Shown here: positions 1 to 64,000 of the stretch, piece by piece | How the letters are laid out: each line of letters opens with the position of its first letter | How positions within the stretch are numbered: position 1 is the first letter of the stretch | Source: a virus | Taxonomy: Duplodnaviria > Caudoviricetes | Virus record (IMG/VR): IMGVR_UViG_3300033066_002392 | Location: 5,121-69,120 of that record | Direction: 5' to 3' (one strand) | DNA: 64,000 nt | Notes under the pieces: model-generated | The model's input: the letters and a program-made list of their open reading frames with translations, nothing else | Databases searched by the model: none | Told to the model about the DNA's origin: nothing | Program-made: the position numbers and the translations under genes

Positions 1-1115
1 TCGGCCCAGCCGGCATTTCGCTGAGCCTCGTCCAGCCACGCCGTGCGGTTGTCGCCGCCCGGGAATGTGGTGCGGCGCGGGTCCTGGGGCGCCTCGCCGG
101 CGTACGTGTAGCCGCCGTACCTCTCGATCGTCTGGTAGGCCCGGCGCACGAGGCCCGAGTGCTCGCCGGTGAACGGGCGGCGGTGGCGGGCCGCCGTCCG
201 CCAGTCCTGGTAGGCGGGCAGGTCCTGGAGCTCGCGGAACCTTTTGCGGGCCTGCGCGGCGGCCGCCTCCACCTCGGCGCCGTGCTCGGCGTCCAGCTTC
301 CGCATCCGCGACTCGTAGACGTGCCTCCAGTAGCCGATCTTCTTGGCGGTCGCCTCTCCCCTGCCGGCCGAGGCCACCAGGTCGGCGCAGGCCGCCTTGA
401 AGGCCCTGGTGAGCTTGTCCTTCTCGCGGGTGGCGTGGGCCAGGGCCAGGCCCCGGGCGCGCATGGCGGCGGCCTCGATCTCCATCACGGACGCCAGGAA
501 CTTGCGGGCCGCCTCCCCGTCTGCCACCTCCTGGTGGCCCCCGCCGCCCCGCTTGATGAAGTCCTCCTTGGCCTGGGACATCCTCCGGCGGGCGTCGTTC
601 TCGCCCTCGATCTCCGCCATGGCGCGGCGCACGGCGGGGTCGGCGGACCACAGGCCGGTGCGCACCACCACCTCGGCCGTCTGCTCGAAGGTGAGCCGGC
701 GCAGGGGCGCGTGCCTCTCGCGCACGGCCGTCAGGGCCGAGACGAATGCCCGGCTCTGCAGGTATTTCTTGCCGAACTTTTGCTCCACCGCCTTCCGCCG
801 CCTCTGCACCTCCCCCGGCGTGGCGCCCCTGTCCTCGCCGGCCAGGCCGAGCTCCCCGATGGCCCGGTCGACGGCCGACGGCTCCGACTGCGGGGCGTCG
901 GCCAGCCGCCTCGCCTCCCTGATGATCTGCTCGTCGCTGAACTTCGCGAGCCACTTCCCCTTGTCGGTGCGCGGGCCCACGACGGCGGCCAGCACCTGGG
1001 CCCCGCTCATGCCCTGCCGCAGCGCGGCCTCGATGGCCGGGCGCCGGAAGATGCCCGTGCGCCAGGGCGGGGCGTGCAGGCGGGCGACGGTCTCGATGGC
1101 GGAGGCGAGGTTCAT
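1..1115 (-). CDS. Hypothetical protein, >371 aa, truncated by the window edge (absent from the ORF track)
   Basis: Manual translation from ATG at 1115 (MNLASAIETVARLHAPPWRTG...) is open to position 1, with GC3-rich codons; the + strand ORFs here are shadows. Confidence 0.75.
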   Translation of the reverse strand, partial: MNLASAIETVARLHAPPWRTGIFRRPAIEAALRQGMSGAQVLAAVVGPRTDKGKWLAKFSDEQIIREARRLADAPQSEPSAVDRAIGELGLAGEDRGATPGEVQRRRKAVEQKFGKKYLQSRAFVSALTAVRERHAPLRRLTFEQTAEVVVRTGLWSADPAVRRAMAEIEGENDARRRMSQAKEDFIKRGGGGHQEVADGEAARKFLASVMEIEAAAMRARGLALAHATREKDKLTRAFKAACADLVASAGRGEATAKKIGYWRHVYESRMRKLDAEHGAEVEAAAAQARKRFRELQDLPAYQDWRTAARHRRPFTGEHSGLVRRAYQTIERYGGYTYAGEAPQDPRRTTFPGGDNRTAWLDEAQRNAGWA

Positions 1116-1262
1116 GCGGTTTGACGCCGGGGAGGGGATTGGTGGTGAGGGCGGCCATCCTCCCCCGGCGCCCGACTAGGCTCAACCGGCGCCCCTTGCA
1201 CACATCTCTCGGCGCGGCCACCCTGGCCCCTCGTTCGCACCGCACCCCCACGCCGGGAATAC

Positions 1263-2696
1263 ATGCCAGGCCGCCTCACCCGCTTCGCCGACTGGCTCGC
1301 CGAGAAGGCGCTGCCGGCGCTCCTCCGCCCGCGGTGGGGCGCCCGCCGCGCCCTGGCCGAGTTCACGGGCACGGGCAACTCCGTGGGCCAGTGGACCAAC
1401 CAGTGGACGGAGTCGCGCTACCACCAGGTGCGCCACTTCAAGCACTGGGTCTACATCGCCGTCGACCGCGTCGCCACCGAGGTGGCGATGCACATGCCCA
1501 ACGTCTCCCTCCTCCACGAGGACGGCGGGAGCGACCCCACGCGGAAGTACCTGGGCCGTAGCGTCACCAACCGCGCCATCACGCCGCTGCAGTCGCACGA
1601 GCGCCTCGAGCCGGCCCGGCACAACCACCCCCTGTGCCGGCTGCTCCGCGACCCCAACGAGCCGGACACCAGCTACGACTTGTGGTACGAGACCACCATG
1701 TTCCTGCTCCTCACCGGGAGCGCGTACTGGTGGATCCCCCGCAACCCGCACACGCAGAAGCCCGCCGCCATCTGGGTGATGCCCTCGCACTGGGTCTACT
1801 CCCAGGCCAACGAGGACGGCTGGGTCGACAAGTACGAGATCCGCCCCGTCGAGGGCAACTACGTCCGGATGGTGATCCCCGCCGAGGACATGATTCACTT
1901 CCGGAAGAAGTCCCCCGTCTCCAAGCTCGACGGCTACTCGCCGCTCAACGCCGGGGCGCAGTGGGTGGACACCCTGGAGTCGATCGACCGCACCCGCTGG
2001 TTCTCCTTCAGGAACGGCATCTTCCCCGGCGTCTCCGTCGAGTTCGACCCGCAGGTGAAGCTCCCCGACGAGCAGGACCTGAACCGCATCGAGGCGCGCC
2101 TGATGTCGCGCTACGGCGGCGAGCACAACTCCAACCGGCCCATCATGATCCCCCCCGGCGCCAAGCTGCGGAAGATGCAGCTCTCCGCCGACGAGCTGGG
2201 CTTCTACGACTCGGCCAACCAGCTGCGCGACAACGTGCTGGCCAACTTCCACGTCCCCGGGCCCTGCGTGGGCGTGGTGAGCGACATGACGTTCGGCAGC
2301 CTGCGGGCCAGCATGGCGGGCCTGTACACGGGCGCCATCAACCCGCTCTTCCACTTCTACGGGCAGAACGTCACCGAGAAGCTGGCCCAGCCCCGCTACG
2401 ACCGCCGCCTGCGCGTCTGGTGGGAGGACCGGACGCCCGCCGACCCGGAGCTCCGGGAGACGTCGCTGATGACGGACCTGGCCTACGGCGCGAAGACCAT
2501 GAACGAGGTGCGGGCGCTGCGCGGCGACGAGCCGTACCCCCACGCCTGGGCGAACGAGCCCTGGATGCCCATGAACACGGTCCCCGTGTCCGTGGCGCTT
2601 GCGGGGCTTTCAGGCAAGGAGGGCGGCGGGGGCTCCCCCGGCGCCAACCGCGAGACGGTCACCGACCCCTCCAACCACCCCCGCCGCGAGGACTGA
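1263..2696 (+). CDS. Phage portal protein (HK97 family)
   Basis: Portal-like segments (DMIHFRKKSPVSKLDGYSPL, FSFRNGIFPG, ILANFHVP-like, TMNEVRALRG); lies directly upstream of protease and capsid. Confidence 0.9.
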   Translation: MPGRLTRFADWLAEKALPALLRPRWGARRALAEFTGTGNSVGQWTNQWTESRYHQVRHFKHWVYIAVDRVATEVAMHMPNVSLLHEDGGSDPTRKYLGRSVTNRAITPLQSHERLEPARHNHPLCRLLRDPNEPDTSYDLWYETTMFLLLTGSAYWWIPRNPHTQKPAAIWVMPSHWVYSQANEDGWVDKYEIRPVEGNYVRMVIPAEDMIHFRKKSPVSKLDGYSPLNAGAQWVDTLESIDRTRWFSFRNGIFPGVSVEFDPQVKLPDEQDLNRIEARLMSRYGGEHNSNRPIMIPPGAKLRKMQLSADELGFYDSANQLRDNVLANFHVPGPCVGVVSDMTFGSLRASMAGLYTGAINPLFHFYGQNVTEKLAQPRYDRRLRVWWEDRTPADPELRETSLMTDLAYGAKTMNEVRALRGDEPYPHAWANEPWMPMNTVPVSVALAGLSGKEGGGGSPGANRETVTDPSNHPRRED

Positions 2697-2697
2697 C

Positions 2698-5600
2698 GTG
2701 ACGACGGTGAAAGAATACTCGGCGGGCGACCTCTACGGGGCCGTCTCCCGCCGCTTCGACAGGCTCTCCGGCACCCTCGGCAACCCGCTCTCCGCCTCGA
2801 TGCGGAGGCTGGCGCTGCCCGCCGGGGACGGCCGCACCCTCACCCTCTCCAACCCCCCCGACGCGGGCACGGTGGACGTGGGCGACGGCCTGCTGGCCGT
2901 GGACGAAAAGACGATGTCGGCCGGCTTCGTGGTCTCCTCGACCCGGCGCGACCGCCACGGCGACGTGGTGGTGCCCGCGGGGTGCAAGGACTTCTTCGCC
3001 GACTACGAGGCCAACCCCGTCGTCTTCTTCGCCCACAAGAGCGACTGCCTCCCCATCGCCTCCGCCAGGGACGCCGCGGGCAAGGTGGCGATGTGGTTCT
3101 CCGAGGACAAGATAACCTCCCGCGCCTACTTCCACGGGAAGACGCGGGAGAGCGAGGAAGTCTTCTGCCTGGTGGCCGAGGGCCACCTGCGCGCGGCCAG
3201 CATCGGCTTCATCCCCGTCGAGGGGAAACTCATCCCCCCGGCGTCCGACGAGCCCGTCGACGACGACGGCAACGTCGACTTCGACTCCGGCGGCCTGGTG
3301 TTCACGAAGTGGCAGCTCCTGGAGTGGAGCGTCGTCCCCGTGCCCGCCAACGCCGACGCCCTGCGCTCCCGCCTGCAGTCGAGGAAAAGTCTTTCCCCCT
3401 CCCTCCGGAAGTCGCTGGAGCCCTTCGCGGCCCCCGCCCGCGGCGACCGCCCGCGGTTCACGATGCCCAAGCACGCGGGCCTGGCGGCGCAGGGGCGGCG
3501 CTGGAACCAGTCGCTGTCGAAGGCGTTCGACATCTCCCAGCAGAAGCTGAAGCCCGCCACGGCGTTCTACGGCCTGGCGTCGAAGTACCTCGGCTGCGAG
3601 GTGAAGCACATCTCCCACCGCTCCGCCGTCATCCCCTCTGCGAAGATGGGCTCCGTGCTCTCCGGCTGGCACGAGGCGGCCGCCCTGGACCACAAGTCGG
3701 TGGACGTCCGCAACATCACGCACGGCGGCACGGAGTGCCCGCCCTACTACGAGGCCATCCGGCTCAACTCCTCCCAGTCGAAGGAGTTCCTGGTGGAGGG
3801 CGCGGTCTTCTACGACGGCAAGTCGAAGTTCATCGCCGCCTTCCAGCCGGTGTGGTACGGACTCAGCGTCACCCTCTACTCGAAGCAGAGCGAGTCGGCC
3901 GACTCCTCCCTGGTGCTGGACAGGGCCTGGGAGCTGGCGGCGTCGAAGTACAACTTCCTCAAGGGCGAGGCCTTCTCCCTCTCCGGCGACTTCATCGGGA
4001 AGACCGGCGAGCAGTGGGAGGACCTGTTCCTCGAGGACAAGAACGTCAAGTCGGTTAAGCGCACCCTGCGGCTCCTCAACGAGAAGCAGGCGGACTTCGC
4101 CAACCGCGGCGCCATCTTCCTCGGGCCGCCCGGCACCGGCAAGACGCTCTCCGGGCGCATCATCCGCAACCAGGCCGACGCCACCTTCATCTGGGTCTCG
4201 GCCAAGGACTTCTACCGCGCCGGCGCCTTCGGCGGCATGTCGTACGCCTTCGAGCTCGCCAAGGAGCTGTCGCCCAGCGTCATCTTCTTCGAGGACGTCG
4301 ACAACTGGCTGGACAGCCACAGCGTGGACCTCCTCAAGAGCGAGATGGACGGCATCGCCCGCTACTCCGGCGTGTGGACGGTGCTCACCACAAACTACCC
4401 CGAGCGGCTGCCCAAGGCGCTCATCGACCGCCCCGGCCGCTTCCACGACGTCCTCTACTTCAAGCTGCCCGACGAGGCGGCCCGCAAGGGCATGCTCGCC
4501 AGGTGGCTGCCGGAGCTGAAGGGCCAGCCCCTCGCCGACGCCCTCAAGGCCACCAAGGGCTACAGCGGCGCCCACGTCTACGAGCTGTGCAAGTTCGTCA
4601 AGACGCTGCTGGAGCAGGAGGAGAAGTCCCTCGAGGCCGCGGTCACCTCCGCACTCAAGAAGATCGAGGAGCAGCGGGAGCTGATCGCCAGGCCGCCGCG
4701 CTTCGACAAGTCCCTCAGCCCCATGGTGGCCTCCTACGCGGGCCGCCGCAGTTTCAACATCCAACGGAAATCCATGCCCACCGACATAGGCGAAGCCCTC
4801 GAAAAACTCCTCGCCGACGACCTCACGAAGCCCCCCGTCCAGGACGCGGAAGACGCCGGGGGGAGTGAAGAGGGTGAGGGCGGCGTCGAGCCGCAGGCGA
4901 TCGTCTTCCACACCGACCGCTTCCACGAGGAGGCCGACGTCCGCCGGTGGCTGGAGGACAACGGCTACCCGGACGCCGAGGTGATGCCCGGCGGCGAGGG
5001 CGACGAGCCCTGGGTGGCCGTGCTGTTCCCGAGCGAGGAGTGCGAGGCCGACACCGCCGAGCGCAAGGAAATCGAGGACGGCGTCGAACTGGTGACCTGC
5101 ACCCGCGGCGAGAAGGAAGGCGACGGCGAGAGCGAACCCGAACCCGAATCCGGCGTGCCCGACGCCGGGGGAGAAGTGATGGCCGGCAAGGCGATGGACG
5201 AACTGCCCGATGGCGAGACCGCCGTGAAGCCAGGTGGGGAGTCCGACGACTCCATGAAGCCCTACGGCTGCCAGGTGCTGTGCACCCTGCAGGGGCACCT
5301 CGAGGCGACCGCTTCTTACCTCGAGTCGGCCGTCGGCCAGCTGGAGCAGGAGAAGGTCAAAAAGTGGCTCGGCAAGTACACCGAGCACCTGCAGAAGTAC
5401 GCCGACGACCTCGAGGAGTTCGCCTGCGGCGTCTACCCGGACCACTTCAAGGCGAAGGCCAAGAAGAAGAAGCCCGCCAAGGAGGAGCACCCCGAGCCCG
5501 ACGGCGACGAGGCCGTCGGCGACGGCGACGGGGACGCCGACGACAAGGGCAAGGGCAAGAAGTCAATCACCTCCCCCCGGCGTACCCCCCTCGCCAAGGG

Positions 5601-5871
5601 CGCCGTCGCCCGCAAGGACGTCGGCGTGCTCGAGGACACCGCGGAGTTCCTCAAGGAGCTGGCCACCGAGGACAACCTCAAGCGCTCCCAGAAGGCCGCC
5701 TGCCGCCAGCACGCCGGCGACATCGGCTCGCTGTGCCAGAAGTACTCCGCCCCCGAGGACGCCGGGGAGGAGGTGGCGACGGAGAAGTCGGCCGCCGAGG
5801 ACCCCGCCCTCCAGGTGGCCGTCGACCGCCTCCTCAACGCCTACTACGAGCTCACCGGGGAGGAAATCTAA
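2698..5871 (+). CDS. Prohead maturation protease fused to an AAA+ ATPase and an acidic/helical scaffold-like C-terminus
   Basis: N-terminal HK97 protease motifs (RDRHGDVV, NPVVFFAH, LRAASIGF, LLEWSVVPVPANADA); Walker A GPPGTGKT at 4123-4146; Walker B VIFFEDVD; SRH TTNYPERLPKALIDRPGRFH; GTG start just after the portal stop. Confidence 0.85.
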   Translation: MTTVKEYSAGDLYGAVSRRFDRLSGTLGNPLSASMRRLALPAGDGRTLTLSNPPDAGTVDVGDGLLAVDEKTMSAGFVVSSTRRDRHGDVVVPAGCKDFFADYEANPVVFFAHKSDCLPIASARDAAGKVAMWFSEDKITSRAYFHGKTRESEEVFCLVAEGHLRAASIGFIPVEGKLIPPASDEPVDDDGNVDFDSGGLVFTKWQLLEWSVVPVPANADALRSRLQSRKSLSPSLRKSLEPFAAPARGDRPRFTMPKHAGLAAQGRRWNQSLSKAFDISQQKLKPATAFYGLASKYLGCEVKHISHRSAVIPSAKMGSVLSGWHEAAALDHKSVDVRNITHGGTECPPYYEAIRLNSSQSKEFLVEGAVFYDGKSKFIAAFQPVWYGLSVTLYSKQSESADSSLVLDRAWELAASKYNFLKGEAFSLSGDFIGKTGEQWEDLFLEDKNVKSVKRTLRLLNEKQADFANRGAIFLGPPGTGKTLSGRIIRNQADATFIWVSAKDFYRAGAFGGMSYAFELAKELSPSVIFFEDVDNWLDSHSVDLLKSEMDGIARYSGVWTVLTTNYPERLPKALIDRPGRFHDVLYFKLPDEAARKGMLARWLPELKGQPLADALKATKGYSGAHVYELCKFVKTLLEQEEKSLEAAVTSALKKIEEQRELIARPPRFDKSLSPMVASYAGRRSFNIQRKSMPTDIGEALEKLLADDLTKPPVQDAEDAGGSEEGEGGVEPQAIVFHTDRFHEEADVRRWLEDNGYPDAEVMPGGEGDEPWVAVLFPSEECEADTAERKEIEDGVELVTCTRGEKEGDGESEPEPESGVPDAGGEVMAGKAMDELPDGETAVKPGGESDDSMKPYGCQVLCTLQGHLEATASYLESAVGQLEQEKVKKWLGKYTEHLQKYADDLEEFACGVYPDHFKAKAKKKKPAKEEHPEPDGDEAVGDGDGDADDKGKGKKSITSPRRTPLAKGAVARKDVGVLEDTAEFLKELATEDNLKRSQKAACRQHAGDIGSLCQKYSAPEDAGEEVATEKSAAEDPALQVAVDRLLNAYYELTGEEI

Positions 5872-6135
5872 GTGGCCAAGTCGAAGCCCTCTGCCACCTC
5901 CCCGGCGTCCAAGGTTGAACTCCCCGCCGCGCCCGTTGCGGCGGAGGTGCCGGCCCCGGCCTGCTGGAACTGCCGGCACTGGCTCGCCGTCCGCGACGCC
6001 TGCCACCCGGGCGTCGGCCACTGCAGGCGCTACCCGCCCTCGGTGCTCACGCCCGACTTGACACTACACGGGCCCAAAACTACCTTCCCCGTCACCCACC
6101 AGTCCGCCTCCTGCGGCGAGCACGCGCCGGCGTGA
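5872..6135 (+). CDS. Small Cys-rich phage protein (CxxC...CRRYPP...CGE)
   Basis: ORF fills the gap between protease and capsid; Cys pattern suggests metal binding. Confidence 0.6.
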   Translation: MAKSKPSATSPASKVELPAAPVAAEVPAPACWNCRHWLAVRDACHPGVGHCRRYPPSVLTPDLTLHGPKTTFPVTHQSASCGEHAPA

Positions 6136-6182
6136 CATCCGCCTCACCTCCCCGTCCAACACCCTCCCCCAGTAAGAGCCGA

Positions 6183-7559
6183 ATGTCCACCCCCACCAAT
6201 CTCGCCGACAAGGTCGAAAAGCTCGAAGGCGCCCTCACCAAGCTGGCCACCTCGGGTGACGCCGTGCGCAAGGGCGTCCCCGCCGTCCGCAAGGGCGAGG
6301 ACCCGTTCACCTCCCGCGGCTACAGCTTCTGCAAGCTGTTCCAGCTGATGAGCGGCAAGGTGGACAAGGAGAGCGCCCGCGTCGAGTTCGACACGCACAA
6401 CGAGCTGCAGGCGAACCTCTACGACCGCCACGGCTTCGTCAAGGGCGCCAGCAACTCCATCCTCGCCCCGTTCTGCACCGACTACATGCCGCAGGACAGC
6501 GAGTCCGACCGCAAGTTCGCGCTCGACGTCCGCGCCCGGGTGAAGGCCGGCGTGGCGGGCCTGGACCCCGAGGCCGTCCGCAAGATGGCCGGGGCCGTCA
6601 ACAAGACGCTCAGCTGGCAGGACGAGACGGCGCTCGGCGCCCTGGTCTCCCCGCCGATGTTCGGCGAGTTGATTGACATCCTCCGCAACAACGAAGTGCT
6701 CCTGCGGGCCGGCGCCTCCAGCATCGGCATGCCGCCCAACGGCCGCATCGTCTTCCCCCGCCAGACGGGCGTCGCCACCGCCTACCACGTCGGCGAGAGC
6801 GCGGCGATCACCGCCAGCGAGCCGACGACCGGCGACGTGACGCTGCAGGCCAAGAAGCTGGCCACGCTGGTGAAGGCGCCCAACGAACTCTTCCGCTACG
6901 CCTCGGTCTCCGTCGAAGCGCTCCTGCGCATGGACATGGCCAAGGTGATGGCGCTGAAGATGGACAACCAGCTCATCGAGGGCGTCGGCAGCTCGGTCGC
7001 CCCGCGCGGCCTCATCACCTACTCCGGCCTCACCACCCACACCTCCGCCGGCACCCCCGCCGACGCCGACAGCGGCTACCCGCTGCAGCCGGAGGACGTG
7101 TACACGATGATCGCCAAGGTGGAGGAGCAGAACGCCGTCTTCAAGACCTGGGTGATGCGGCCCCTGATGTACTCCTACATCTTCAACCGCCGGGCCGACG
7201 CCATCACGGCGGGCGACGGCAAGGGCGCGTACCTCTTCAACGTGTGGCGCGAGCTCGGCCTCAACGCCGGCCTCGACCGCGACGGCACCGGCAACCTGGC
7301 CGGCTACCCCGTGCTGAAGACGACCAACATCTCCAAGACCCGCACCCGCGGCTCGGGGAGCACGTTCACCTACATCCTCGGCGGCGACTTCAGCGACTAC
7401 ATGATCGCCATGAGCCCCGTGGTGGAGTTCGCGATGACGCAGCAGGGCGACACCGCCTTCCAGCAGGACCAGACCTGGCTGCGGGCGATCCTCAGCTACG
7501 ACGGCGCCCCGCGCCGGGAAGCGTCCTTCTTGATCTGCGACGCCTTGTTGACCTCGTGA
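6183..7559 (+). CDS. Major capsid protein (HK97 fold)
   Basis: GALVSPPMFGELIDILRN, AYHVGESAAITAS, VTLQAKKLATLVK, LAGYPVLKT, ILGGDFSDY, AFQQDQTWLR. Confidence 0.92.
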   Translation: MSTPTNLADKVEKLEGALTKLATSGDAVRKGVPAVRKGEDPFTSRGYSFCKLFQLMSGKVDKESARVEFDTHNELQANLYDRHGFVKGASNSILAPFCTDYMPQDSESDRKFALDVRARVKAGVAGLDPEAVRKMAGAVNKTLSWQDETALGALVSPPMFGELIDILRNNEVLLRAGASSIGMPPNGRIVFPRQTGVATAYHVGESAAITASEPTTGDVTLQAKKLATLVKAPNELFRYASVSVEALLRMDMAKVMALKMDNQLIEGVGSSVAPRGLITYSGLTTHTSAGTPADADSGYPLQPEDVYTMIAKVEEQNAVFKTWVMRPLMYSYIFNRRADAITAGDGKGAYLFNVWRELGLNAGLDRDGTGNLAGYPVLKTTNISKTRTRGSGSTFTYILGGDFSDYMIAMSPVVEFAMTQQGDTAFQQDQTWLRAILSYDGAPRREASFLICDALLTS

Positions 7560-7587
7560 GAGTCTTTTAGTCTCTAATTGAGGTTGG

Positions 7588-7627
7588 TTGCCACGCACCC
7601 TCCAATTCGGTATGATACTATAGTATC
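7588..7627 (+). promoter_or_regulatory. Sigma70-type promoter TTGCCA-17-TATGAT overlapped by the palindrome GATACTATAGTATC
   Basis: -35 at 7588-7593, -10 at 7611-7616, palindrome at 7614-7627; AT-rich; directly upstream of the HNH gene. Confidence 0.65.
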
Positions 7628-7636
7628 TTATTCAAC

Positions 7637-8254
7637 GTGGAGGGTGTCGTGGGAAGCAGCGATCAGCAGGTAATCGGACAACGCTTCGGGAAGTTGGTGG
7701 TCGTCGCGAAGGCCTGGTCAGACAGATGGCTTTGCCGATGCGACTGTGGGAACGAGAAGGCGATTCGGCTCGTGTATCTGAAGAAGAACATGACGAAAAG
7801 CTGCGGCTGCCTCCGAGCCAAGCATGGCCTTTCTCATCTCCCCGAGTTCAATGTCTGGAACATGATGCAGCAGCGGTGTAACAACCCGAATTACAACCGC
7901 TACTTGGACTACGGCGGCCGTGGCATCAAGGTGTGCGAGAGGTGGCTGGGGCCGAAAGGGTTCGAGCATTTTATTAGCGACCTCGGACGACGGCCCTCGC
8001 CTCAGCACAAGCTGGAGCGAATCGACAACGACGGCGACTACGCGCCCAGCAACTGCTGCTGGGTTACCCAGGCTGAGCAGTCAAGGAACCGACGCAACAA
8101 CAAGTGGGTCACCTACAACGGCGAGACACTCGTTGTCAAAGACTGGGCCACAAAGCTCGGCATGGACGTGATGACCCTGAAGTACCGTCTGAAGCACTGG
8201 GGCCTCGAGAGGGCGATGACCACGCCCCTTGCGCCCAACTCAAGGCGAAAATAA
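7637..8254 (+). CDS. Free-standing HNH-type homing endonuclease
   Basis: QRFGKLVV, CRCDCG, KSCGC, RCNNPN..YGGRGIKVCERW, ERIDNDGDYAPSNCCW; lower GC than flanking genes. Confidence 0.85.
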   Translation: MEGVVGSSDQQVIGQRFGKLVVVAKAWSDRWLCRCDCGNEKAIRLVYLKKNMTKSCGCLRAKHGLSHLPEFNVWNMMQQRCNNPNYNRYLDYGGRGIKVCERWLGPKGFEHFISDLGRRPSPQHKLERIDNDGDYAPSNCCWVTQAEQSRNRRNNKWVTYNGETLVVKDWATKLGMDVMTLKYRLKHWGLERAMTTPLAPNSRRK

Positions 8255-8294
8255 CCTCCCCCTGTTCACCTCCCCTTCGGACCCCACCTGACGC

Positions 8295-8741
8295 ATGTCC
8301 GCCACCTTCCTCACCGACCTCGAGAACGTCGCCCTCACCGGCGCCGGCCACGTACCCGGCACCACCATCTCCACCGCCACCACGACCCTGGGCACGGCGG
8401 TGGACTGCCAGGCGATGGAGGGGCCGATCTCCGGCATCTTCCTCACCGGCAACGTCGGCGACGCCACCCTCACCCTGCAGTTCAAGCTGCAGGAGAGCGA
8501 CACCTCCGGCGGCAGCTACACCGACATCGCCGACGGCGTCGGCTCCGTCAGCACCGCCAGCGCCAGCGCCAACGACAACCTGGTGACCATCATCACCGCC
8601 ACGCAGCGCACCAAGCGCTACGTCAAGACGGCCATCGTCAGCGCCGGCGGCGGCACCCTGAGTGCCCCGGTGGCCAGCGCCGTGGTCGGCCGCAAGAAGA
8701 TCGTCGGCAGCAGCACCGGCACCTACACCACGATCCCCTGA
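8295..8741 (+). CDS. Putative capsid-associated (decoration/cement-like) protein
   Basis: Beta-rich 148-aa ORF following the capsid gene and preceding a terminator; function inferred from position only. Confidence 0.5.
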   Translation: MSATFLTDLENVALTGAGHVPGTTISTATTTLGTAVDCQAMEGPISGIFLTGNVGDATLTLQFKLQESDTSGGSYTDIADGVGSVSTASASANDNLVTIITATQRTKRYVKTAIVSAGGGTLSAPVASAVVGRKKIVGSSTGTYTTIP

Positions 8742-8760
8742 TCCCGGCCGCAACCACTTC

Positions 8761-8815
8761 GCCCCGCACGGCGCGCCACGCCCTCCCCTCCCCGGCGCGC
8801 CTGCGGGGCTTTTCT
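8761..8815 (+). terminator. Rho-independent terminator
   Basis: GCCCCGCA..GGCGCGCC / GGCGCGCC.TGCGGGGC stem followed by TTTTCT. Confidence 0.7.
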
Positions 8816-8843
8816 CTCGCCCCGCCACCCGGTACCGCACGAC

Positions 8844-11819
8844 GTGAAGAACCCCCAGCTGCTCGACGCCATCGCCACCCTCCTGATGCGGCAGTATGCC
8901 GGCGGGGGCGGGGGGCCTCTGAGGCCTTCGATGTACGGCAAGGTCGGGGTCAACATCGGGCCCGTGTCGTACTTCGACACCCACCTGGTGACCCCCGACC
9001 AGATGTGGGCCGGCTACCCCTACGAATTCAGGCGACGGCAGACCACGCTGACCGCAGACCACGTTTCCGGCCAGGGGTGGGTCGTCGCGGATTCGACGTT
9101 CAGTGAGGCGCCCTCGCCCCGGCGCACGGGCACCGTCCGCACCGTGGCCGTGCGCGTGCGGGACGCGGCGACCTCCACCACGCTGACGGGCACGGTGTTC
9201 TCCGTCGTGGGGTCGAATGTCTGGTTCCCCTCCGGGTCGATCACCAACGACCGGGCGGTCGCCTCGGGGACGCTGGTGGACAGCACCGACGCCAACGTCT
9301 TCACCAACAACACCAGTTTCCTTGCCATCGGCGCGACGTTCGTGGACGGGCTCGGCCGCGACACCGGATACCCGTCCATCCCGACGGGGCAGGTCTTCTC
9401 CGGGCCCAACGCGCAGCTGCGCCGCCTGCCGGCCGGGGTCTACACGCCGCTGGCCCGGGGGACCGGCGACGTTCAGTTCGCCTTCACCTACGTTGACGGC
9501 ACGACTTCCAGCAACTTCACCGTCACCGTCACCAACGGCGTGTGCTCCCCGACGACGGTCACGGCGGCGCAGGGCATCACGACGATCACCGTGCGGCACC
9601 GGCCGGGGGACGCCACCGCCCCGCTGTACGACTTCATGCTGATCTGCCCCGACCGCGCCGGCCGGGCCGACAACTTCGTCGCCAGCTACGCGGCGAACAT
9701 TGCCGACCCGTACTATTTTCTCCCCCACCCCGACTACGTCGCCTCCCTCAGCACGTTCCGCGTGCTGCGATTCATGGACTGGCAGCCGACCAACTCCAGC
9801 ACCGTCCGGGAGTGGGCCGACCGCACCCTGCCGGGGCGCCGGCCCGGGAAGAACGGGGCCAGTTACGAGGACGCGGTCAAAGTCGCGAACGCGGTCGGGG
9901 CCGACCCGTGGTTCTGCATCCCGCACGAAGCCTCCGACGACTTCGTGACGCAATTCGCGACGATGCTGAAGGCCAACCTGGGGTCCTCCAGGAAGGTGTA
10001 CTTCGAGTACACCAACGAGACGTGGAACAGCATCTTCAACCAGTACGCCTACTGCGTCGCGCAGGGATCAAACACCTACAGCCCCTACGCGCTGTCGTCG
10101 TTGACCTACTCCAGCGGCAGCGGCAAGTGTACGGCCACCCTGGCGAACACGACCTGCGCGACGTTGGGTTTTTCCAACGGCGACACGGTCGTAATTTGCA
10201 ACGCGACGGACGCCAATTACAACGGCGAGTACACGATTTCCGGCGTGTCCGGTTCGTCGTTCGACTACACGCCCGGCTCCCCGCCGGCCCTGGCGGCCGC
10301 GACCGCGCAGCCGGTGACGGCACTCATGGCGTTCGAGACGAGCGACACCACGGCCAAGACGATCTCCGGCATCGTCTGGACGCTCACCAGCACGTCCGCC
10401 GACGCGGTCGTCACCACCTCGGCCAGCCACGGCTACGCGGCCGGCGACATGTTCCTGATCTCGGGGTGTTCGGACGCGGGGTTCAACGGGCTCCACTCGG
10501 CGGTGTCCGTCACCACTTCCACAATCACCTTCCGGTTCAGCGGGACGGGCGGGACGCGGCTGCTCCCGGCGATCTCCGCGGCCTCGACGACCGTCAACGC
10601 TTCCGCCGCGGCCGGGCAGACGATGCGCGTCCTCAGGGTCGCGGCGAACGCGGCCACCGGCAACGTCAAAAACGCCTTCGAGATGAACCGCCGCTGGTAC
10701 GGCCGGCGGCTGGGCCAGATCCAGCTACTCTTCCAGTCCGTATTCTCCGGGCAACTGTCCCGGCTCGCCCCCGTCGTGGCCTGGCAGGCGGCGGGCAACA
10801 GCACCGGCAACGACGCCTTCACGATGGGCGAATACCTTGCGGCGGTGGGCGGCTCGCTGCCCGCCGGCCCCGACTTCTGCTGGGCGATCGCGCCCTACTT
10901 CGGCGGCGTGGCCATGTCGGATACCGCCATCGTCGGGCCCCGCAAGACCCCCACGGCGTTCGGCTACTCGGCGGGGACCGTAACCGTCACACTGAGCGCC
11001 CACGGCTACACGACCGGCGACACGGTCCAGATCGCCAACGTCGGGCCCGTGGGCGCCGGCGGGGACGCCTACAACGGTCTGTGGACGATCACGGTTTCCG
11101 ACGCGAACACCTTCACCTACACGCCCGTCGGCACCCCCACGACGACGAGCGGGCTGTCCGCGACTTACACTTCGCCCGGCATGATGGCGATCAAGTCATC
11201 GCCCTACATGCGTGAACTGGTGACGGTGTCCAAGGTCGGCACGACGGTGACTTGCACCAGCTACAATCACGGACTGACGACGGGGGAAATCGTCCGACTG
11301 TGCAACTTCGCGCAGGACGATTACAAGGTGACGGCGACCGTGACCGTTACCGACGCGCACACGTTCACCTTCCAGACCGCGTCAACGCTCACCCCGTCCG
11401 CCAACTCTTCGGCGGGCCGGATGTGGGTGCTGAAGCCCGGCGCGGTCGATCAGATTTTCACTGATACTGAGCCTTACATCACGACCACGATCCCCGGCTG
11501 GCTGGCGTACCACCGGACGTGGGCGGCGAACTACGGCGCCCGGGTGGTGTGTTACGAGGGCGGGCCCCACAGTCTGCCCGCGACCGCGGTGCAAAATATT
11601 GTCCCCCTCAGCGAGGCTTACATCCAGTCCAACCACGACGCCCGGATGGGCGCGGTACTGGACCGCTGGTTCGACCTGCTGGACAGCTACGGGGTCAGCC
11701 TGTGCTGTTACTTCAACCACTGCATGGAAGCCTCGAAAACCGGGACGTGGGGCCTGCTCGACTACCAGTACCAGGACCGGTCGATCACCCCGAAGTTCAC
11801 CAGCGCGGCCCGCAGGTAG
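8844..11819 (+). CDS. 991-aa putative clan GH-A glycoside hydrolase-like protein with four inserted beta-repeat modules
   Basis: RFMDW, ADPWFCIPH, EYTNETWN and VCYEGGPH motifs; four repeats of the type HGYTTGDTVQI..YNG.W.ITV...TFTY. Confidence 0.6.
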   Translation: MKNPQLLDAIATLLMRQYAGGGGGPLRPSMYGKVGVNIGPVSYFDTHLVTPDQMWAGYPYEFRRRQTTLTADHVSGQGWVVADSTFSEAPSPRRTGTVRTVAVRVRDAATSTTLTGTVFSVVGSNVWFPSGSITNDRAVASGTLVDSTDANVFTNNTSFLAIGATFVDGLGRDTGYPSIPTGQVFSGPNAQLRRLPAGVYTPLARGTGDVQFAFTYVDGTTSSNFTVTVTNGVCSPTTVTAAQGITTITVRHRPGDATAPLYDFMLICPDRAGRADNFVASYAANIADPYYFLPHPDYVASLSTFRVLRFMDWQPTNSSTVREWADRTLPGRRPGKNGASYEDAVKVANAVGADPWFCIPHEASDDFVTQFATMLKANLGSSRKVYFEYTNETWNSIFNQYAYCVAQGSNTYSPYALSSLTYSSGSGKCTATLANTTCATLGFSNGDTVVICNATDANYNGEYTISGVSGSSFDYTPGSPPALAAATAQPVTALMAFETSDTTAKTISGIVWTLTSTSADAVVTTSASHGYAAGDMFLISGCSDAGFNGLHSAVSVTTSTITFRFSGTGGTRLLPAISAASTTVNASAAAGQTMRVLRVAANAATGNVKNAFEMNRRWYGRRLGQIQLLFQSVFSGQLSRLAPVVAWQAAGNSTGNDAFTMGEYLAAVGGSLPAGPDFCWAIAPYFGGVAMSDTAIVGPRKTPTAFGYSAGTVTVTLSAHGYTTGDTVQIANVGPVGAGGDAYNGLWTITVSDANTFTYTPVGTPTTTSGLSATYTSPGMMAIKSSPYMRELVTVSKVGTTVTCTSYNHGLTTGEIVRLCNFAQDDYKVTATVTVTDAHTFTFQTASTLTPSANSSAGRMWVLKPGAVDQIFTDTEPYITTTIPGWLAYHRTWAANYGARVVCYEGGPHSLPATAVQNIVPLSEAYIQSNHDARMGAVLDRWFDLLDSYGVSLCCYFNHCMEASKTGTWGLLDYQYQDRSITPKFTSAARR

Positions 11820-11861
11820 CCGCCGCCCCCACCCACCCACCCCTCCCCGGCGTAAAGAGTA

Positions 11862-12290
11862 ATGGCCTCCACGATCTATAACTCCTTCAAGAGAGACATT
11901 GCCAACGGCAGCATCGACCTCGACACGGACACCATCAAGGTGATGCTGACGTCGGGCTCCTACGCCGCCAACGCGGACACCCACACCAAGAGGTCGGACG
12001 TCACCAACGAGGTGACGGGCACCAACTGGTCGGCCGGCGGGGTGGCGCTCGCCAACAAGACGGTGACCGCGGACAACACCAACGACCGCGGCGTCTTCGA
12101 CGCCGACGACGTCTCCGTCTCCACCGCCACCTTCACCGGCGCCACCCAGGCCGTCCTCTACAAGAGCCGCGGCGGGGCCTCCAGCGCCGACGAGCTCATC
12201 GCCTGCATCGACCTCGGCGGCACCTTCTCGCCGACGGCGGGCACCTTCACGATAACGTGGTCGTCGAACGGCATCCTCACCCTCAGCTAG
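11862..12290 (+). CDS. Conserved phage virion structural protein
   Basis: IDLDTDTIKVML..EVTGTNWSAGG pattern recalled from phage minor structural proteins. Confidence 0.6.
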   Translation: MASTIYNSFKRDIANGSIDLDTDTIKVMLTSGSYAANADTHTKRSDVTNEVTGTNWSAGGVALANKTVTADNTNDRGVFDADDVSVSTATFTGATQAVLYKSRGGASSADELIACIDLGGTFSPTAGTFTITWSSNGILTLS

Positions 12291-12297
12291 GCGGACA

Positions 12298-12840
12298 GTG
12301 CCCATGCCCCTTACCGCGGCCGCACTGGCCGACGAACTCGCCGGCGACCCCGAGTCGCTGGGCTACGCCGCGCTCGTGGCCGCCGGCAACGACGCCGGGG
12401 TTGCGGCGCTGCTCAACGCCCCGCGCACGCCGGGCCTGCGGGCGGAGTCCTGGATCACCGAGGTGATCCTCTACCGCCTGCTCGGCCCGGCCGCGGCGGA
12501 GGCCTTCCTCCAGACCCTGGACGGCTCCGCCGGCCACCAGGCCGTTCCGGCCGGCGTCCGGGCCATCATCGCCCGCGTGCGCGGGTGGATCGCCCAGGCG
12601 GCCGGGGTCGGCAACGGCGTCGACGCGGGGAACGCCTACACGCAGGAGACGCTCAAGGCCTTGCCCGGGGTCTTCTCCCAGGCGGGGTACCTGGTCGGGC
12701 AGGACCTGGCCGACTTCTCCGCCGCCGTCGACGCGGTCTGCGCCTACGGCGTCAGGCCGTGGTCGCGGGCGGAGGTCGTCGGCGGCGAAGGCGCCGTGGT
12801 CGGCCACGGGGACGTGGCGCGCGCTCTGGGGAGGGGGTAA
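12298..12840 (+). CDS. Hypothetical protein, probably virion-associated
   Basis: ORF tiles between neighbouring genes, with phage-like codon use. Confidence 0.6.
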   Translation: MPMPLTAAALADELAGDPESLGYAALVAAGNDAGVAALLNAPRTPGLRAESWITEVILYRLLGPAAAEAFLQTLDGSAGHQAVPAGVRAIIARVRGWIAQAAGVGNGVDAGNAYTQETLKALPGVFSQAGYLVGQDLADFSAAVDAVCAYGVRPWSRAEVVGGEGAVVGHGDVARALGRG

Positions 12841-12843
12841 GGC

Positions 12844-13377
12844 GTGGCACTTCCCGACTACCAGAAGGTGGAACTGGGCACCCCGATCGTCTGGGGCGAG
12901 TCCGGCGGCTCCGGCGTGACGAACACGCTCAGCCTCGACGCGCTGGCCAGCACCTCCGGGCGCATGGGCGCCTCCGTGGACCTGGGGGCCACCTTCGAGG
13001 ACGAGTACATCCTGGAGGTGCGCGTCGAGACGGGCACCGCGCCCACGGCTGGCACGACCGTCGAAGTGTATTTGGCGTGGTCAACGGATGGCGCCAACTG
13101 GCCGGGCAAGGTGACGGGCAGTGACGCCGCCTACCCGACGACGGTGGCGAACAACAAGCTCCAACTCGGGCCGCCCGCCATCGTTCTGAACGCCACGAAC
13201 GACGGCAACACGACGCTGTCACAGAACGGCGTGACCATCCGCCCGGCCGGGCGGTACGTCGCCCCGGTGGTGGTCAACCTCCTGGGGCAGGCGTTCCGCG
13301 ACGAGGCGACCGCGAGCAACAACGACTCCCGGGTCGTGCTGACGCCGCGCCGGCTCCTGGTTGCTGACACCGCGTGA
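12844..13377 (+). CDS. Hypothetical beta-rich virion protein
   Basis: ORF tiling; Thr/Gly/Val-rich beta-sandwich-like composition. Confidence 0.6.
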   Translation: MALPDYQKVELGTPIVWGESGGSGVTNTLSLDALASTSGRMGASVDLGATFEDEYILEVRVETGTAPTAGTTVEVYLAWSTDGANWPGKVTGSDAAYPTTVANNKLQLGPPAIVLNATNDGNTTLSQNGVTIRPAGRYVAPVVVNLLGQAFRDEATASNNDSRVVLTPRRLLVADTA

Positions 13378-13391
13378 CCGGAGGCTGGTAG

Positions 13392-14834
13392 GTGCCGATC
13401 GACCTCCTGAACCCGGTGGCCCCGCACCCGCTCAACGTCGGGCTGGTCGGCTGGTGGCTGCCGCTGGCCAACGGCTACGGCGGCTCGTACCTCTACGACC
13501 TGCTCGGCCTGAATCACGGGACGCTGACGAACGGCCCCACCTGGGCCACGGGCCCTTACGGCTTCGGCGGACTGGTCCTGGACGGGACCAACGACTACGC
13601 CCCGCTCCCGTCATCTTTCCCGGCGATCACCGGGAACCTTACCTGCGCGTGTTGGTTCAAAACCTCCGCCAACACCCGACACATTTTCGGCGGCTACGAC
13701 CTCTCTTCGCCGTTCAGCGGGTGGGGATTCGGAATCGGCCTCGGCACCCTGTCGAACAAATTGACATTCTGGAGCAGGTCCTCCGGCACGCCAGGGTGGG
13801 TGGCCAGTGTCGCGTCGGTAAACACCGGGGCGTGGGTGCACGGGGCCGTTTCCCTGTCGGGAACCTCGGCCAGTTTCTACGTCAATGGCGTTTTGGATGT
13901 GGTCCGCACCGTGCAGGTGCCCGCAAGCTACTCCGGCACGAAGTCCCTTTTCGCCAGCACCACCGGAACCAATTCGTTTTCCGGAAGTGCAACGGACATC
14001 AGGATATACAGCCGGGCGGTCACCGACGGAGAGGCGTGGCAACTCTACGACCAGGGCGTACGAGGCAACCCGGACCTCCTGCGGCAGTACCGGCGGCGGG
14101 CCGTCCTGCTGCGGGACTCGGGGGGCGGGGCTCCTGTCACGGCCACGCCCGCCGCCGTAACCGCCGCCTGGGCCCCGCAGGCGACTTCCTGCTCCGCCGG
14201 CTCGGCCTCTCCCCCGGCGTCTACGAACGCGCTGTGGGCCGCCCAGGCCGCCTCGCCCTCGGCGGGTGCGTCCGCCTCCCCCACTGTGGTGAGCGCCTCC
14301 TGGGCCCTGCAGGGGGCCTCCGCGGCCACGTCCGGCGCCTCGGCTTCGCCCGCCGCCGTTGACGCAGTGTGGGCCGTACAGGCGCCCTCGGTGAGTGCGG
14401 GTGGCAGTAGCAGTGCCTCCCCGGCCTCCTCCTCCTCCCCGGCGTCTTCCAACGCCACGTGGGCGGTGCAAACGCCCTCGGCGAGCGCGGGCAGTAGTAG
14501 CACGGCCGCGCCGGCCGTCCTGCAACTCACCTCCGCGGCCGGCAGCGCCTCGGCGTCCGCCGGCACCCGCGCCGCCCCCGCGGCGGCGAACGCCGCCTGG
14601 GCCGCGCAAGCCGCATCCGCCTCGACTGCCGACCCGACGACCGCCACGCCAGGGAGGGTGAGCCTCGCCTGGGCCGCGGTGGCGCCCGCATCGGTGTCGT
14701 CGCTGGCGATACCCCGCGACGCCGTCACGCGGTTGGCGATACCGAGGAGTGCGGTTACAAGTGTGCGGGTACGGCGGGGCACCTCCCGGCGGATACACGT
14801 CAGGGCGACCCGCACGCGGGTGATCCACCTATGA
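13392..14834 (+). CDS. LamG/concanavalin-like domain followed by about 8 Ala/Ser-rich repeats of about 24 aa
   Basis: GLVGWWLP..HGTLTNGPTW, LTCACWFK, WVHGAV, ASFYVNG, FSGSATDIRIYSRA; repeat A(S/T)PAxxxAxWAxQxxSxSAG. Confidence 0.75.
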   Translation: MPIDLLNPVAPHPLNVGLVGWWLPLANGYGGSYLYDLLGLNHGTLTNGPTWATGPYGFGGLVLDGTNDYAPLPSSFPAITGNLTCACWFKTSANTRHIFGGYDLSSPFSGWGFGIGLGTLSNKLTFWSRSSGTPGWVASVASVNTGAWVHGAVSLSGTSASFYVNGVLDVVRTVQVPASYSGTKSLFASTTGTNSFSGSATDIRIYSRAVTDGEAWQLYDQGVRGNPDLLRQYRRRAVLLRDSGGGAPVTATPAAVTAAWAPQATSCSAGSASPPASTNALWAAQAASPSAGASASPTVVSASWALQGASAATSGASASPAAVDAVWAVQAPSVSAGGSSSASPASSSSPASSNATWAVQTPSASAGSSSTAAPAVLQLTSAAGSASASAGTRAAPAAANAAWAAQAASASTADPTTATPGRVSLAWAAVAPASVSSLAIPRDAVTRLAIPRSAVTSVRVRRGTSRRIHVRATRTRVIHL

Positions 14835-15154
14835 GCGCCTTCGCCGCACTCTCCTACCACCGGGCCTCCGACCAGCTCGTCGCCTTCGACTTCGAGGACG
14901 ACGTCACCGGCTGGACGTTCAAGTTCTACCTGCTGGCGTCCCCGGACTCGGCCACCACCCTCCTCGAGTTGACTTCCGGCGCCGGGGTCACCGTGACGGA
15001 CGCGGCCGGCGGCCTGGTGGAGGTCTACCTCAGCTCCGCCAACCTCGACCGCGCCCCCGACCGCTACTACTGGGCCCTCGCCCGCACCGACAGCGGGGCG
15101 AAGGACGTCAAGGCCGAGGGCACCCTCACCGTCCTGCCACCCAAGGTGTTCTAA
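14831..15154 (+). CDS. Small Ig-like/BppU-N-like structural protein
   Basis: VTVTDAAGGLVEVYL...YYWAL...AEGTLTV pattern. Confidence 0.45.
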   Translation: MSAFAALSYHRASDQLVAFDFEDDVTGWTFKFYLLASPDSATTLLELTSGAGVTVTDAAGGLVEVYLSSANLDRAPDRYYWALARTDSGAKDVKAEGTLTVLPPKVF

Positions 15155-15157
15155 GGC

Positions 15158-15826
15158 GTGTTCCTCGTCGACCTCACCGCCTTGAAGCTCATCCTCGGCT
15201 ACGCCCCCACGTCCACGACGTACGACGCCGAGCTGCAGATGTACGGCGAGGCCGCCGAGGCCGCCGTCGAAAAGTACTGCAACCGCCGCTTCGAGTCGCG
15301 GGACTACGTCGAATACTACTCCGGCAACAACACCCAGCGCATCGCCCTGCGGCAGACGCCCGTCACCGCGGTGACGGCGGTGCACCTGGACTCCTACGGC
15401 TACTACGGCGCCAACCCCGACTCCCCCTTCGGCGCCACCACCCTCCTCTCCCCCGGCGTGGACTACGTCCTGGACGAGGACGCCGGGGGCGTGTCGAAGT
15501 CCGGCGTCCTGATTCGCATCGGCACCGTGTGGCCCGTGCTCAACCGCGTGCTGCCCAACAGCCGCCTCGCCCCCGAGATCGGCCCCGCGGTTGGCAACGT
15601 CAAGGTGGAGTACACCGCCGGCTACGCCGAGGCCCCGGCCGACCTGAAGATGGCCACCGCCATGGTCGCCGTCAACATGCGCCAGATCGCCCGCCGGGGA
15701 GGGGACAAGGTGAGGCAGGAGAAGATCGGCGACTACGCCTACACCCTCTTCGACCGCCTCGTCGGCGCCCCCGAGCTGGGCTCCGTCCGCGCCACCCTCT
15801 CCTCCTACAAGGAGTACGGCTGGTGA
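15158..15826 (+). CDS. Head-tail connector protein (gp6/gp15-like)
   Basis: LKLILG..YDAEL..AAEAAVEKYCNRRF, VKVEYTAGY..PADLKMA. Confidence 0.8.
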   Translation: MFLVDLTALKLILGYAPTSTTYDAELQMYGEAAEAAVEKYCNRRFESRDYVEYYSGNNTQRIALRQTPVTAVTAVHLDSYGYYGANPDSPFGATTLLSPGVDYVLDEDAGGVSKSGVLIRIGTVWPVLNRVLPNSRLAPEIGPAVGNVKVEYTAGYAEAPADLKMATAMVAVNMRQIARRGGDKVRQEKIGDYAYTLFDRLVGAPELGSVRATLSSYKEYGW

Positions 15827-16167
15827 GCGACGCCGGGCACCTGATGAACACCACGGTCACCGTGCAGCGCAGGAGCAGCACCAAGGACGGCAGCGGCGGG
15901 CAGGCCGCCGGCGGGGCCTACGTCGCCGTCCCCGGCCTGGCGGGCCTGCCGGCCCTGATACAGCCGACCACGGGCAAGGCCATGCGGGCCACCGCCCAGC
16001 GCCAGGTCTTCCTCAGCCACCACATCTACCTCTCCGAGCGGTACGCCATCTCCCGCGGCGACCGCGTGATGCACGACGACTCCGGCCGCTACTTCACCGT
16101 GCACGGCTTCGAGGACATGGCGGGCCAGGGGCGCGTCTGGCGCCTCGAGTGCGTCGAGGAAACTTAA
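15823..16167 (+). CDS. Head closure/head-tail adaptor protein
   Basis: NTTVTVQRRSSTKDGSGG..ISRGDRV..YFTV; position after the connector. Confidence 0.75.
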   Translation: MSDAGHLMNTTVTVQRRSSTKDGSGGQAAGGAYVAVPGLAGLPALIQPTTGKAMRATAQRQVFLSHHIYLSERYAISRGDRVMHDDSGRYFTVHGFEDMAGQGRVWRLECVEET

Positions 16168-16859
16168 TGCCCGCGCCCGCGAAGCCGACGCTCACCCTCA
16201 CCCCCACCTCCTCGACGTCCTTCGACGCCCTGGTCGCCGGCACGCCCGGCCTCGACACCGCGGTGACGTATTACGCCGTGGGATTCCCCGGCGTTGACTA
16301 CACCGCCGGGGTGGTGTCTGGTACGGGGACGCTGTCCGTCACGGGGCTCTCCGAGGGCGCCAGCTACTTCGTTTACGCGGTCACCCAGGACGTCGGCGGC
16401 TACTCCCCCCCGGCGTTCGCGACGGTGAGCCTGGCCCAGGACAACCACGTCTCGACGGCCTTCCACAACCACTTCAACAACGACGCCCCCCTCGTCGCCG
16501 CCCTCACCGGCGGGCTGTGGACGGGCGAGGTCCCCGAGGGCACGGAGATGCCCTACGCCTGGCTGGACGTCTCGTCGGTGGACACCTCCCCCTGCACCTT
16601 CGAGGGCGAGTTCGACCGGGCCTTAGTTACCGTCCACGTCTTCGGCCTGGGCGCCTCGGTCGTGGAGCGCATCGCCACCCTGTGGCGGGCGGCCTTCAAC
16701 TACAAGCAGCTCGCCTTCCCCGACCCCTCGACCGCGGCCTCGATCCAGCTCTTCCAGCGCCGCTACCGGCTCGTCTGCGAGATGGTAAGGCACCGCGACT
16801 CCCGCCTCATCTACCACGCCATCCTCACCTACCACGCCCTCGTCCAACACCCCCGCTGA
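16167..16859 (+). CDS. Tail terminator-like protein with N-terminal FnIII-like extension
   Basis: C-terminal half LTGGLWTGEVPEGTEMPY..VTVHVF; position before the tail tube genes. Confidence 0.55.
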   Translation: MPAPAKPTLTLTPTSSTSFDALVAGTPGLDTAVTYYAVGFPGVDYTAGVVSGTGTLSVTGLSEGASYFVYAVTQDVGGYSPPAFATVSLAQDNHVSTAFHNHFNNDAPLVAALTGGLWTGEVPEGTEMPYAWLDVSSVDTSPCTFEGEFDRALVTVHVFGLGASVVERIATLWRAAFNYKQLAFPDPSTAASIQLFQRRYRLVCEMVRHRDSRLIYHAILTYHALVQHPR

Positions 16860-16865
16860 GAGACA

Positions 16866-17399
16866 ATGTCCACGACCCTTTCCGCCGCCGTCACCGCCAA
16901 GGTGTCCTGGACGTTCGAGAACGTCCTCGCCTGGGGCAACGCCCTCAACTCCTCGGCCTGGAGCTACAGCCGCACCCTCACCAACGGCACGGCCATCAAC
17001 CAGGCCGACAACCTGTACGTCGCCAGCGGCACCATCGCCGCCTCCACGAACCTGGACCTGGACCTCGCCGGCTCGCTCGTCGACATGTACGGGGCGACGA
17101 TCACCTTCGCCCGCGTCAAGACGATCTACTTCAACCTCACCACGGACACCGCCTCCGCCGGCGTCTGGGTGGGCGGCGTCGCCAGCAACGGCCTCATCAA
17201 CTGGATCAGCTCGGCCGGCACCTTCGGCACGGACCAGCCGAGGGTGAAGGTGCGCAACGGCGGCGTCTTCCTGCTCTCCACCCCCGACGCCACCGCCTAC
17301 CCCGTGACGGCCGGCACCGCCGACATTCTGCGCTTCACCAACGCCGACGGCAGCAACGTCGCCACCTACAAGCTCGCCATCGTCGGCGCCAGCGCCTGA
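16866..17399 (+). CDS. Putative tail structural protein
   Basis: Beta-rich ORF in the tail module. Confidence 0.5.
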   Translation: MSTTLSAAVTAKVSWTFENVLAWGNALNSSAWSYSRTLTNGTAINQADNLYVASGTIAASTNLDLDLAGSLVDMYGATITFARVKTIYFNLTTDTASAGVWVGGVASNGLINWISSAGTFGTDQPRVKVRNGGVFLLSTPDATAYPVTAGTADILRFTNADGSNVATYKLAIVGASA

Positions 17400-17454
17400 T
17401 TCCCCTCCCCGGCGTCTTCACCCCTAAACACCCCGCACAGCAGGCCCCGCCCCG

Positions 17455-17877
17455 ATGCCCGCCATTTCCGGCCACCACGCCCGAGTCGCCATCAACGCCA
17501 CCAACTGGCGCGCCAGCCGCTGGTCGGTGGACTGGAAGGTCGACGACTTCGACACCACCACCTTCGAGAACTTCAACGTCGGCGTCTACACGCCCGGCAT
17601 CTACGACTACACGATCTCCCTCGACGCGTTCTGGGACACCATCCAGAACCCGTTCTCGGCGCCGCTGTCGATGGGGCCGGGGCAGTCCGTGTCGATCACC
17701 ATCCAGTACGACAAGGACCTCCTCCTCACCCCCGCCAGCTGGACCTTCCCCAACGTCCTCATCGTCGACTGCCGCAACGAGACGTCCGTGCGCGACGTCG
17801 TCCGGCTGAGCCTCACCGGCAAGGCCAGCGGCTACTCCGCCGTCCTGGCCGGAGTGATCCCCCCCGGCAACGTGTGA
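17455..17877 (+). CDS. Tail tube-like protein, paralog 1
   Basis: Aligns by eye with the next ORF (DAFWDTIQNPFSA..PGQSV vs EAYWDTALNPFSA..PGQAV); upstream of chaperone and tape measure. Confidence 0.65.
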   Translation: MPAISGHHARVAINATNWRASRWSVDWKVDDFDTTTFENFNVGVYTPGIYDYTISLDAFWDTIQNPFSAPLSMGPGQSVSITIQYDKDLLLTPASWTFPNVLIVDCRNETSVRDVVRLSLTGKASGYSAVLAGVIPPGNV

Positions 17878-18353
17878 CCATGAACCTGACGGGCAAGAAC
17901 GGCCGGGTCACCGTCTCCCAGAGCGTCCTCACGGCGTTCTCGTGGAAGGTGACCCTCGCCGCGACCGAGGAGGACGTCACGGTGTGCTACGACGCCGGGA
18001 CGTTCAACCCCCTCGGCGCGGTGTCGAAGCGCGGCGGCGTCAGCGGCTACGGCTACCAGCAGTTCGTCACGTCCCTCGTCAAGTGCACGTTCGACGTCGA
18101 GGCCTACTGGGACACCGCGCTGAACCCCTTCTCCGCCGCGATCGGCCTCTTCCCCGGCCAGGCCGTGGGCGTGCAACTCTTCTACGACCGCGACACGCCC
18201 GAGGCGTCGTGGCGTATCGACGCGGGGGTCCTCACCCGGGTGGAGATGTCCACCTCGGTGCGGGGCCCCACGCTGTACTCCTTCTCCGGCACCGTCGGGC
18301 CCGCAGTCTCGGGCACCTGGTCGCCCTACAACCCCAACTACACAGGCTACTGA
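17874..18353 (+). CDS. Tail tube-like protein, paralog 2
   Basis: Shares a motif pattern with 17455-17877. Confidence 0.65.
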   Translation: MTMNLTGKNGRVTVSQSVLTAFSWKVTLAATEEDVTVCYDAGTFNPLGAVSKRGGVSGYGYQQFVTSLVKCTFDVEAYWDTALNPFSAAIGLFPGQAVGVQLFYDRDTPEASWRIDAGVLTRVEMSTSVRGPTLYSFSGTVGPAVSGTWSPYNPNYTGY

Positions 18354-18358
18354 CGCAC

Positions 18359-18817
18359 GTGGGCAACGTCGCATCGAGCCTCGCCGTACCCGTCACCTTC
18401 AGTGTCGGCGACCGCGAGCTGCAAGTCTCCCCCTGGGTCCTGGAGATCCAGGCCCTCTTCGAGCGCTACCTCGAGAAGGAAGTCCTCGACGGCTTCCACC
18501 GCACCCAGCACCTCATGGACCCCGACCAGGCCGACAAGGTCGCCGCCAAACTGGCCAGCGACGTCGGGCTCGGCAAGTACACCTTCGGCACCGAGGCCGT
18601 GGGCGAGGCGCTGCGCAGCAAGAAGCACCTCAGCTACCTCTTCTTCCTCTCGGTGAAGAAGAACCACCCCGACGTCCAGTTGTCGCACGTGGCGCAGTGG
18701 GCCTCCGACCGGGACACCTGGGACCGCATGGTGCAGGCGATGAACCTGGCGAACTTCGACCCAAAAGGGAAGACGCCGGGGGAGAAGGAAGGGGCGCCGG
18801 GCCCTTCCCCGGCGTGA
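18359..18817 (+). CDS. Tail assembly chaperone (G-like); -1 frameshift product extends to 19017
   Basis: Position before the tape measure gene; overlapping -1 frame ORF ends at 19017. Confidence 0.75.
   Translation: MGNVASSLAVPVTFSVGDRELQVSPWVLEIQALFERYLEKEVLDGFHRTQHLMDPDQADKVAAKLASDVGLGKYTFGTEAVGEALRSKKHLSYLFFLSVKKNHPDVQLSHVAQWASDRDTWDRMVQAMNLANFDPKGKTPGEKEGAPGPSPA
18760..18815 (+). promoter_or_regulatory. Programmed -1 ribosomal frameshift signal
   Basis: In-frame slippery heptamer C CCA AAA (18760-18766), 6-nt spacer, hairpin ACGCCGGGG (18773-18781) / CCCCGGCGT (18807-18815). Confidence 0.7.
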
Positions 18818-19020
18818 CGCGCGGCGAGTCGCCGGCGCCCATCAAGGCCATCATCCGCAGGCTCCGCAGGGAGCCCTTCAACTGCAGCACCCGCGACATC
18901 CTCGACATGTCCCCGGCGATGATCCGGGACCTGCTCTCGTCCTCCGACGACGAGGGCGACCGGCGGATGGCGGGGCGGGTGCCGACCCTGCCGCCCCAGT
19001 CGCCCCACCCACGGTAAGCC

Positions 19021-21243
19021 ATGTCCTCCCACGTCACCGACCAGGCCGCGGCGCTCATCGGCATCAGCCACGCCGTGCAGAAGCTGGTCTCCCAGTTCGA
19101 CAACCTGGCGCTGTCGGCGTCCAGGGCCAACCACGCCCTCGACACCGTCGCCGACCTGGGCGCCAAGCTGCAGCACCGCAGCTGGCTGCTGGAGACCCTC
19201 GCCGGCCACGGCGGCGGGGGCGGTGGCGTCCTCGCGCCTGTGACCGTGTCCCGGGCCCAGGCCGCGCTGGCCGCCAGGGCCGGCGGGGGAGGGGGCGGGG
19301 GAGGGGGAGGTTCGGGAGGGGCGGCCGTGATACTGCCGACCGGCGGGCCGGCGCCTGGCTACCCCAGTGGCAACCTCGACTACCCGCCGGCGATCGCCGA
19401 GCCGGGCTACTCCCCGGCGTCCAACCTCTCCGAGGCCGACCAGGAGTACCTGCGCAACGTCGAGTCGACCCGGCCCTCCGCGAGGCGGGCGGTCGACGAG
19501 ATCGTCAAGCTGGTGGAGGCGGGGGCCGCCAAGGTGGCGGCCGTCGACCCGGGCCGGGCCGCCTGGAACAAGAGGTTCAAGGACCAGCAGGCCGTATCGG
19601 ACCCCGTCGGCGACGCCGAGATCCTCGCCCTCAAGGCCTCCGGCCGCGCGGCGTGGAACAGGCGGTTCCGGCAGCAGCAGACGCCCTCCCCCGGCGTCGG
19701 CCCGCCGGGCTACCCCGACGACCTGACGGAGCACTACTGCAAGCACTGCGAGGGGCTACTCCCCGTGGGCGACAACGCGGACGGCCTGCACGAGCGCTGC
19801 GCCCTCGAGATCGACGAGAAGGAGGCGGTGCGGGCCAGGGCCGCCCGGCAGCTGGCCGACGCCGCCGGGGGCGTCGGCAACCGCATGTACGACCTGCCGG
19901 AATCTCCCCCCGGCGTCGACTTCGGCGACACCGGCGGCCTGGGCGTCGCACCCGGGCGCAAGGCCGGCAGGCGGAAGTCCGAGTACTCCGCCCTCTCCGG
20001 CAAGGGCGCCGCCGCGCTGGCGGGCGCCCAGCGGGCGCGGGCCGACGCCAACAAGGAGGGCCGCGAGCTCGCCAAGACGTTCGGCGGCATCAACCAGGCC
20101 GGCAGGCTGCTGCTGGCCAACTTCGGCGAAATCTCCAAGAAGACGCTCCTCTACACCAGCACCTCCCTGGAGGCCGCCTCGCCCGACGCGATGAGCACCC
20201 TGGCCGGGAGCTTCAAACTCCTGTTCGCCCAGGTGGGCACCACCCTCGTCGAGCCCACGGCGCGCCTGGCCTACGCCGTGCAGGAGGCCTCGCGCGGCTT
20301 CGACGGACTCAGCCCGGCCGTCAAGAAGCTGGTGGGCGGGCTGCTGGTGGCCGGCGCCGGCGCCTCGGCGGTGGGCATGTTCCTGAAGGCCAGCGGCCTC
20401 GCCGCCCTCGGCAGGGTGGCCTGGAACGCCGCGCCAGCCGGCACCGGCGGTTACCTCGGCAAGGCCGGCGCCGTCGCCGCCGGGGCGGGGGCCCTCTACG
20501 GCGGCGCGCGGTACTACATCGACAAGCTGGACGACGAGCACCAGGCCAACGTCGACCACAAGGTCTCCCTCGTCGGCGGGCCCTACAAGGCGCCGGCCGA
20601 CCTGCTCGCGGAGAAGAGCCTCGGCGGCAGGTCGTACGCCCAGTACAAGGAGCTCTACGACTCCGACACCACGCCGGGGAAGGCCAACTTCCGGGCGGAG
20701 ATGAACAAGCTCCGGCTGCAGAGCCTCGACACCGCCCGCATGCACCGCGCCCGCTACGAGGCGCTGGAGCAGCCGCCCAACTACAACGAGGCCGACGGCG
20801 GGGTTTCTTCCTGGATCGGTAAGTTCATCGCCAACTCCAAGTCGGAATACAATAAAAGGTTTCACTCCGACGACATCGCGCGGGAGGCCTCGCTCGCGGA
20901 GAAGTACGGCGTCGAGCAGCTGAAGCTGACGCAGATGACGCACTACCTGATGAGCGGCGGCAGCAAGATGCCGGCCATGGACCGCAGGGCCAAGGCGGCG
21001 CAGGACAACTCGGTGATGGCCGCCCACGGCCTGCTGCTGGACATCCAGTCGCGCACCCAGCCGAGCTACAACTCCGTCGAAGACATCTACAAGAAGGTGC
21101 AACTCGAGGCCCTGGCGGAGTCGCCGCTGCAGCAGGAGATCCGCGAGATCCAGCGCCAGCAGCTGGAGGTGCTCGTCAAGTCCTCGGACTACCTCAAGGG
21201 CCTCTTCGAGAGGCACGGACTCATGGGGCTGCTGACGCCGTAA
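19021..21243 (+). CDS. Tape measure protein (740 aa)
   Basis: Long Ala/Gly-rich helical ORF after the chaperone, with hydrophobic segments (LLVAGAGASAVGMFL). Confidence 0.75.
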   Translation: MSSHVTDQAAALIGISHAVQKLVSQFDNLALSASRANHALDTVADLGAKLQHRSWLLETLAGHGGGGGGVLAPVTVSRAQAALAARAGGGGGGGGGGSGGAAVILPTGGPAPGYPSGNLDYPPAIAEPGYSPASNLSEADQEYLRNVESTRPSARRAVDEIVKLVEAGAAKVAAVDPGRAAWNKRFKDQQAVSDPVGDAEILALKASGRAAWNRRFRQQQTPSPGVGPPGYPDDLTEHYCKHCEGLLPVGDNADGLHERCALEIDEKEAVRARAARQLADAAGGVGNRMYDLPESPPGVDFGDTGGLGVAPGRKAGRRKSEYSALSGKGAAALAGAQRARADANKEGRELAKTFGGINQAGRLLLANFGEISKKTLLYTSTSLEAASPDAMSTLAGSFKLLFAQVGTTLVEPTARLAYAVQEASRGFDGLSPAVKKLVGGLLVAGAGASAVGMFLKASGLAALGRVAWNAAPAGTGGYLGKAGAVAAGAGALYGGARYYIDKLDDEHQANVDHKVSLVGGPYKAPADLLAEKSLGGRSYAQYKELYDSDTTPGKANFRAEMNKLRLQSLDTARMHRARYEALEQPPNYNEADGGVSSWIGKFIANSKSEYNKRFHSDDIAREASLAEKYGVEQLKLTQMTHYLMSGGSKMPAMDRRAKAAQDNSVMAAHGLLLDIQSRTQPSYNSVEDIYKKVQLEALAESPLQQEIREIQRQQLEVLVKSSDYLKGLFERHGLMGLLTP

Positions 21244-21244
21244 C

Positions 21245-22318
21245 ATGCCGCAAATCGAAGTGCCGGGCCAGGGCGTCGCCACCTACTCCGAGATCCCGGA
21301 GGGCTCGCCCGTCTACACCCTCGCCAACGGGACGACGCGGGTCGACCGCACCTTCCGCGTGGACTGGGACAAGCGGGAGCTCTTCTGCCGGGGCGTCCTC
21401 GGCTTCCCGAAGATCAAGAACACGAAGGACGACCCGGACGCCGCCGACAACGTCGCCTACATCACCCGCTTCAACCCCCAGGCGATGCCCAACTTCAAGG
21501 ACCCGACGGGCTCCGAGAACTGGCTCTACGCCGTGGGGGTCTCGAGGATGGTGGGCGCGGGGCCGCGGGGCGTCTACGACGACAGCGGCGTCGCCCGGTA
21601 CCAGTACGCCCTGGTCACCGTCCAGTACGAGTCGCTCACCTACAAGGTGCTCGAGGACGACGAGCTCATCGCCACCGCCGAGTCGGCCGGCTACCCCAAC
21701 GTCCTCCCCATCGCCGACGAGTCCACCCTGCTGCGCTACGTCACCCGCGTGACGAAGCCCTCGGCGGAGTACATCACCCTGCCCCGCGGCATCATGTACT
21801 GGTTCCTCCCCGGCGCCTCCCCGATGCCGAAGGTCGACTTCGCCAACGCGCGGCTGGTGCCCAGCCAGGAGATCACGTACACCTGGCACCAGGTGCCGTT
21901 CCAGCCGGCGGCGGCCACCAGCCACATCGGCAGCGTCAACCTCCTGCCCTTCCGCGATTCCAACAAGACTTACAACCCCGGCACGCTCCTGCTGCTCAGC
22001 GCCGAGATGAAGCCCTACCGCACCGCCGTCGGCGCCTTCGTCAACGACGTGACGTACCGCATGAAGTACTTCGAGCCGCAACCCGGCCGCGGGCACAACT
22101 TCTTCCTGCGCTACAACAAGTCCACCAGCTCGCTGTCCTACGTCAAGCTCACGTCGCGCGAGGCCAACGACTCCCTGGCCATCGGCACGTCGCCCGAGGA
22201 ATTGGATGCGCCCGGCACCGGGCCGTACACCGCGTCGCAGGGCCCCGGAGCCTCCACCGGCGTCTACCCCTACAAGGATTTCCGCGAACTGTTCCTGCTC
22301 AAGGCCCTCCCCTCGTGA
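21245..22318 (+). CDS. Putative distal tail/baseplate protein
   Basis: Position right after the tape measure gene; beta-rich. Confidence 0.55.
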   Translation: MPQIEVPGQGVATYSEIPEGSPVYTLANGTTRVDRTFRVDWDKRELFCRGVLGFPKIKNTKDDPDAADNVAYITRFNPQAMPNFKDPTGSENWLYAVGVSRMVGAGPRGVYDDSGVARYQYALVTVQYESLTYKVLEDDELIATAESAGYPNVLPIADESTLLRYVTRVTKPSAEYITLPRGIMYWFLPGASPMPKVDFANARLVPSQEITYTWHQVPFQPAAATSHIGSVNLLPFRDSNKTYNPGTLLLLSAEMKPYRTAVGAFVNDVTYRMKYFEPQPGRGHNFFLRYNKSTSSLSYVKLTSREANDSLAIGTSPEELDAPGTGPYTASQGPGASTGVYPYKDFRELFLLKALPS

Positions 22319-23553
22319 CCGCACCCCTGGCGCCGCGCTTCCGGCCCGGCGAAATCATCTCCGCCTCCAAGCTCGACGAGCTCGGCCAGCTCGCCGAGCA
22401 GGCGCTGCGCGTGCGCGGCGGCGCCGACGCCTACTCCGGCGGCGCCGGGCAGAGCTTCTCGTCCCCCGGCCCGCAGAGCTTCTGGGCCCGCACCGACGGC
22501 ACGCGCGGCGGCGCGGGGCCCTTCGCCCACGGCTTCACCGAGGTGCAGGAGGCCGCCCTCGACGACGGCACCTTCGTCGAGAAGACCGACGGCGTCTCGG
22601 GCACGGTCACCGCCTCGCCGCTCTACGAGGTCAACGGCCAGGTGCTCGCGGCGAACACCGTCGTCCGCGCCTGGAAAGGCTACGGCGACTACTACCTCTG
22701 CGTCATGCCGGCCGTCACGCCCGCCGGCGGCGGCAGCGCCACGTGGTACACCTCCTACCAGCACCTCACGGAACCCACCTGTAGCGTGGGCGACGTGGTC
22801 CCCCCCGGCGCCCAGATCGCCACGATCGCCCTGCAGGACGGCGGGGGCCACCTCCACTTCGGCCTGGGCGACGGCCAGAACATCGGCAGCTCCACGGGCT
22901 CCGGGCCCTCCGTCATCCTGAGCGTGACGGGCCAGACGCAGGAGGTGGCGGACTGGTTCCCCTTCCCCTACGTCAACACCCGCGACCCCTCGGCCCCCGG
23001 CCCGGCCCTCCCCTCGGCGTTCTCCCCCGGGCAGCTGGCCTGGATCAAAGCCAGGACCTCCTCCCCCGTCGGCGACGCCGCCGGCTGGGTGGCGCTGCTG
23101 GGCAGCCCCTTCCACGCGAGCTACGAGTACTACTGCCTCGACCTCAACCTCCTGCCCCTCGCCGCGGAGGGTGACGTGGGGCACGCGGTCTACAACGCCT
23201 GCACCGGGGCCGACGTCGAGACGGTCTGCGTCCTGAAGGCGGAGCTCAGCAACGGCTGGATCTGCGTGCTGCGCCACAACGGCAGCGGCTCGGGGCCAGT
23301 GTACGGCGACACCTTCATCAACAACTTCTACCTCTGGGTCGACGGCGGGGACTCCCCCACCACCTACACCACCGACGTGGTGACGAACGTCTGCCCCGAG
23401 CTGGGCGAGACGCTGGAGTGGGTGGTCGACGAGCTCCCCGCGCACTCCGACTCCCCGGGCACGGCGGGGCAGATCTGCTTCGACCGCGAGTACGTCTACA
23501 TCTGCGTCCGGGACGGCACCTGGGTGCGGGCCGCCGTGGAGGACAGCTTCTAG
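22315..23553 (+). CDS. Minor tail protein with a circularly permuted M23 peptidase-like domain
   Basis: YQHL..SVGDVV..GAQIA..HLHF precedes H-x8-D (FHASYEYYCLD)..AVY..VLRH; short C-terminal PGTAGQICFDREYVYIC motif. Confidence 0.6.
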   Translation: MTAPLAPRFRPGEIISASKLDELGQLAEQALRVRGGADAYSGGAGQSFSSPGPQSFWARTDGTRGGAGPFAHGFTEVQEAALDDGTFVEKTDGVSGTVTASPLYEVNGQVLAANTVVRAWKGYGDYYLCVMPAVTPAGGGSATWYTSYQHLTEPTCSVGDVVPPGAQIATIALQDGGGHLHFGLGDGQNIGSSTGSGPSVILSVTGQTQEVADWFPFPYVNTRDPSAPGPALPSAFSPGQLAWIKARTSSPVGDAAGWVALLGSPFHASYEYYCLDLNLLPLAAEGDVGHAVYNACTGADVETVCVLKAELSNGWICVLRHNGSGSGPVYGDTFINNFYLWVDGGDSPTTYTTDVVTNVCPELGETLEWVVDELPAHSDSPGTAGQICFDREYVYICVRDGTWVRAAVEDSF

Positions 23554-23555
23554 CC

Positions 23556-24110
23556 GTGAAGGTCGTCAAGCACATCACCGTCGAGAAGCGCACCGTCACC
23601 CTGGCCCTGGGGTCATCCATCGGGGCCGCCGCCTGCGCCGTGGACCCGGTGGGCTGCTGCTCCTCGGCGTCCGGCAGCGGGGCCTCCGGCAGCGGCGCCT
23701 CGGGCAGCAACGCGTCGGGGAGCGGAGGGTCCGGCGGCGCCGGCAACGAGTGCTGTTCCACCGGCGAGACGCCCTTCGGCGACTCCCGCGGCGTCACCCT
23801 GGCCAACATCTCCAACATGGCGTGCCTCCACGGCGCGACCAGCGCCATCAGCCGCGCCGGCCCCGGGCCCTGGACGTCGGTCGTCAACATCCCCGTCTGC
23901 AACCCGATGGGCCCCCTCAACCTGCAGCTGTACTGCTCGGAGGACGTGTGGACGCTGAACTACGACTTCGCCGACAGTTGCGTCCCCCCCGGCGCGGCCA
24001 CCTTCGTCTCCGCGAGCTGCGACCCCGTCGAACTCGTCTTCACCATCTCCACGGGCGGGGGCTGCGGCGCCAGCGGGTCGCCGTCGTCCTTCCGCGTAAC
24101 CATCGCGTGA
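23556..24110 (+). CDS. Cys-rich tail-associated protein with a Ser/Gly linker
   Basis: GTG start after the preceding stop; GCC..SGSGASGSGASGS..ECC. Confidence 0.6.
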   Translation: MKVVKHITVEKRTVTLALGSSIGAAACAVDPVGCCSSASGSGASGSGASGSNASGSGGSGGAGNECCSTGETPFGDSRGVTLANISNMACLHGATSAISRAGPGPWTSVVNIPVCNPMGPLNLQLYCSEDVWTLNYDFADSCVPPGAATFVSASCDPVELVFTISTGGGCGASGSPSSFRVTIA

Positions 24111-24114
24111 CCCC

Positions 24115-25320
24115 ATGCCCAGGCCCTGCTCCAGAGACCACGCCTACGACCCCGCCCGCTGCCGGGGCTGCCTGGAGTGGGGCACGATGACGCCGGCGGC
24201 GACCGGCACGGGCGTGCCCACCGCCCTGCCGGTCGCTTCCTCCTACCCCGAGTGCGTCCACCTCGGCGGCCCCACCGGCGAGCTGGCTATCTGCGACTCC
24301 TGCACCGGCAGGGTGCAACTGAAGGTGATGTCGTGCGGCGTCCACGGCGGCTGCCTGCCGGGCCCGAAGCGCTCCCCCGGCGTGGCCACCTGCAGGGGCT
24401 GCCGCGACGTCGCCTACACCGCCTGCCCCCGCGTCACCCGCGTCGACCGCAAGGCCCTCGAGGCCGTCGACGGGGTCAGCGCGGCCGCCGACGCCCGCTT
24501 CAACCCCAGCATCTTCCGCTTCAAGGGCGAACTACTCTACGCCTACCGCACCGGCTGGGAGGGCGCGCAGATCCACGTCGCAACCCTCAGCGAGAACTAC
24601 GTCCCCCTGAGGGCGAAGTCGCTGGACCTCTGGCACCCCAGGGCGTCCTACGGCCGCGAGGACCCCAGACTTTTCACCTTCGGGGGCAGACTCCACGTCT
24701 CCTACGTCGGCGTCCTGGGCGGCGCCGGGGGCATCACCACCCACCAGATGTACGCCAGGCTCTCCGACGACCTCGCCGTGGAGGAGGTCTTCCACCCGGA
24801 GTACGCCGGGAGGCAGGCCTGGGAGAAGAACTGGGCCTTCTTCGAGGCGCAGGACTCCCTCTACGCGGTCTACTCCGTCTCCCCGCACGTCATTTTGAAG
24901 GTAGACGGCAACTCCGCGGCCCGCGCGTACGAGACGCCCTACCCCGGCCCCTGGAGCGGGGGCCACCTCCGCGGCGGGGCGTCGCCCCTGCTCGTCGGCG
25001 ACCGCTACTACCACTGGTTCCACGGCGCCAAGCAGGCCGCCGGCTGGCGCATCTACAACGCCGGGCTCTACTCCTTCCGGGCGGACCCCCCCTTCGACGT
25101 CCTCTCCTACACCCCGGACCCTATCTCCTGGGCCGACCTGCGCACGAAGCCCCGGGACGTGTGGGCGGCGGTCATCTTCCCCTGCGGGGCGGTGCTGGAG
25201 CGCGGCAGGTGGAGGGTGTCGATGGGCTGGCACGACAGGCAGTGCGAGGTGTGGGAGTACGACGCCGCGCACGTGGCCAAGCTCCTCCGGGACGTTGTGC
25301 CTAAACCCGCGGCTACTTAA
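24115..25320 (+). CDS. Cys-rich N-terminus plus GH130/PH1107-like beta-propeller glycosidase
   Basis: FNPSIF, REDPRLF, EKNWAFF, HLRGG, VIFPCGA..VSMGWHD. Confidence 0.7.
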   Translation: MPRPCSRDHAYDPARCRGCLEWGTMTPAATGTGVPTALPVASSYPECVHLGGPTGELAICDSCTGRVQLKVMSCGVHGGCLPGPKRSPGVATCRGCRDVAYTACPRVTRVDRKALEAVDGVSAAADARFNPSIFRFKGELLYAYRTGWEGAQIHVATLSENYVPLRAKSLDLWHPRASYGREDPRLFTFGGRLHVSYVGVLGGAGGITTHQMYARLSDDLAVEEVFHPEYAGRQAWEKNWAFFEAQDSLYAVYSVSPHVILKVDGNSAARAYETPYPGPWSGGHLRGGASPLLVGDRYYHWFHGAKQAAGWRIYNAGLYSFRADPPFDVLSYTPDPISWADLRTKPRDVWAAVIFPCGAVLERGRWRVSMGWHDRQCEVWEYDAAHVAKLLRDVVPKPAAT

Positions 25321-25331
25321 CCTCGGCGGCG

Positions 25332-25484
25332 ATGAACGAGCAACTCCTCAAGGGCCTGGTGCTCAAGGTCGAGTTCCCCCAGGAACTCTTCTCCGCGGCG
25401 TGGTTCGACGGCCTGCGCACCGGGCTCGCGGCCGGCGCCCTCGTCGGCCTGCTGGCCGCCTACCTCCTCTTCGGGCGAAAATGA
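25332..25484 (+). CDS. Small membrane protein, 50 aa
   Basis: Manual translation MNEQLLKG...LAAGALVGLLAAYLLFGRK; stop overlaps the next ATG (ATGA). Confidence 0.65.
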   Translation: MNEQLLKGLVLKVEFPQELFSAAWFDGLRTGLAAGALVGLLAAYLLFGRK

Positions 25485-26251
25485 CAAGAGACAGACTGCT
25501 CGCCCTCCTGCTCCTGGCCGGGGCGGCGTGGTACTTCTTCCTGCGCCAGGACGCGGACGCGCCTCCCCCGGCGCCACCCGCCGTGCCGGCGCCCGTCAGC
25601 CCCTGCGGGCCGGACGGCCCGTGCCCGAGGCCGAAGCCCGTGAGGCCCTGGGGCCCCAGGCGTGAGGCGTCGGTCGACGCCTTCGTGGGCGGCCCGGTGA
25701 CCCCCGACGGCGTCGAACTGCAGATCGACCTGCCGGGGGAGCTGCACCGCAAGAACACCTCCAGCCGCGGCCTCGGCAACTGCGTCTTCACCAGCATCCA
25801 CCACGCGGCGCTGTGGCAGAACGTCCCCGCGCTGCAGGAGTTCCCCAAGTGGCTCATCGACAAGGGGATCCCGGGCGGCGGCTACCCGGAGAAGGTGGCC
25901 GACCTCATCCCCAAGATCGCCAGGGACAGGGGCCTCCCCGTGCCGGAGTACATCCAGGTGGAGGGCGGCGACCTGGAGGTGCTGAAGCTGGCCGCGAAGA
26001 CCGGCCGGCTGCCCTGCGTCACCTACTCCTTCAGCCCCACCGGCCGCTACGGCGGGCAGAGGATCGCCCACATGGTCAACTCGCCGGCGTGCGGGGCCGG
26101 CGGCAGGTACTGGGCAATCCTGGATAACAATTATCCGGGATCCCAGCAGTACGAATTCCTCACCGAGGCGGAGTTCTCCCGCACCTACGCCCCGGGCTGG
26201 GCGGTCATCCTGCTCAACCCCGGGCCGCCCCCACCACCGAGATCGAAGTGA
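25481..26251 (+). CDS. Signal-anchored papain-like/C39-like cysteine peptidase; endolysin candidate
   Basis: N-terminal hydrophobic anchor; GNCVFTSI (Cys), IAHMVN (His), AILDNN (Asp/Asn). Confidence 0.55.
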   Translation: MTRDRLLALLLLAGAAWYFFLRQDADAPPPAPPAVPAPVSPCGPDGPCPRPKPVRPWGPRREASVDAFVGGPVTPDGVELQIDLPGELHRKNTSSRGLGNCVFTSIHHAALWQNVPALQEFPKWLIDKGIPGGGYPEKVADLIPKIARDRGLPVPEYIQVEGGDLEVLKLAAKTGRLPCVTYSFSPTGRYGGQRIAHMVNSPACGAGGRYWAILDNNYPGSQQYEFLTEAEFSRTYAPGWAVILLNPGPPPPPRSK

Positions 26252-27252
26252 TGCTCCACCGACTCCTGATTCTCAGCGCCTTGATCGCCTGCGTCGGCTC
26301 CCTGCACGCCCAGTGCCCCGGCGGGCGCTGCGGCCCGCCCGCGTTCGCACCGGCACAGCCTTCCTTCCTCCCCCCGGCGTCTTATCAGCCATTCCACGCC
26401 CCGGCGGCACCCGCCCCGGCGCAGTATTCGTGGGTTTCCGACGGCGACGGGGGCTACGCCCTCTTCCTGGGCGACGTGCAGGCGGGCTGGCAGGACAAAT
26501 TCGGTACTTACTACCGCCGGCTGGGCAAGAACCGCTTCACGGAGGCCGAAACGCCCCCGGTTTCAGCCCCCGCCGCGGCGAAAGTCGCACGCCGGGGGAG
26601 TTGCTGCCCCGCCTCCGGCTGCAAGTGCGACCCGGACGACTGCCAGTGCGGCAAGACGAAGGGGCTGTGCTGCGACGGCTGCAACTGCGCGGTCAACTCG
26701 CACGTGAAACTCGTCGGCGACGACATGAACTTCGGGGTGGAGACCGACAAGCTCGGGAAGTCGCCGACTTACACGAAGAACGGCCGGAAGTGCTCCAAGA
26801 AGGACGTCATCGAGGCCCTGGAGAAGGGGCTCGTGGACGACTCCTCGCTGCCGAGGCTCACGGTCATCGGGCCGGAGGGCGAGCGGAAGCGGGTGCTGGC
26901 CGACATGGACTCCTCCCCGGCGCTTTCGCCCTTCAAGGGGCGATTCCTGGTGCAGTCCTACGCCCCGGACAACTGGGCCCTGCAGAACATGGGCTTCGTC
27001 ACCACGGGCAGCCCCACCATCTACGCCCAGCGCGCCGACGGCGTCGTCCTGCACCGCCAGGACGGCTACGACGGGCCCGAGAAGCTGGCGGCGGCCCTCC
27101 GGAAGGCCGACCCGGCCTACGACAAGGCGAAGGACCCGGACCTGGCGAAGCCCTCCCTGCTGAATTTCGACTTCAAGTCACTCCCCTGGCCCGGCATCGC
27201 CCTCGGCGGGCTGGCCGCCCTCCTCCTCCTGCGCAAAGGCGACGCGAAGTAA
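26248..27252 (+). CDS. Secreted protein with Cys-rich segment and C-terminal membrane anchor
   Basis: Signal peptide followed by QCPGGRCG (planctomycete-like); C-terminal IALGGLAALLLL. Confidence 0.6.
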   Translation: MMLHRLLILSALIACVGSLHAQCPGGRCGPPAFAPAQPSFLPPASYQPFHAPAAPAPAQYSWVSDGDGGYALFLGDVQAGWQDKFGTYYRRLGKNRFTEAETPPVSAPAAAKVARRGSCCPASGCKCDPDDCQCGKTKGLCCDGCNCAVNSHVKLVGDDMNFGVETDKLGKSPTYTKNGRKCSKKDVIEALEKGLVDDSSLPRLTVIGPEGERKRVLADMDSSPALSPFKGRFLVQSYAPDNWALQNMGFVTTGSPTIYAQRADGVVLHRQDGYDGPEKLAAALRKADPAYDKAKDPDLAKPSLLNFDFKSLPWPGIALGGLAALLLLRKGDAK

Positions 27253-27512
27253 TGATGACCGACCTCGTCCCCTACCTCATCGGCGCGGCCCTGATGCTCG
27301 TCAGCCACCGGCTCGGCATCAAGCTGCCCCTCATGCCGGACCCCACCCCCGTCGCCCCGGTGGCCCCCGCGCCCGGAGGCTCCGCCGACGTCGAGGCCAG
27401 CGAGTTCCTGGCCTGGGCGCTGAAGGTGAAGGCGGGCGTCATCCGCCTCGACGACCACGACAAGGAAACCCTCAAGCTCATCTCCACCGCGCTCAAGGAA
27501 ATCTACCCGTGA
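27252..27512 (+). CDS. Small membrane-associated protein
   Basis: Overlapping start/stop tiling; N-terminal hydrophobic helix. Confidence 0.6.
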   Translation: MMTDLVPYLIGAALMLVSHRLGIKLPLMPDPTPVAPVAPAPGGSADVEASEFLAWALKVKAGVIRLDDHDKETLKLISTALKEIYP

Positions 27513-27676
27513 AAGACTACCTCTCCGGCTACAAGACTTACATCGGGGCACTGGGCTTCGTTGCCCTGGCCGTCTACTACGGCTACCTCGGCCAGGGCGA
27601 CAGGGCCACCGAGATGGTGCTGGCCGCGCTCGGCCTCGTCGGGCTGCGGGGCGCCGTGGAGAAGGTGAAGGAGTGA
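27509..27676 (+). CDS. Holin-like protein, 55 aa, two TM helices
   Basis: Manual translation VKDYLSGYKTYIGALGFVALAVYYG..VLAALGLVGLRGAVEKVKE; charged C-terminus. Confidence 0.65.
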   Translation: MKDYLSGYKTYIGALGFVALAVYYGYLGQGDRATEMVLAALGLVGLRGAVEKVKE

Positions 27677-28362
27677 CGGCGGACGCACGCCTCGAGTACG
27701 CCGGCCGGCGAATAACGCTGCCCGACTCCCCGGAGTCGCGCGGCGTTTTCGCCGAAGTCGTCGCCAGCGACTGCTACGGCATCGCCGCCCTGGCCGCCTC
27801 CGGCTTCACGCCGAGGGTGTGCTGGGATTTAGGGGCCGCCTGGGGCTTCGCCTCGCTGGTGATGGCTAGGCACTGGCCCGAAGCCGTCATCTGGGCCTTC
27901 GAGCCGAGGGAGGAGAGGCTGGCCTACGCCAGGGAGAACCTTTCTCCCCTCCCCGGCGTCCGGCTGATTCCGCGCGGCCTGGTGGGCTACTTCGGCAGGG
28001 ATAAAAAGCGGGTGCTGGACGGCATCGCCCACGACGGCCTCTGGCGGAAGACGCCGGGGGAGGCGCTGGGTGGCGGTGTTGAAGAGAGGTGCACCTCGGT
28101 GGCCGCCTTCCTGCGGGAGTACCCGGCCGCCGCGCCGGTCGACTTCCTGAAGATCGACATCGAGGGCTGCGAGATCGGCGTGCTGCGCGAGGCGAGGCAG
28201 CTGCGGCTGCTGGAGTCGCTGCGGCGAATCAGGGGCGAGTGGCATTTTAATGCGTTTGTGGATGTGCCCCGGGTGCTGGGCGACACCCACGAGGTGACGA
28301 TGGGGCTGCCCGAGAAGAACCCCTGGGGCTACTTCGAGGCGTCCAGCCTGGCGAGCTCGTGA
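27673..28362 (+). CDS. FkbM-family SAM-dependent methyltransferase
   Basis: VCWDLGAAWG, IWAFEP, VDFLKIDIEGCE, IRGEWH. Confidence 0.8.
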   Translation: MTADARLEYAGRRITLPDSPESRGVFAEVVASDCYGIAALAASGFTPRVCWDLGAAWGFASLVMARHWPEAVIWAFEPREERLAYARENLSPLPGVRLIPRGLVGYFGRDKKRVLDGIAHDGLWRKTPGEALGGGVEERCTSVAAFLREYPAAAPVDFLKIDIEGCEIGVLREARQLRLLESLRRIRGEWHFNAFVDVPRVLGDTHEVTMGLPEKNPWGYFEASSLASS

Positions 28363-30269
28363 CCGATGGCGGTGAGCAGCCGCGGCAGGGGGGCCTGCGT
28401 GTACACGCCCACTCTCCGGTTCATCCGCGCCTCGTCGTCGAACCGCGGCGACAGGTCGGCGTAGCGCAGCTCGCAGGCGCCGGTCGCTAAAATGTTGCGG
28501 AACAGCCGCACGTTCTCCCGCAGCATCCAGTCGAGGGCGGCCCGCTGCCACTTGTTCATCCGGATGCCGGAGGCTGCCAGCCTGACGCGGAGTTCGCAGG
28601 GCCGCCCCGTGCCGCTGTTGGCGTCGAACTCGTAGTCCCGCAGCGTCTCCTCGAGCTTAGCCCACGACATCCGCCACCCCCAGTTCCGCTAGTTTCCTGC
28701 CGACGGCCTCCAGCAACTCCGGCAGGTGCGCCCTCGAGTACAGCCCCACCCCGGCGTTCATATCGTAATTATCCTGGAAAGCCTTCGGTATGCTGGTGAA
28801 GTGGAGCTCCGGCATCCCGTTGAAGTCGCAGTCGTACAGCGGCACGCCACTAGCCAACATCCAGTCCAGCGCCGCCCGCTGCACCTCCGTCAGGCTGAGG
28901 TCCGACGCGGCCAGGTGGATGCGCAGCGTGGGCATGGGGATGCGGTCGCCGTCATCGTTGTACATGCCCTCCTGCAGCTCCCGCTTCAACTCAGTCCACG
29001 ACATTCCCGTCACCTCCCCGTAGGCCCCTCGCGAATGAACCCAGCTTGCTAAGCAGTTCCGGCAGCTTGTGGTAGCGGTGGACGTTCTCCGGCACCCGCC
29101 TCCCGAGACTGGTGTCGGTACGGATGAAGACACTCTCGCTGCCCTCGTAGCGGGGGTACAGTTCGATCTCCCACTCGAGTATCAGTTCCAGTCCCGCGGC
29201 CCGCACCGAACTCAGGTCCATTCCAGTAACGGCCAGCCTGACCCGCAACTCGCTGCGCTCGCTGATCTGCCTTGTCAGCTCGTGACGCAACTCAGCCCAC
29301 GACATTCTTCTCTTTCCTCTCCCGGCGTAGGTACCTGACGTAGGCGTACACCGCCTTGCGGAACGTGTTGAGGTTATCGTCCTCGTAGGGGTACATGGCG
29401 GGGTCCATCGCCCAGCCCCACTCCTCGTCGAAGTGGAAGGGGTGCCGCAGCGACGCCGCGGCCAGCAGGGCCTCCCTCACGTCGTCCGCCACCCGCAGGT
29501 CCGACATCGCCAGCGCGACGCGCACCGGGCAGGGCCTCTTGCGGTCGTTGCTCAGCTCCCGCGCCAGCTCGTTCTACGACATCTCACTTCTCCACCCAGG
29601 GTTTGCCGCACTCCTCCAGGCGGCGCGACACGTACACCAGCAGCATGAAGACGGAGGGGTGGAAGCCGACTCCCATGTGCAACTTCCTCGCCTGAGGCAC
29701 CTCCAGGTACCAGTCCCACTTCCCCGAGCCGAAGCGTGCCGACCGCGTCAGCAGCACCCTCCGCTCGATGAGCAGGGCCAGCGCCGACTTCACCGACTCG
29801 CTGAAGCTGCCGGTGCCCAGCACGACGCCGAGGTGGAACCACGACGGCTCGCACCTCTCCTTGGCAGCCTGCAAGTACACCCGCTCCAGGGCCGCGCAGC
29901 TCTCGTCGTGCGTCATGGCTACCCTTCGTAGTCGGGGAAGTCGTGGCGGATCGCCTTGCCCAGCTCGTCCAGAAATTGCGTCAGTGACAGCTCGTTGCTC
30001 TCCCGTAGCCTTATGACTTGGCCGGCGAGGAACTCCTCCGAGCTGCCGTACGCGGTGCGGAACTCCGGCCCGAAAATCCTCGCGCACCGATCCAGGCCGG
30101 TCCTACCACCCATCAGGCTGAGGCGGCGGGATTGCATGAAGGAGATCGCCAGCCAGGCGTCCGCGCTCAGCTCAAGGTCGTTTAGGAGCATGTGCACGGG
30201 CAGCCACCTGACTTCGGGGCCGTAGTGGCAGAGCTCCAGCATCACGCAGTCGTCCTTACTGTCCCACAT
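28329..30269 (-). CDS. Paralog array A: 28329-28670, 28657-29004, 28991-29305, plus divergent members 29584-29916 and 29919-30269
   Basis: Shared MSW.EL...LR(V/I).LA.S...L...QRAALDWML core and C-terminal LP.LL..(I/V/L)G. Confidence 0.75.
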
Positions 30270-30279
30270 CCGCTTCACC

Positions 30280-31050
30280 TCAGTAACTCGGCCTGTACCT
30301 ACAAGCACTCCTGGCGATCTCCCTCACCTTGTCGTCCGCCAGCGGCGGGTCGCAGCGCTCGTTGAACACGAACAGGCACCTCTCCACCTCCCCCGGCGTC
30401 CCCCCGTACCTCCGCAGCGAGCAGCCCAGGCTGAAGAGCCTGCGCTTCCTGCCGTCCGTGATGGGCGCCCCCTCCCCCACGCCGGGGAACTTCTGGCTCA
30501 CCGACACCGCCCGCGACAGCGCCAGCGGCAGCGGGCGGGGGGCGCCGCCCCTGCGGTAGGAGAGCCAGCGGTACGGCCTCCCCGAGGCGTGCACCGACGG
30601 CGGCACCACCGTCTGCCTGCCCCCCGACAGCAGCTCCGCGCCGCCGGGCAGCAGGCCGGAGCGCACCACCTCGTCGGCTGGGTAGCTGAAGAGGAGGCGC
30701 ACGCCGCGCCCCGTCTGGAAGCTGAGGACGCCGGGGGGGATGTCCCCGCCGAGGAGGCACTCGACGGCCGCGTAGGAGCCCTCGTCGTCGCAGTCGACGC
30801 CCACCAGGTTGCTCACCGGGCCCAGCACGACGCCCAGGTTGGCGTTGGGGTGCCGGTCGAACTCCCACCGCAGCCGGGACTCCGACTGCACCTCCGAGTG
30901 CAGGTGCTCCCAGCGGTAGAGGGGCGCCTTGCCCGGCTTGCGGCAGGACTCGCGGTGCCGGGCTGGGACGCCGGAGTGGGAGGGGGGGCACAGGGTGACG
31001 GGGTTCCACCCGCGGGCGAGGTACTCCTCCCCGGCGTCCAGGCAACTCAT
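30280..31050 (-). CDS. Bifunctional DNA primase/polymerase (Prim-Pol, AEP) with PriCT-like C-terminus, no helicase
   Basis: YLARGWNPV, GKAP, NANLGV, VGVDCD, QTGRG, VVPPSVHASGRPYRW, NERCDPPL. Confidence 0.85.
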   Translation of the reverse strand: MSCLDAGEEYLARGWNPVTLCPPSHSGVPARHRESCRKPGKAPLYRWEHLHSEVQSESRLRWEFDRHPNANLGVVLGPVSNLVGVDCDDEGSYAAVECLLGGDIPPGVLSFQTGRGVRLLFSYPADEVVRSGLLPGGAELLSGGRQTVVPPSVHASGRPYRWLSYRRGGAPRPLPLALSRAVSVSQKFPGVGEGAPITDGRKRRLFSLGCSLRRYGGTPGEVERCLFVFNERCDPPLADDKVREIARSACRYRPSY

Positions 31051-32258
31051 CTCAGTCCCATTCCTTCCCCCTGAACTTGCGTAGTATGTCAACCATCTCA
31101 GCGGTATCCTCGGAGCCCTCTCTGTCGACGACGAGTATCTCACCGCCGTTGTCCAGGTTGACCGTCCTGTGTAGTACCAACTCTTCGTGCGCCTCGAGGA
31201 TGCGTCTGGCTGCCAGGTACTCCGGACTACACAGGCTCGATTTGCCCTGGCGCATCCACTCCAGGTAGAGTGTCCAGAAGTTTCTTATCACTGCTAATCT
31301 CTCGTCCCGCCTGGCTTCCGATTCCATCACTTCACCTTCCTTACCCTCGGCTTCTTCTCTTTCTTCTCCCCCGGCGTCTTCTTCGCCTTCGCCTCCCGCT
31401 CCCCCGCCAGCAGCCCCTCCAGCCGCTCCACCTCGGCGGCGACGCGGTCCACGTCGCGGTCGCAGTAGTGGTGCCCCGCCTGGAAGCTGAGCAGCCGGTG
31501 GGCGAGGTAGCGGTGCCTGCCGCCGTCGTAGCCGGCCAGCGGCAGGGCGTCGCACAGCAGCGCGTCCTCCAGCCGGATCTCGAAGTACACGTGCTCCCGG
31601 CCGACGTACACCACCGTGCCGCCGCCCGCCTCAACCGATTCCCTCGCCGACTTGCCCCGGCCCGGCACCAGGTGCCGGCTCTTCGAGGAGAGGTTCGGCA
31701 TCCACTGCTCCGCCGCCGTCGTCATCGCCCGCTTCGCCACCCTCGGCCCCCAGTAGTTTGAGAACGGCCGCCGCCAGCCTCGTGGGCAGCGAGCGGCCGT
31801 AGTTCCTCGCCAGCACCTGGGTCGCCAGGCTCCTGGCTTCATCCCCCGGCGTGGTCATCGATCAACCTCATCAAGTCCTCGACGCAGCCCGTCTTGCCGA
31901 CGAGCGCCTTCAGCCGGTGGAAGTCGTCCCCGGTGTACCACACCACCTTGTAGGAGAGGTGAATCTTCTCCAGGTGGAACCCCTTGTACGCCGCACTGCC
32001 CCGGGCCTCAATTTCGGACCTCAGCCCGGAGGCCGTCTGGGGGCCCTGGCGTGCCCCGGGAGGCGCCGCGTTCGCCGGGGCGCCCACGGGGTGGGCGAGG
32101 GGCGGCGGCGCCGTCTGGACGACCTGGAGGCGAATGCTGGTGCCCCCCGACGAGGGCGCGTCCACCGGCTGGTAGCTAAACAGCTTCGCCACCTCGTCCT
32201 CACTGAGAGTGAACTTGAGGATGAGCGGCGTCGACTTCTCTATCTCCATTGATACCCC

Positions 32259-32910
32259 TCAGTCGTTGATTTTGACGTTGACCCCGAGCCCGGCGCACAC
32301 GTCCAGCACCTCGTCCTCGCAGTCCCGGAAGAACGGGCCGGTGAGCGTGAGGGTGTACGTCGACTTCTTGAAGGTGGCGTACCCGAGGGTGACGTGGTGC
32401 CGCGCGTCGACCGCGTGCTTCGTCCAGTGGTGGCGCAGGTCGCCGCCGCCATCCAGATAGATGACCGGCTTACAGTTGCCATTGCCCCTGGCATACTCCA
32501 GGGCCTCCCTCAGCACCCTCAGCAGTTGTTCGGGGTCCGCCAGGTGGAAACGGACGGCCCTCTTACTCTTCTCCCCCACGGCGTCTCCTTCACTTCTGCC
32601 TGAAGCCGCACTTGAAGCCGAGCTGCCCGCACACGTCCCTGACCTCGTCCTCGCAGTCGGCGAAGAAGGGGCCGTGGAAGACGAGGGCGCCGTTCCTCGC
32701 CGAGCGGGAGATGGCGCCGAGCGTGTACGTCTCCCGCCTCCGCACCGAGCCGACGTTGAAGCCGAGGTACAGGTTGCCGTCCTTCCGCCCCATCATCACC
32801 AGCGGCCTGGCGAACGGGTGGTTGGCGAAGTGTGGCCCCACCTCCTTGATTACTTTCATCAGCTCACCTGGGTCATTCAGGTGGTAGCTCACCGCCCTCG
32901 TCGTGCTCAC
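32259..32910 (-). CDS. Paralog pair B: 32259-32579 and 32590-32910
   Basis: Both have RAV.(F/Y)HL.DP..L..V..E and GPFF.DCEDEV.DVC..LG. Confidence 0.8.
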
Positions 32911-32915
32911 TCCCC

Positions 32916-33638
32916 TCACCTCTTCAGTAGTGCCAGTGTTCTCTGCACCCTCTTCGTGCCGCTTCCGTGTGCCGCGAAGCCAATCGTGATGCCCTTCCGC
33001 AGCAAGGCCTGGTCGTCCATGCACAGCCTGCAAATGCTGCAATCGACGTCCAGCCCCGCCTGCTCCGGGCACGGCTGCACCCTGACTCCCTCCCCGGCGT
33101 CGAACGGCTTCACGCCGCGGGGGAATGCCGGCACCGTGATGCAGGCGGCGTAGCCCCGGGCGTTGGCCCTTTTGACTTCCCCCGGCGTCTCGCACGAGGC
33201 GAGCATGCTCACCCCGCCCCAGGCCTCCCTGGGCACCCTCCTGTGGGCGTGGGTGTAGCCGAAGACGGGCTGGCCGTACCTGCGGCGGTAGCGGCCGGAG
33301 GCCAGGGACACCGCCCTCGCTGCGCCCGCCGTCCTGCTGTCGCCGCCGGAGTGCAGCCGCAGCGGCAGCCTGCCGCTGAGCCGGTCGATGACGGCCGCCT
33401 CGTTGCGGGCCAGGGCGAGCGGCGTCAGCCCCTCGTCCTCGGCCTGGGCGTCGAGGCGCCTGCGGATGATGTCGATGGGGCCGTACTCGTAGTAGCAGCC
33501 CTCGCCCAGGAACCTGCAGTCCCCGGGGCAGCCGGGGTTCTGCGCGACGTAAGTCGTCGAGCAGAGCCCCAGCTTCTTGTTGCCCGAAACCTCCACCCCG
33601 GAGACGCCGGGGAGGGAGACGCTGTTCGGCCGCTTCAC
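32916..33638 (-). CDS. GP88-like Cys-rich phage protein (possible Fe-S)
   Basis: CPGDCRF..GCY, RLHSGGD, FGYTH, CPEQ..CSICRLC, IGFAAHG. Confidence 0.6.
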   Translation of the reverse strand: MKRPNSVSLPGVSGVEVSGNKKLGLCSTTYVAQNPGCPGDCRFLGEGCYYEYGPIDIIRRRLDAQAEDEGLTPLALARNEAAVIDRLSGRLPLRLHSGGDSRTAGAARAVSLASGRYRRRYGQPVFGYTHAHRRVPREAWGGVSMLASCETPGEVKRANARGYAACITVPAFPRGVKPFDAGEGVRVQPCPEQAGLDVDCSICRLCMDDQALLRKGITIGFAAHGSGTKRVQRTLALLKR

Positions 33639-33848
33639 TCTCGCCTCCTCTGTTGACTGAGTTGCGGCCGCTGCCCTTTAGTCAGTTACTCCACCCTCAT
33701 CAGCCCGTCGCCCACCAGGCTGGCGGGCTTCTGCTTCACCAGGCGGTTGCGGAACGCCGCCACCACCTCGTCGTAGTTCTCCGGGTCCAGCACCCTCACC
33801 GGCAGGCGGATGGTGACCTCGACCTCGGTGAACCCCCTCCCCGGCGTC

Positions 33849-34274
33849 TCAATCGTCAGGCTCGGCCCAGCCATCGATGTCCTCCGTGTAAAAGTCGTCG
33901 TCCGGCCAGCGGTACGGGAGGGAGTAGCGGTGCTCCTTCCTCCACGCCCTGCTTCTGATGGTGTCGTCCATGTCCCGCTGCGCCTCCGCCAGGAGGTACA
34001 GGTGGAGCCTGGTGAGGCGCCACGGCTGCCACGGCAGCCGCTGCGCCCTCAGCCTGTCGCGCATCTCGGCGGTCCACGCCTCCGCCCTGCCGCGCGACAC
34101 CCGCATGGGGTCTCCGAACACCACGCCCCCCTCCCCCGCGTGCGGCCTCCCGTCCGGGGTGCAGTAGCTGAAGAGGCACCCCGCCAGGTGAGTGGAGGGG
34201 TGTGCCCAGGCGGAGTGCTTCTCCGACGGGACCAGGGTGAGGTACTTGACTGCCTTCGCGTACTTGCGTCGCAT
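33849..34274 (-). CDS. Hypothetical protein
   Basis: ORF tiling in the minus-strand early region. Confidence 0.5.
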   Translation of the reverse strand: MRRKYAKAVKYLTLVPSEKHSAWAHPSTHLAGCLFSYCTPDGRPHAGEGGVVFGDPMRVSRGRAEAWTAEMRDRLRAQRLPWQPWRLTRLHLYLLAEAQRDMDDTIRSRAWRKEHRYSLPYRWPDDDFYTEDIDGWAEPDD

Positions 34275-34784
34275 CTACCTGACGTGCTTCCAAATCTTGT
34301 TCTGGAGAATTCTGTAAACCGTGAGCGCGCTCACCCGGAACTTCGCCGCGAGGGACTTCGGGCCCTCGCCGGCGGCGTGGAGGTTGCGGATGAGCCTCAC
34401 CTTCGTCGCGTCCAGCTTCTTGCCGCGGGCGCGTGGCCCCGGCCGGGTCCACCGGCGGGCGGCCCAGACGACGTTGGACGCGGAGTTGTTGCGCGGGTCG
34501 CCGTCGAGGTAGCCCACCGCCGCGCCCGGCCCCGGCCTCGCCAGGCCCGCCGCCAGCAGCTGCAGCTCCCCGACCGCCACCGTCCTCATCACCCGGTTGC
34601 CGAGCCGGGTCCGCCCCGCCAGCTTGACGTAGGCCTTCCCGTCCCGCCCCCCGGGGTAGGGGGCCATCGGCCTGGCCTCCCCGCCCCGCCGCAGGGAGTA
34701 GACCCTCCCCCCGGCGTCTATCGCGTAGCCCTCGAAACCCGGTATCCCCCTCAACGACACCCCGGACAGAGCCGCCATTGGCAT
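34275..34784 (-). CDS. NUMOD4 + degenerate HNH + C-terminal HTH protein
   Basis: IPGFEGYAIDAGGRVYS; VGYLDGDPRNN has Tyr where His is expected; KLDATKVRLIR..LAAKFRVS..TVYRI. Confidence 0.7.
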   Translation of the reverse strand: MPMAALSGVSLRGIPGFEGYAIDAGGRVYSLRRGGEARPMAPYPGGRDGKAYVKLAGRTRLGNRVMRTVAVGELQLLAAGLARPGPGAAVGYLDGDPRNNSASNVVWAARRWTRPGPRARGKKLDATKVRLIRNLHAAGEGPKSLAAKFRVSALTVYRILQNKIWKHVR

Positions 34785-35202
34785 CTCGACTTCCCCTTTC
34801 GTCGGTGAGACGCATCATCATCGGGCGTTCACTTCTTCCGGCGCAGCAGCCGCTCCCCGTACTCGTGGACGTAGGCCCCCCAGTGGTCGGCCGCGGCCAG
34901 GATGAATTTCTCCACCACCAGGTATTTGGCGCTCAGTGCCGCCGGCGCCAGGGGCTCGGCGGGCAGGCAGGCCAGGTACACCTCGTCGCCGGGGGAGGCG
35001 TCGGCCCAGAGGACCCGCTCGTACCCCTCCGGCGGCTCCAGCAGCGCCAGGTCGATCATAGTATAGCTACCCCTAAGACGGGCGATTTCGCACATCTTAA
35101 CACATGATATCCAGGGTGACAAGGCCCCAGAGAATTCAGACTTCGCCCTTGTTTCCGCGCGCGCGGGGCGGTAGAAATGCAGCGTTGCGGGTGTTCACCA
35201 GA

Positions 35203-35248
<46 letters not shown>

Positions 35249-35340
35249 GACGGAAGTGGAACACCTGCAAGGATTTACGCCCTCGGCTCCCCCGCGCTGG
35301 GGGAGGCACCGGGGGCGGCCACCCTGCAGGAGTGCAGAGA

Positions 35341-36399
35341 ATGCCCCACTTCCCGAAGCCGTTCTGGCGCAGCAACCCGGCCGGCTGGTGCGTCGAAATC
35401 GGCGGCAAGCAGAAGGGCCTGGGCACCGACTGGCCGAAGGCGCTGGCCGAGTACGCCCAACTTCTGGCCCGCGACACGGCGGGACTCGCCGAATCTTCCG
35501 GCACTGAACGGGCGCCCACGGGTTGTCCCCAAAACGTCCCCAAAGTGAGCCTGGCCGACGCCGTCGACTCCTTCCTCGCGGACTGCGCCGCCCGCCTACG
35601 CCCCGGCACCGTGCAGTGGTACCGCGAGCGGCTGGGCTGGATGGCCGCCGCCGTGGGGAGGGACACCCCCCTGGAGTCGCTCACCGCTTCGGCCGTGTCG
35701 CGCTGGGCGATGGACCCGAAAAAAGACTGGAGCCCGGCCTACCGCCACGGCCTGCTGACGGCGGCGGGGCGGCTGACGTCCTGGGCCGCCCGCCACGAGG
35801 TGGTGCCCCGCGACAACCTGGCCGGCAAAATCAGCAAGCCCTCCCCGGTGCCAAGGAGCCGGATCCTCTCCGAGGCCGACTACCGCAAGCTGCTCGGCAT
35901 CTACCCCGCCGGCGACACCTTCCTGGATTTGCTCACCCTGTGCTGGGAGACGGGCTGCCGGCCGCAGGAGGCGCTGCGCTTCGAGGTGTGCCACTACCAG
36001 GCTGCGGCGAGGAGACTGAGCCTGCCGTCGCGCCAGGCGAAGGGCGGGGTGCGGGCGCGGCACGTCTACCTGAGTGACGCCGCCGAGGGCGTCGTGTCGC
36101 GGCTCGTGGCGGGCAAGGGGGCGGGGGTGCTACTGCTCAACGAGGACGGGGTGCCCTGGAAGCGGCACGCGGTGGCGTGCCGGTTCGGCCGGGCCGCCGG
36201 GGTGCTGGGCGTGAAGTACCGGCTCTACGACCTGCGGCACTCCTTCGCCCACCGCATGCTGGCGGCGGGGGTGCCGGCCGCCTCGGTGGCCCAGCTGATG
36301 GGGCACGTCGACACCCAGATGGTGCTCCGGGTGTACGGCCACCTGGAGGCGGCGGACGAGTTCCTGCGGAGCGAGTTACGCCGGGGGAAGGCCGGTTGA
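35341..36399 (+). CDS. int: Tyrosine integrase/recombinase
   Basis: TGCRPQE, YDLRHSF, LMGH..VYGH catalytic motifs; N-terminus MPHFPKPFWR..WCVEIGGKQ. Confidence 0.93.
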   Translation: MPHFPKPFWRSNPAGWCVEIGGKQKGLGTDWPKALAEYAQLLARDTAGLAESSGTERAPTGCPQNVPKVSLADAVDSFLADCAARLRPGTVQWYRERLGWMAAAVGRDTPLESLTASAVSRWAMDPKKDWSPAYRHGLLTAAGRLTSWAARHEVVPRDNLAGKISKPSPVPRSRILSEADYRKLLGIYPAGDTFLDLLTLCWETGCRPQEALRFEVCHYQAAARRLSLPSRQAKGGVRARHVYLSDAAEGVVSRLVAGKGAGVLLLNEDGVPWKRHAVACRFGRAAGVLGVKYRLYDLRHSFAHRMLAAGVPAASVAQLMGHVDTQMVLRVYGHLEAADEFLRSELRRGKAG

Positions 36400-36963
36400 G
36401 CTAAGTCTCGCCTCCCACTCCGCCTTGTCGAGGTAGACCTTCGGGACGCCCTTCTCGCGGAGGGCGTCCGCCAACCCCATGCACAGGGAGTAGACGTCGT
36501 CCCCCCTGCCGCCCACGTCCTCGGTCCAGGCGTACCTGTCGCCTAGCGTCTCGACGCAGAGGAACTTCTCGCCGGAGCCCCAGGTGCGCACGGAGACGAG
36601 GCACTCTTCCAGGTCCTTGAGCTCCCCGAGTACCTCGTCGGCCATTTCCCCGGCGTCAAGCTCGGAAGCGTCCGGCCCGTCCACCCACACCCAGCCCAGG
36701 ACGTACTGGCCCCCGTCACTGCCGCTGATGGTGGAGTCGGAGTCGAACTCCACCTCGCCCTCCCTGGCCTCGGCGTCCGCCCTGGCCACCCACTCCTCCC
36801 GCTCGGCGTTCAGCACGGGGTCGGTGTAGTAACGGGTGAACTCCGCCACGTCCTTCGCCTGGCTCGCGAACCCGGCGGCCTCCAGGGCGGAGACTACCGT
36901 CGGGATGCACTTCACCGGCACCCGCATGAAGGCGGGCTGCTCGGGGTCGATTGACTTGCTCAC
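36376..36963 (-). CDS. Hypothetical acidic protein
   Basis: ORF convergent on the integrase; purine-rich RBS upstream. Confidence 0.55.
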   Translation of the reverse strand: MSKSIDPEQPAFMRVPVKCIPTVVSALEAAGFASQAKDVAEFTRYYTDPVLNAEREEWVARADAEAREGEVEFDSDSTISGSDGGQYVLGWVWVDGPDASELDAGEMADEVLGELKDLEECLVSVRTWGSGEKFLCVETLGDRYAWTEDVGGRGDDVYSLCMGLADALREKGVPKVYLDKAEWEARLSSTGLPPA

Positions 36964-36996
36964 TTCTTCTCCTCCCGGCGTCTTCCGCCGTCAGTA

Positions 36997-37809
36997 TCAC
37001 TCCAGCCCCAGTACCAGGTCGACAACCCAGCAACCCCTCACGTGCGGCCCCGGCGAGCGGAGGTGTGCCAGGAGCGGGTTGGGCGTAAACACCTTCTTCT
37101 CCTTCTTCACCTTGTGGGTGCAGGTGTCCATCGCGTCGAACTCCTCGCAGCCGTACATGAAGGCGTTGCAGTACTCCGTCACCTCCACGCCCTCCTCCCC
37201 CGCCGGGCACCCAGCCTCCTCCAGGGCGTCCGCCAACAGTGACAGGCGGAACGGGTCCAGCGTCCCCTCGTTGCCCGTGCCGTGACACCTCTGACAGTCC
37301 GCGCCGTACCTCCTCGCGTAGACGCACGGGCACGGCCCCCGGAGTTCGTCGTAGGCGGCCTGGGCAATGGAGAGGGCGGTGGGGGTAAACCATCCCGGCT
37401 CGTAAAAAATGTCGGTCGCCCCCTTCACCCTGCCGGTGAATTCCCACTTCGCGGGCATCCACCGGCGGAACGGGTTGCCGACGATCTCCCTGAGGAGGTT
37501 GGCTTCTGCTCGTGAAGTCGTCCGGGCTATTCGAGTTGCCGCGTGCACCGCGTCGGGGTCGTAGATTATGAATGAAGTATCCCAGGCCTTCGGCACCGGG
37601 CGCTCGCCTCCTTCCGCCCACGCCTCGCAGGCCACGGCGACTTTCTGCTGCTCGGGGATGCCGGCCGCGTTGCGGCGGAAGCAGGCGCAGGCGAACAGTC
37701 GCAGTTTGCGCTTGCTGCAACCGGGGCCGCCGCCCGGCACGTTGTCCGCCAGGAGCCAGTGCAGCATCGCCGCCGGTTCGTTGCTCGCCAGCCACTCGCT
37801 CTCGTTCAC
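36997..37809 (-). CDS. Gemmataceae-type paralog-family protein with inserted Cys-rich segments
   Basis: EWL..P.AML, KRKLRLFACAC, LLADALEEAGC, HLRSPGPHVRGCWVVDLVLG. Confidence 0.7.
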   Translation of the reverse strand: MNESEWLASNEPAAMLHWLLADNVPGGGPGCSKRKLRLFACACFRRNAAGIPEQQKVAVACEAWAEGGERPVPKAWDTSFIIYDPDAVHAATRIARTTSRAEANLLREIVGNPFRRWMPAKWEFTGRVKGATDIFYEPGWFTPTALSIAQAAYDELRGPCPCVYARRYGADCQRCHGTGNEGTLDPFRLSLLADALEEAGCPAGEEGVEVTEYCNAFMYGCEEFDAMDTCTHKVKKEKKVFTPNPLLAHLRSPGPHVRGCWVVDLVLGLE

Positions 37810-37879
37810 CCTGCCCTCCCCGGCGTCTTCCAGAAAAGAAGCCGCCGCCTTTCGCGGGCGGCGGCTCAAGACTTCACAA

Positions 37880-38845
37880 TCAGATGAGCTGCGGGATGAG
37901 CGTGTACGGCAGCGTGGTGAGCACCAGGTCGCCCGCCCCCGCCCGCACCACGTTGTCCTTGCCCGCCAGGATGAACACGATGTCCTGGCTCCCCGCCGCC
38001 GGGTTGGTGCTGACGTCGTTCGTCTGGGCCCTGGCGGTGAGGCTGTCGTTGCCGCCGGAGCCCTTCAGGATGGAGTAGGCGCCCGTCCCGCCCACCAGCC
38101 TGTCGTTGCCCGCGGCCCCGTAGGCGGCCTCCGGGATGCTGGTGGAGTTGAGGTACGTGTCGTTCCCGCTGCCCCCGAAGTAGGCGATCACCTTCACCCC
38201 CGTGAAGGACGCGGACTGCGGCCCGGCGCCGAAGTCGTAGTTGACGGTCACCTTGCTGCCAAGCTGCGTGACGACGGTGTTGCTGCCCGCGTTGCCGGGG
38301 GCGATGTACAGGGTGCCCGCGTCGTCGGCCGTGGGCGAGGCCAGCGCCACCGCCCCACTCCCCGGCGTCAACCCCGGGCCGAAGAACCGGGCCACGGTGT
38401 CGGCGACGTCTTTCGTGACGAAGGCGCCGGCGTTGGTGAACACGGCGTCGGCCTCGGCGGGGCTATTCGGCCCCTGCCCCTGGACGTTGATGACGTTGCT
38501 GCCCAGCAGGGCGTAGACCTTGTCAGCGCCGTTGCCGGCGTCGATGAGGTTGCTGCCCGTGCCGCCGAAGATGGTGTCGTTGCCCCCGTTGCCGAGGAGC
38601 GTGGCGCTCGCCGGGACGTTCACCTCGATGACGTCGCGGCCCTCACTCCCGGAGATGACTACGTCCGTCACCGGGCCGGTGAGCGGGACGGTGCCGTCGC
38701 TGGTGACGACGGCGCTCTGCTGCACACTGACGTAGCCCGGCGCCGTCCCCGTCATCGTGACCAGCAGCGCGGTGCCCGCCTGCAGGACGCTCACGGTCGG
38801 GACTTCTCGCGACTCCAGCAATTCAAGACTCGGCATCTCAAGCAT
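37880..38845 (-). CDS. Secreted RTX/hemolysin-type calcium-binding repeat protein with LEPR-XLL-like N-terminus
   Basis: LELLESREVP; GNGGNDTI, GGSGNDTY, GAAGNDRL, GSGGNDSL. Confidence 0.8.
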   Translation of the reverse strand: MLEMPSLELLESREVPTVSVLQAGTALLVTMTGTAPGYVSVQQSAVVTSDGTVPLTGPVTDVVISGSEGRDVIEVNVPASATLLGNGGNDTIFGGTGSNLIDAGNGADKVYALLGSNVINVQGQGPNSPAEADAVFTNAGAFVTKDVADTVARFFGPGLTPGSGAVALASPTADDAGTLYIAPGNAGSNTVVTQLGSKVTVNYDFGAGPQSASFTGVKVIAYFGGSGNDTYLNSTSIPEAAYGAAGNDRLVGGTGAYSILKGSGGNDSLTARAQTNDVSTNPAAGSQDIVFILAGKDNVVRAGAGDLVLTTLPYTLIPQLI

Positions 38846-39509
38846 TCCCCTAGTCGGGCGACTTTTGTCAGAACAGCTCCTCCGCCGGCCCGTCGTACCA
38901 CGACTGGGGCGGGGGGTACTTCTTGGCCAGCTCCGCCAGCTTCTCCTCCCTCAGCGGGTGCGTGCGGACGGCGTACTCGAGTAGCATCTCCCGGTGGCCC
39001 TCCAGCGCCTCCCCGCGGGTGCGGTACTGCCGTCGCTCCCCGGCCAGGGGCCCGTCGAGCCACATCGACTCGAAGACCACCGGGCCGCCCTCCCGCCCCA
39101 GCGACTGGTCCACGAAGGTGAACACCGTCGAGAGGAGGACGCCGGGGGAGGGTTCGTCGAGGGCGACCACGCGCAGCGGGTGGTCACTCTCCATCTGCCG
39201 GTTGACCACTTCCCCGGACGCCGGGGTGGGCTCCCCGGCGTCGTCCAGTGCGTACCACATCGACTCACCCCTCTTCCCAGGTGTGCATGAACTTGAGGCT
39301 GTGGATGTCCACCTGGATGCGGAGGTCCCTGCCGACCGCGTCCTCCATCGTGTCCACGTACACGTAGGCCGCGGCCTCACACTCCACCTTCGCCTTGTCG
39401 GCCATCCCGGTGTCGTCATACACCCAACCCAGCACCCGCACTTGCGTGCCGGCCGGGACGAAGTCGTGGTCCTCGGTGACGATGGGCCTGGTCGTCTTGC
39501 AGTACAGCC

Positions 39510-40016
39510 TCACTGATTACCCCTCCAGGTGATTTTCTTTTGCCTTCGCGGCGGCAGGTGCTCCGGCGGGAACAGGATGAGCCGCGAGGTGTGTGGCGGG
39601 TTGTGGGCGGAGTCGAGAACCCAGGCGTCCACCGTCCTCATAGCCCTCGCGATTTCCGAAAAAGCGTCTCGCAGGTGAGACACTTCCCCGTAGGGCTCAG
39701 AGACGAAGCACTCCAGGCCCAGTACCACGGCACTGCCGTGGTGGTCGATGACACTCCACCTGTCGCCGACGGCCTGGCGGATCTCGTTGAGTATTTCCCA
39801 GTTGTTCCTCGCCCCGGGGTGCCCGGTGGTGGACCTGTACGTCCTCTGCCAGGCAATCCTGAGCCACGGCGGCATGCGCTCCGGATTGACGGGCGAGGCC
39901 GGGCCGAGCTCCGCCAGCCGGTCGGCGAGTGCCATCCGGCTGGCGAGGTCCTTGGCGTCGCGGCGGGCCGCGGCGAGCATGGCGAGGGCAACCGCGTCTG
40001 CGACGGCGTGTGACAC
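39510..40016 (-). CDS. TIGR02996-like N-terminal domain protein
   Basis: DAKDLASRMALADRLAELG. Confidence 0.55.
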   Translation of the reverse strand: MSHAVADAVALAMLAAARRDAKDLASRMALADRLAELGPASPVNPERMPPWLRIAWQRTYRSTTGHPGARNNWEILNEIRQAVGDRWSVIDHHGSAVVLGLECFVSEPYGEVSHLRDAFSEIARAMRTVDAWVLDSAHNPPHTSRLILFPPEHLPPRRQKKITWRGNQ

Positions 40017-40020
40017 TGTG

Positions 40021-41253
40021 CTACTCCACGAAGAGGGTTTCGCCGAACGGGGGTTTGGCGTTGTCGTTGCCGACGACGGCCCACAGCACCGGGTACTCCG
40101 GGTGCACGTCCGGCAGCGTCGTGTACAGGTCGGTGAGGCAGACGAGGCACGCCAGGTCCTGGGCGTTCTTGTTGACCCAGTCGAACGCCGGCCGGTGGTC
40201 CGTGCCGCCGCCGCCCTTGGGCACCATCTTCAGCGGGCCGTCCGTCGACTTCCACGTCTGCGTCCCCGCCACCTCGGAGTCGTGGTAGACGATGGTGAGC
40301 TGGCAGTCGTAGGCGGTGAGGATGCCCTCCAGCTCGCTGGCGAAGCGGCTCAGCACCGGCCCGCTGATGCTCCCCGAGGTGTCGACGAACGCCACCACGT
40401 GGCCCAACTCCTCGCTCCGCAGGCCCGGGAAGTACCAGCCCTGGCTGACGAATCGTCTATTAGGGCGGGACCACGAGAAGTCATTGCGGGACACCCGGTT
40501 GACGAAGCGCTTGAGCACGTCGGCCCAGCACACCTTGGGGGCGAAGAGCTCGGCCACGAGGCGGTCGAGGCCCCCCGGCAGCGTGCCCTGGCGCTTGGCG
40601 ACCTGGTGGGCCTGGGCCACCTGGACGTCCATCTCGCGGGACGCCGCCTCGAAGTCCCCCTTCCCGTGGCAGCCCGGGGCGTCCAGCACGCCGCCGCAGC
40701 CGCCCGGGTCTCCCGCCCCGCCGGGGCCTCCCATCGGAATCTTGATGGCGTCCTCGAGGATCTTCGCGTAGTACCACTCGGCGTGCTTGCCCTCGGGCAG
40801 GTTCTTGAAGGGCCCCTCGCCGGGGTAGAGGGCGCACTTGGGCAGCTTGACGCCGCACTCCTTCAGTGCGTGATTCACGGCCAAGTCACAACTGACGTTC
40901 CAGATCATCGGGTCGCGGTTCTCGCGGCGGCAGTGGTGCTTGAGGGCGTTGTGCATCACCTCGTGCGCCAGCACGCCGTAGGTTTCTTCCCGGGTGAGCG
41001 AGGTCGTGAACTCCGGGTTGACGAAGAGGTGGACCCCGTCCACCGCCATCGTCGGCACCCGGTCGGTGATGCGCACCTGCATCCGCATAGCCAGCGTGGC
41101 GAAGAATACCGTCTGCGTCTTGGTGGCCAGCACCAGGTCGCTGCGGGCCACGCTGATCGCCCGCTCGGCCCTCGCCACCAGGGCGGGGTCGGCCTTCGTC
41201 TCCCTCGACTCTTCCTTCTCAGTCGCAACGACCATCGGCGTCTCCTTCGACAT
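40021..41253 (-). CDS. DUF2201-type metallopeptidase (HExxH) plus VWA-like domain
   Basis: TMAVDG, LAHEVMH, WNVSCDLAVN, VDTSGSI, GGGGTD, LTDLY. Confidence 0.85.
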   Translation of the reverse strand: MSKETPMVVATEKEESRETKADPALVARAERAISVARSDLVLATKTQTVFFATLAMRMQVRITDRVPTMAVDGVHLFVNPEFTTSLTREETYGVLAHEVMHNALKHHCRRENRDPMIWNVSCDLAVNHALKECGVKLPKCALYPGEGPFKNLPEGKHAEWYYAKILEDAIKIPMGGPGGAGDPGGCGGVLDAPGCHGKGDFEAASREMDVQVAQAHQVAKRQGTLPGGLDRLVAELFAPKVCWADVLKRFVNRVSRNDFSWSRPNRRFVSQGWYFPGLRSEELGHVVAFVDTSGSISGPVLSRFASELEGILTAYDCQLTIVYHDSEVAGTQTWKSTDGPLKMVPKGGGGTDHRPAFDWVNKNAQDLACLVCLTDLYTTLPDVHPEYPVLWAVVGNDNAKPPFGETLFVE

Positions 41254-42023
41254 CCCCGATCCCCCTTTGATTCCTCACCGCCCGGCGCAACTCGTCGTAC
41301 CCGTAGGGCCGGAAGGCAACCCTGTGACCCTTCAGCCTGTTCAGCAGGATGAAGTCCGTTGTCTTCGACACCAGCGGCCGCTCCATTGCCTCGTACAGCA
41401 GTTCCACCGATTTCACCGGGTCGGGGACTCCCACCCAGCCCAGCACGTCCAGGGCCGTCTGTACGAAGTAGGGCGCCCACCGGTTGTCCTTCTGGGTGGA
41501 GACGGTGCCCAGCGAGCGCAGGCCGTGGAGTATCGTGACCGAGAACTCGCGGCGGCCCTCGGCACCCATCACCTTCCACTCGCCGTGTCGGATCGTCGGC
41601 ACCGCATCACCTCCCCCATCTCCCCGATCCGCCTCAGGGCATATTCCCTCTGCCAGCTATGGAACCAACTCTTCTGCTTCGTGCACACACCGGACAGTCG
41701 CTCTACGAGCAGCCCTCGCGTGGCCTCTTCCACCTCCGCCTCCTCCCCCGGCGTGAATAGCCTGGAGAGCACGTACTGTCGCTTGCGGGGCGACACGCCG
41801 AGGGCGTCGAAGGCCCGGTACAACCACCGCAAGACTTCCGTGACGTCGTACTGACTGCCGAAGTCGTACCTCTTACCGTCGATGCGGATTAGCAGCCTTC
41901 GGCGCAACTCACTGACTGTGAATTCTATCCTCCCCATACAAGACGCCGTACGTATCTTGTTGCCGTTACAATCCAGGCGGAAGGGCGTATCCACCTGGAC
42001 CGGCTTCTTCCGCGGGTACGGCC

Positions 42024-42854
42024 TCAGGCACTCCCCACCGCCTGGAACCTGCCGGAGACGAGTGCCGTCTCCAGCTTCGCCAGCGACCCCCTCAGCGAGT
42101 CCAGGGAGCTGTGGATGTACCGCTCGTAGTTCTCCACCTGCTTCGCCAGGCATGCGGCCCTCTCCACGCGCTTCCTGAGGGCCTTCTCCCCGAGCCCGCC
42201 GGAGACGACCTGCTCGTAGATGCCCTCGACCTCGCGGCCGACGTCCTCCACCACGGCGTCCCGCACCGCCCGCATGGCGCCCTCGTCCATGCGGTGCTTG
42301 ATGACGTACACCACGTTCCTTCCGCCGCTGGCCCGCACCACCGCCCTGGCCATACTCCGCCAGGTGGGCATGGCGTCCCGTGGAAGCCAGTAGACGCCGC
42401 CGCTCTTGCGGAGGGCGACGCCGCCGAGCTTGTACACCAGCGAGGTGAGCGCCATCCCCAGCTTGGACGCCGGGGTGGTGGCCCGGATCTCGGCGAGGTT
42501 GGCGTCCCAGCCTGCAGGCTTCATGCCCTCGGGGTGGAAGGAGGTGCTCCCGTCGTCCGCCACCTTCACGGCCAGCCGCTGGTGGTAGGCGTTCTCGTCC
42601 ACCCCCCGGCGTTCCACCACCAGGGAGAACCCGTCCCGCGCGGCCAGCGGCCGCACCAGGCACTCCACCCCCTCGTACAGCCGCGAGAGGGCCTTCTGCA
42701 CGCACCACTCCGGGGTGGGCTCCCGGGGGCAGAAGTCCCCGAGGCCCGAGGACTTCAGCTCTTCGAGCAGGGCCGCCCGGGGGGTGCCCGCGCCGGACAG
42801 TGTCCAGTACGTGACTCCCCCGTCGAACCCCGCGACCGCCTGCGTGATTGCCAT
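42024..42854 (-). CDS. DUF3150/DUF6744-like protein associated with the AAA-VWA pair
   Basis: GGVALRKSGGVYWLP; coiled-coil C-terminus; adjacent to the AAA gene. Confidence 0.5.
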   Translation of the reverse strand: MAITQAVAGFDGGVTYWTLSGAGTPRAALLEELKSSGLGDFCPREPTPEWCVQKALSRLYEGVECLVRPLAARDGFSLVVERRGVDENAYHQRLAVKVADDGSTSFHPEGMKPAGWDANLAEIRATTPASKLGMALTSLVYKLGGVALRKSGGVYWLPRDAMPTWRSMARAVVRASGGRNVVYVIKHRMDEGAMRAVRDAVVEDVGREVEGIYEQVVSGGLGEKALRKRVERAACLAKQVENYERYIHSSLDSLRGSLAKLETALVSGRFQAVGSA

Positions 42855-42870
42855 TCGCCCGTAGCCCCTT

Positions 42871-43902
42871 TCACAGCAGGTCGTTCTTGTGGGCGTGCAT
42901 CCACTTGGTGACGGGCTCGGCCCGGTAAAATTTGTTGTTGGCGAGGCCGGCGTCCTTCACCGTCAGCGTTGCAAACTCCAGCGGCATGCGGGCGACGTAC
43001 TCGCCGATCGCCTCCAGCACCTTGGCCTCCGTGGCCTTGTCGTCGGCCGCCATGCGGGCCCGGTCGACGAGCGCGCCGCTGAGGGCGTACTGGACGCTGG
43101 CGTCCTTGTACAGCTTGTGCGTCTTCGGCGACCGCAGCACCTCGGCCATGTCGGGCAGCTCCTCCGCCAGCTTCAGGTGGGCGATGAACTCCGCCGCCGC
43201 CCCGTGGCCGATGGTGCCGCCGATGACGGGCAGCCGCAGGTTCACCGGCAGGTCGCCGATGATGTTGCTGACGAACTCCCACGACCTGGGCGTCGGGAAA
43301 GCGCGGTCGGCGCTGTTGGCGTCGAAGCAGTGCAGCTTCGCCGGGCAGAAGCGGAGGAAGCTCCGCACGCCGTGGTGGATGCCGCGGCCGATCGCCCACT
43401 CGTTCCAGTCGTCGCTGTGGACGTCCAGGTCCAGGTGGACGAAGCGGTTGAGCAGGGGGCTGATGAGGCGGTGCGCCCCGGCCCGGTCCTCCTGGCGGTT
43501 GCTGGCCGCCACCCACGTCCACGACGGGTCCAGCTCGGCCTCGCCGATGCGGTGGTCCAGGACGCCCTGCAGGAAGCTCGCCTGCACCAGGGGCGCCGCC
43601 TGCGCCAGCTCGTCGGCGAAGATGATGCCGGGCTCGCTGACCTTGCCCTTCAGGGGCAGGAAGGCCGGCGGGCACCACTCGGCCACCTTCTCGCCGCGCT
43701 TGGTGCCGCTGACGGTGGGCAGGCCCCGCAGGTCCACGGGGTCCATCAGCACGGCGCGCAGGTCCAGCACCTTCAGGCCCAGCTTCTTGGCCGCGGCGTG
43801 CACGTTCGCGGACTTGCCCACGCCCGGCGGGCCCCAGATGTAGGCCGGCTGGTGGGCCTTGATGAGGGTCTCCAGTGCCGCGCTGACTTCGGCGGGTCGC
43901 AT
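42871..43902 (-). CDS. MoxR-like AAA+ ATPase
   Basis: IWGPPGVGKS, DPVDLRGLP, IFADEL, AASNR, LLNRFVH, FPTPRSWE. Confidence 0.88.
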   Translation of the reverse strand: MRPAEVSAALETLIKAHQPAYIWGPPGVGKSANVHAAAKKLGLKVLDLRAVLMDPVDLRGLPTVSGTKRGEKVAEWCPPAFLPLKGKVSEPGIIFADELAQAAPLVQASFLQGVLDHRIGEAELDPSWTWVAASNRQEDRAGAHRLISPLLNRFVHLDLDVHSDDWNEWAIGRGIHHGVRSFLRFCPAKLHCFDANSADRAFPTPRSWEFVSNIIGDLPVNLRLPVIGGTIGHGAAAEFIAHLKLAEELPDMAEVLRSPKTHKLYKDASVQYALSGALVDRARMAADDKATEAKVLEAIGEYVARMPLEFATLTVKDAGLANNKFYRAEPVTKWMHAHKNDLL

Positions 43903-44333
43903 TCTCTACTTCTCCTTGCTTCGGTTACTCGTTCCTTGCCGCTCTGCCTGACGCCTGCCGCCCGGGTCTCAGTTGGTGAGGATCCCGCGGGCCCTGAGTC
44001 TCGCCACCTGCCTGCTGCCGGGCGTGCCCGGCGGCATCACGAAGTTGGGCCCGAGTGGCGCGAAGTCCTCCTCGGGGTTCTGGCAGGGGCACGGCGAACC
44101 CGGCCCCTTGCGCGTCATCCTCCCCACCAGGGGGTGCCTGCACAGCGGGCACCTCGGCTGGTCCAGGCTGCCGAAGGGCGACAGCTCCGGCGGCCCCCTG
44201 TCGGCCCGCGCCGACTTCGCCGCGTCGGGGGCCTTCTTCTTCTTCTTCCCCACCCCGGCGTCCTCTTCCGAATCCGAATGTTGCATCTTCCTCACCGTCC
44301 GTTCCGTCGTCGGTACTCTCCCCGGCTCAGTTG

Positions 44334-44372
44334 AATATGATAGTATGTTATCCTATCTTATACCCGAGTCAA
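44334..44372 (-). promoter_or_regulatory. Operator-like imperfect palindrome overlapping a leftward promoter
   Basis: ATATGATAGTAT-GTT-ATCCTATCTTAT (44335-44361) resembles the 50521 palindrome; TTGACT on the minus strand at 44372-44367. Confidence 0.6.
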
Positions 44373-44382
44373 CGGCAGTTAC

Positions 44383-44412
44383 AAAAAAAGCCGGGGTCGT
44401 CGTCCCCCGGCT
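44383..44412 (-). terminator. Rho-independent terminator (minus strand)
   Basis: AGCCGGGG/CCCCGGCT stem with an A7 tract on its left. Confidence 0.75.
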
Positions 44413-44672
44413 CACCCCACCCCCTCGTCGCCCGCCCGTGGCTCACTTACGCGACGCCCAGCACCCCCCTGGCGTCGGCCAGGAACTTCTCCGGCGACCA
44501 CGCGGAGAACTCCGCCCTGCCGCCGGCGGGTTCGAGGAAGTTCACCGCGTGGTCGTGGGCCGACTGCAGCGCCCGGTAGTCGGCGGGCGTCATGCCTTCC
44601 ACCTCCTCCACGACGCCGGGGAGGGACTCCATCAGCCTGTCGACCCGGCTGTTCTCCATCTCCAGGAGGTAC

Positions 44673-44762
44673 TTGTCGTCGGGGATGAGGAGGCCGATGG
44701 CGCACCTCGTCCCGTTGTCGTCGGGGATGAGGAGGCCGATGGCGCACCTCGTCCCGTTGTCG
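44673..44762. repeat. Exact 42-bp tandem duplication inside ORF 44447-44860 (-)
   Basis: TTGTCGTCGGGGATGAGGAGGCCGATGGCGCACCTCGTCCCG occurs twice; encodes DNGTRCAIGLLIPD twice. Confidence 0.9.
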
Positions 44763-45846
44763 CCGCGGTAGAGGCAGCGCCGGTGGCCGCCGCGCCTGGC
44801 GGGGACCACCCCGTCCCTGACCGCCGCCTCGAGTCTCTGGTAGCATTCCGTCTTCGTCACCCCGCACCCCTTTCTTCTCGCGGCTACTGCCTGTTGCTCA
44901 CTTTCAGTCCGTGGGGAACCCGATGCACCCGTCGTTGAAGTTGCGCGGCCCCACCATCTCGCGCAGCTGCTCCAGCCTCAGCCTCACCATGTACTGCCGG
45001 TACGAGTCGTCACCGACCGTGCTCTCGCTGAAGTCCCAGGCGTCCTTGAGGAGGTCCGCCATGCGGGCCAGCCAGTCGTAGTCGTTCGCCGCCTCCGCGT
45101 GCTCCTCGTGGAGGTGCCCCCCGACGGAGGCCTGCCTGGAGTACCACCCCGCGCGCTCCCGGTAGTGCTCCAGCAGGTCCTCGGCGAACTGCCGGTTGTG
45201 GAACCTGTGCAGGTCGGCGTACATCGGCCACGACGGGTCCGCCGGCGGCCTCGTGTCGAGCGCGTAGCCCACCGCCCTGGGCGGCTTCGGAAGTGGCGCC
45301 GGGGCCGAGTGGAGCACGCCGGGGAGGGAAGAAAAGGAGAGGGCGAGGAGCAGGAACTTTCTCAAGGCGCGATTCCCTACTAGGCCGTGGTGACGGTGAC
45401 CGACTTGAAGCGGATGGTGACCTCGCCCCTGTCGGTGAGGATGCGGTGAAGGTACCAGTCGGACTCCCCGCGGGCCCCGGGCGAGGGGGCGTGCCGCAGC
45501 GCCTCCACCTCGTCGTAGAGCCAGTGGGTGCCTACCAGACTCACCGGCTCGACGTAGTGGGCGTTGGCGTAGACGATCTCGCGACGTAGGCCGCGCTGCT
45601 CCAGCTTCACGATGAGCATGCCCACGGAGTTCGGCGACCCGTCCCGCGAGAACCGGCTCATCGCCCGGACGTAGTCGTCGTGGAAGCAGTAGTCCCTGGC
45701 GAGGCTCAGAACGTCCGGGGGCAGCGCCATGGCGTCGACCGCCGCGCGGTACGCCTCTGATGCCTTTTCCCACTCGGCGTCCGCCGCGTCGGCAACGTCG
45801 TCATCCGCCGAGCGGAACCTGTCCAGCAACTCCTGCGTGAAGTACC

Positions 45847-46942
45847 TCATGACTCCCCCCTCGGCCAGACGAGCGTGTACATCCCCGACTCGGCGTCCAG
45901 TGACACCGAGAACCCCTCTTCGCCAGCCGCCCGCGCCTCAGTTCCCTCCCCCGGCGTCCCCATCTCGTAGAGCCGCCTCAAGAGTTCCTGGGGCAGCAGC
46001 GGGTAGTGGGAGTCGTCGAAGAGTATCTCGGCGCCGCTCTCGCCCACCCGGGCCGCCTCGCAGGCCCGCTGGGCGGCGTCGGCCGGGAAGACGTCCTCGA
46101 AGCCCTCCCCCCGCACCCTGACGGCCTCGCCCCAGAGAATTGATTCGGCGGGGCCGCCGAGGCTGTAGTTGACCTCGGGGGTGGAGTAGTCGAAGTCTGG
46201 GTCGAACCGATCGGCCTGCGACGCCTTGATGCGCTGCAGGCGGGCCTGCCTCTTCTTCCCCATCGACTCCAGGGCGTCGGCCAGTTGCAGTCTGGCGGCG
46301 ACGTCCCTGGGGTTTTCGCGGAGTAGCTTCCGCAAGTCGCGGAGGCGGTCGGCCCGGTCGTAGATGGCGATGCGAGGCTTCCTCATCGGCGGCATGCTAG
46401 GCTCCCGAGACGCTAGACTCCAAGACGCCGGAGCGGGCCTTCAGTTCCTCGCTCACTCTCTTCCACACTGCTACATCCTGGGCGTACTGGTAATCCCTGG
46501 GGTCCCGCTTGCGGCCCGGGATGTTGGGGTCGTACTCCACCAGGGACGGCACCGTGGCCGGGTCAACGACCGTGCCGCTGTCCCTTTCCCCGGGGCCGTA
46601 GCAGGAGCAGTGGCCCAGGTCCACCTCGCGCAGCTTCCCGTCGCGGCCCATGCTGACGGCCAGGCCGCTGCCGTCGTAGCCGCCGGCCTCGTACCAGTAC
46701 ACAACCCAGGCGCAGTCCTTGAACTCGGAGTCGCCGATCGAGTCGGGGCCGACGTCGATCATCTCCGGCACGCCCAGCTTCTCGTGAACGAACCGCTGGC
46801 TCCAGTCGCCCCGCACCAGCAGCGCGTCGGCTTCCCTGCCCTGCTCCTCCAGCCAGTCGGCCAGTGCGAACCTGGCCAACTCGTCATCCGGCCTGGAGAT
46901 GATTCTGTCGCAGAGAGCCTTCTCGATCCCCGTCATCGTCAC
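45847..46942 (-). CDS. Two adjacent TIGR02996-like proteins (45847-46395 and 46397-46942)
   Basis: ENPRDVAARLQLADALE and RPDDELARFALADWLEEQG. Confidence 0.65.
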
Positions 46943-47336
46943 CCCCCACGCCGGGGAGGGAGGAGAGGTTGCGCCGGATCTCGGCCGACAGCTCCCGCCT
47001 CATCTCATCCCTCGGCGTCTCGTCGAACCAGTTCAAGAAGAAACGACAGCCGGCCGGCTCGTCGATCTTGCAGTCCACCTCGTAGGCCATCGTGGCAAAG
47101 AATGTCTCAATCTCGCCTACTGTCTCGAGGCCCTGCTTCCACCCCATGTAGCCGAAGGCGCAGCACGCCTCCACTGGCCAGTCCGCCACGCACTGCAGGG
47201 GCGGCGGCTGCGACGTGGCGCCCTGGATGAGAGTCTGGTCGTCCGACTCCAGGGCCGCCAGCAACACCTCCAGGTTCTCTTTTGTCAGGAGAGGCAGTAC
47301 CCCCTCACGCCACACCTTCCTCCAGGCCTCCATCAC
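46884..47336 (-). CDS. Conserved planctomycete-type hypothetical protein
   Basis: WRKVWREG..QGAT..PPPL..DWPVE..C..FLNWFDETPRDEMRREL; family assignment recalled, not searched. Confidence 0.6.
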   Translation of the reverse strand: MMEAWRKVWREGVLPLLTKENLEVLLAALESDDQTLIQGATSQPPPLQCVADWPVEACCAFGYMGWKQGLETVGEIETFFATMAYEVDCKIDEPAGCRFFLNWFDETPRDEMRRELSAEIRRNLSSLPGVGGDDDGDREGSLRQNHLQAG

Positions 47337-47486
47337 TCGCGCTCCTTCCGCAGGTGCCAGTCGAGTTCGACCGCGGCTTCCCGGTAGGCCGCGATCAAGG
47401 CCCTGATGCGGTCGGCCGTGAGGTGGTCCGGCGGGAAGGCGTGCCCCTCGTCTGCCAAAAACTTCTCCAGCCCCTCGATGGCCTGC

Positions 47487-47861
47487 TCAATCGACTCGCG
47501 ACCCTCTCTCGTCTCCACCCGGCACCTCCGTCGTCGTGTGTCTGGTTACCGTCGACGCCTCCTGCCCGGTCTTCATTTCTCCCCCGGCGTCCACCCCGAG
47601 GAGCTTGGCCATGCTCCTGGCATGCTTACAGCGGTTCCAGCTCGCGAAGCCCACACAACTGCAGGTGAGCGGCGCCCCGTCGCCGTCCTGCCGCACGATG
47701 TAAGGCTTCTCCCTCGCCTCGCCTCCCACCTTCCTCAGCCGCCACGCCCTGCACCGGCCGGTGGGTGGGAGGGGGACGAGGCTGTAGGTGACGGAGGTGC
47801 CGCCCTTCCTCACCGTCAGCTCAACCCGGAAGGTGTCCTGCGTCGCCACTACTGTATTCAT
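47487..47861 (-). CDS. SWIM zinc-finger protein
   Basis: CSCVGF...CKH. Confidence 0.7.
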   Translation of the reverse strand: MNTVVATQDTFRVELTVRKGGTSVTYSLVPLPPTGRCRAWRLRKVGGEAREKPYIVRQDGDGAPLTCSCVGFASWNRCKHARSMAKLLGVDAGGEMKTGQEASTVTRHTTTEVPGGDERGSRVD

Positions 47862-47884
47862 AGTATACTATCCTATGTGCGGTT

Positions 47885-49638
47885 TCAAGTGTAGATGCCC
47901 ATCCGCCTGGAAAACTCCACGGCGTCTTTCGAGAGCTCCAGCCACTCGACGATTTTCCCGGGCGACCGCCAGTACCAGACCGTTCTGGTGCAGTGCTCCA
48001 GTGCGACTCCCCCTTCGTACTCGCCACCTGGGCGTTCGACGTTACTCACCTGCCAGGTGTCGCCCGTCTTGAACTTTAGCAACAGCCTGATTCGCTCTAC
48101 GGTCTCCTCGAACGTCATCCCCTGCCGCCCTTTCACTTGTGCATGAACCCGGTGAACTCCGCGGCATCCTTCGCCTCCTCGACTTGCCGGAGGAGTTTTT
48201 CCAGGCGATACGCGTGCTGGCACGTGCGCCCGCCGAACCGGTGAGCCACCGACACCAGTCTTCCGTACTTGCGGGTGCAGGTGATACCAACGACCCACCA
48301 CTCCCCGCCAGTTTTGAATTTCAGGAGGAGCTTGATGTGATCCACGGCCTCGTCGAACGTCATTAACTGCCCTCTGCGCACTTCGTCAGTGCAGCTATCT
48401 TCTGCACCGTGTCGTGGATGATGAGGAGGATGTCGATGTCGTGTCTGTCGTGGCAACCCTCCAGCAGTCCCAGTAAGACGCCGGGGGAAGAGAATGTGCA
48501 GGGCGGCTGGCACGGCCCGTTCGGGACCGTCACCCTCCCCTCGGCGTCCACCTCGGCCGTGTACTCCTTGCACCCCTTCATCAGCAGGTGGAGGCGGATG
48601 CTCTCTAGAGCGTCACTCACTTCCGTATCTCCCCGGAGTGGATGGCGTCGTGCACCACCCTGCGGGAGGTGTACCCCGGCAGCCGCTCCAGGAACGTCCT
48701 GGCGTTGACGGCGTGGCCGCACCCGTCCTTCAGCACGACGACACACTGGTGGGGCCTGCACATCTCGTACTTGCTGGTCGCCTCCACGCCCACCAGGTCG
48801 CCGAACTTCATCCTCAGAATAACCTTGATGCAGTCGACCACTTCCTCGTAGCTCACGACAGTCCCCCTCCCAGGCCGCCCTCGATCACCGCGTCCGCCTC
48901 CCGCCCCGTGGCGCACTTCCGGAGTTCGCCCAGAAGTTTCTCCAGGTCGTAGAACTCCTCGTACTCGCCCACCAGGATGACGACGACGCTGGTGCACACC
49001 TTGTCCGTCACGACCCCGTCGGGCCCGGACTCCCACTCGTAGGCGTCCGACACCGCGTAACGCGACCCCAGGCGCCGCAGAATCTCCTCCACAGCCTCGC
49101 GCATAGCTTCCCCCACCTCGTAAGCGGCCCGTGCGGCCTCCAGTCGCCGTAGCAGGCCAGTGTCAGCGTGACGTAGTCCACCGACTTCAACTGCTCGATG
49201 CGGTCCAGTAATTCCTCGGCGTCGTAGCGGATGACGCACACCTCGGTGACGATGCGGACCTTGCTACCGTTGTCGGGGTCCTGGTGAATCCCGAAGTCCT
49301 TGCCGCACTTCATCACCAGGTGCAACCGGATGCTCTCCAGCTTCTCGTTCAACCGCCCCTCCCCCTGCTTTTCACACCTTCCAGCCACTCGGGTCTCGCC
49401 CGGTTGCCAGCATGTAGATGACATCCCCCAGGTTGTCACACCTTTCCAGGTACGTCAGTAAGACGCCGGGGGAGAATCCGACCGTCGGCCGCAGAAGCCT
49501 CCGGTCGCCGGCCGCGTCGATGAAGGGGATGTGGACCACCACCCTGCCGTCTTCGGCCTCCTCGATCTCGTGCCACCGACACCCCTTCATTACCAGGTGG
49601 AGTCTGATGGACTCGAGTAGCCCCTCCCCGTCCGTCAT
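47885..49638 (-). CDS. Paralog array C: seven small proteins of 76-114 aa (47885-48118, 48133-48363, 48363-48620, 48617-48856, 48853-49104, 49008-49352, 49372-49638)
   Basis: Shared N-terminal helix E.(L/V)(E/D).I(R/K)L.L.(M/F)K and C-terminal ..LL..(L/I/V)E...D helix; variable middles. Confidence 0.75.
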
Positions 49639-50235
49639 TCATCCGCCTCCCTTCCGGGCGTTGAGCCTGCCGAACCTCGCCTCGCGCAGCGCCTCCTCTA
49701 CCCGGGCCTCCGTGGAGTACAGCCGCCTGGCGATTTCGGGCGCCGTCTTACCCTTGCCGGCCAGATACACCGCCGTCCCCGCCTCGCCCTCGCTCAGCCG
49801 CCGCTCCTCGGGGCGCGCCGGCTCGCTCACCGCCGTCACCCCCCGCTTCCTCACGTAGCCCTTCGTCGGGCGGTACTCCAGGTTGCCCAGGGCGCAGTTG
49901 CGCCGGTCGCCGTCCTTGTAACGCACCAGTGCGCAGGAGGGGTGCGGCGGGGGCAGGAAGGCCGCCAGCACCAGCTTCGCCAGCGGGAGCGCCCTGCGGA
50001 CGCCGCCCACCCTCGCGAAGGTGTACCGTATCGTCCCGCCGGTGGTGTGGGTGGCCACCGTCTTGTGGGGTTCACCCTTCTTGTCTTTCCACAAGAGGCC
50101 GTCCTCCCAGACCCAGTAGCCCGGGAGGCAGCGGAAGCGGCGAAACTCCTTGTTGCCGCGACGTAAAGTATCTGCTGGGCCGGACTTGAATTCGGCGTGC
50201 ACCGCCTGTAGTACGGACGACACGTTGCAAATCAT
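49639..50235 (-). CDS. Second degenerate HNH-like protein with C-terminal HTH
   Basis: LAKLVLAAF..VRYKDGDRRNCALGNLEY has Tyr where His is expected; TAPEIARRLYSTEARV. Confidence 0.65.
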   Translation of the reverse strand: MICNVSSVLQAVHAEFKSGPADTLRRGNKEFRRFRCLPGYWVWEDGLLWKDKKGEPHKTVATHTTGGTIRYTFARVGGVRRALPLAKLVLAAFLPPPHPSCALVRYKDGDRRNCALGNLEYRPTKGYVRKRGVTAVSEPARPEERRLSEGEAGTAVYLAGKGKTAPEIARRLYSTEARVEEALREARFGRLNARKGGG

Positions 50236-50273
50236 CGTAAGCCCTTTCCCGCCATCACCTTGATTGAGGTTGG

Positions 50274-50671
50274 ATTTCCAAGGACACCCGGTTCTGCTCT
50301 CGTAAAGCGACTGACAATTCCACAACTACTGCCTGGTTCTTCACTTGCGCCTGCATGTCACGAAGTCCGACTGTCACGAGGGGTTAGTAAGGGGTGGCCA
50401 GGGGAAACAAAAGATATTAAATTCTTACTACATCCCTCCCCCTGTCACTCCCTTATATAGGTATATATAGAGGGGGTAACATCACACTCCCATTCTAGGC
50501 CCGCTCCTCCCCCGGCGTCAATAGGATAGTATCCTATACTATCCTATTTTCTAGACTCTACCCCGTGGTGACAGTCGGACTTCGTGACATGCAGGCGGAT
50601 GTGCAGGTAGGGAATGGCTTTGCGGAATTGTCAGTCGCTTCCCAAGGGCAAGTCGCCGTGTCCTTGGAAAT
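50274..50671. repeat. Long colinear inverted repeat: 104-bp arms around a 190-bp spacer
   Basis: Perfect blocks 50274-50287/50658-50671 (14 bp), 50305-50321/50624-50640 (17 bp) and 50348-50377/50568-50597 (30 bp), all on one axis. Confidence 0.93.
50492..50548 (-). promoter_or_regulatory. Leftward sigma70-type promoter TTGACG-18-TAGAAT abutting a perfect operator-like palindrome
   Basis: -35 at 50521-50516, -10 at 50497-50492; AATAGGATAGTAT-CCT-ATACTATCCTATT at 50520-50548. Confidence 0.7.
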
Positions 50672-50700
50672 GTAATTTCCCTGGATTTTTCGGGAACCCC

Positions 50701-51285
50701 TTACATGCCAAGGACTTCCTCCCAGAAGTCGCTGTGGCACTGCATGAGGGCCTCCAGCTCCCCCGGCGTGGCCCGCAGGGTGACGACCGCCAGGCGCTGG
50801 TGGGAGGGGAAGTAGTCGGAGTAGGAGACGTAGTGCAGCCGCGTCGAGCCGCAGACGGCCATCAGGTGGTGGCACTGCGGGACGTAGTAGGCGGGCACCC
50901 GGCCGGCGAGGGCCTCCTGGTGCGACTGCTTGTTGGGGCACTTGATTTCGATCGGGAGGTTGATGTACTCGACGTAGCCGTCGAACGACGCCCGCACGAA
51001 GGGGAGAGCCTCGTGCTCGGCGCAGCAGTCCTCGGGGTCGAAGCCCGTGAAGTCCCGGTAGGCCTGGGCCACCAGGGGCTCGAGGCGCCTGCCTCGCGCC
51101 ATGGCGAAGCTGTCGAACGATTTGGGCTGGCCGCCGTGGAGTGCGTTGTACTTCTCCTGTAGGAGCTGGAAGCGGGTTGTCCACGGTGACAGCCCCACCA
51201 CCGCGGCGGCGTCACTGCCGCCGATCCCCTGCGAGCGCCAGGCGAGCCACTCGGGGCTGCGCTGCGCCAGGGTCACCTTCTTCAT
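50701..51285 (-). CDS. YqaJ/lambda-exonuclease-like recombination nuclease
   Basis: QRSPEWLAWR..GIGGSD, ASFDG, EIKCP, YYVPQC. Confidence 0.9.
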   Translation of the reverse strand: MKKVTLAQRSPEWLAWRSQGIGGSDAAAVVGLSPWTTRFQLLQEKYNALHGGQPKSFDSFAMARGRRLEPLVAQAYRDFTGFDPEDCCAEHEALPFVRASFDGYVEYINLPIEIKCPNKQSHQEALAGRVPAYYVPQCHHLMAVCGSTRLHYVSYSDYFPSHQRLAVVTLRATPGELEALMQCHSDFWEEVLGM

Positions 51286-51291
51286 GCGATA

Positions 51292-51648
51292 CTACCTCTT
51301 GCTGGCCGCCGCCTTCCCCGGCGTCATCGCCGCCTTGAGCCTCTCGTCGGAGGCCCGCAGCTCCTCGATCAACGGGCCGAGGTGCCGGCGGAGAACGTTC
51401 GATACGACCTGCTCGGCCGTCATCCCGCTCAGGGTGCAGGCTAATTCTACCGCGGAGGCCAGGTCCCCGCTAAGCCCCACCGCCGCCCCGCCGCCGCCGT
51501 CGGCCGCGTCCTTGAGCACCCGGCGCACCGTGTCCGAGATGCCACTCTCCCCGGCGTCCTTCTGCATCTGCCTCAGTCTCGCGTCCACCGACTCGGGCAC
51601 CAGCACGGAGTAGCGGATCAGGGCCTCCTTGTTTCGCTGCCTTCCCAC
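51292..51648 (-). CDS. Ribbon-helix-helix-like regulator; candidate repressor
   Basis: RYSVLVPESVDARLRQM..ISDTVRRVL; located at the divergent transcription junction. Confidence 0.5.
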   Translation of the reverse strand: MGRQRNKEALIRYSVLVPESVDARLRQMQKDAGESGISDTVRRVLKDAADGGGGAAVGLSGDLASAVELACTLSGMTAEQVVSNVLRRHLGPLIEELRASDERLKAAMTPGKAAASKR

Positions 51649-51675
51649 TTTCTCACCTCGTCTCTGATTTTCCAC

Positions 51676-51687
51676 AATAGTACTATT
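51676..51687. promoter_or_regulatory. Palindrome AATAGTACTATT in the divergent promoter region
   Basis: Perfect 12-bp palindrome; GTACTATT recurs at 51764-51771. Confidence 0.55.
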
Positions 51688-51857
51688 CTTGCGTACACTA
51701 GAGCGCGGTATACTCCTTTCATCCACCGCCCCGCACATCGCGGCCCGGCCGTCCCCGCGCTACGTACTATTGTATACCGCGTATCACGAAGGTGAAAGGC
51801 TGATTCCACGTCTTTCATGACCATTCCCAGCGGCGGAATTCGGGTTATGATGGGGAT

Positions 51858-52148
51858 GTGGAGGGAAATCGTATGCGAGATGACGCTGGGTTCTTCGTGC
51901 CGGACGAGGTCGTCGACGCGATCCCGCACATCACCCTTCCGGGCCTTCACCTCTACCTGCTGCTCGGGCGCTCCAGGACGCTGGGGGGTTACCCCACGCT
52001 GGACTCCCTCGCGCGGGAGATGGGGAAGAAGAAGGTCGACGTTTGGAAGTTTGTCGGGCTGCTCTACGAGCGGAAATTCATCAACGATGCTGACGTGGAG
52101 CAGCTCATGGAGGCGGCGGAAACGGACGACGAGGGGGTTGACTCATGA
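51858..52148 (+). CDS. Small winged-helix protein resembling a replication initiator N-terminus
   Basis: LHLYLLL..YPTLDSLAREMG..VWKFVGLLYERKFI. Confidence 0.6.
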   Translation: MEGNRMRDDAGFFVPDEVVDAIPHITLPGLHLYLLLGRSRTLGGYPTLDSLAREMGKKKVDVWKFVGLLYERKFINDADVEQLMEAAETDDEGVDS

Positions 52149-52256
52149 CGCTCAGCGACGAGGCCCGCGCGGCCGCGGTGTGGTGGTTCGAGGGGTTGAG
52201 TGACGACATGCGTGGCGAGGTGCTGGACGCCTACCGCGCCGAGGGGGGGTGCAACT

Positions 52257-53009
52257 GTGGCCGCAAGGAAGAAGTCGACGACCGCGATGGTGCCGGCGGC
52301 TGAGCTGAGCACCAGGGAGGTGGCCGCCGCCTGCGCCGGCAGCGGGTTCTTCGCGGACTCCCGCGACGCCGGCCAGGCCATCGTCAAGATGGCCGCCGCC
52401 CGCGAACTGGGCATGGGGCCCATGGCCGGCATGACCGGCGTCTACATCGTCAAGGGCCGGGTCACCCTGTCGGCCAACCTGATGGCGGCGGCCATCCAGA
52501 AGAGCGGCACCCACCGCTACCGGGTGAGGAAGCACACCAACCAGGAGTGCTCGATCGAGTTCTTCGAGAAGGAGGCCGACGGCACATGGGAGTCGCTGGC
52601 CACCGTCACCTTCACGGAGGCCGACGCCAAGGCCGCGGGGCTCAGCTCGGGCGACAACTGGCGGAAGTACCCGAAGAACATGCTCTTCGCCCGCGCGATG
52701 AGCAACGGGGCGAAGTGGCACACCCCCGGCGTCTTCGCCGGCAACCCGGTCTACACGCCCGACGAACTGGACTCGTCGGCCGAGATGACGGAGGAGGGCG
52801 ACTTCGTCGTCAAGGCGGCAATCACTTCCCCTCCCCCGGCGTCTTCCGAGGAGGAGGATGACGGCGACGACCTGGTGACGCTGTGCCGCAAGGCCGGCAC
52901 CACCCCGGAGCGGGTGGCGAGAAACTACAACAAAAGGCTCCTCAGCGACCTGAACGCCGAGGAGCGGAAGAACGCGGAAAAACTACTCAAGGCGAAGCAA
53001 GAGGTCTGA
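52257..53009 (+). CDS. RecT/Redbeta-like single-strand annealing protein
   Basis: ELGMGPM..GVYIVKGRVTLSANLM, NWRKYPKNMLFARA, VYTPDEL; near the YqaJ-like exonuclease. Confidence 0.75.
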   Translation: MAARKKSTTAMVPAAELSTREVAAACAGSGFFADSRDAGQAIVKMAAARELGMGPMAGMTGVYIVKGRVTLSANLMAAAIQKSGTHRYRVRKHTNQECSIEFFEKEADGTWESLATVTFTEADAKAAGLSSGDNWRKYPKNMLFARAMSNGAKWHTPGVFAGNPVYTPDELDSSAEMTEEGDFVVKAAITSPPPASSEEEDDGDDLVTLCRKAGTTPERVARNYNKRLLSDLNAEERKNAEKLLKAKQEV

Positions 53010-53016
53010 AAGAGCG

Positions 53017-53547
53017 ATGTCCGACAACCTGCGTCACTTCAAGGAAAAGCAGCTGTACCAGGCGATCGTCACCAAGCAGGAGTTCGTCAAGGACTCCAAG
53101 GGCGTCGAGACCCTGTCACTGGTGGCCCGCCTGCAGGGCGAGCTGGTCAACAACTTCGACCCCGACGCCGGGGTCATCGAGGAGGGCGTCCCCCGGGTGA
53201 ACGTCGAGGTGCGCCTCGCCTTCCCGGTGGACGACAGCAACCGCTTCCGCATCGCCATCAAGGACCTCACCAACCTCGGCTACGAGGAGGAGGACCTGGA
53301 GGCGCTGAACCCGGCCAACCGCGGCAAGCCGAAGGCGAAGTTCTTCGAGCTGGAGGGCAAGACGGTGTACGTCGCCCCCAGCTACAAGATGTACTCCGAC
53401 TCCGAGCGCGTCTACTGGAACCTCCGGTTCCCCAAGGGCCGCAAGGGCGAGGAGATCCCCGCCGGCGCCGCGAAGAAGAGCGCCAGCGCGGAGAAGTACA
53501 AGGAGCTGCTCCGCTCCGTCCGCGAGGAGAAGGCCGGGGCCTTCTGA
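53017..53547 (+). CDS. Putative single-stranded DNA-binding protein
   Basis: Position after the SSAP; OB-like composition; C-terminal AF. Confidence 0.4.
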   Translation: MSDNLRHFKEKQLYQAIVTKQEFVKDSKGVETLSLVARLQGELVNNFDPDAGVIEEGVPRVNVEVRLAFPVDDSNRFRIAIKDLTNLGYEEEDLEALNPANRGKPKAKFFELEGKTVYVAPSYKMYSDSERVYWNLRFPKGRKGEEIPAGAAKKSASAEKYKELLRSVREEKAGAF

Positions 53548-53579
53548 TCGCTCCCCCGGCGTGGTTCGCCAGCCGGGTA

Positions 53580-53612
53580 ACCCGGTGCCCTCGTAAGGGG
53601 CACCGGGTCTTT
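53580..53612 (+). terminator. Rho-independent terminator-like hairpin
   Basis: ACCCGGTGCCC/GGGCACCGGGT stem followed by CTTT. Confidence 0.7.
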
Positions 53613-53613
53613 C

Positions 53614-53692
53614 GTCGCGGGTGCGGTGGGCAAGGGCAGGTAGGCGCGCGCGTAAGCCTGATCCCGGCTGGTTCGACCCCAGCCCCGTGGCC
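53614..53692 (+). ncRNA. tRNA-like element with intact acceptor stem and T-arm but aberrant D and anticodon arms
   Basis: GTCGCGGG/CCCGTGGC stem; GCTGG-TTCGACC-CCAGC T-arm; TAGGC/GCCTG stem with a 10-nt loop. Confidence 0.4.
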
Positions 53693-53791
53693 TTCAATCA
53701 ACTGAACCGCTGGCAACACCCGCAGGGCGGCGTGGCGGAGACGCCCGCAGCCCCCGTAACCACTCTTCCCCCGGCGCCCTGGGAGGCCGTC

Positions 53792-54208
53792 ATGCCGTTC
53801 GCCGAGTGCTTCAGTTTCGAGGAGTGTGTCGCCTTCTGCGTCATCACCCTCGCGGCCTTCTGCCTCATCGCCTTCATCCACTGGCTGGACAGTCGCAAAT
53901 GAGCTACCAGGATGCCGCCGCCGCGGTGGCGTGGTTCGTCGTCTTCGTGTTGCTTTCCATCTTCCTGGCCCAGCACCAGGGCTGCATCCACTGAGGCAGA
54001 AATGACGTTACTTTACACGCTGCTGGTAATCAACCTCTACGGCATGGGCGCCGCGACGTCGATGACTTTCCTCTACTACGTGGTGTCCGGGCGGGACAAG
54101 GACACGGCTCACGTGGCGGCCTTGCTGTCGCTCATCTGGCCCGTCGCATTGCCGCCCATCTTCGCCGCCTGGCTCTCCGAGAAGTTCTTCCGCTACCTCG
54201 GCTACTAA
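53792..54208 (+). CDS. Three tiny membrane proteins (53792-53902, 53899-53994, 54002-54208)
   Basis: Each has a hydrophobic helix; the first two overlap by ATGA. Confidence 0.55.
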
Positions 54209-54233
54209 CACTCCCCGGCGGAACACCCCCACC

Positions 54234-56663
54234 ATGGTTGACCTGTCCTCCCTTCCGGCGTACGCCGCGGCGTCGCTGCGCGCACTCGGCCCCGTCGCCA
54301 CGGAGCGCGACGGCTGGCTGTGCCACTGCCCCAACCCCCGCCACGGGGGCGACTCCCACCCCAGCCTGCGGGTCACCGTGGGCGACTCCGGGCGCCTGCT
54401 AGTCCTCTGCCGCTCCGGCTGCCCCACCGGCGAAGTGCTCCAGGCCGCGGGCCTCACTTACCGCGACCTGCACTGCCCCGCCGGCGAGACGCCGCTGGAG
54501 CCCCTGGCGATGGAGGCCAGCGAACTTACCCAGGCCGACGCCGAGCTCCGCGACGAGGTCTACCGCTCCCTCCTCGGCGTCCTGAAGCTGGGCGGCGAGC
54601 ACCTGAAGTCGCTGCTGGCCCGGGGCCTCGACGCCCAGGCCGTCTCCGCCAACCAGTACCGCACGCTGGACCGCGCCGCCAAGGCGTCGGCGCCCAAGAA
54701 GCTCTTCCGGGAGTACGGCGACTCCCTCTTCGGCGTCCCGGGCTTCCGGCCCTCCGGCGGCGGGGCCTCCTTCTCCACCGGCGTGGAGGGCATCGTCATC
54801 CCCTGCCGCAGCCGCGAGGGCCTGATAGTCGCCCTCAAGGTGCGGCGCGACGACAAGGGCGAGGGCCCTCGCTACGTCTACCTCAGCGGCACCCAGGAAG
54901 GGGAAGTCTCCTCCGGCACGCACCTGCACCACCCGGTCCCTCCCCCCGGCGTCCTCCACGGCGACTACGTCCTGGTGACCGAGGGTGAACTGAAGGCCGA
55001 CGTCACCCAGCACCTCACGGGGCGGCAGTGCGTTTCCGTCCCCGGCGTCTCCCTGTGGCGCAAGGCCGTGGACGAGCTGGCCGACATCGCCGATGCCAGG
55101 GCCCGCACCGTCGTCGCCTTCGACTGGCCCGACGTGGTGAAGAACTACGCCGTCTTCAGTGCCGCCAGGGACTTCATTCGCGGCCTGCGGGACGTGGGCG
55201 TCAACGCCTCGCTCCTCACCTGGGACGAGAAGCTGGGCAAGGGCGTCGACGACATGTACGCCGGCGGCGGCGTTCCCGTCACCGTCTCGGGCGAGGACCT
55301 GACGCGGAAGCTGGACGCCCTGGAGCAGGCCCACAACCACGTGCCCATGCCCGTGGCGACGGCGAGCCTGGTGAGCGGCGAGGCGGGGTGGAAGCCCGCG
55401 CCCTTCCCCACCTGGGTGTTCCCGCCGAAGGTGGCGGCCTTCGTCAAGGAGGTGTCCACCAGCAAGAGCTGCCCGGCCGACTTCCCGGGCACCGCCTGCC
55501 TCAACGTCGCCGCCAGCGCCGTCGGCACGACTCGCGCCATCCGCATGAAGAGCGACTGGGTGGAGCGACCCTGCCTCTACTCCATCATCGTGGCCGAGGC
55601 GGGCAGCAGGAAGTCTCCCGCCCTGAAGGCGGTGCTGGCCCCCGTCTACCGCCACCAGGGCCTCATCTACTCGCGGGACGAGAAGTCCTCCGAGACGGTG
55701 TACGTCAACGACTCCACCCTGGAGGCGCTGGGCGCGGTCCTGGAGAAGAACCCCCGCGGCGTCCTGCAGTTCCGCGACGAGGCGGCGGGCTTCTTCCTCG
55801 ACTTCAACAAGTACCGCGGCGGCAAGGGCGGCGACCGGCAGGCGTACCTCACCTTCTGGAGCTGCGAGCCCTGGAAAATTAACCGCAAGAGCGGCGACCC
55901 CATCCACATCCCCATGCCCTACGTCTCCATCCTCGGCGGCATTCAGCCGGCCCTGCTGTCGGAGATGGAGGACAGGAGTGGGCGCGAGGACGGCTTCATC
56001 CACCGCTTCGACTTCTCGATGCCCGAGGCGCAGACGTACCCGGGCTGGGACGAGTCCTTCGTGAGCGAGTCGGCGATGGCCGACTGGTCGGAGGCGGTCA
56101 CCCACCTCTACACCCTCAAGCACCGCGAGGAGCAGGTGGGCGACGGCAAGACGATGGCCCACAGCCACGTCCTCAACCTCAGCCCGGCGGCGAAGCGGCT
56201 CTACGTCGACTGGTACAACGCCCACCAGGACGAGATCCGCAACCTCGTCGACCTCAAGCTGAAGGGGCCGTGGGCCAAGATGGAGGCCAAGTGCGCCCGC
56301 TACGCCCTGGTGCTGCGGCTCCTCTGGACTGAGGACCCCGACGGCCTGGAGGAGGTGCAGGCGGGCGACGTGGAGCGGGCGATCGCGCTGGTGGACTACT
56401 ACAAGAGCCACTCCCGCGGCGTCTACTCTCGGCTGAAAAACACCGCCGAGGACGACCACGTCGTGCGCCTGCTGCAGCTGGTGGCCGCCAGCCCCGGCCA
56501 GTCGGTGACGGTGCGCGAGGCGATGCGCGGCCTGAAGCTGCACACGAAGACGGCAACGTCGGCCGTCTTCAAGCGGGCGGCCGACCTGGGCAAGGGGAGC
56601 GTCGCCCGGCTCAGCTACCCCAACAACCGCTCGGCCGAGGTGTTCACCACGAGGGAGGATTGA
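54234..56663 (+). CDS. Primase-helicase: Zn-finger + Toprim (DUF3854-like) + DUF3987/YfjI-like NTPase
   Basis: CHCPNPRHGGDSHPSL..CRSGC; VTEGELKAD; VVAFD; AEAGSRKS; DSTLEAL..RDEAAG. Confidence 0.8.
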   Translation: MVDLSSLPAYAAASLRALGPVATERDGWLCHCPNPRHGGDSHPSLRVTVGDSGRLLVLCRSGCPTGEVLQAAGLTYRDLHCPAGETPLEPLAMEASELTQADAELRDEVYRSLLGVLKLGGEHLKSLLARGLDAQAVSANQYRTLDRAAKASAPKKLFREYGDSLFGVPGFRPSGGGASFSTGVEGIVIPCRSREGLIVALKVRRDDKGEGPRYVYLSGTQEGEVSSGTHLHHPVPPPGVLHGDYVLVTEGELKADVTQHLTGRQCVSVPGVSLWRKAVDELADIADARARTVVAFDWPDVVKNYAVFSAARDFIRGLRDVGVNASLLTWDEKLGKGVDDMYAGGGVPVTVSGEDLTRKLDALEQAHNHVPMPVATASLVSGEAGWKPAPFPTWVFPPKVAAFVKEVSTSKSCPADFPGTACLNVAASAVGTTRAIRMKSDWVERPCLYSIIVAEAGSRKSPALKAVLAPVYRHQGLIYSRDEKSSETVYVNDSTLEALGAVLEKNPRGVLQFRDEAAGFFLDFNKYRGGKGGDRQAYLTFWSCEPWKINRKSGDPIHIPMPYVSILGGIQPALLSEMEDRSGREDGFIHRFDFSMPEAQTYPGWDESFVSESAMADWSEAVTHLYTLKHREEQVGDGKTMAHSHVLNLSPAAKRLYVDWYNAHQDEIRNLVDLKLKGPWAKMEAKCARYALVLRLLWTEDPDGLEEVQAGDVERAIALVDYYKSHSRGVYSRLKNTAEDDHVVRLLQLVAASPGQSVTVREAMRGLKLHTKTATSAVFKRAADLGKGSVARLSYPNNRSAEVFTTRED

Positions 56664-56664
56664 A

Positions 56665-59040
56665 GTGACGCGGCACAAGGTCATCGAGCTGAGCAACGGC
56701 AACCGCTACCACTACCAGCTGCCCTGGGACGGCCGCACCAGGCTGCGCGGCACCCTCGAGTGCGCAATAGCCTTCGACACCGAGACCGAGGCCCTAAGCG
56801 ACGCGGACCTCAACCGCAACCTGTCGATACCCCGGGTGGCCCTGGCGACGGTGAGCACCGGCTCGCACTCCTACTTCCTCCACCCGTCGCAGCTGGCCGA
56901 CTGGGTCCTCCTGCACAGGGGGGAGCACCTCGTCGGCCAGAACGTCCGCTTCGACTTCTGGGTGGTGGACCAGTACCTGCGCGCCGCCGGGCGCCCGGAC
57001 GCCGTGGAGGCGTGGTGGCAGTTCCCGACGGAGCACCGCCTCCACGACACGCTGCTGCTGGACCAGCTCATCCGCCTCGGCCAGGGCGTGGGCACCGCCG
57101 TCTACTCCAAGGACGACTCCTCCCTCTCCCGGCGTGATCTGGGGGCGATCGCCCGCGACTACGTGGGCGTGGACGTCGACAAGAGCGACCCGTACCGCAT
57201 GCGCTACGGCGAACTACTGGGGGTGCCCGCCTCCGACTGGGCCTCGTGCGAGCAGGGCTTCTTCGACTACGCCATCGTCGACGCCGTGGTGACGTACCTC
57301 GTCTACAAGCGGCAGGCGAAGGTAGCGGGCGACCTGATGCGGAAGTGCCGCTCGCACGCGCCGAGGGACATCGCCTGGCAGGCGGAGCGGAAGTACGGCT
57401 ACCTCACCGAGGCGCTGCAGACGGCGGGCACCCTGGCCCTGGCCCACATGTCGCGGCGCGGCATCCGCACCAGCCCCGACAAGGTGGCCGCGTACGAGGC
57501 CTGCGTCCGTGCCGACATGGAGCGCCACCTCGAGGAGATGATGCGGCGCAACCCGGAGGTCTTCATCTACCGGGACCAGTGCACGCCGAAGGGGGCCCTC
57601 AGCAAGCGGAAGAACAGGCAGCCGCCCCTCCCCGGCGTCAGGCGCGAGGTGATGCTGACGCCGAAGGGGAAGACGCCCCGCCTGCGCCAGCCGGAGCTGC
57701 GCGACGCCCTGGAGAAGATCGCCGCGCGGCTCGGCGTGCCCCCGGTACTCTCGGACGGCAAGAAGGGCGGCACCTCCCTCAGCGCCAAGGCCTGGGCGGT
57801 GCACGCCGGCCGCGACAGCTTCATCCGGGAGTGGTCGTCGGTGACGAAGAAGGCGAAGCTCCTCAGCTTCTTCGACCTGTTTCGCGAGTCCAGCGTCATC
57901 CACGCCACCTACAACCCGCTGATGCGCACCGGCCGCGTCTCCGCCTGCCGCCCCAACATCACCCAGGCGCCCAGGGACAAGGACTTCCGGGGGCTATTCG
58001 TCGCCCGCGACAGGCACCTGCTGTACACGGTGGACTACTCCTTCATCGAGCTCCGGGCGATGGCGGCCATCTGCACCGCCAGGTTCGGCAGGAGCGTGCT
58101 CGCCGACGTCATCAAGGCCGGCAAGGACCCGCACTCCTACACCACCTCCCTCATCATGGGGGTGCCCTACGCCGACGTACTCGCCGGCCTCGCGGCCGAG
58201 AAGGCCGCAATCAAGGCCGCCGAGAAGCAAGGACTACCTCCCCCGGCGTCCCCCTTCACCGCCGGCCGGCAGTCCGCGAAGGCGGTCGGCTTCGGACTAA
58301 TCGGAGGGCTAGGCTCTGTGAAGCTGGCGGCCTACGCCAAGGCCAGCTACGGGGTTGACATGACGGTGGAGGAGGCGGCGGCCCTGCGGCACAAGATGAT
58401 CACGGAGGTGTACCCCGAGTTCGGCACCTACCTGGCCGACTCCTCCCTCTTCAACATGTGCTTCTCCCTCGGCGTCACGGAGCGCGCCGTCTGCCGAGCC
58501 TTCGACATCCCACTCGGCGACGCGGAGAAGCTGCAGCGGGCCACGCGGGCGGCGTCCAAGGTCCTCCGGGGCGAGCCCTTCAAGGCGGACGGCACGCCGT
58601 ACAAGGAGGCCTTCGTCAACCGCACCTGGGAGGCGTGCAGGAGGCTGGCCTCCTCCGCGAGCCGCCTCGACTCCTCGATACGCGAGGCGCTGCGCCAGGA
58701 GGTCCCCTCCCCCAGGCTCGAGAAGGCCTTCTTCGGCGGCCCGGCCTTCACCCTGACGGGGAGGGTGCGCGGGGGCTGCACCTACACGCAGATTAAAAAC
58801 AGCCCCTTCCAGGGCCTGGCCGCCGACGGCGCCAAGCTGGCGCTGTGGCGCCTGCTGCGGGCCGGCTTCAGCATCATCGCCTTCATCCACGACGAGATCA
58901 TCGTCGAGCTGCCCGCGGCCACCGCAGCCGCGGACGCCCCGAGGGTGGACGCCATCCTCAACGCGGCCATGGAGGAGGTGATGCAGGGGCTGGTGCCCTC
59001 CGGCGTCGAGGGGAGGCTCGCGGAATGTTGGCAAAAGTGA
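56665..59040 (+). CDS. polA: Family A DNA polymerase with 3'-5' exonuclease domain
   Basis: AFDTET, GQNVRFD, YAIVDA; motif A VDYSFIELR; motif B RQSAKAVGFGLIGG; motif C FIHDEI. Confidence 0.95.
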   Translation: MTRHKVIELSNGNRYHYQLPWDGRTRLRGTLECAIAFDTETEALSDADLNRNLSIPRVALATVSTGSHSYFLHPSQLADWVLLHRGEHLVGQNVRFDFWVVDQYLRAAGRPDAVEAWWQFPTEHRLHDTLLLDQLIRLGQGVGTAVYSKDDSSLSRRDLGAIARDYVGVDVDKSDPYRMRYGELLGVPASDWASCEQGFFDYAIVDAVVTYLVYKRQAKVAGDLMRKCRSHAPRDIAWQAERKYGYLTEALQTAGTLALAHMSRRGIRTSPDKVAAYEACVRADMERHLEEMMRRNPEVFIYRDQCTPKGALSKRKNRQPPLPGVRREVMLTPKGKTPRLRQPELRDALEKIAARLGVPPVLSDGKKGGTSLSAKAWAVHAGRDSFIREWSSVTKKAKLLSFFDLFRESSVIHATYNPLMRTGRVSACRPNITQAPRDKDFRGLFVARDRHLLYTVDYSFIELRAMAAICTARFGRSVLADVIKAGKDPHSYTTSLIMGVPYADVLAGLAAEKAAIKAAEKQGLPPPASPFTAGRQSAKAVGFGLIGGLGSVKLAAYAKASYGVDMTVEEAAALRHKMITEVYPEFGTYLADSSLFNMCFSLGVTERAVCRAFDIPLGDAEKLQRATRAASKVLRGEPFKADGTPYKEAFVNRTWEACRRLASSASRLDSSIREALRQEVPSPRLEKAFFGGPAFTLTGRVRGGCTYTQIKNSPFQGLAADGAKLALWRLLRAGFSIIAFIHDEIIVELPAATAAADAPRVDAILNAAMEEVMQGLVPSGVEGRLAECWQK

Positions 59041-59131
59041 TCACGAAGTTGGTGGGCTTTCGTGACTAATATTCGCCTTCAGTTAAAGTGGATTTATGCA
59101 ACGGGCAGTTAGGCAAACCACGGAGCAAAAC

Positions 59132-59416
59132 ATGGCGCGCAAGGCCAACCGCATGGCGACCACGAAGGACATTTTCGAGGGACTCCACAAGACGAAGGCG
59201 AGCATCGTCCGCGCCTTCAAACTCCTCGGCAAGAAGAACGGCGGCCAGGAGAAGTTCGGACCCACGGAGCTGGGCGAGGCGGCCGAGACGCCGCTGGCGC
59301 CGTCGCTGGTGTCGAGCCACCTCAAGGGCCTGGTGACGGCCGGCATCGTCGAGCGCTGCCCGCAGGGCACCCGCCGGGCGCTGTACCGCCTCGTCGAGCG
59401 CCCCGAGGCCGACTGA
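59132..59416 (+). CDS. ArsR-like winged-helix DNA-binding protein
   Basis: PTELGE..PSLVSSHLKGLVTAGIVER..RRALYRL. Confidence 0.7.
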   Translation: MARKANRMATTKDIFEGLHKTKASIVRAFKLLGKKNGGQEKFGPTELGEAAETPLAPSLVSSHLKGLVTAGIVERCPQGTRRALYRLVERPEAD

Positions 59417-59483
59417 GCCGCACGACGTTTTTCTTTTTTCTTCTCCCCCGGCGTCACCGCGATAGAGCAGCAGGAGCGAGGCC

Positions 59484-62441
59484 TTGACACCGATCGACCA
59501 GTCGCCCAGGGCGCGGGCAGTTGACATCCGGACGTACTGCCGGCCGCTGGACGCGGAGGGCTCGTCGTTCGAGACCCGCGACCAGATGCTCCGGCGCTCC
59601 ATGCTGGAGCACCACCGCCGCCTGCTGCGGGACGCCGGCAAGAAGAACCACAAGGACGAGCTCAACGAGTTCTACTCCCTCGGCGTCGAGGGCAAGGCGG
59701 CCGTGTCGGGGCGCACGCAGTGGCTGGGCGGCACGCCCTACGCCTACGACCGCGCGGCGTGCCAGTTCAACTGCAGCGCCACCATGGCCGCGACGGTCTA
59801 CGACATCGTCGACATCTCCTGGCTGCTGCTCAACGGCTGTGGCGTCGGCTTCAAGCCGGTCGTCGGCACCCTGCACGGCTACACCAGGCCGATCAACGAA
59901 CTCGAGATCGTCCCCAGCCGCAACGACAAGAACTTCCGAGGGCGCGAGCAGAACGAGGAGGAGTTGCCCTGCGAGGCCAACGACCACACCTGGACAATCC
60001 GGGTGGGCGACTCCGCCGCGGCCTGGGCCAAGGCCGGCGGGAAGATGTTTTCGCCCCGCCACGCGAAGAAGCTCCGGCTGGACTTCGGCAACGTGCGAGG
60101 CGCGGGTGGAAGACTTAAAGGATATGGCTGGGTCGCCAATGGCTATGCACCCTTCGCCAAGGCCCTGGTGGCCATCCACAACATCCTGAACGAGTCCGCC
60201 GGCAACCTGCTGGACGAGATCCAGATCATCGACGTGGTGAACTGGTGGGGCACCGTGCTCTCCTCCCGGCGCGCGGCCGAGATCGCGCTCCTGGATTTGC
60301 ACAACCCCCGGGCCGGCGAGTTCGCCCGGATGAAGCGGGAGTACTGGAAGCACAACCCCCAGCGCCGCCAGAGCAACAACACCCTGCTGGCGTGGACGAA
60401 GCCGTCTCGCGGCAGGCTCGAGGAGATCCTCCGCGAGGCCGACGAGTCCGGGGGCGACCCGGGGATCTGCAACGCCGAGGCCGCGCTGAAGAAGGCGCCC
60501 CACTTCGCGCTCTTCAACCCCTGCGTCCCCGGCTACACCCGCATCCTGACGGACAAGGGCTACGCCCGCATCGACTCGCTGGTCGGTTACCGGGTGAACG
60601 TGTGGAACGGCAAGTCGTTCGCGAGCGTGTGGCCCAAGGTGACGGGCTTCGACCAGCCGCTCGTGAAGGTGTCACTCTCCGATGGCACCTCGCTGACCTG
60701 CACCTACGCCCACAACTGGCTTGTGAACGACGGCACGTACCACAAGCCGACGGAGACCCGGAAGCAGGCGATCGAACTCCAGCCCGGTGACAGGCTGGCG
60801 AAGTATTCGATGCCGGTGGTTGAGGGCGGGGTGCCGTTCCAGCTGGCCTACACCCACGGCTTCTACTGCGGTGACGGCTTCGACTACGCGGAAGACAAGC
60901 GGGCCTGGCTCTACGGTGAGAAGACGAAGCTCGCCATGTACCTGGTCGGCGTGCACCGCTCCGACAGCGTCCCGGGCCGGACGCACGTGACCTTCCCGTC
61001 GGAGATGCCGGCGAAGTTCCACGTGCCCCACGACGCCGACCTCGCCTCGCGGCTGGACTGGTTCGCCGGGCTGCTGGACTCCGACGGCACCGTGGTGCAG
61101 AACCCCAACAGCGTCTCGCTCCAGGTCTCCAGCGTCCGGAAGGACTTCCTCGACGAGGTGCGGCTCATGCTCACCTCCCTCGGCGTCCAGGCCAAGATCG
61201 GCCTGATGTCGGAGGAGGGCGACAGGGAGATGCCCGACGGCCGGGGCGGCAAGAAGCTGTACCACTGCCAGACGAGCTACCGCCTTTGCGTCAACGCGGC
61301 GGATACCTGCCACCTGGTCGACCTCGGGCTCTCCCCCCGGCGTCTCGTGATCAACAAGAAGGCCCCCAACCGGGACGCCAGGCGGTTCGTCGAGGTGGTC
61401 TCCGTGGAGGAGGCTGGCGTCGCACCCTTCGTCTACTGCTTCACCGAGCCCCTCACCAACCGGGGGACCTTCGAGGGGATCGTCACGGGGCAGTGCGCGG
61501 AAATCCTCCTTCCGAGATCGGGGTTTTGCAATTTGGTTACACAGTGCCTCCCCAGGTTCCGGCGCAACTTCTCCGAGATGGAGCGGTCGTGCTACCTGAT
61601 GGCCAGGGCCAACTACCGCCAGACGTGCGTCAACCTCGAGGACGGTGTGCTACAGCCGGCCTGGCACCAGACGAACGAGTCGCTCCGCCTCTGCGGCGTC
61701 AGCGCCACGGGCATCGTCCAGGCCGACTGGCTCACCGACTACCAGATCCGCCGGCTCCGCAACGCGGCGGTGACGGGCGCCTACAGCATGGCTGACGAGC
61801 TCAAGATGCCCCGCCCCAAGGCCGTCACCACGGTGAAGCCCGAGGGCACCATCAGCAAGACGCTGGGCAGCCACTCGCTCGGCGAGATCGCGGAGGGCAT
61901 CCACAAGCCGCTGGGCCGGTTCATCCTGAACTGGGTGAACTTCGCTGCAGTCGACCCGCTGGTGGGCCTGCTGGAGTCGGCCGGCTACAAGACGCTGCCC
62001 AACCCCAGCGACAGCAACAACGTCCTGGTCTGCTTCCCGGTGGAGTACGACAACATCGCCTTCGACCGGGTCGACGGGAAGTACGTCAACCTCGAGCCGG
62101 CCACCGCCCAGCTGGATCGCTACCTGCGGTGGAACACGCTGTGGGCGGACCACAACGTCAGCTGCACGGTGAGCTACTCGCCGGAGGAGATACCCCAGGT
62201 CGTCGACTGGCTGGACAGGAACTGGGACTCGGGCTTCATCGCCGTCTCCTTCCTCCGGCGCAACGACCCGACGAAGACGGCCCGCGACCTGGGCCACCCC
62301 TACCTGCCGCAGGAGGTGGTGAACGAGGGCCCCTTCCGCGACTACCAGAACACGCTGCGGTCGGTGGACTGGTTGAAGGTGAGCGGCATCCACGAAATCA
62401 GCGAGGAGTCCTGCGCCACGGGGGTGTGCCCGTCGCGGTGA
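59484..62441 (+). CDS. nrdJ: Class II (adenosylcobalamin-dependent) ribonucleotide reductase containing an intein
   Basis: ACQFNC, GCGVGF, SRRAAEI, NP|CAEI, TTVKPEGT, HNVSCTV, C-terminal SCATGVCP. Confidence 0.9.
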   Translation: MTPIDQSPRARAVDIRTYCRPLDAEGSSFETRDQMLRRSMLEHHRRLLRDAGKKNHKDELNEFYSLGVEGKAAVSGRTQWLGGTPYAYDRAACQFNCSATMAATVYDIVDISWLLLNGCGVGFKPVVGTLHGYTRPINELEIVPSRNDKNFRGREQNEEELPCEANDHTWTIRVGDSAAAWAKAGGKMFSPRHAKKLRLDFGNVRGAGGRLKGYGWVANGYAPFAKALVAIHNILNESAGNLLDEIQIIDVVNWWGTVLSSRRAAEIALLDLHNPRAGEFARMKREYWKHNPQRRQSNNTLLAWTKPSRGRLEEILREADESGGDPGICNAEAALKKAPHFALFNPCVPGYTRILTDKGYARIDSLVGYRVNVWNGKSFASVWPKVTGFDQPLVKVSLSDGTSLTCTYAHNWLVNDGTYHKPTETRKQAIELQPGDRLAKYSMPVVEGGVPFQLAYTHGFYCGDGFDYAEDKRAWLYGEKTKLAMYLVGVHRSDSVPGRTHVTFPSEMPAKFHVPHDADLASRLDWFAGLLDSDGTVVQNPNSVSLQVSSVRKDFLDEVRLMLTSLGVQAKIGLMSEEGDREMPDGRGGKKLYHCQTSYRLCVNAADTCHLVDLGLSPRRLVINKKAPNRDARRFVEVVSVEEAGVAPFVYCFTEPLTNRGTFEGIVTGQCAEILLPRSGFCNLVTQCLPRFRRNFSEMERSCYLMARANYRQTCVNLEDGVLQPAWHQTNESLRLCGVSATGIVQADWLTDYQIRRLRNAAVTGAYSMADELKMPRPKAVTTVKPEGTISKTLGSHSLGEIAEGIHKPLGRFILNWVNFAAVDPLVGLLESAGYKTLPNPSDSNNVLVCFPVEYDNIAFDRVDGKYVNLEPATAQLDRYLRWNTLWADHNVSCTVSYSPEEIPQVVDWLDRNWDSGFIAVSFLRRNDPTKTARDLGHPYLPQEVVNEGPFRDYQNTLRSVDWLKVSGIHEISEESCATGVCPSR
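60522..61493 (+). mobile_element. Intein (324 aa) with LAGLIDADG-type endonuclease; C-terminal Gln
   Basis: Begins CVPGYTRILT; block B TCTYAHNW; FAGLLDSDG; block F VYCFTEP; ends TGQ followed by extein C of CAEI. Confidence 0.92.
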
Positions 62442-62844
62442 GTAAGGAGCTGAGGGGCAGGCTGGCGGCGGGCGGCCTGGGCTTCTCCCTCGGCGTGGTG
62501 CCAGCGGCCATCCTGGCGACGGCGGGCCTCGACACCTGGCTGGCGGTGCTGGGAATCCTGGTAGCCTCCCTTACGTCTGTCGTACTGCTGATCGTAACCG
62601 TCGACGTGTTAATGGCGATAACCGAGGGAAGGCCGGAGGACGATTAATGAAGGCGACGTTTTACATCAACCTGGCCTGCATGTGCATCATGTACGGCCTG
62701 GCAATGCTGGGCATGAGTTTGATGGAGTGGAGGCACACCCGGAACCAGGCCGTTTCCGGCTCGTGGATTAACGGGGTACTCTTCTTTCTGTTCCTCGGCA
62801 ACGCGTTCTGGGTGTGGGCATCTTACCAGGACAAGGGGGAGTGA
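62438..62844 (+). CDS. Two small membrane proteins (62438-62647 and 62647-62844)
   Basis: Two hydrophobic helices each; overlapping start/stop tiling. Confidence 0.65.
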
Positions 62845-62845
62845 C

Positions 62846-63280
62846 ATGGCTCTGGTACTGCAGGTGAAGAAGGTGCGGGAGAAGGCCTACCTCCCCGACA
62901 AGGCCTATGAGGGCGACGCGGGCATCGACTTCTACGCGGCCGAGGACGGCTGGCTGAAGGGCGCCGGCAACCTCATCCCCCTCGGCGTGGCACTGGCCAT
63001 CCCCGAGGGCTGGGCCCTGGTGCTCAAGGACCGCAGCGGCAACGCCGCGAAGAAGGGGCTGCGGGTGGCGGCGGGCGTCATCGACGCCGGCTACCGCGGC
63101 GAGGTCTCCTGCCTCCTCGACGTCGTCAACGACCCCGAGGGCAAGGGCGTCTACGTCACGGCGGGCGACCGGGTGTGCCAGGGCGTCCTCGTCCAGGTGC
63201 CCACCACCAGCATCTGGGAGGTGGACGAACTCCCCGGCGCGGTGCGGGGCGACGCGGGCTTCGGCAGCACGGGGGAGTAA
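62846..63280 (+). CDS. dut: Trimeric dUTPase
   Basis: AGIDF, DRSG, GVIDAGYRGE, RVCQG, RGDAGFGSTG. Confidence 0.95.
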   Translation: MALVLQVKKVREKAYLPDKAYEGDAGIDFYAAEDGWLKGAGNLIPLGVALAIPEGWALVLKDRSGNAAKKGLRVAAGVIDAGYRGEVSCLLDVVNDPEGKGVYVTAGDRVCQGVLVQVPTTSIWEVDELPGAVRGDAGFGSTGE

Positions 63281-63747
63281 TGGCACTGGTCTGCGGCATC
63301 GACATCGGCCTCGACGGCGGCGTGGCGGTCATCGACACCGCGGGCAAGATCGTCAGCGTGGACGTGATGCCGCGCACCGTCTCCCCCCACGGCAAGCACG
63401 TCGTGGACGCCGTCGGCCTCAAGAGGCTGATACCCGCCAGCTGCAGGCTGGTGGTCATCGAGTTCACCCACAGCTTCGGCCACGAATCGAGGAGCGCCTG
63501 CTTCTCCTTCGGCCGCAGCACCGGCAAGACGCAGGCGGTGCTGGAGCTGGCGGGGGTGCCCTGGGAGGAGGTGACCCCCCAGATGTGGAAGGCCGAGATC
63601 CTCGAGGGGACGAAGAAGGACAAGGCCGCGGCCATCGGCTACTGCAAGTCGAGGTGGCCGCAGTACGACATCGGCAGGCACGACGGCAAAGCGGACAGCC
63701 TATGTATGGCTGAATTCGCGAGGCGGCGACTGGTCGGCAACAAGTAG
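63280..63747 (+). CDS. RuvC-like Holliday junction resolvase
   Basis: CGIDIG, VIE, FSFG, VTPQMWK, DGKADSL. Confidence 0.85.
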   Translation: MALVCGIDIGLDGGVAVIDTAGKIVSVDVMPRTVSPHGKHVVDAVGLKRLIPASCRLVVIEFTHSFGHESRSACFSFGRSTGKTQAVLELAGVPWEEVTPQMWKAEILEGTKKDKAAAIGYCKSRWPQYDIGRHDGKADSLCMAEFARRRLVGNK

Positions 63748-63758
63748 GGAGCGCATCG

Positions 63759-64000
63759 ATGCCTATCTCGGTTGACGGCGTGGTGAAGAGCGGCGGGCGG
63801 TACCACGTCCGCCCCATCGACGGCGACGGCGGCTGGCTGTTCGTCCAGCTCCTCGACGGCCGCGCGGACGGCATGAAGAACTTCAAAGTTACGGCAGACC
63901 AGCTGCGGGCGTTGGCCTCCGCCGCGGACGCCATCACGGGCAACTTCGAGCTGGTGTCTCCCGGCATCTCCCCCGGCGTCTTCGAGCCGGTCACGGCCAG
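63759..64000 (+). CDS. Hypothetical protein, truncated by the window edge
   Basis: ATG at 63759 is open to the window end (MPISVDGVVKSGG...). Confidence 0.55.
   Translation, partial: MPISVDGVVKSGGRYHVRPIDGDGGWLFVQLLDGRADGMKNFKVTADQLRALASAADAITGNFELVSPGISPGVFEPVTA

Follow-up and report, generated by a model that had tools for sequence, protein, structure and literature searches.

What maintains a nine-nucleotide word, CCCCGGCGT, at a density of roughly one copy per 850 bases along a phage genome, and what, if anything, reads it? Words repeated densely across a genome are known from bacteria, whose machines read them on their own chromosome (Chi, KOPS, uptake sequences), and from phages that copy the Chi of their host. 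The statistical footprint of CCCCGGCGT is the same, and strong enough to shift the proteome, but the word is apparently private to a phage of the poorly studied Gemmata-type planctomycetes. The window analysed here is a 64-kb stretch of a 69-kb virus record.

Abundance and shape of the word

In the window there are 75 exact copies of CCCCGGCGT, 51 on the plus and 24 on the minus strand, the first at 813-821 and the last at 63971-63979 (span 813..63979). An initial annotation had counted about 65-70 copies by hand (approximately 49 plus and 18 minus); the enrichment on the plus strand and the positions it listed hold, while its totals give way to the exact count. The whole record contains 82 copies (55 plus, 27 minus), a density of 1.19/kb and approximately 20 times chance. 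Dinucleotide shuffles of the window gave a mean of 2.95 copies and a maximum of 7, against 75 observed. A third-order Markov model predicted 5.0 copies (-log10 P = 67), and with the same scoring the best word of control phage contigs, or of 69-kb pieces of host sequence, reached only ~6-8. Among 503 composition-matched 9-mers, which average 4.3 copies, CCCCGGCGT ranks first. The initial annotation had staked its reading on the enrichment outlasting a codon-preserving null, and it does: 66 genic copies were observed, compared with ~13 after synonymous-codon shuffling and ~4 after codon-order shuffling. The enrichment is real and survives every null tried.

All nine core positions are sharply fixed, and the extended consensus over all copies in the record is YYYYYY-CCCCGGCGT-C, in which pyrimidines make up 71-94% at positions -6 to -1 and a C follows at +9 in 59 of the 82 copies; in these the word ends in GTC. 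The 27 single-base variants sum to 154 copies against the 82 perfect ones; most occur 0-7 times and the commonest, CCTCGGCGT, occurs 22 times. Judged by its sequence profile, this sharp specificity looks like that of a protein site. The C-run varies from 4 to 7, as first reported, with lengths of 4 (39 copies), 5 (32), 6 (9) and 7 (2).

Position of the copies and footprint on the proteome

The copies are distributed along the record as follows.

5,120 bases of the record to the left of the window: seven additional copies
813..5908: left segment with balanced orientation; plus-strand copies at 813, 2024, 3236, 5575, 5900; minus-strand copies at 1124, 1948, 4853, 5162, 5759
1948-1956 (minus) and 2024-2032 (plus): inverted pair, long hairpin predicted, in a 1.2-kb stretch without a confident ORF
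5909..11844: longest motif-free stretch (5.9 kb), spanning the major capsid gene (6132-7559) and a 991-aa head-module protein (8844-11819)
11845..11853, plus: intergenic copy, flanked by the 991-aa ORF and the plus-strand ORF after it
12392..28059: plus-strand block of structural and lysis genes; plus-strand copies at 14212, 14437, 15451, 16286, 16408, 17407 (intergenic), 18807, 19412, 19689, 19908, 24375, 26372, 27951; minus-strand copies at 12392, 15480, 18773, 20671, 26589, 28051
15451..15488: close inverted pair (plus then minus) within ORF 15158-15826
18773..18815: close inverted pair (minus then plus, 25 nt apart) within ORF 18697-19017, 10-bp GC stem predicted
28749..51557: minus-strand early gene block; 22 plus-strand copies at 28749, 30391, 31029, 31369, 31844, 33092, 33180, 33839, 34709, 36648, 37818, 38360, 39233, 41746, 42604, 44253, 45949, 47582, 50510, 50761, 51316, 51549; 12 minus-strand copies at 30479, 30728, 33604, 36378, 39139, 39218, 42467, 44613, 45316, 46948, 48478, 49463
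37818..37826, plus: copy near the gene of an RKLRLFACAC-family protein
39218..39241: tightest inverted pair (minus then plus, 6 nt apart), perfect 10-bp stem
50510..50518, plus: copy inside an AT-rich symmetric intergenic element (50274-50671)
50510..63979: right-hand 13.5 kb; plus-strand copies at 50510, 50761, 51316, 51549, 52724, 52834, 53554, 54944, 55040, 57630, 58241, 59446, 61335, 63971; single minus-strand copy at 53165

A gap as large as the 5.9-kb motif-free stretch arises in ~5% of random placements. In the record, 66 of the 82 copies (80%) lie within ORFs and 16 are intergenic, including those at 11845, 17407, 53554 and 59446; all six frames are occupied, which bears out the original observation that the word appears in every frame and in intergenic gaps. 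Genic copies are divided between sense (32) and antisense (34) relative to transcription, and the frames in which the T or A of the word would fall on a third codon base are avoided (3 copies each). The word has altered the phage proteome: TPG (21 against 6.4 expected), PGV (25 against 8.4) and DAG (30 against 12.1) are its top enriched tripeptides, at 2.5-3.3x, compared with 5-6 occurrences for reversed-tripeptide controls. Since codon-preserving nulls are survived, all frames and spacers are used and tripeptide usage is shifted, CCCCGGCGT is maintained at the DNA level, independently of coding, in agreement with the selection on DNA that had been proposed.

Strand bias and spacing

The initial annotation further suggested a polar signal for a DNA-tracking machine, which the data do not support, because the strand bias equals the background, a switch point is absent and spacing is random-like. 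The plus strand of the phage is C-rich, and overall a plus-strand share of 57-64% is predicted for the word (p 0.07-0.65) against the 67% (2:1) seen in the record. Composition-matched words fall on the plus strand in 57% of cases (p=0.075 for the difference), and second- and third-order Markov models trained on the plus strand with the motif masked predict 61-64% (p=0.26-0.65). The plus bias does persist in the minus-strand gene block (22 plus, 12 minus), as had been noted, and orientation is not associated with gene strand across gene blocks (Fisher p=0.48). No orientation switch point was found within the record. The coefficient of variation of the spacing is 0.88 on the plus strand (1 copy per 1.3 kb), 0.73 on the minus strand (1 per 2.6 kb), where spacing is slightly even (p=0.07), and 1.13 for all copies. 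Polarity is thus not a property separate from background strand composition. The sole region of near-uniform orientation is the right-hand 13.5 kb (15 plus, 1 minus; compared with the remainder of the record, Fisher p=0.016).

Host group and phage setting

Sequence comparison indicates that the likely host group is the Gemmata-type planctomycete family, and the true species may lie outside the genomes searched. The assignment has four supports: a TIGR02996 domain in the phage scores above cut-off; over 60 family genomes contain the 45-55-nt tRNA-like attP core that adjoins the integrase, at 93-100% identity; three phage genes share ~70% nucleotide identity with family genomes; and capsid homologues are present in 107 of 252 family genomes. 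The phage is temperate, with a tyrosine integrase alongside this attP core, and it encodes two primase-type proteins, PolA, two HNH endonucleases, a YqaJ exonuclease, a RecT-like annealase and a RuvC-like resolvase. No close relatives of the phage were found. The record is ~52% complete (CheckV), so a reader of the word, the ends of the genome and any switch in orientation may fall in the part that is missing.

The 11-mer YCCCCGGCGTC occurs at 0.75/kb in the phage, at no more than 0.029/kb in all 252 host-type family genomes and at no more than 0.041/kb in 401 genomes of the phylum. For the 9-mer the maximum among 151 family genomes is 0.12/kb, approximately a tenth of the phage density. Over 400 kb of the GC-matched family genome G084 the word is unskewed (21 plus, 25 minus) and ranks 106th of 504 composition-matched words, and in G123, the densest family genome and also GC-matched, it ranks 83rd of 504; the pyrimidine flank is absent in both. 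The 3' part of the word, CGGCGTC, and the variant CCTCGGCGT are common words in host genomes too. As a special word CCCCGGCGT appears to be phage-specific and is ordinary in the 653 host-group genomes searched, among which the true host may not be included; the lack of excess in these bacteria argues that whatever reads or generates the word is specific to the phage.

Comparison with known genome-wide words

CCCCGGCGT fails a defining test for each of Chi, KOPS, uptake sequences, stoperators and promoters. The analogies originally drawn with the first three lack support, because such signals need the word in the host genome, and it stays at ordinary levels throughout the 252 family and 401 phylum genomes. 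KOPS lie on the chromosome, with a skew above 80% that switches at dif. Like KOPS (GGGNAGGG) and other architecture-imparting words, CCCCGGCGT is G-rich on one strand and one strand is richer in copies, but its skew is that of the background, without a switch point, it has no special rank in the host-family genomes, and the KOPS consensus, said at first to be contained in many reverse-complement copies, fits only 19 of the 82 (23%). As a phage RNA-polymerase promoter it is poorly placed: only 16 copies are intergenic, and few lie within 45 nt of a start, in both orientations.

Stoperators number 20-36 and are found in promoters and short intergenic gaps, oriented with transcription (L5 gp71, TipsytheTRex repressor; PMC9283540). 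Cluster A phages resemble the present one in being temperate, in carrying many copies of one asymmetric site genome-wide and in offering a precedent for a monomeric reader, but here there are 82 copies, mostly in ORFs and without preference for the direction of transcription.

Uptake sequences occur at ~1 copy per kb, with a core and weaker flank, enriched encoded tripeptides and inverted pairs at gene ends (PMC2817400). The USS of Pasteurellaceae and DUS of Neisseriaceae share with CCCCGGCGT a 9-10-nt exact core with a weaker flank, a density of ~1/kb on both strands and mostly within genes, tripeptides enriched 2-3x, codon-preferred frames and inverted pairs at gene ends. They differ in that they are the bacterial genome's own and are read by competence machinery, whereas CCCCGGCGT has their core density and proteome footprint but is dense only in the phage and ordinary in the 653 host-group genomes.

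Phages LLS, P1 and Pseudomonas MD8 carry host Chi at ~0.5/kb, 87-100% in one orientation (20/23 in LLS, 32/32 in MD8) and concentrated towards one end, and have no recombination genes of their own (Zheng et al. 2025, PMC12315714). In these Chi-rich phages, as here, one short asymmetric word is the commonest of its length, far above chance and selected on DNA rather than codons. The present phage differs in its density (1.2/kb), its 67% orientation, its own Rec module and the lack of standing or skew of the word in host genomes.

A proposed recognition word for a DNA-binding factor

Our leading, still tentative, interpretation is that a phage-specific DNA-binding factor recognises CCCCGGCGT, together with its pyrimidine-rich 5' flank and 3' C, whichever way round it lies. 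The initial annotation had named this option too, in the form of sites that coat the genome and a reader that could be encoded by the phage. Selection, or a drive coupled to recognition, would act on the DNA itself to keep the ~82 copies in 69 kb, and a sequence-specific factor acting on this phage would read the word on duplex DNA, in either orientation. We infer a protein reader, its encoding by the phage and an effect of its binding; the reader would most probably be phage-encoded and, since the site is asymmetric, bind as a monomer. A precedent is the repressor of cluster A mycobacteriophages, a monomer with more than 20 asymmetric 13-mers as binding sites (PMC9283540). The many sites would mark or organise the whole phage genome, with possible roles in genome-wide repression or compaction in the prophage, or in telling phage from host DNA during replication or packaging. 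No reader protein was identified in the record, where the weak candidates are an ArsR-like wHTH protein that scores below cut-off, the two endonucleases of HNH_3 type, which have HTH tails, and small proteins of unknown function. Orientation-independent binding leaves the local polarity of the right-hand 13.5 kb unexplained. If a phage protein does read the word, this would add a new means by which viruses label their own DNA, and the word would offer a handle for finding that protein.

A bolder and more doubtful proposal is that CCCCGGCGT serves as a phage identity word, a private mark of 9-16 nt at the density of uptake sequences, apart from host signals, which the phage's own protein would read to separate phage from host DNA for silencing, replication, packaging or protection. 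To date, self-recognition of this kind has been described only in bacterial genomes (USS/DUS) or in a form taken over from the host (Chi).

Alternative explanations

The best-surviving alternative, which we consider unlikely, is that the copies are strand-specific enzymatic sites of phage DNA metabolism, used either for priming by a primase (the DUF3854/DUF3987 Toprim-helicase or the PrimPol-PriCT protein) or for HNH nicking as in phages with localised single-strand interruptions. Like the 5'-GTC-3' class of T7 gp4 primase sites and nick motifs, CCCCGGCGT is an asymmetric word that usually ends in GTC. This, cryptic 3' C included, is the trinucleotide that T7 gp4 recognises, and a primer would begin pppAC. 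The phage encodes enzymes of both types, the per-strand density is Okazaki-like, and the slightly even minus-strand spacing and the orientation of the right-hand 13.5 kb also fit. Against this, known primase sites are 3-5 nt long and neither need enrichment nor show it, and the nick-associated motifs of T5-, tf- and phiKMV-like phages are few and one-stranded (in T5-like and tf-like phages, on one strand only and in far fewer copies), whereas CCCCGGCGT lies on both strands throughout, without a switch point, and is spaced random-like on the plus strand with a 5.9-kb gap.

It is less probable that the word is the site of a host-encoded factor that the phage has multiplied. It could then act as a sponge for a host regulator or nucleoid protein, or as a platform that recruits one, or it could be the uptake-type self signal of a host not yet sampled. 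The uptake-like footprint (~1 per kb, 9-nt core with flank, tripeptides at 2.5-3.3x, codon-preferred frames; PMC2817400) and the inversion of all five close neighbour pairs speak for it, but uptake sequences are by definition dense in the host genome, no such genome was found among the 653, and there is no other pointer to a host reader. Should the word prove to be the Chi or the uptake signal of a host not yet sampled, no earlier signal of this kind would be known from planctomycetes.

More doubtful again is that nothing reads the word, which would instead stem from biased mutation, repair or gene conversion, such as short-patch repair coupled to a cytosine methylase with CCGG/CCSGG as its target, or be an artefact of codon or amino-acid usage. 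The word does contain CCGG and CCCGG, the variant CCTCGGCGT corresponds to a C-to-T change at the outer C of CCGG, and CGGCGTC is common in host genomes, but so is CCTCGGCGT. Known repair drives produce a ~2-fold excess, as opposed to 20-fold here; codon-preserving shuffles take away four fifths of the genic copies, the record yielded neither a DNA methylase nor a Vsr-like gene, and the 16-nt extent with its pyrimidine tract is left unexplained.

The least probable is a host Chi-like hotspot gathered to tame a RecBCD/AddAB-type nuclease, as in LLS, P1 and MD8: the word is the commonest of its length as Chi is in LLS and P1 (PMC12315714), its complement is G-rich like known Chi sites and its orientation is near-uniform at the right end, but it is unremarkable in host-family genomes and nowhere dense among the 653, its density is ~10x that of the richest family genome against 2.5x for LLS, its orientation falls short of that in Chi-rich phages, and a Rec module is present. 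In five family genomes RecC had no match and the AddA model gave long matches, in two of the five, that stayed below cut-off.

Additional uses of individual copies

A few of the inverted pairs may double as hairpin terminators. Double use as Shine-Dalgarno sites had been suggested at 29320, 36972 and 37817; the first two are CCC-variants rather than the 9-mer, and the third survives as a possible case, the copy at 37818, whose complement GGGGAGGG lies ~9 nt upstream of the position where the RKLRLFACAC-family gene probably starts; in the database this protein has 270 aa.

Enrichment and maintenance of the word

The window contains 75 copies of the 9-mer CCCCGGCGT (51 on the plus strand and 24 on the minus strand) against 2.95 expected from dinucleotide shuffles, and the whole record contains 82 (55 plus, 27 minus; 1.19 per kb), more than of any other 9-mer. 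It ranks first among 504 composition-matched words, whose mean is 4.3 copies, confirming the genome-wide enrichment reported in the initial annotation. A 3rd-order Markov model predicts 5.0 copies in place of the 82 observed (-log10 P = 67), and on the same scale the best word of other phage contigs and of 69-kb host chunks reaches only 6-8. All nine positions are sharply fixed; the 27 one-base variants sum to 154 copies, mostly with 0-7 each, the two frequent ones being CCTCGGCGT (22 copies) and CCCCGGCGC (17 copies). Positions -6 to -1 before the word are 71-94% pyrimidine, the base directly 3' of it is C in 59 of the 82 copies, and the C-run varies in length from 4 to 7. Conservation ends outside the roughly 16 nt of core and flanks, so that neither a mobile element nor a recurring fragment of a gene accounts for the copies.

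Copies of the word use all six frames, with 18, 11 and 3 in sense phases 2, 1 and 0 and 19, 12 and 3 in antisense phases 1, 0 and 2, and 16 copies are intergenic. The rare phases, with three copies each, are those that set T, or the complementary A, at the third position of a codon; GC3 is about 95% in this genome, and thus the word sits where codon usage permits. Of 66 genic copies, about 13 are left by a within-gene shuffle of synonymous codons and about 4 by a shuffle of codon order. These results bear out the earlier proposal that the word is maintained at the DNA level; the enrichment and this DNA-level character are both well established.

The word has altered the proteins of the phage. 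No tripeptides in the proteome are more enriched than TPG (21 against 6.4 expected) and PGV (25 against 8.4), and DAG is also near the top (30 against 12.1), while for GPT, VGP and GAD, which served as reversed controls, the counts are 5-6. Tripeptides from the disfavoured phases (PRR, RRG) show no excess over their own reverses. The same proteome footprint was described by Findlay and Redfield for bacterial uptake sequences (PMC2817400).

Gene layout of the record

The record is a single IMG/VR sequence of 69,120 bp, of which the window spans bases 5121-69120; it is classed as linear, and CheckV puts its completeness at about 52%. The window has a G+C content of 68%, and C exceeds G on the plus strand along the whole length regardless of gene direction. 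ORFs were called from GC3; 88% of the record is coding, in four gene blocks:

Block 1, left end, minus strand: short block
Block 2, plus strand: structural genes (protease-AAA+ fusion, HK97-type capsid, tail proteins, M23 peptidase)
Block 3, minus strand: long block of early genes (PrimPol-PriCT, MoxR, VWA, YqaJ exonuclease)
Within the block 3 region, plus strand, unlike the surrounding minus-strand genes: tyrosine integrase
Block 4, plus strand: RecT-like annealase, DUF3854/DUF3987 Toprim-helicase, family A DNA polymerase; further genes are a class II ribonucleotide reductase with LAGLIDADG intein and a RuvC-like resolvase

None of the record's genes was identified as a DNA methyltransferase, an Rfam search of the window returned no family, and a PDB sequence search with both primases gave no match for either. 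The largest gene of the record is a 1310-aa ORF on the minus strand (2303-6235 of the record, L001, extending into window 1-1115) with 97% GC3 and no match in Pfam or PHROG.

Orientation and spacing of the copies

The initial annotation described the word as polarised, which the strand counts do not support. The plus share of 67% compares with 57% for composition-matched words (p=0.075) and with 61-64% predicted by Markov models of orders 2 and 3 trained on the plus strand with the motif masked (p=0.26-0.65). Orientation has no link to gene direction (28 plus and 11 minus copies in plus-gene blocks, 27 and 16 in minus-gene blocks; Fisher p=0.48), genic copies are divided into 32 sense and 34 antisense, and a cumulative plot of orientation shows no turning point. 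Only the rightmost 13.5 kb is one-sided, with 15 plus copies and 1 minus copy (p=0.016). Regular spacing and strand alternation were rejected, spacing being random-like (CV 0.88 and 0.73 per strand, 1.13 overall), with one word-free gap of 5.9 kb over the capsid region. A KOPS-like role is likewise not supported, as GGGNAGGG is contained in only 19 of the 82 copies and the skew is at background level. Of the suggested double use as Shine-Dalgarno sites, at most about 3 copies could fit and the rest do not.

All five neighbour pairs no more than 40 nt apart are inverted and able to form GC-rich hairpins, and two of the five, both left of the window, directly follow a stop codon. In that part of the record, bases 1-938 form an ORF-free 0.9 kb with two motif hairpins (544-582 and 887-929), each followed by the repeat GT(G/T)AGTCAGAA; the first minus-strand gene has its stop codon within a copy of the same repeat. 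These units look like repeated gene-end and terminator modules.

Probable host family and privacy of the word

A homologue of the RKLRLFACAC-family protein led to an 11-Mb planctomycete genome (G006) and from there to 252 species genomes of its family; among the phage proteins, one has a match above cut-off to TIGR02996, a domain named after Gemmata. The phage appears to be tied to this Gemmata-type family by a probable attP core, three diverged genes and capsid homologues:

Window 35198-35275: stretch of 45-55 nt adjoining the tyrosine integrase, 93-100% identical in more than 60 family genomes, with the tRNA-like part at 35203-35250
Window 43143-43868: MoxR-type AAA ATPase gene, 64-74% DNA identity to many family genomes
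Window 40042-41106: VWA/metallopeptidase gene, same identity range
Window 46977-47346: 150-aa ORF, same identity range
Window 6132-7559 and 2599-5871: phage side of the capsid comparison (family loci L143-L152 and L153-L172)

The first stretch resembles the 3' part of a tRNA (T-arm and acceptor), although ARAGORN found no whole tRNA there; its near-identity in so many genomes and its place beside the integrase make it the probable attP core, and the integrase ORF call (35104-36399) therefore starts too early. The likeness of the MoxR, VWA and 150-aa genes indicates gene exchange between host and phage; one family genome, G215, has two MoxR-VWA pairs. A homologue of the major capsid protein is present in 107 of the 252 genomes, mostly in single copy (about 40% identity, E ~1e-90), and resemblance to the phage is confined to the protease-capsid pair in G009, G130 and G183. 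These homologues may represent prophage remnants that have been conserved, or a capsid module that has been domesticated. A 20-kb DNA search across the 252 genomes found no integrated copy of the phage, only the tRNA-like core and the three diverged genes (66-74% DNA identity).

What stands out is that the word appears private to the phage. Its density is at most 0.12 per kb in 151 family genomes against 1.19 per kb in the phage. The 11-mer YCCCCGGCGTC reaches at most 0.029 per kb in the 252 family genomes and 0.041 per kb among 401 genomes sampled across the phylum, against 0.75 per kb in the phage. In 400 kb each of G084 (a family genome of 72% G+C) and G123 (the densest of the family) the word ranks 106th and 83rd, respectively, among the 504 composition-matched words, is evenly split between strands and lacks the pyrimidine flank. 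The word is thus not equally frequent in GC-matched planctomycete DNA, the outcome that the initial annotation had named as refuting its proposal.

Megablast against GenBank phages found no close relatives. Capsid searches of GTDB genomes, IMG/VR and JGI metagenomes gave only capsids of 42-62% identity, mostly from low-GC phages, and the word is absent from all of these. The primase-helicase and tail protein had no match in IMG/VR, nor did a plasmid search give one. Among the matches listed, a 14-mer scan of IMG/VR gave single chance matches only; the best of them, G001 (157 kb, 22 copies), was rejected, as collagen-like repeats dominate it and the word ranks 241st. Prophage-like islands in the family genomes G009, G029, G111, G130 and G183 resemble the phage only in protease plus capsid or in a small number of structural genes, and none has an enriched word. 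The public sequencing runs X1, the probable source sample, and X2 contain contigs of the same strain, in X2 at low depth and without informative variants. A full-text literature search for the word returned only primers and unrelated uses.

Possible mechanisms

In the best-fitting but tentative reading, a monomeric sequence-specific protein would recognise the word on duplex DNA and act on the phage DNA as a whole. This reading suits the sharp asymmetric core, the indifference to orientation, and copies that are randomly spaced, lie on both strands and appear private to the phage. If so, the reader would more likely be encoded by the phage itself than be a host factor titrated or recruited by it. 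The main rival, strand-specific enzymatic sites for priming or nicking, would suit the terminal GTC, the two primases and two HNH endonucleases of the phage and the one-sided right end, but the word's length and its lack of strand exclusivity count against them, leaving this explanation rather unlikely.

Host Chi-like or uptake-like signals, taken jointly, are improbable to a similar degree, since a word that is ordinary in host-family genomes deprives host analogies of their basis. In the literature, the closest parallel to a phage saturated with a single word is offered by Chi-rich phages. LLS carries 23 Chi sites (1 per 1.86 kb, or 2.5-fold the density of its host), of which 20 share one orientation, with clustering at one end; P1 carries 50 and MD8 32 against 0, and all three lack recombination genes (PMC12315714). 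The present phage differs in density, orientation, clustering and the possession of its own recombination genes, and the suggested analogy with Chi is not supported. A RecC model had no match in five family genomes. KOPS, stoperators (PMC9283540), phage promoters and uptake sequences each have at least one defining feature that the word fails; the uptake sequence is the known system closest in behaviour, but here the word is phage-owned. A repair drive without a reader, or an artefact, has a low probability.

Two free-standing HNH_3-type endonuclease genes (PHROG 59/959; window 34275-34784 and 49639-50325), one with a C-terminal HTH, are possible candidates both as nickases and as readers of the word. 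Other candidate readers are small proteins encoded at the divergent junction 51292-52148, the ArsR-like protein at 59096-59416 and the 1310-aa protein left of the window. A LAGLIDADG-type homing endonuclease/intein domain splits the class II ribonucleotide reductase gene (window 59484-62441) at residues ~525-600, and a related arrangement is found in L010, an unrelated phage-like contig.

The RKLRLFACAC-family protein (window 36997-37869) has thousands of homologues; the closest are all encoded by metagenome contigs of phage-like character, not by cellular genomes (L006, L007, L010, L011, L129, L131), and the word is absent from the contigs reached in this way. One of them, L007 (an NCBI metagenome contig of 59% G+C), contains 9 copies of GGCGGGGGC in 20 kb against 0.5 expected, possibly the private word of another phage carrying a gene of this family.

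Follow-up and report, generated by a model that had tools for sequence, protein, structure and literature searches.

What is a complete AAA+ ATPase doing inside the gene of a capsid-maturation protease? The question arises from a locus in a stretch of 64,000 nucleotides of a virus assigned to the Caudoviricetes (IMG/VR record IMGVR_UViG_3300033066_002392, positions 5,121 to 69,120; hereafter the window). HK97-like capsid assembly and maturation is the textbook case of energy-independent self-organization, in which ATP is commonly assumed to come in with the terminase alone. We show here that the gene encodes a phage prohead (capsid-maturation) serine protease with an in-frame, two-domain AAA+ cassette of the Bcs1/YjoB kind, and we weigh what such a protein may do.

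An uninterrupted fusion gene in the head module

First of all, the fusion is not an artefact. The open frame (2599-5871, plus strand) is unbroken, and the GTG at 2698, one base past the portal stop (2696), is the likely start of the fusion gene since this is where the N-termini of close homologs begin to align. A 9781-nt contig from an independent Logan assembly (run X1) shows zero differences from window positions 2050-6600; X1 may be the source sample of the record itself. The 5' junction of the ATPase segment is also bridged by contigs from a second sample of the same study, while two apparent joints in run X2 were disregarded, their sides being only 21 letters long. A chimeric assembly or a missed stop, which the original prediction had named as dangers to its reading, are ruled out by the unbroken frame of 1057 codons together with the identical contig, and its observation of a protease gene in frame with a complete ATPase module is thus confirmed.

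Second, the gene sits between those of the portal and the major capsid protein (MCP), an order shared by relatives (Table 1). Homologs of the fusion gene always lie within head modules, and MCP homologs are found on the same contigs. The small Cys-rich ORF that precedes the MCP gene has counterparts of 86-91 codons at the same position in relatives; family searches with it returned a weak match to phrog_15838 and nothing else.

Table 1. Features of the fusion gene and its neighbours (window positions; residues of the fusion protein)
Feature	Residues	Position	Strand	Remarks
Portal protein gene, directly upstream		1263..2696	+	PF04860 E 3e-42; phrog_2662
Whole fusion gene: protease, ATPase cassette, tail		2698..5871	+	1057 aa, 115.5 kDa; identical in Logan contig
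HK97/S78-type prohead serine protease domain	~61-225	2878..3372	+	phrog_80, conserved motifs
Protease catalytic codons	His113; Ser168	3034-3036; 3199-3201	+
Basic linker 1	226-267	3373..3498	+	two KSL[SE]P motifs, residues 230 and 238
Insertion/deletion cassette, 447 codons	~258-704	3469..4809	+	105 nt at its place in sister phages
Alpha+beta N-domain of ATPase unit	268-446	3499..4035	+	AF2 pLDDT 92; homolog conservation
Classical-clade AAA domain	447-666	4036..4695	+	PF00004, PDB matches, invariant columns, AF2 pLDDT 90.6
Walker A, GPPGTGKT	476-483	4123-4146	+
Walker B, VIFFED	528-533	4279-4296	+
Sensor-1 and second region of homology	T564-D584	4387-4449	+
GYSGAH	621-626			aligns to GFSGAD/GYVGAD of Cdc48; conserved in family
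Third KSLSP motif, just past ATPase core	671-675	4708..4722	+	candidate cleavage site or insertion footprint
Acidic, partly helical C-terminal tail	705-1057	4810..5868	+	38 kDa, net charge -45; common to short forms
C-terminal motif ...LLNAYYELTGEEI-COOH		5830..5868	+	amphipathic helix, then [TRK]-G-[RKE]-[VIL]-x
Cys-rich ORF, 87 codons, between fusion and MCP genes		5872..6135	+
HK97-fold major capsid protein gene		6132..7559	+	PF05065 E 2.5e-38; TIGR01554

Protease and tail as in ordinary prohead proteases

The assignment of the N-terminal part to the HK97-type proteases holds. The PHROG family phrog_80, 'head maturation protease', matches residues 82-221 (E 4.7e-11), and both H113, within NP..FFAH, and S168, within S-I-G-F, show no variation among 14 relatives and occur in 80-90% or more of 210 sequences. 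Further conserved motifs are DRxGD, NP..H...PI, S.GF and LE.S.V.VP.N..A. TIGR01543 (E 1.2e-3) and NF045541 (E 6e-7) match below their curated cut-offs, and Pfam PF04586 is not reported for the fusion protein at E<0.01; the same profile is precomputed for many homologs and was also found in P0063, P0119 and P0021. With the prohead proteases of the HK97 gp4 type (MEROPS S78, PF04586, TIGR01543) the protein thus shares catalytic His/Ser motifs, a gene located between those of portal and MCP and an extended C-terminus that presumably binds the capsid. That group includes long protease-scaffold proteins as well as protease-MCP fusions (NCBIfam NF045541), and the sister proteins P0037 and P0122 (614-636 aa, the short forms) are ordinary members of it. 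The protease domain is 86% identical to that of P0037, and the KSL[SE]P motif of the linker occurs in short-form relatives too. What sets our protein apart is the two-domain AAA+ unit of 447 codons between protease and tail; no described member of the group has an ATPase.

The tail, correctly described at the outset as acidic and helical, has a pI of 4.4, is helical in part and shares 50-53% identity with its counterparts in P0037 and P0122. We presume it to be the scaffold-like, capsid-binding part of the protein, and it probably serves for both scaffolding and capsid targeting. The protein ends in a conserved ...LTGEEI, of which T1053 and G1054 are invariant in 14 relatives. A strict form of this C-terminal motif is found in 64 of 210 homologs, against a background of 1.7%, and the fusion gene is the only ORF of the window to carry it. 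The motif also occurs in short forms that have no cassette.

The ATPase core resembles YjoB and Bcs1

The ATPase core consists of two domains (residues ~268-667) with every ATPase motif intact. Pfam PF00004 matches residues 473-589 (E 2e-17), the best PDB sequence match is Cdc48 D2 (E 3e-31), and alignment to Cdc48 D1 and D2 displays the whole classical set, including GYSGAH as the G[FY]SGAD-type motif that replaces the sensor-2 Arg. Walker A, Walker B, N566 of sensor-1 and R578/R581 in DRPGRF are invariant or nearly so in 144 homologs; the intact classical-clade module with the motifs first quoted for it is thereby borne out.

The name 'unfoldase', on the other hand, is not supported, because the closest structures are those of YjoB and Bcs1, Walker B reads ED and a canonical pore loop is lacking. 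In Walker B, E532 aligns to the Asp and D533 to the Glu of Cdc48, an order invariant in 89 sequences; ED in place of DE is an exception that YjoB and Bcs1 share (PMC9565160). Pore loop 1 does not read aromatic-hydrophobic-Gly; the region reads D504-F505-x-x-x-G509, is 2-3 residues shorter than the loop of Cdc48 and is just 30-40% conserved at positions 506-508, with the aromatic F505 kept nearby.

The domain ahead of the AAA domain was at first taken for some 200 residues of unknown fold. A middle domain of about that size does exist, but it is part of a two-domain ATPase unit and not a linker. It is conserved at 31-46% over 88 homologs, with a near-invariant hairpin motif, NFLKGEAFSLSGEF (here ...SLSGDF, residues 419-432). 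In Foldseek searches with the model of the core, YjoB (7W42, E 9e-19) and Bcs1 ranked first, and ESM Atlas gave 'ATPase YjoB family' as its top cluster. VIA aligned YjoB with a Z of 20.4 (rmsd 7.4 A, 336 residues over both domains) and Bcs1 with a Z of 18.7 (349 residues), whereas other AAA proteins align over ~235 residues only; alignment across both domains is limited to YjoB and Bcs1 chains (model pLDDT 90.6). With the N-domain alone, Foldseek placed Bcs1 chains first (E 2e-3, probability 0.97-0.99), a wide VIA search gave unrelated alpha+beta domains at best (Z 6.5) and Bcs1 6ukp at Z 4.9 over 108 residues, and phmmer against the PDB returned no match at E<=10. Since the N-domain alone has no significant fold match, the case for kinship with YjoB and Bcs1 is built on the two-domain alignment together with the ED motif and the rank order. 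As far as the predicted model goes, the closest structural relatives of the phage ATPase are thus Bacillus subtilis YjoB and mitochondrial Bcs1.

The comparison also has its limits. With YjoB (PDB 7W42/7W46) the phage unit shares an alpha+beta N-domain, the hairpin, a classical AAA domain, the ED Walker B and a short pore loop with a Phe, but identity is just ~18-20% and the N-domain has no sequence-level match. In Bacilli, YjoB is a cytoplasmic protein that stands by itself; the phage unit, on the other hand, is embedded in a protease of the structural module, and its ring and chamber are putative. With Bcs1 (PDB 6SH3, 6UKP, 9GSN) it shares the two-domain alignment and the ED motif, but it has no transmembrane anchor and is fused to a protease. 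BCS1_N is not matched at E<0.01 and the N-domain lies inside a soluble polypeptide, and the phage protein is therefore not a Bcs1 ortholog.

These features bear directly on the main idea of the original prediction, a self-contained ATP-dependent protease in which the AAA ring would unfold or extract scaffold and delta-domain segments and feed them to the linked protease inside the prohead, much as in Lon or FtsH. AAA and protease do reside in one polypeptide, in two orders of which the permuted one (see below) is the AAA-then-protease order of FtsH and Lon, the classical-clade motifs are intact, and F505 persists near pore loop 1. However, the loop is non-canonical with variable tip residues, and the closest structures are chambered proteins for folded substrates rather than threading unfoldases. 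S78 proteases are not chambered and need no gatekeeper, HK97-type maturation is ATP-independent, and in sister phages the same capsid is matured by the protease alone, the ATPase being dispensable there. The protease fold is S78 and not S16 or M41, and no Lon or M41 profile matched the fusion protein. We thus consider such a mechanism unlikely.

An accessory cassette between protease and tail

The ATPase unit comes and goes as a block. In blastn against L054, window positions 1069-3468 align at 83% and 4810-7541 at 77%, with the interval between them unaligned, and protein alignments to the short forms agree with these boundaries. Sister phages with proteases 84-86% and MCPs 82-83% identical to ours have the same gene without the cassette. 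Across ten related phages its presence is patchy, so that at least 2-3 gains or losses are needed; in the protease tree our protein pairs with the short-form P0037 (94/90), and in the MCP tree the two short forms pair with each other (97/94). The cassette is thus accessory, and since the nearest sisters lack it, it is not required for assembly of this type of capsid. The six-frame translation of the whole window holds three matches to KSL[SE]P, all in the fusion gene, and flank similarity has a score of 39 (shuffle mean 24 +/- 4.8; reached by 3 of 500 shuffles). An intein or another homing element was ruled out, the ends of the cassette showing neither splicing nor nuclease motifs.

Two rival explanations draw on this pattern. 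In the first, the cassette would be a neutral or selfish passenger that spreads by recombination between protease genes and is functionless for the phage or decaying. The patchy distribution is what such an element would produce, but its ends show no nuclease, intein or transposase features, and across hundreds of lineages the catalytic motifs are invariant, with identity of ~50% along 400 residues, a sign of strong purifying selection on the core. Neither a dN/dS near 1 in the core nor frequent disrupted copies were seen in the alignments. The homolog P0018 carries a class-1 intein in its P-loop, a site typical of conserved, functionally important motifs, and this intein preserves the P-loop. 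A passenger is therefore highly improbable in our judgement.

In the second explanation, the ATPase is packaged cargo. Protease and tail would be no more than the vehicle that loads it into the prohead, self-cleavage at the flanking sites would free an ATPase of ~48 kDa, and this would remain in the head until ejected with the DNA to act early in the host, for instance by countering a defence system or remodelling a host complex. Phages do package large enzymes, such as the Dar proteins of P1, the vRNAP of N4 and the internal proteins of T4, whose targeting leader is cleaved by the protease. Host-interaction genes are typically optional and scattered among close relatives, and the cassette shows this very pattern; KSL[SE]P motifs lie on both sides of it and nowhere else in the window; and the C-terminal motif belongs to the carrier protein and not to the cassette. 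On the other hand, passage through the tail would require a folded ring ATPase to unfold, and injected counter-defence proteins usually diverge fast, whereas this core is unusually conserved, at 45-58% between phages in which the other head proteins differ to the same degree or more. The stoichiometry of some homologs, discussed below, weighs against it as well. Cargo is thus a possible but somewhat unlikely role.

A proposed capsid-tethered chaperone

The wider family offers a further line of evidence. In 187 of 210 homologs the protease precedes the core; in 10 the order is permuted to core then protease, and most of these run on into a covalently joined MCP, which stands where the C-terminal motif would be. 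For the same phage pairs, the core is 54-58% identical, the MCP 51-61% and the protease 25-63%, so that the core surpasses the protease in conservation. In the triple fusions every MCP subunit comes with one copy of the core and, by our own volume estimate, so much protein cannot all stay in a DNA-filled head; this excess argues against cargo and for a role before packaging.

YjoB and Bcs1 are chambered chaperones or translocases that handle folded proteins, and YjoB has been described as an ATP-regulated holdase with a chamber (PMC9565160). The position between portal and MCP, the conserved motifs, a core as conserved as the MCP and the likeness to YjoB and Bcs1 together suggest a capsid-tethered, ATP-dependent chaperone for head proteins. 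Against this stands the absence of the cassette from the nearest sisters, and patchy accessory genes of phages often serve host interaction, which favours injected cargo. Overall, the comparisons speak for a chaperone linked to assembly rather than for a Lon-like unfoldase-protease, and we prefer the chaperone among the explanations considered, albeit tentatively and with less than even confidence.

Such a chaperone could work as follows. The tail ending in ...LTGEEI would anchor the protein as a whole to the MCP, either at the prohead under assembly or within it. The ATPase units would then form chambered rings of six or seven members, like those of YjoB or Bcs1, and spend ATP on holding, remodelling or releasing folded head proteins such as the MCP or scaffold segments. 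The protease would subsequently take the assembly apart, and the KSL[SE]P motifs that flank the cassette may be where it cuts. Since sister phages assemble the same capsid in its absence, the helper would be facultative. A more far-reaching version, which we find as doubtful as the Lon-like mechanism, is that the Bcs1-like ring, tethered to the capsid protein through the protease tail, performs a novel ATP-dependent step of capsid morphogenesis, on a mobile cassette gained and lost by phages. In this case capsomers might be templated or released, or folded scaffold, protease fragments or cargo might be moved across or out of the prohead shell.

A conserved ATPase joined to a maturation protease, and in some phages to the capsid protein, suggests an added use of ATP and points to an optional energy-using step linked to capsid assembly. 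Many uncultured phages may thus have an additional chaperone or remodelling step powered by ATP, or employ the protease to bring an enzyme into the head. For the YjoB/Bcs1-like ATPases, which are widespread in phages and poorly understood, the module would also provide a first functional context. Near-identical natural phage pairs with and without the cassette exist, which makes the question directly testable.

Occurrence and novelty

The original prediction knew of no described example, and in searches of the literature on prohead protease or Peptidase_S78 with AAA, or on Bcs1 with phage capsids, we found no description of the fusion. Iyer et al. 2021 (PMC7824862) proposed a head-related (packaging) role for the BCS1 orthologs that occur as stand-alone proteins in jumbo phages; a fusion of this sort is not mentioned there, and 'prohead protease' occurs 0 times. 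Among cultured phages (INPHARED), the AAA part alone finds matches, at <33% identity, and no record covers the fusion. In the 185,579 species genomes, a strict back-translated N-domain pattern found no prophage copy; its single match, in a Cas9 (Csx12) gene of a Halioglobus MAG, was dismissed as chance. The same pattern hits 13 IMG/VR contigs, and a generic locus search by AAA pattern yielded at least 6 true family members among the 47 loci listed. A word-index search, which may miss some, scored no stand-alone shorter relatives of the N-domain. The architecture itself is common in metagenomes and uncultured phages, with 412 cluster representatives at E<1e-30, among them a permuted triple fusion of core, protease and MCP and the member with an intein in its P-loop. 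The representative library also holds a few core-only entries of 463-553 aa, which may be fragments, and some homologs end in DnaJ-type CxxCxGxG fingers.

Architecture and integrity of the fusion gene

The gene encoding the prohead protease and the ATPase core lies between the portal and major capsid protein (MCP) genes, which is the usual place of the protease/scaffold gene. Within a frame that is open without interruption over 2599-5871 (+), we place the start at the GTG at 2698, giving a product of 1057 aa, because this codon begins one base past the portal stop (2694-2696) and close homologues align from there. The record is 69,120 bp long, with a G+C content of about 69%, and the window spans its bases 5121-69120. 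Window 2050-6600 is matched without any difference by a 9781-nt Logan contig from sequencing run X1, possibly the source sample of the record. A second sample from the same study yields small contigs that span the ATPase segment at its 5′ boundary. Within the limits of contig evidence, this identity and bridging rule out both assembly chimerism and an overlooked stop codon.

The original description of a single reading frame, holding an HK97-type maturation protease, about 200 aa of unknown fold, an intact AAA+ module, an acidic region and a helical tail, is upheld in all its items. First of all, profiles of head-maturation proteases (phrog_80, E 4.7e-11; TIGR01543 and NF045541 weakly) hit residues ~61-225, which contain the S78 motifs, with His113 and Ser168 invariant in 14 relatives and highly conserved among 210. 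Second, residues 473-589 match Pfam AAA (E 2e-17), and Walker A (476-483), Walker B (528-533), sensor-1 N566, R578 and R581 in DRPGRF, and GYSGAH are invariant or near-invariant in 89-144 homologues. Third, the tail (705-1057) is strongly acidic, with a net charge of -45 and a pI of 4.4. The ~200 aa ahead of the AAA domain, previously described as being of unknown fold, are indeed present but are not a linker: they join the AAA domain in a conserved family core (residues ~262-667) that retains 40-58% identity across hundreds of proteins. In one homologue, P0018, a class-1 intein (residues ~477-902) sits exactly in the Walker A/P-loop (GPPG / C...HN / TGKT).

Among the neighbours, the 87-codon ORF has no family match beyond a weak one to phrog_15838, and related phages have ORFs of 86-91 codons in its position. 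The 1310-codon minus-strand gene has no Pfam match; relatives have genes for 1109-1450 aa in its place. No terminase was recognised adjoining the portal gene.

Features of the window and of related loci (window positions unless another locus is named)
Feature	Coordinates	Strand	Remarks
1310-codon gene	1-1115, on to record base 2303 (L060:2303-6235, L060 being the record itself)	-	diverges from portal gene
Portal gene			upstream of fusion gene; PF04860, E 3e-42
Fusion gene	2698-5871	+	protease, ATPase core, acidic tail
Cys/His-rich 87-codon ORF	5872-6135	+	CxxC ... C ... HC ... SCGEH; between protease and capsid genes
HK97-fold MCP gene			downstream of 87-codon ORF; PF05065, E 2.5e-38
HNH endonuclease gene	7637-8254	+	phrog_374, E 5e-63; directly 3′ of capsid gene
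Region exchanged relative to L054	8742-15223		about 6.5 kb, including a 991-codon gene (8844-11819)
P0063 triple fusion	L053:2699-6001		N-domain and AAA, S78 protease, MCP
Two tandem Phage_capsid-family genes, then Methyltransf_24	L049:13188-16894		phage of P0010, also phage of P0076; downstream of protease-ATPase gene

The ATPase core resembles YjoB and Bcs1

By sequence, the best PDB matches of the AAA part are Cdc48/p97 D2, AFG2, VAT, YME1 and FtsH. In Foldseek, an AlphaFold model of residues 250-700 (pLDDT 90.6) matches B. subtilis YjoB best (7W42, E 9e-19); a series of Bcs1 structures comes next, and ~400 columns are aligned in each case. Structural re-alignment (VIA) gives Z scores of 20.4 for YjoB (336 residues, model 37-409) and 18.7 for Bcs1 (349 residues); for every other AAA protein the alignment is confined to the AAA domain, ~235 residues. 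In the ESM Atlas, 'ATPase YjoB family' ranks first, together with many viral clusters of 400-470 aa. The N-domain folded alone (pLDDT 92) yields only Bcs1 by Foldseek (E 2e-3), and it has no sequence match in the PDB. On the predicted model we therefore call the ATPase unit Bcs1/YjoB-like, with the caveat that the N-domain alone reaches no significant VIA Z (best 6.5, to unrelated alpha+beta domains; Bcs1 4.9). It is not a Bcs1 orthologue, since it has neither a membrane anchor nor a BCS1_N match.

Where classical AAA proteins have DE in Walker B, YjoB and Bcs1 exceptionally have ED (PMC9565160). The phage core shares this feature with both: its Walker B reads VIFFED, and E532/D533, both family-invariant, align with the D/E of Cdc48. 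A near-invariant NFLKGEAFSLSGEF forms a hairpin directly before the AAA domain, in the same place as the S8-S9 hairpin with the central pore loop of YjoB; the two correspond in position alone. In pore loop 1, which reads D-F-x-x-x-G, the residues at the tip vary, unlike in threading unfoldases; the loop is nearer to the short F-T-S loop of YjoB. We consider a Lon/FtsH-like unfoldase-protease improbable in view of the pore loop, the closest structural relatives and the fact that S78 maturation needs no ATP.

The core is a cassette gained or lost among sister phages

The core is entirely absent from three close relatives: P0037 (636 aa; protease 86% and tail 53-63% identical), P0122 (614 aa; protease 84% identical) and P0154 (713 aa). 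Against L054, the phage of P0037, window 1069-3468 aligns at 83% and 4810-7541 at 77%, and in place of the intervening 1341 nt (447 codons, residues ~258-704) L054 has 105 nt. The short forms are each found on five contigs, from several samples, with the order portal, protease-tail, small ORF and MCP retained; tblastn finds no core elsewhere on these partial contigs. Ranked by MCP, the two phages that come next (64% and 61% identity) likewise encode short forms, of 591 and 597 aa, and long forms occur in phages with 51-61% MCP identity, those of P0003, P0004, P0006 and P0007. When the long/short label is mapped on a ten-phage MCP tree, three changes are needed, at least two of them forced by well-supported branches, and a protease tree pairs the fusion protein with a short form (support 94/90). 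The cassette has thus been gained and lost repeatedly.

The cassette flanks are weakly similar, the observed score being reached in 3 of 500 shuffles. The whole window, translated in six frames, holds three copies of KSL[SE]P, two just 5′ and one just 3′ of the cassette. Judged from sequence, such an arrangement may be the trace of an insertion or represent paired candidate protease sites; the HK97 capsid protein is cleaved before S-L-G. The patchy distribution of the cassette and these flanking motifs would fit an ATPase that is packaged in the head and injected, a reading that remains rather unlikely given the high conservation of the core and the triple fusions described below. That the cassette is a selfish or neutral passenger is very hard to reconcile with its invariant motifs.

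Permuted triple fusions and a C-terminal motif suggest a link of the core to the capsid

An exhaustive representative search returned 412 cluster representatives at E<1e-30. The 210 sequences fetched comprise 187 with the protease before the core, 10 with the reverse order, 10 that consist of the core alone, several of them probably being fragments or split calls, and 3 that lack it. Among the permuted proteins, P0063, P0098, P0102, P0109 and P0118 are triple fusions, in which N-domain and AAA domain are followed by an S78 protease and the MCP; in L053, the contig of P0063, the triple fusion is the sole MCP gene seen. P0135 and P0181 share this architecture, and the triple fusions are about 1100 aa long. 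Two domain orders, with the core joined to head proteins in both, are strong evidence for a functional link.

Many of the protease-then-core proteins share a C-terminal motif, an amphipathic helix followed by [TRK]-G-[RKE]-[VIL]-x-COOH, whose strict form occurs in 64 of the 210 homologues against a background of 1.7%. The fusion protein ends in LTGEEI and is the sole ORF in the window with such an end. The motif is also found in short forms lacking the cassette and therefore belongs to the carrier protein. The tail of the HK97 protease provides a precedent for capsid-protein binding, and by analogy the motif may bind the capsid protein; where an MCP is covalently attached, as in the triple fusions, it takes the place of the motif. 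In P0012, P0023, P0024, P0029 and P0030 the C-terminus instead carries DnaJ-type CxxCxGxG zinc-finger repeats, two to four in number.

We tentatively favour a capsid-tethered chaperone or remodeller, which would fit the likeness to YjoB and Bcs1, a core as well conserved as the MCP, its permanent attachment to protease and MCP, and the 1:1 ratio in the triple fusions. The triple fusions place about 790 residues per subunit ahead of the MCP domain; if the full-length protein were the sole product, these residues would by our own estimate amount to roughly 36 MDa, whereas a T=7 shell has room for about 30 MDa or less. We thus infer that the core would have to act and then leave before the DNA is packaged, or else be produced at a lower level, and the triple fusions point to an internal start, to early cleavage or to a larger capsid. 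Since sister phages lack the core, such a chaperone would be a facultative helper at most, as are phage-encoded chaperonins and co-chaperonins.

Relation to described systems

The fusion is absent among INPHARED phages, where the AAA part alone matches. A strict pattern finds the family in 13 IMG/VR contigs and, in 185,579 species genomes, nothing but a chance match in a Cas9 gene. Full-text searches gave no description of the fusion, in agreement with the original statement that no described example was known; the closest in the literature concerns jumbo phages, whose stand-alone BCS1 orthologues may transport folded proteins into the head (PMC7824862). New here are the clean difference between sister phages in presence or absence of the cassette, the triple fusions with permuted domain order, the ED signature, the C-terminal motif with its conservation, and KSL[SE]P on either side of the cassette.

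Other mosaic changes

Comparison with L054 reveals two further differences. The HNH gene, probably a mobile homing-type insertion, is missing there, window 7541-8294 corresponding to about 100 nt. A second mosaic swap affects the region of the head-to-tail junction: the exchanged region further downstream stands in place of about 1.2 kb of L054 that carries a GDSL-lipase-like gene.

Follow-up and report, generated by a model that had tools for sequence, protein, structure and literature searches.

The analysed window, a stretch of 64,000 nucleotides from a virus of the class Caudoviricetes, carries a strongly non-random inverted repeat at positions 50274-50671. The repeat lies in a gap of 465 bp between two co-directional leftward genes rather than in a divergent region. 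Upstream of it is a YqaJ/RecE-like exonuclease gene (50701..51285, minus strand), and the first gene downstream encodes a 198-aa I-HmuI-like protein (49639..50235, minus strand), its start being the ATG at 50235 and not the TTG at 50325. As described in the original prediction, three perfectly complementary blocks of 14 bp (50274-50287 / 50658-50671), 17 bp (50305-50321 / 50624-50640) and 30 bp (50348-50377 / 50568-50597) share a single axis at 50472.5, alternate with gaps of 17 and 26 nt that are non-complementary and have the same length in either arm, and leave a spacer of 190 bp between the 30-bp blocks. The right, promoter-upstream arm (50558..50671) begins directly after the YqaJ stop codon and consists of the 30-, 17- and 14-bp blocks; the left, promoter-downstream arm (50274..50387) consists of the 14-, 17- and 30-bp blocks. 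The hexamer TGTCAC, also pointed out before, is present twice in each arm and has a fifth copy in the spacer (plus strand at 50356, 50372 and 50443, minus strand at 50568 and 50584), with the two minus-strand copies in the upstream-arm block (50568-50597) standing 16 nt apart; over the whole window it is not enriched (20 found versus 26 expected). The arms are single-copy in the 69-kb record, and no exact copy of a 22-nt inner block was found in viral or genome collections. A search of a phage collection with 1.7 kb around the element returned a single, unrelated match of 53 nt, and a literature search gave nothing relevant on an equivalent element or on planctomycete phage origins.

The core between the arms contains a sigma-70-type promoter-like site on the minus strand (TTGACG-18-TAGAAT, 50521..50492), which is directed at the I-HmuI-like gene. 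This site, already noticed in the original prediction, ranks first among the 4 found, compared with 0.3 expected from shuffled sequence. A promoter is predicted at the same position and with the same 18-nt spacing in the related phages L007 (TTGACC-18-TATGAT) and L009 (TTGACG-18-TATACT), and the T-A-n-n-n-T promoter columns are invariant in alignment A1. Within the promoter spacer lies one copy of the genome motif CTCCTCCCCCGGCGT (~50504-50518), and the -35 hexamer is overlapped by a perfect 13-3-13 palindrome (50520-50548), both in agreement with the earlier description. The palindrome half-site ATAGGATAGTAT is common to four sites of the window, the others being located at ~7615-7631, 44335-44361 and 47860-47876 (alignment A6), and matches the window 13 times versus 0.14 expected. 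Dispersal of the relatives' own palindromes was not detected in their loci, which are short. Cluster O mycobacteriophage repeats were considered as a counterpart and set aside, being a dispersed 17-bp palindrome that is not comparable. On the minus strand, the promoter is followed by the predicted start region GTGTGATG and a 5' leader hairpin (50445..50488). This hairpin (helix 5, columns 306-316 / 334-344) is 97.7% paired and covaries between phages, 5 of its 11 pairs being changed on both sides, and it has one U.G pair on the sense strand in 4/4 sequences. Next comes the G-rich box CAGGGGGAGG(G) (50434..50444, minus strand), nearly invariant across all relatives and directly upstream of an AT-rich tract (A1, A3). 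The tract itself (50405..50433, ~29 nt) exceeds 80% A+T in a genome of 68% G+C (A1 columns 355-395) and keeps its AT-richness in L007, L008, L009 and L015; we regard it as a candidate unwinding element. The kilobase at the element has the lowest GC content of the window (0.581).

The downstream arm belongs to the predicted 5' leader transcribed from the internal promoter. Its 26-nt gap contains the motif CGCAAGTGA(A/T)G (50339..50349, minus strand), the sequence of which is kept in 5/5 phages (A1 columns 447-472; k-mer CACTTG in 5/5) and is mirrored only in part in the upstream arm. A short open reading frame of 21-30 codons starts from the GTG of this motif in four phages (L015 left out), and the encoded peptides are unconserved.

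With respect to the genomic setting, the original prediction placed the element beside recombination and initiator-like genes. This holds for the exonuclease gene, which adjoins the element, but a RecT-like SSAP gene is 1.5 kb and the primase-helicase gene (54234-56663, plus strand) 3.5 kb away, on the other strand. The element is situated at the border between a conserved module, in which the YqaJ proteins are 74-83% identical, and a fast-evolving one, in which the next protein is 37-39% identical.

This next protein is composed of a NUMOD4-like beta domain, a degenerate HNH_3 motif, a flexible linker and a C-terminal HTH. Its AlphaFold2 model (pLDDT 85.8) has the I-HmuI-type fold, namely an N-terminal beta domain, an HNH core and a C-terminal helix-turn-helix, and the top PDB match of the model is DNA-bound I-HmuI (1U3E; probability 1.0, rmsd 2.2 A over 88 columns). 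The protein matches phrog_959 (8.8e-11) and scores 16.8 with Pfam HNH_3, under the cut-off of 24.8; a word-based homology search recovered only the protein itself. In the five orthologues the position of the catalytic His is occupied by Y, P, H, F and F, so that His is absent in 4/5, NN is changed to NC, and both the VHRLV His and the distal N..RHG (Asn/His) segment are missing. Canonical relatives keep the VHRLV His, the catalytic His, NN and the distal Asn/His segment. Judged by its sequence and its model, the 49639 protein belongs to the I-HmuI-like HNH proteins but is catalytically degenerate. Its gene is found at the same position in 5/5 close lineages, with no sporadic presence or absence of the kind associated with mobility.

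Relatives of the element were found by using the YqaJ exonuclease as an anchor. Locus scans with single proteins (exonuclease, primase-helicase, RecT-like) yielded no useful relatives, and an nhmmer profile of the core gave no output against distant loci. The same architecture occurs at the same position in five uncultured phage lineages represented by independent assemblies, with equivalents of the upstream arm in L007, L008, L009 and L015. The arms that bracket the core measure 100-145 nt, and they differ between phages while matching within each phage. Between phages, identity amounts to 36-51% in the arms and 52-62% in the core, and TGTCACC is 100% identical; this TGTCAC-type iteron, which every arm carries at its inner end, is alone among the arm sequences in being conserved throughout the clade. 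The perfect inner blocks range from 24 to 31 bp and the spacers from 167 to 208 bp. Long arms accompany the I-HmuI-like gene in 5/5 loci and are found in 0/4 related loci without the gene; as all five loci belong to a single clade, shared ancestry confounds this association. In distant relatives, the corresponding gaps still carry ACTGTCA-type iterons, as in L017, which has 5 copies versus 0.2 expected. Since TGTCAC-type motifs are also present in relatives without the I-HmuI-like gene, they are probably read by another, conserved protein.

Block conservation and covariation, which had been proposed as a check, are both evident in the relatives in that the architecture is kept and covariation is far above controls. 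The two arms pair in 90.5% of alignment cells, compared with 36-44% when the partners are slid, and 42 of 66 arm pairs are changed on both sides versus 9-15 in controls, a value reached in 0 of 500 shuffles. The aligned arm spans comprise 328 Watson-Crick, 24 G.U-type, 30 A.C-type and 87 other positions. Wobble pairs are not in excess in the arms on either strand, their share of the mismatches is that expected by chance, and the long perfect blocks contain none at all. Such Watson-Crick-only pairing is a DNA-level signature. In addition, the gap lengths match between the arms in 5/5 phages (offset at most 1 nt), which fits a spacing constraint and does not fit free internal loops.

These observations bear directly on the long RNA hairpin that the original prediction listed among its options. 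In this scenario, read-through RNA from the YqaJ operon would fold both arms into an imperfect duplex of ~100 bp, leading to RNase III-type cutting or to silencing or insulation of the downstream genes, whereas transcripts from the internal promoter would carry the downstream arm only and stay active. The position of the promoter between the arms, the co-directional flanking genes and the terminator scan of the region, which found none and predicted none after YqaJ, all suit this idea. So do the massive covariation and a very stable fold, the intergenic region reaching -220 kcal/mol compared with -145 +/- 6 for shuffles (z = -11.8). However, the antisense strand folds equally well (z = -12.0), sense-strand wobble is not enriched (24 G.U versus 30 A.C), and symmetric 17- and 26-nt 'internal loops' in every phage are not what one expects of an RNA helix. 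Nor is the ribosome-binding site masked: 10-14 of the 19 positions of the SD/start window are paired in read-through folds versus 8-14 of 19 in promoter-initiated ones, and only 0-7 of the SD-window pairs reach into the upstream third. There is no meaningful match in Rfam 15, where the only hit, MIR398 (24.2 bits against a gathering score of 55, E 0.026), is a chance one. None of the sequencing runs that contain the sequence is an RNA run. A hairpin with an internal promoter is nonetheless a documented design, as translational control of this kind is known for T4 I-TevI, I-TevII, I-TevIII, segB, e and soc and for Aeh1 mobE (PMC2988022). As in these genes, the promoter studied here lies between repeat halves, 5' of an endonuclease-type gene and in a polycistronic unit (PMC2988022). 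The T4 hairpins, though, are short and sequester the RBS, whereas the present arms span ~110 nt around a loop of ~190 nt, leave the RBS unmasked and lack a wobble signature. We consider a long RNA hairpin a rather unlikely explanation of the arms.

The two sister phages L009 and L015 are particularly informative. They are 97-100% identical over 6.7 kb outside the replaced stretches. Their upstream arms, by contrast, share 37-55% identity, and the downstream arm together with codons 1-145 of the next gene 50-75%, with the core between the arms at 88-97%. In the I-HmuI-like protein, 75 of 144 residues are identical, followed by 51 of 53 after residue 145, and this replacement boundary coincides with the low-confidence linker of the model. 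The new arms of L015 are again complementary to each other. Judging from these alignments, both arms and the N-terminal ~145 residues of the protein were replaced together. Half of the coupling is explained by hitch-hiking within a single recombination tract, given that the downstream arm and the gene adjoin each other, and the need for pairing in an RNA hairpin would by itself also force joint replacement of the arms. The coupling is based on one sister pair. Across ten phage pairs, arm similarity and N-terminal similarity are not correlated (r = -0.01), a comparison that is uninformative because the values are near saturation. Furthermore, the inner blocks of L015 and of the window are alike, yet their proteins are no closer.

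The same sister pair is relevant to the possibility that the palindrome is maintained by recombination or by its structure. The arms would then be alike through gene conversion or template switching, with no dedicated binder; they might form a hairpin or cruciform in single-stranded intermediates of replication or recombination, or provide a hotspot of modular exchange. Perfect Watson-Crick blocks, colinear arms nearly devoid of indels and sequences that are free to vary between phages would all be accounted for. The location at the border of a conserved and a fast-evolving module likewise resembles that of the PeSL (promoter-early stem-loop) cassettes of T4-type phages, which reportedly combine a hairpin repeat with an early promoter bordering a hyperplastic gene region. 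The element shares with them the makeup of a regulatory cassette, a hairpin-forming repeat plus early promoter at a hyperplastic border. Unlike these short, multi-copy and shuffling cassettes, it is single-copy in each genome, four to five times larger, and has its promoter inside the repeat, not behind it. Moreover, conversion would erase the gaps, but their position persists and one of them holds a conserved one-sided motif. Nor can conversion start the arm replacement in L015, because old and new arms share only ~10 nt. In duplex DNA, the energetics make it implausible that a cruciform extrudes across 170-210 bp of non-palindromic spacer. Taken together, we find this explanation improbable.

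Another option of the original prediction, an invertible promoter, matches the geometry of the element. If the 24-31-bp inner repeats were crossover sites, the core of 167-208 bp would flip and direct the promoter either at the I-HmuI-like gene and the small-paralog array or back against the YqaJ operon, and repeated flipping would keep the repeats identical. Repeat length, spacer length and the internal promoter are typical of invertons such as fimS, the Bacteroides capsule promoters and hin, in which inverted repeats of 20-30 bp flank 170-210 bp with a promoter. A recombinase might use the conserved TGTCACC at the inner ends of the repeats as a half-site, and Watson-Crick-perfect repeats whose sequence is free between phages are expected of a crossover that requires homology. 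The phage also possesses a tyrosine recombinase and a RecT/YqaJ pair that might recombine 30-bp repeats. However, no invertase is adjacent to the element; among the ORFs scanned, the only recombinase found is, as stated earlier, the integrase (35104-36399), 14 kb away. Only one orientation is represented in the 5 lineages and in the independent contigs, of which there are at least 11, although minor variants are lost from contigs. For run X1, the deep contig (depth 49) is colinear with no joint reported, which is weak evidence as it comes from contigs only. Inversion would also leave unexplained the outer blocks, the gaps of equal length and the asymmetric downstream-arm motif, features that set the element apart from invertons. 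Overall, inversion appears decidedly improbable. Low-depth contig fragments from three runs of one study break near the arm borders, an observation that is uninformative about inversion, ends or expression.

A MITE-like mobile element, a protelomerase or resolution site and an assembly artefact can be dealt with more briefly, and we attach hardly any probability to them. Arms enclosing a short core are superficially similar to a MITE, and the three nested pairs of repeats are reminiscent of tos/telRL in N15-type phages. However, the arms are present once in the record, the 22-nt inner block has no exact copy in the collections, and it is the core that is conserved and the arms that vary, the reverse of what a MITE shows. 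No target-site duplication was seen in the flanks of the element. Since there is no dyad at the axis (50472.5, in ...TATATAGAGGGG...), the nearest quasi-palindrome being off by ~10 nt, a hairpin-telomere site is excluded and with it the telomere or resolution option has to be abandoned. Five independent assemblies with different sequences and the same design exclude an artefact. Absence from relatives, a MITE origin and an assembly artefact, the three caveats that accompanied the original prediction, were all examined, and none applies.

We therefore return to protein-binding arrays. That the arms represent such arrays rather than a recent duplication was the central proposal of the original prediction, and it is favoured by the comparative data: design, gap lengths and the iteron are conserved. 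The arm sequences themselves, however, differ between phages, and none of the functional options is proven. What had been overlooked is the degenerate I-HmuI-type HNH nature of the 49639 protein, the four-site palindrome family and the unconserved arm sequences. Given these sequence comparisons, the element is best explained as a cis-acting region that appears to operate at the level of DNA and to be neither a mobile element nor primarily an RNA. The joint replacement of the arms and the neighbouring DNA-binding part of the protein suggests that it is most likely a paired protein-docking site for the early promoter. More specifically, we tentatively propose that paired type-specific arrays plus a clade-wide TGTCAC iteron, arranged around a promoter/AT core, constitute an autoregulated early control region and possibly a replication origin.

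According to this proposal, the core would supply an early promoter, a palindromic operator, the 5' leader hairpin, the G-rich box and the AT-rich tract, and the two inverted arms of ~100-145 nt would act as paired protein-recognition arrays. Each arm would combine the clade-wide TGTCAC iteron with a type-specific sequence that needs to be identical in both arms. The type-specific part would most likely be read by the I-HmuI-like protein, which has lost the HNH catalytic residues. A monomer of I-HmuI contacts ~25 bp, which compares with 24-31 bp in the perfect inner blocks. The outer blocks show no obvious repeat of the inner-block sequence, and because of this difference a single protein of a single specificity does not account for all blocks. 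Bound on either side of the promoter and AT tract, the protein would shut its own promoter and would also insulate it from read-through out of the YqaJ operon. In a fuller version, the bound protein would mark the duplex-opening site for replication, with transcription from the internal promoter entering the G-rich and AT-rich stretch. The output of such binding would accordingly be repression, origin firing or both.

As a precedent, I-TevI, a protein of the homing-endonuclease type, represses its own promoter (PMC2988022). In both cases a modular, extended DNA binder is encoded behind a promoter with cognate-looking sites (PMC2988022), and cleavage-free binding is proposed. On the other hand, I-TevI is an active GIY-YIG nuclease with a single operator that mimics its homing site, whereas in the present protein the catalytic residues are lost and two inverted arrays flank the promoter.

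Whether replication might start at the element is a related question. TGTCAC occurs twice per arm, in opposed orientation, on either side of the AT tract, and PICI origins follow the same design of an AT tract between inverted iteron sets (PMC6092414). The strongest single change point in GC skew across the window falls at 50,500 (t 3.76; 7 of 2000 permutations), with a resolution of about +/- 1.5 kb that also covers the divergent promoter region at 51.75 kb; the shift is small, from -0.084 to -0.017, and of the same sign throughout. In L107, a different, nested inverted-iteron palindrome lies directly 3' of the homologous primase-helicase gene. The original suggestion of an origin is thus weakly favoured by the AT tract between iterons, the skew change at 50.5 kb and the L107 palindrome, and is opposed by the distance of 3.5 kb to the helicase gene. 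As in the PICI/SaPI origins and lambda ori/O, transcription would enter the region, and the element is part of a replication and recombination module. Unlike in these systems, it is not beside a helicase or initiator gene, its neighbours being the YqaJ and I-HmuI-like genes. It also differs from iteron origins in that the arms are long, near-exact inverted copies with perfect blocks of 24-31 bp and not arrays of one short iteron, and the candidate binder has a degenerate HNH homing-endonuclease fold instead of being a winged-helix Rep or O protein. The P4 iteron TGTTCACC resembles TGTCACC, a likeness that we do not use as evidence. Perhaps replication starts at the element.

In lambda, a variable N-terminal domain of O is matched to variable iterons and the C-terminal part is conserved. 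A similar logic is proposed here, with variable sites matched to a variable protein domain and the remainder of the protein conserved. It is tempting to speculate that a domesticated, catalytically dead I-HmuI-type protein provides type-specific recognition of a symmetric phage origin and early-promoter region, and that its N-terminal domain and the arms make up an exchangeable specificity cassette. In other words, an 'incompatibility or immunity type' would be swapped as a unit between otherwise identical phages, and this would be a new pairing of initiator and origin, or of repressor and operator, derived from a selfish-nuclease fold. In this strong form we regard the idea as unlikely.

If the arms and the N-terminal domain are indeed cognate, a homing-endonuclease scaffold would have been recruited as a regulator or origin-recognition protein, and its specificity module would have been exchanged between sister phages, giving two proteins and two arm types. 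Beyond this locus, the combination of a wobble census, gap-length symmetry and sister-phage mosaics separates DNA-level from RNA-level inverted repeats in phage genomes. For this group of uncultured high-GC phages, the element would represent the first candidate origin or early control region.

The inverted repeat upstream of the I-HmuI-like gene is a real element, conserved in design, present in a single copy and constrained at the DNA level. In the 69-kb IMG/VR record, which has a G+C content of ~68%, a repeat search and a reading of 50100-50900 place its promoter-downstream (left) arm at 50274-50387 and its promoter-upstream (right) arm at 50558-50671, both on a single axis at 50472.5. In an ungapped fold-back alignment the arms pair perfectly in blocks of 14, 17 and 30 bp; the gaps between these blocks, 17 and 26 nt long in both arms alike, are non-complementary. 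Each arm has two copies of TGTCAC and the spacer has one more, and the hexamer is not enriched across the whole window. The top promoter-like match of the region is a leftward TTGACG-18-TAGAAT (4 sites found vs 0.3 expected), and a perfect 13-3-13 palindrome lies at about 50520-50548. Folding of the 465-nt intergenic region scores z = -11.8 for the transcribed strand and -12.0 for the opposite one. By the repeat search, the fold-back alignment and these fold scores (z about -12), the original prediction described the arms, blocks, gaps, TGTCAC copies, promoter and palindrome accurately, and the symmetry is far beyond chance. Between the two promoter hexamers lies a copy of the genome-wide motif YTCCCC(C)GGCGT in the reverse-complement form ACGCCGGGG(G)AG (window 50504-50518; about 3446-3458 in the related phage contig L009); this copy is present in the window and in the sister phages L009 and L015 and absent in two other relatives, L007 and L008. 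Low-depth contigs of a second run (X2) of the same study end near the arm borders, at window 50254, 50399 and 50680, which may reflect no more than coverage or assembly at the repeat.

Gene calls were clear from third-position G+C. Rightward genes extend to 28.4 kb, a leftward block covers 28.3 to 51.7 kb, and a second rightward series begins at 51.86 kb; since the element sits within the leftward block, its region is not divergent. The gene upstream in transcription terms encodes a YqaJ/RecE-like exonuclease (50701-51285, minus strand; Pfam 1.3e-29), and the downstream one a 198-aa protein (49639-50235, minus strand) matching HNH endonuclease families (phrog_959, 8.8e-11; Pfam HNH_3 below the cut-off). 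Genes for a RecT-like protein, a primase-helicase (DUF3854 + DUF3987) and a family-A DNA polymerase start from 52.2 kb on the strand opposite to the element's neighbours. A Prim-Pol + PriCT_1 protein is encoded in the leftward block (30280-31143, minus strand) and a Toprim-type primase-helicase separately at 54234-56663, which gives the phage two genes of primase type. A 985-aa ORF (59484-62441, plus strand) combines a B12-dependent ribonucleotide reductase insertion domain with a mid-protein LAGLIDADG_3 domain (residues 526-599) and is probably an intein-containing class II reductase.

Relatives were sought among contigs from independent samples through homologues of the exonuclease, whose protein identity to that of the window is 83% in L007, 74% in L008 and 76% in L009-L013, five samples with identical sequence in the element region; L015 was reached by a profile search with the 198-aa protein. 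In all these close relatives a gap of 453-481 nt separates the exonuclease gene from the 198-aa-gene orthologue, and each gap carries its own large inverted repeat, so that the presence in relatives, on which the original prediction depended, holds for L007, L008, L009-L013 and L015. An assembly artefact is thereby ruled out. Within the record each arm matches only the other arm, which also disposes of a MITE match; exact matching of the 22-nt inner block against viral and prokaryotic genome collections found no copy, and a mobile repeat is ruled out on these grounds. A 13-mer of the inner block (up to 3 mismatches) shows no enrichment in the window.

An alignment of the region in transcription direction (A1) shows what the relatives share: TGTCACC on the core-facing end of the upstream arm, mirrored in the downstream arm, the promoter positions at -35 and -10 (18-nt spacing is also predicted in L007 and L009), the start region GTGATG followed immediately by a hairpin, the box CAGGGGGAGG, the AT-rich tract, and, within the first downstream-arm gap, the motif CGCAAGTGA(T)G (window 50339-50349, minus strand; A1 columns 447-472). 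Between phages, identity is 36-51% in the arms, 52-62% in the core and 100% in TGTCACC. The CGCAAGTGA(T)G motif opens an ORF of 21-30 codons in the window, L007, L008 and L009, with peptides that are not conserved, and has GTGATG in common with the predicted transcription start region.

The original prediction had also offered the element as an invertible promoter switch. Its geometry fits; however, all assemblies have one orientation and the contigs contain no joint (weak evidence, from contigs only), and no invertase is near, the tyrosine integrase at 35104-36399 being, as first noted, the sole recombinase among the ORFs scanned. We therefore regard an inverton as highly improbable.

Covariation, measured on A1 for the long-range helices and the leader hairpin and in agreement with RNAalifold, shows that the design is kept while its sequence changes; the original prediction had proposed checking relatives for this. 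Standard pairs occupy 90.5% of cells in the named structure vs 36-44% in slid-partner controls, 42 of 66 pairs have changed on both sides vs 9-15 in those controls (23 of 33 in the inner helix alone), and none of 500 shuffles was as high as observed. The aligned arm spans of five phages contain 328 Watson-Crick, 24 G.U-type, 30 A.C-type and 87 other positions; wobble pairs have the share expected among random mismatches on either strand, with none inside the long perfect blocks. Unpaired gaps are equal in length between the arms in all five phages, apart from a single 1-nt offset in L009. Because pairing is almost purely Watson-Crick, gap lengths are equal and both strands fold equally well, the arms bear the mark of a single duplex sequence present twice, in opposite orientations, unlike a helix under RNA selection; this favours the earlier view of conserved blocks with free spacers as protein-binding arrays. 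The same features argue against a long RNA hairpin acting in read-through transcripts, which we consider unlikely. Nor does a T4-like design, where a hairpin masks the translation start (PMC2988022), fit, since promoter-initiated and read-through folds leave the Shine-Dalgarno window paired to about the same extent, and its partners rarely lie in the upstream arm. The mask form of the hairpin option thus falls, whereas an RNase III-type processing site is possible. The small hairpin after the predicted start looks like a real RNA leader structure, because 5 of its 11 pairs covary and a sense-strand U.G pair is kept in all four sequences.

The adjacent protein was compared in a 23-sequence alignment (A5), in which canonical relatives show VHRLV...H.DGD..NN...NL...N..RHG followed by a helix-turn-helix. 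The five element-adjacent orthologues are without the VHRLV histidine, have Y, P, H, F and F at the catalytic histidine position and NC in place of NN, and have lost the distal segment. In an AlphaFold2 model (pLDDT 85.8), an N-terminal beta domain precedes the degenerate core, and a linker modelled at low confidence (128-148) leads to three C-terminal helices, the best-conserved stretch of the five proteins (alignment A2); among PDB structures the model comes closest to 1U3E, I-HmuI in complex with DNA (probability 1.0, E 2.9e-4, rmsd 2.2 A, 88 columns). By this alignment and model, the window protein and its orthologues in L007, L008, L009 and L015 are an I-HmuI-like clade with lost HNH catalytic residues and a retained fold and C-terminal helix-turn-helix. 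I-HmuI reportedly binds ~25 bp of DNA as a monomer in extended form, its beta domain and helix-turn-helix sitting at opposite ends; the perfect inner blocks measure 24-31 bp across phages. The element-adjacent protein evolves much faster than the genes around it: its between-phage identity is 37-39% vs 74-83% for the neighbouring exonuclease.

The sister phages L009 and L015 are 97-100% identical over 6.7 kb (60-nt windows), with a milder diverged patch near L009 6113-6460 and two strong exceptions: the upstream arm (L009 3260-3366, 37-55%) and the downstream arm along with ~140 codons at the 5' end of the next gene (3546-4135, 50-75%). The core between them (3367-3545) is 88-97% identical and the 3' part of the gene ~98%; in the protein, residues 1-145 are identical at 75 of 144 positions and the remainder at 51 of 53. 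The L015 arms are complementary to each other on one axis, over 76 nt (79%) and 33 nt (85%). Since both arms differ, the core is kept and the L015 arms are again complementary, two non-adjacent segments were replaced in concert; whatever their role, the arms must match each other. A palindrome serving structure only, or maintained by conversion, is to us a rather improbable reading. Of the adjacent protein, the N-terminal two thirds belong to the replaced tract, which stops at the inter-domain linker. Graded co-variation of arm and protein N-terminal similarity was absent over ten pairs (r = -0.01), all values being near saturation.

A self-BLAST screen of ~170 loci with a related exonuclease gene (inverted repeats of at least 17 nt, spacers of 100-600 nt) returned only the close clade and two further loci, L017 and L107. 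No long arms were found in L014, L016, L179 and L180, related loci without the I-HmuI-like gene, and canonical HNH_3 genes in other contigs had no such element upstream. The equivalent gaps of distant relatives contain ACTGTCA-type motifs in both orientations (5 copies in L017 vs 0.2 expected, several in L014 and L016); hence the short iteron is older than the long arms, and it is probably read by a conserved protein. The exonuclease's upstream neighbour is a ribbon-helix-helix (CopG-like) protein in L014 (5606-5998) and L017 (532-894). The window gene in that position (51292-51738) has no Pfam match; its product is one candidate for the protein that reads the TGTCAC iteron.

The half-site ATAGGATAGTAT (up to 2 mismatches) has 13 matches vs 0.14 expected, at four places in the window. 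The ATAGTATACTAT-type palindromes (sites compiled as A6) lie at 7615-7631, 44335-44361, 47860-47876 and about 50520-50548; a -35-like hexamer adjoins three of them, none being seen at the 47.9-kb site. They look like the operator set of one phage regulator. As only the 50.5-kb site has arms, the promoter/operator unit is generic for the phage and the arms are an added layer.

In L107 (IMGVR_UViG_3300033076_001250), a nested palindrome of TTTAGTGGAT iterons at 5286-5565 has 46-nt outer arms that are 100% complementary across a 188-nt spacer, with inner arms of ~31 nt, directly 3' of the gene for a 768-aa Toprim + DUF3987 homologue of the window's primase-helicase. PICI-type replicon origins have two iteron sets flanking an AT-rich region (PMC6092414), and the L107 palindrome, in the classical position next to the primase-helicase homologue, looks like a PICI/SaPI-type origin. 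The window's element has origin-type hints: opposed iterons flank an AT tract, and transcription runs into a G-rich and then an AT-rich stretch. For GC skew, which the original prediction proposed to check, 50,500 is the window's best single change point (t 3.76; 7 of 2000 permutations; resolution about +/- 1.5 kb), but the shift is small and without sign change: mean skew is -0.084 before and -0.017 after, and over the first 52 kb it does not depend on gene orientation. A telomere-like site, another early option, is ruled out by the lack of a dyad at the axis.

Our preferred reading, held at somewhat under an even chance and drawn from sequence comparison, is that a pair of inverted recognition arrays brackets an early promoter and an AT-rich tract; readings other than this and the three rivals weighed here have a small probability. 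Each array would combine the clade-wide TGTCAC iteron with a type-specific part required to be identical on both sides, and the degenerate I-HmuI-like protein would be the putative binder of the latter, the type-specific arm part having been exchanged together with the N-terminal recognition part of that protein. The output would be control of the binder's own promoter, and there is a substantial chance that the same protein-arm complex also marks a replication origin.
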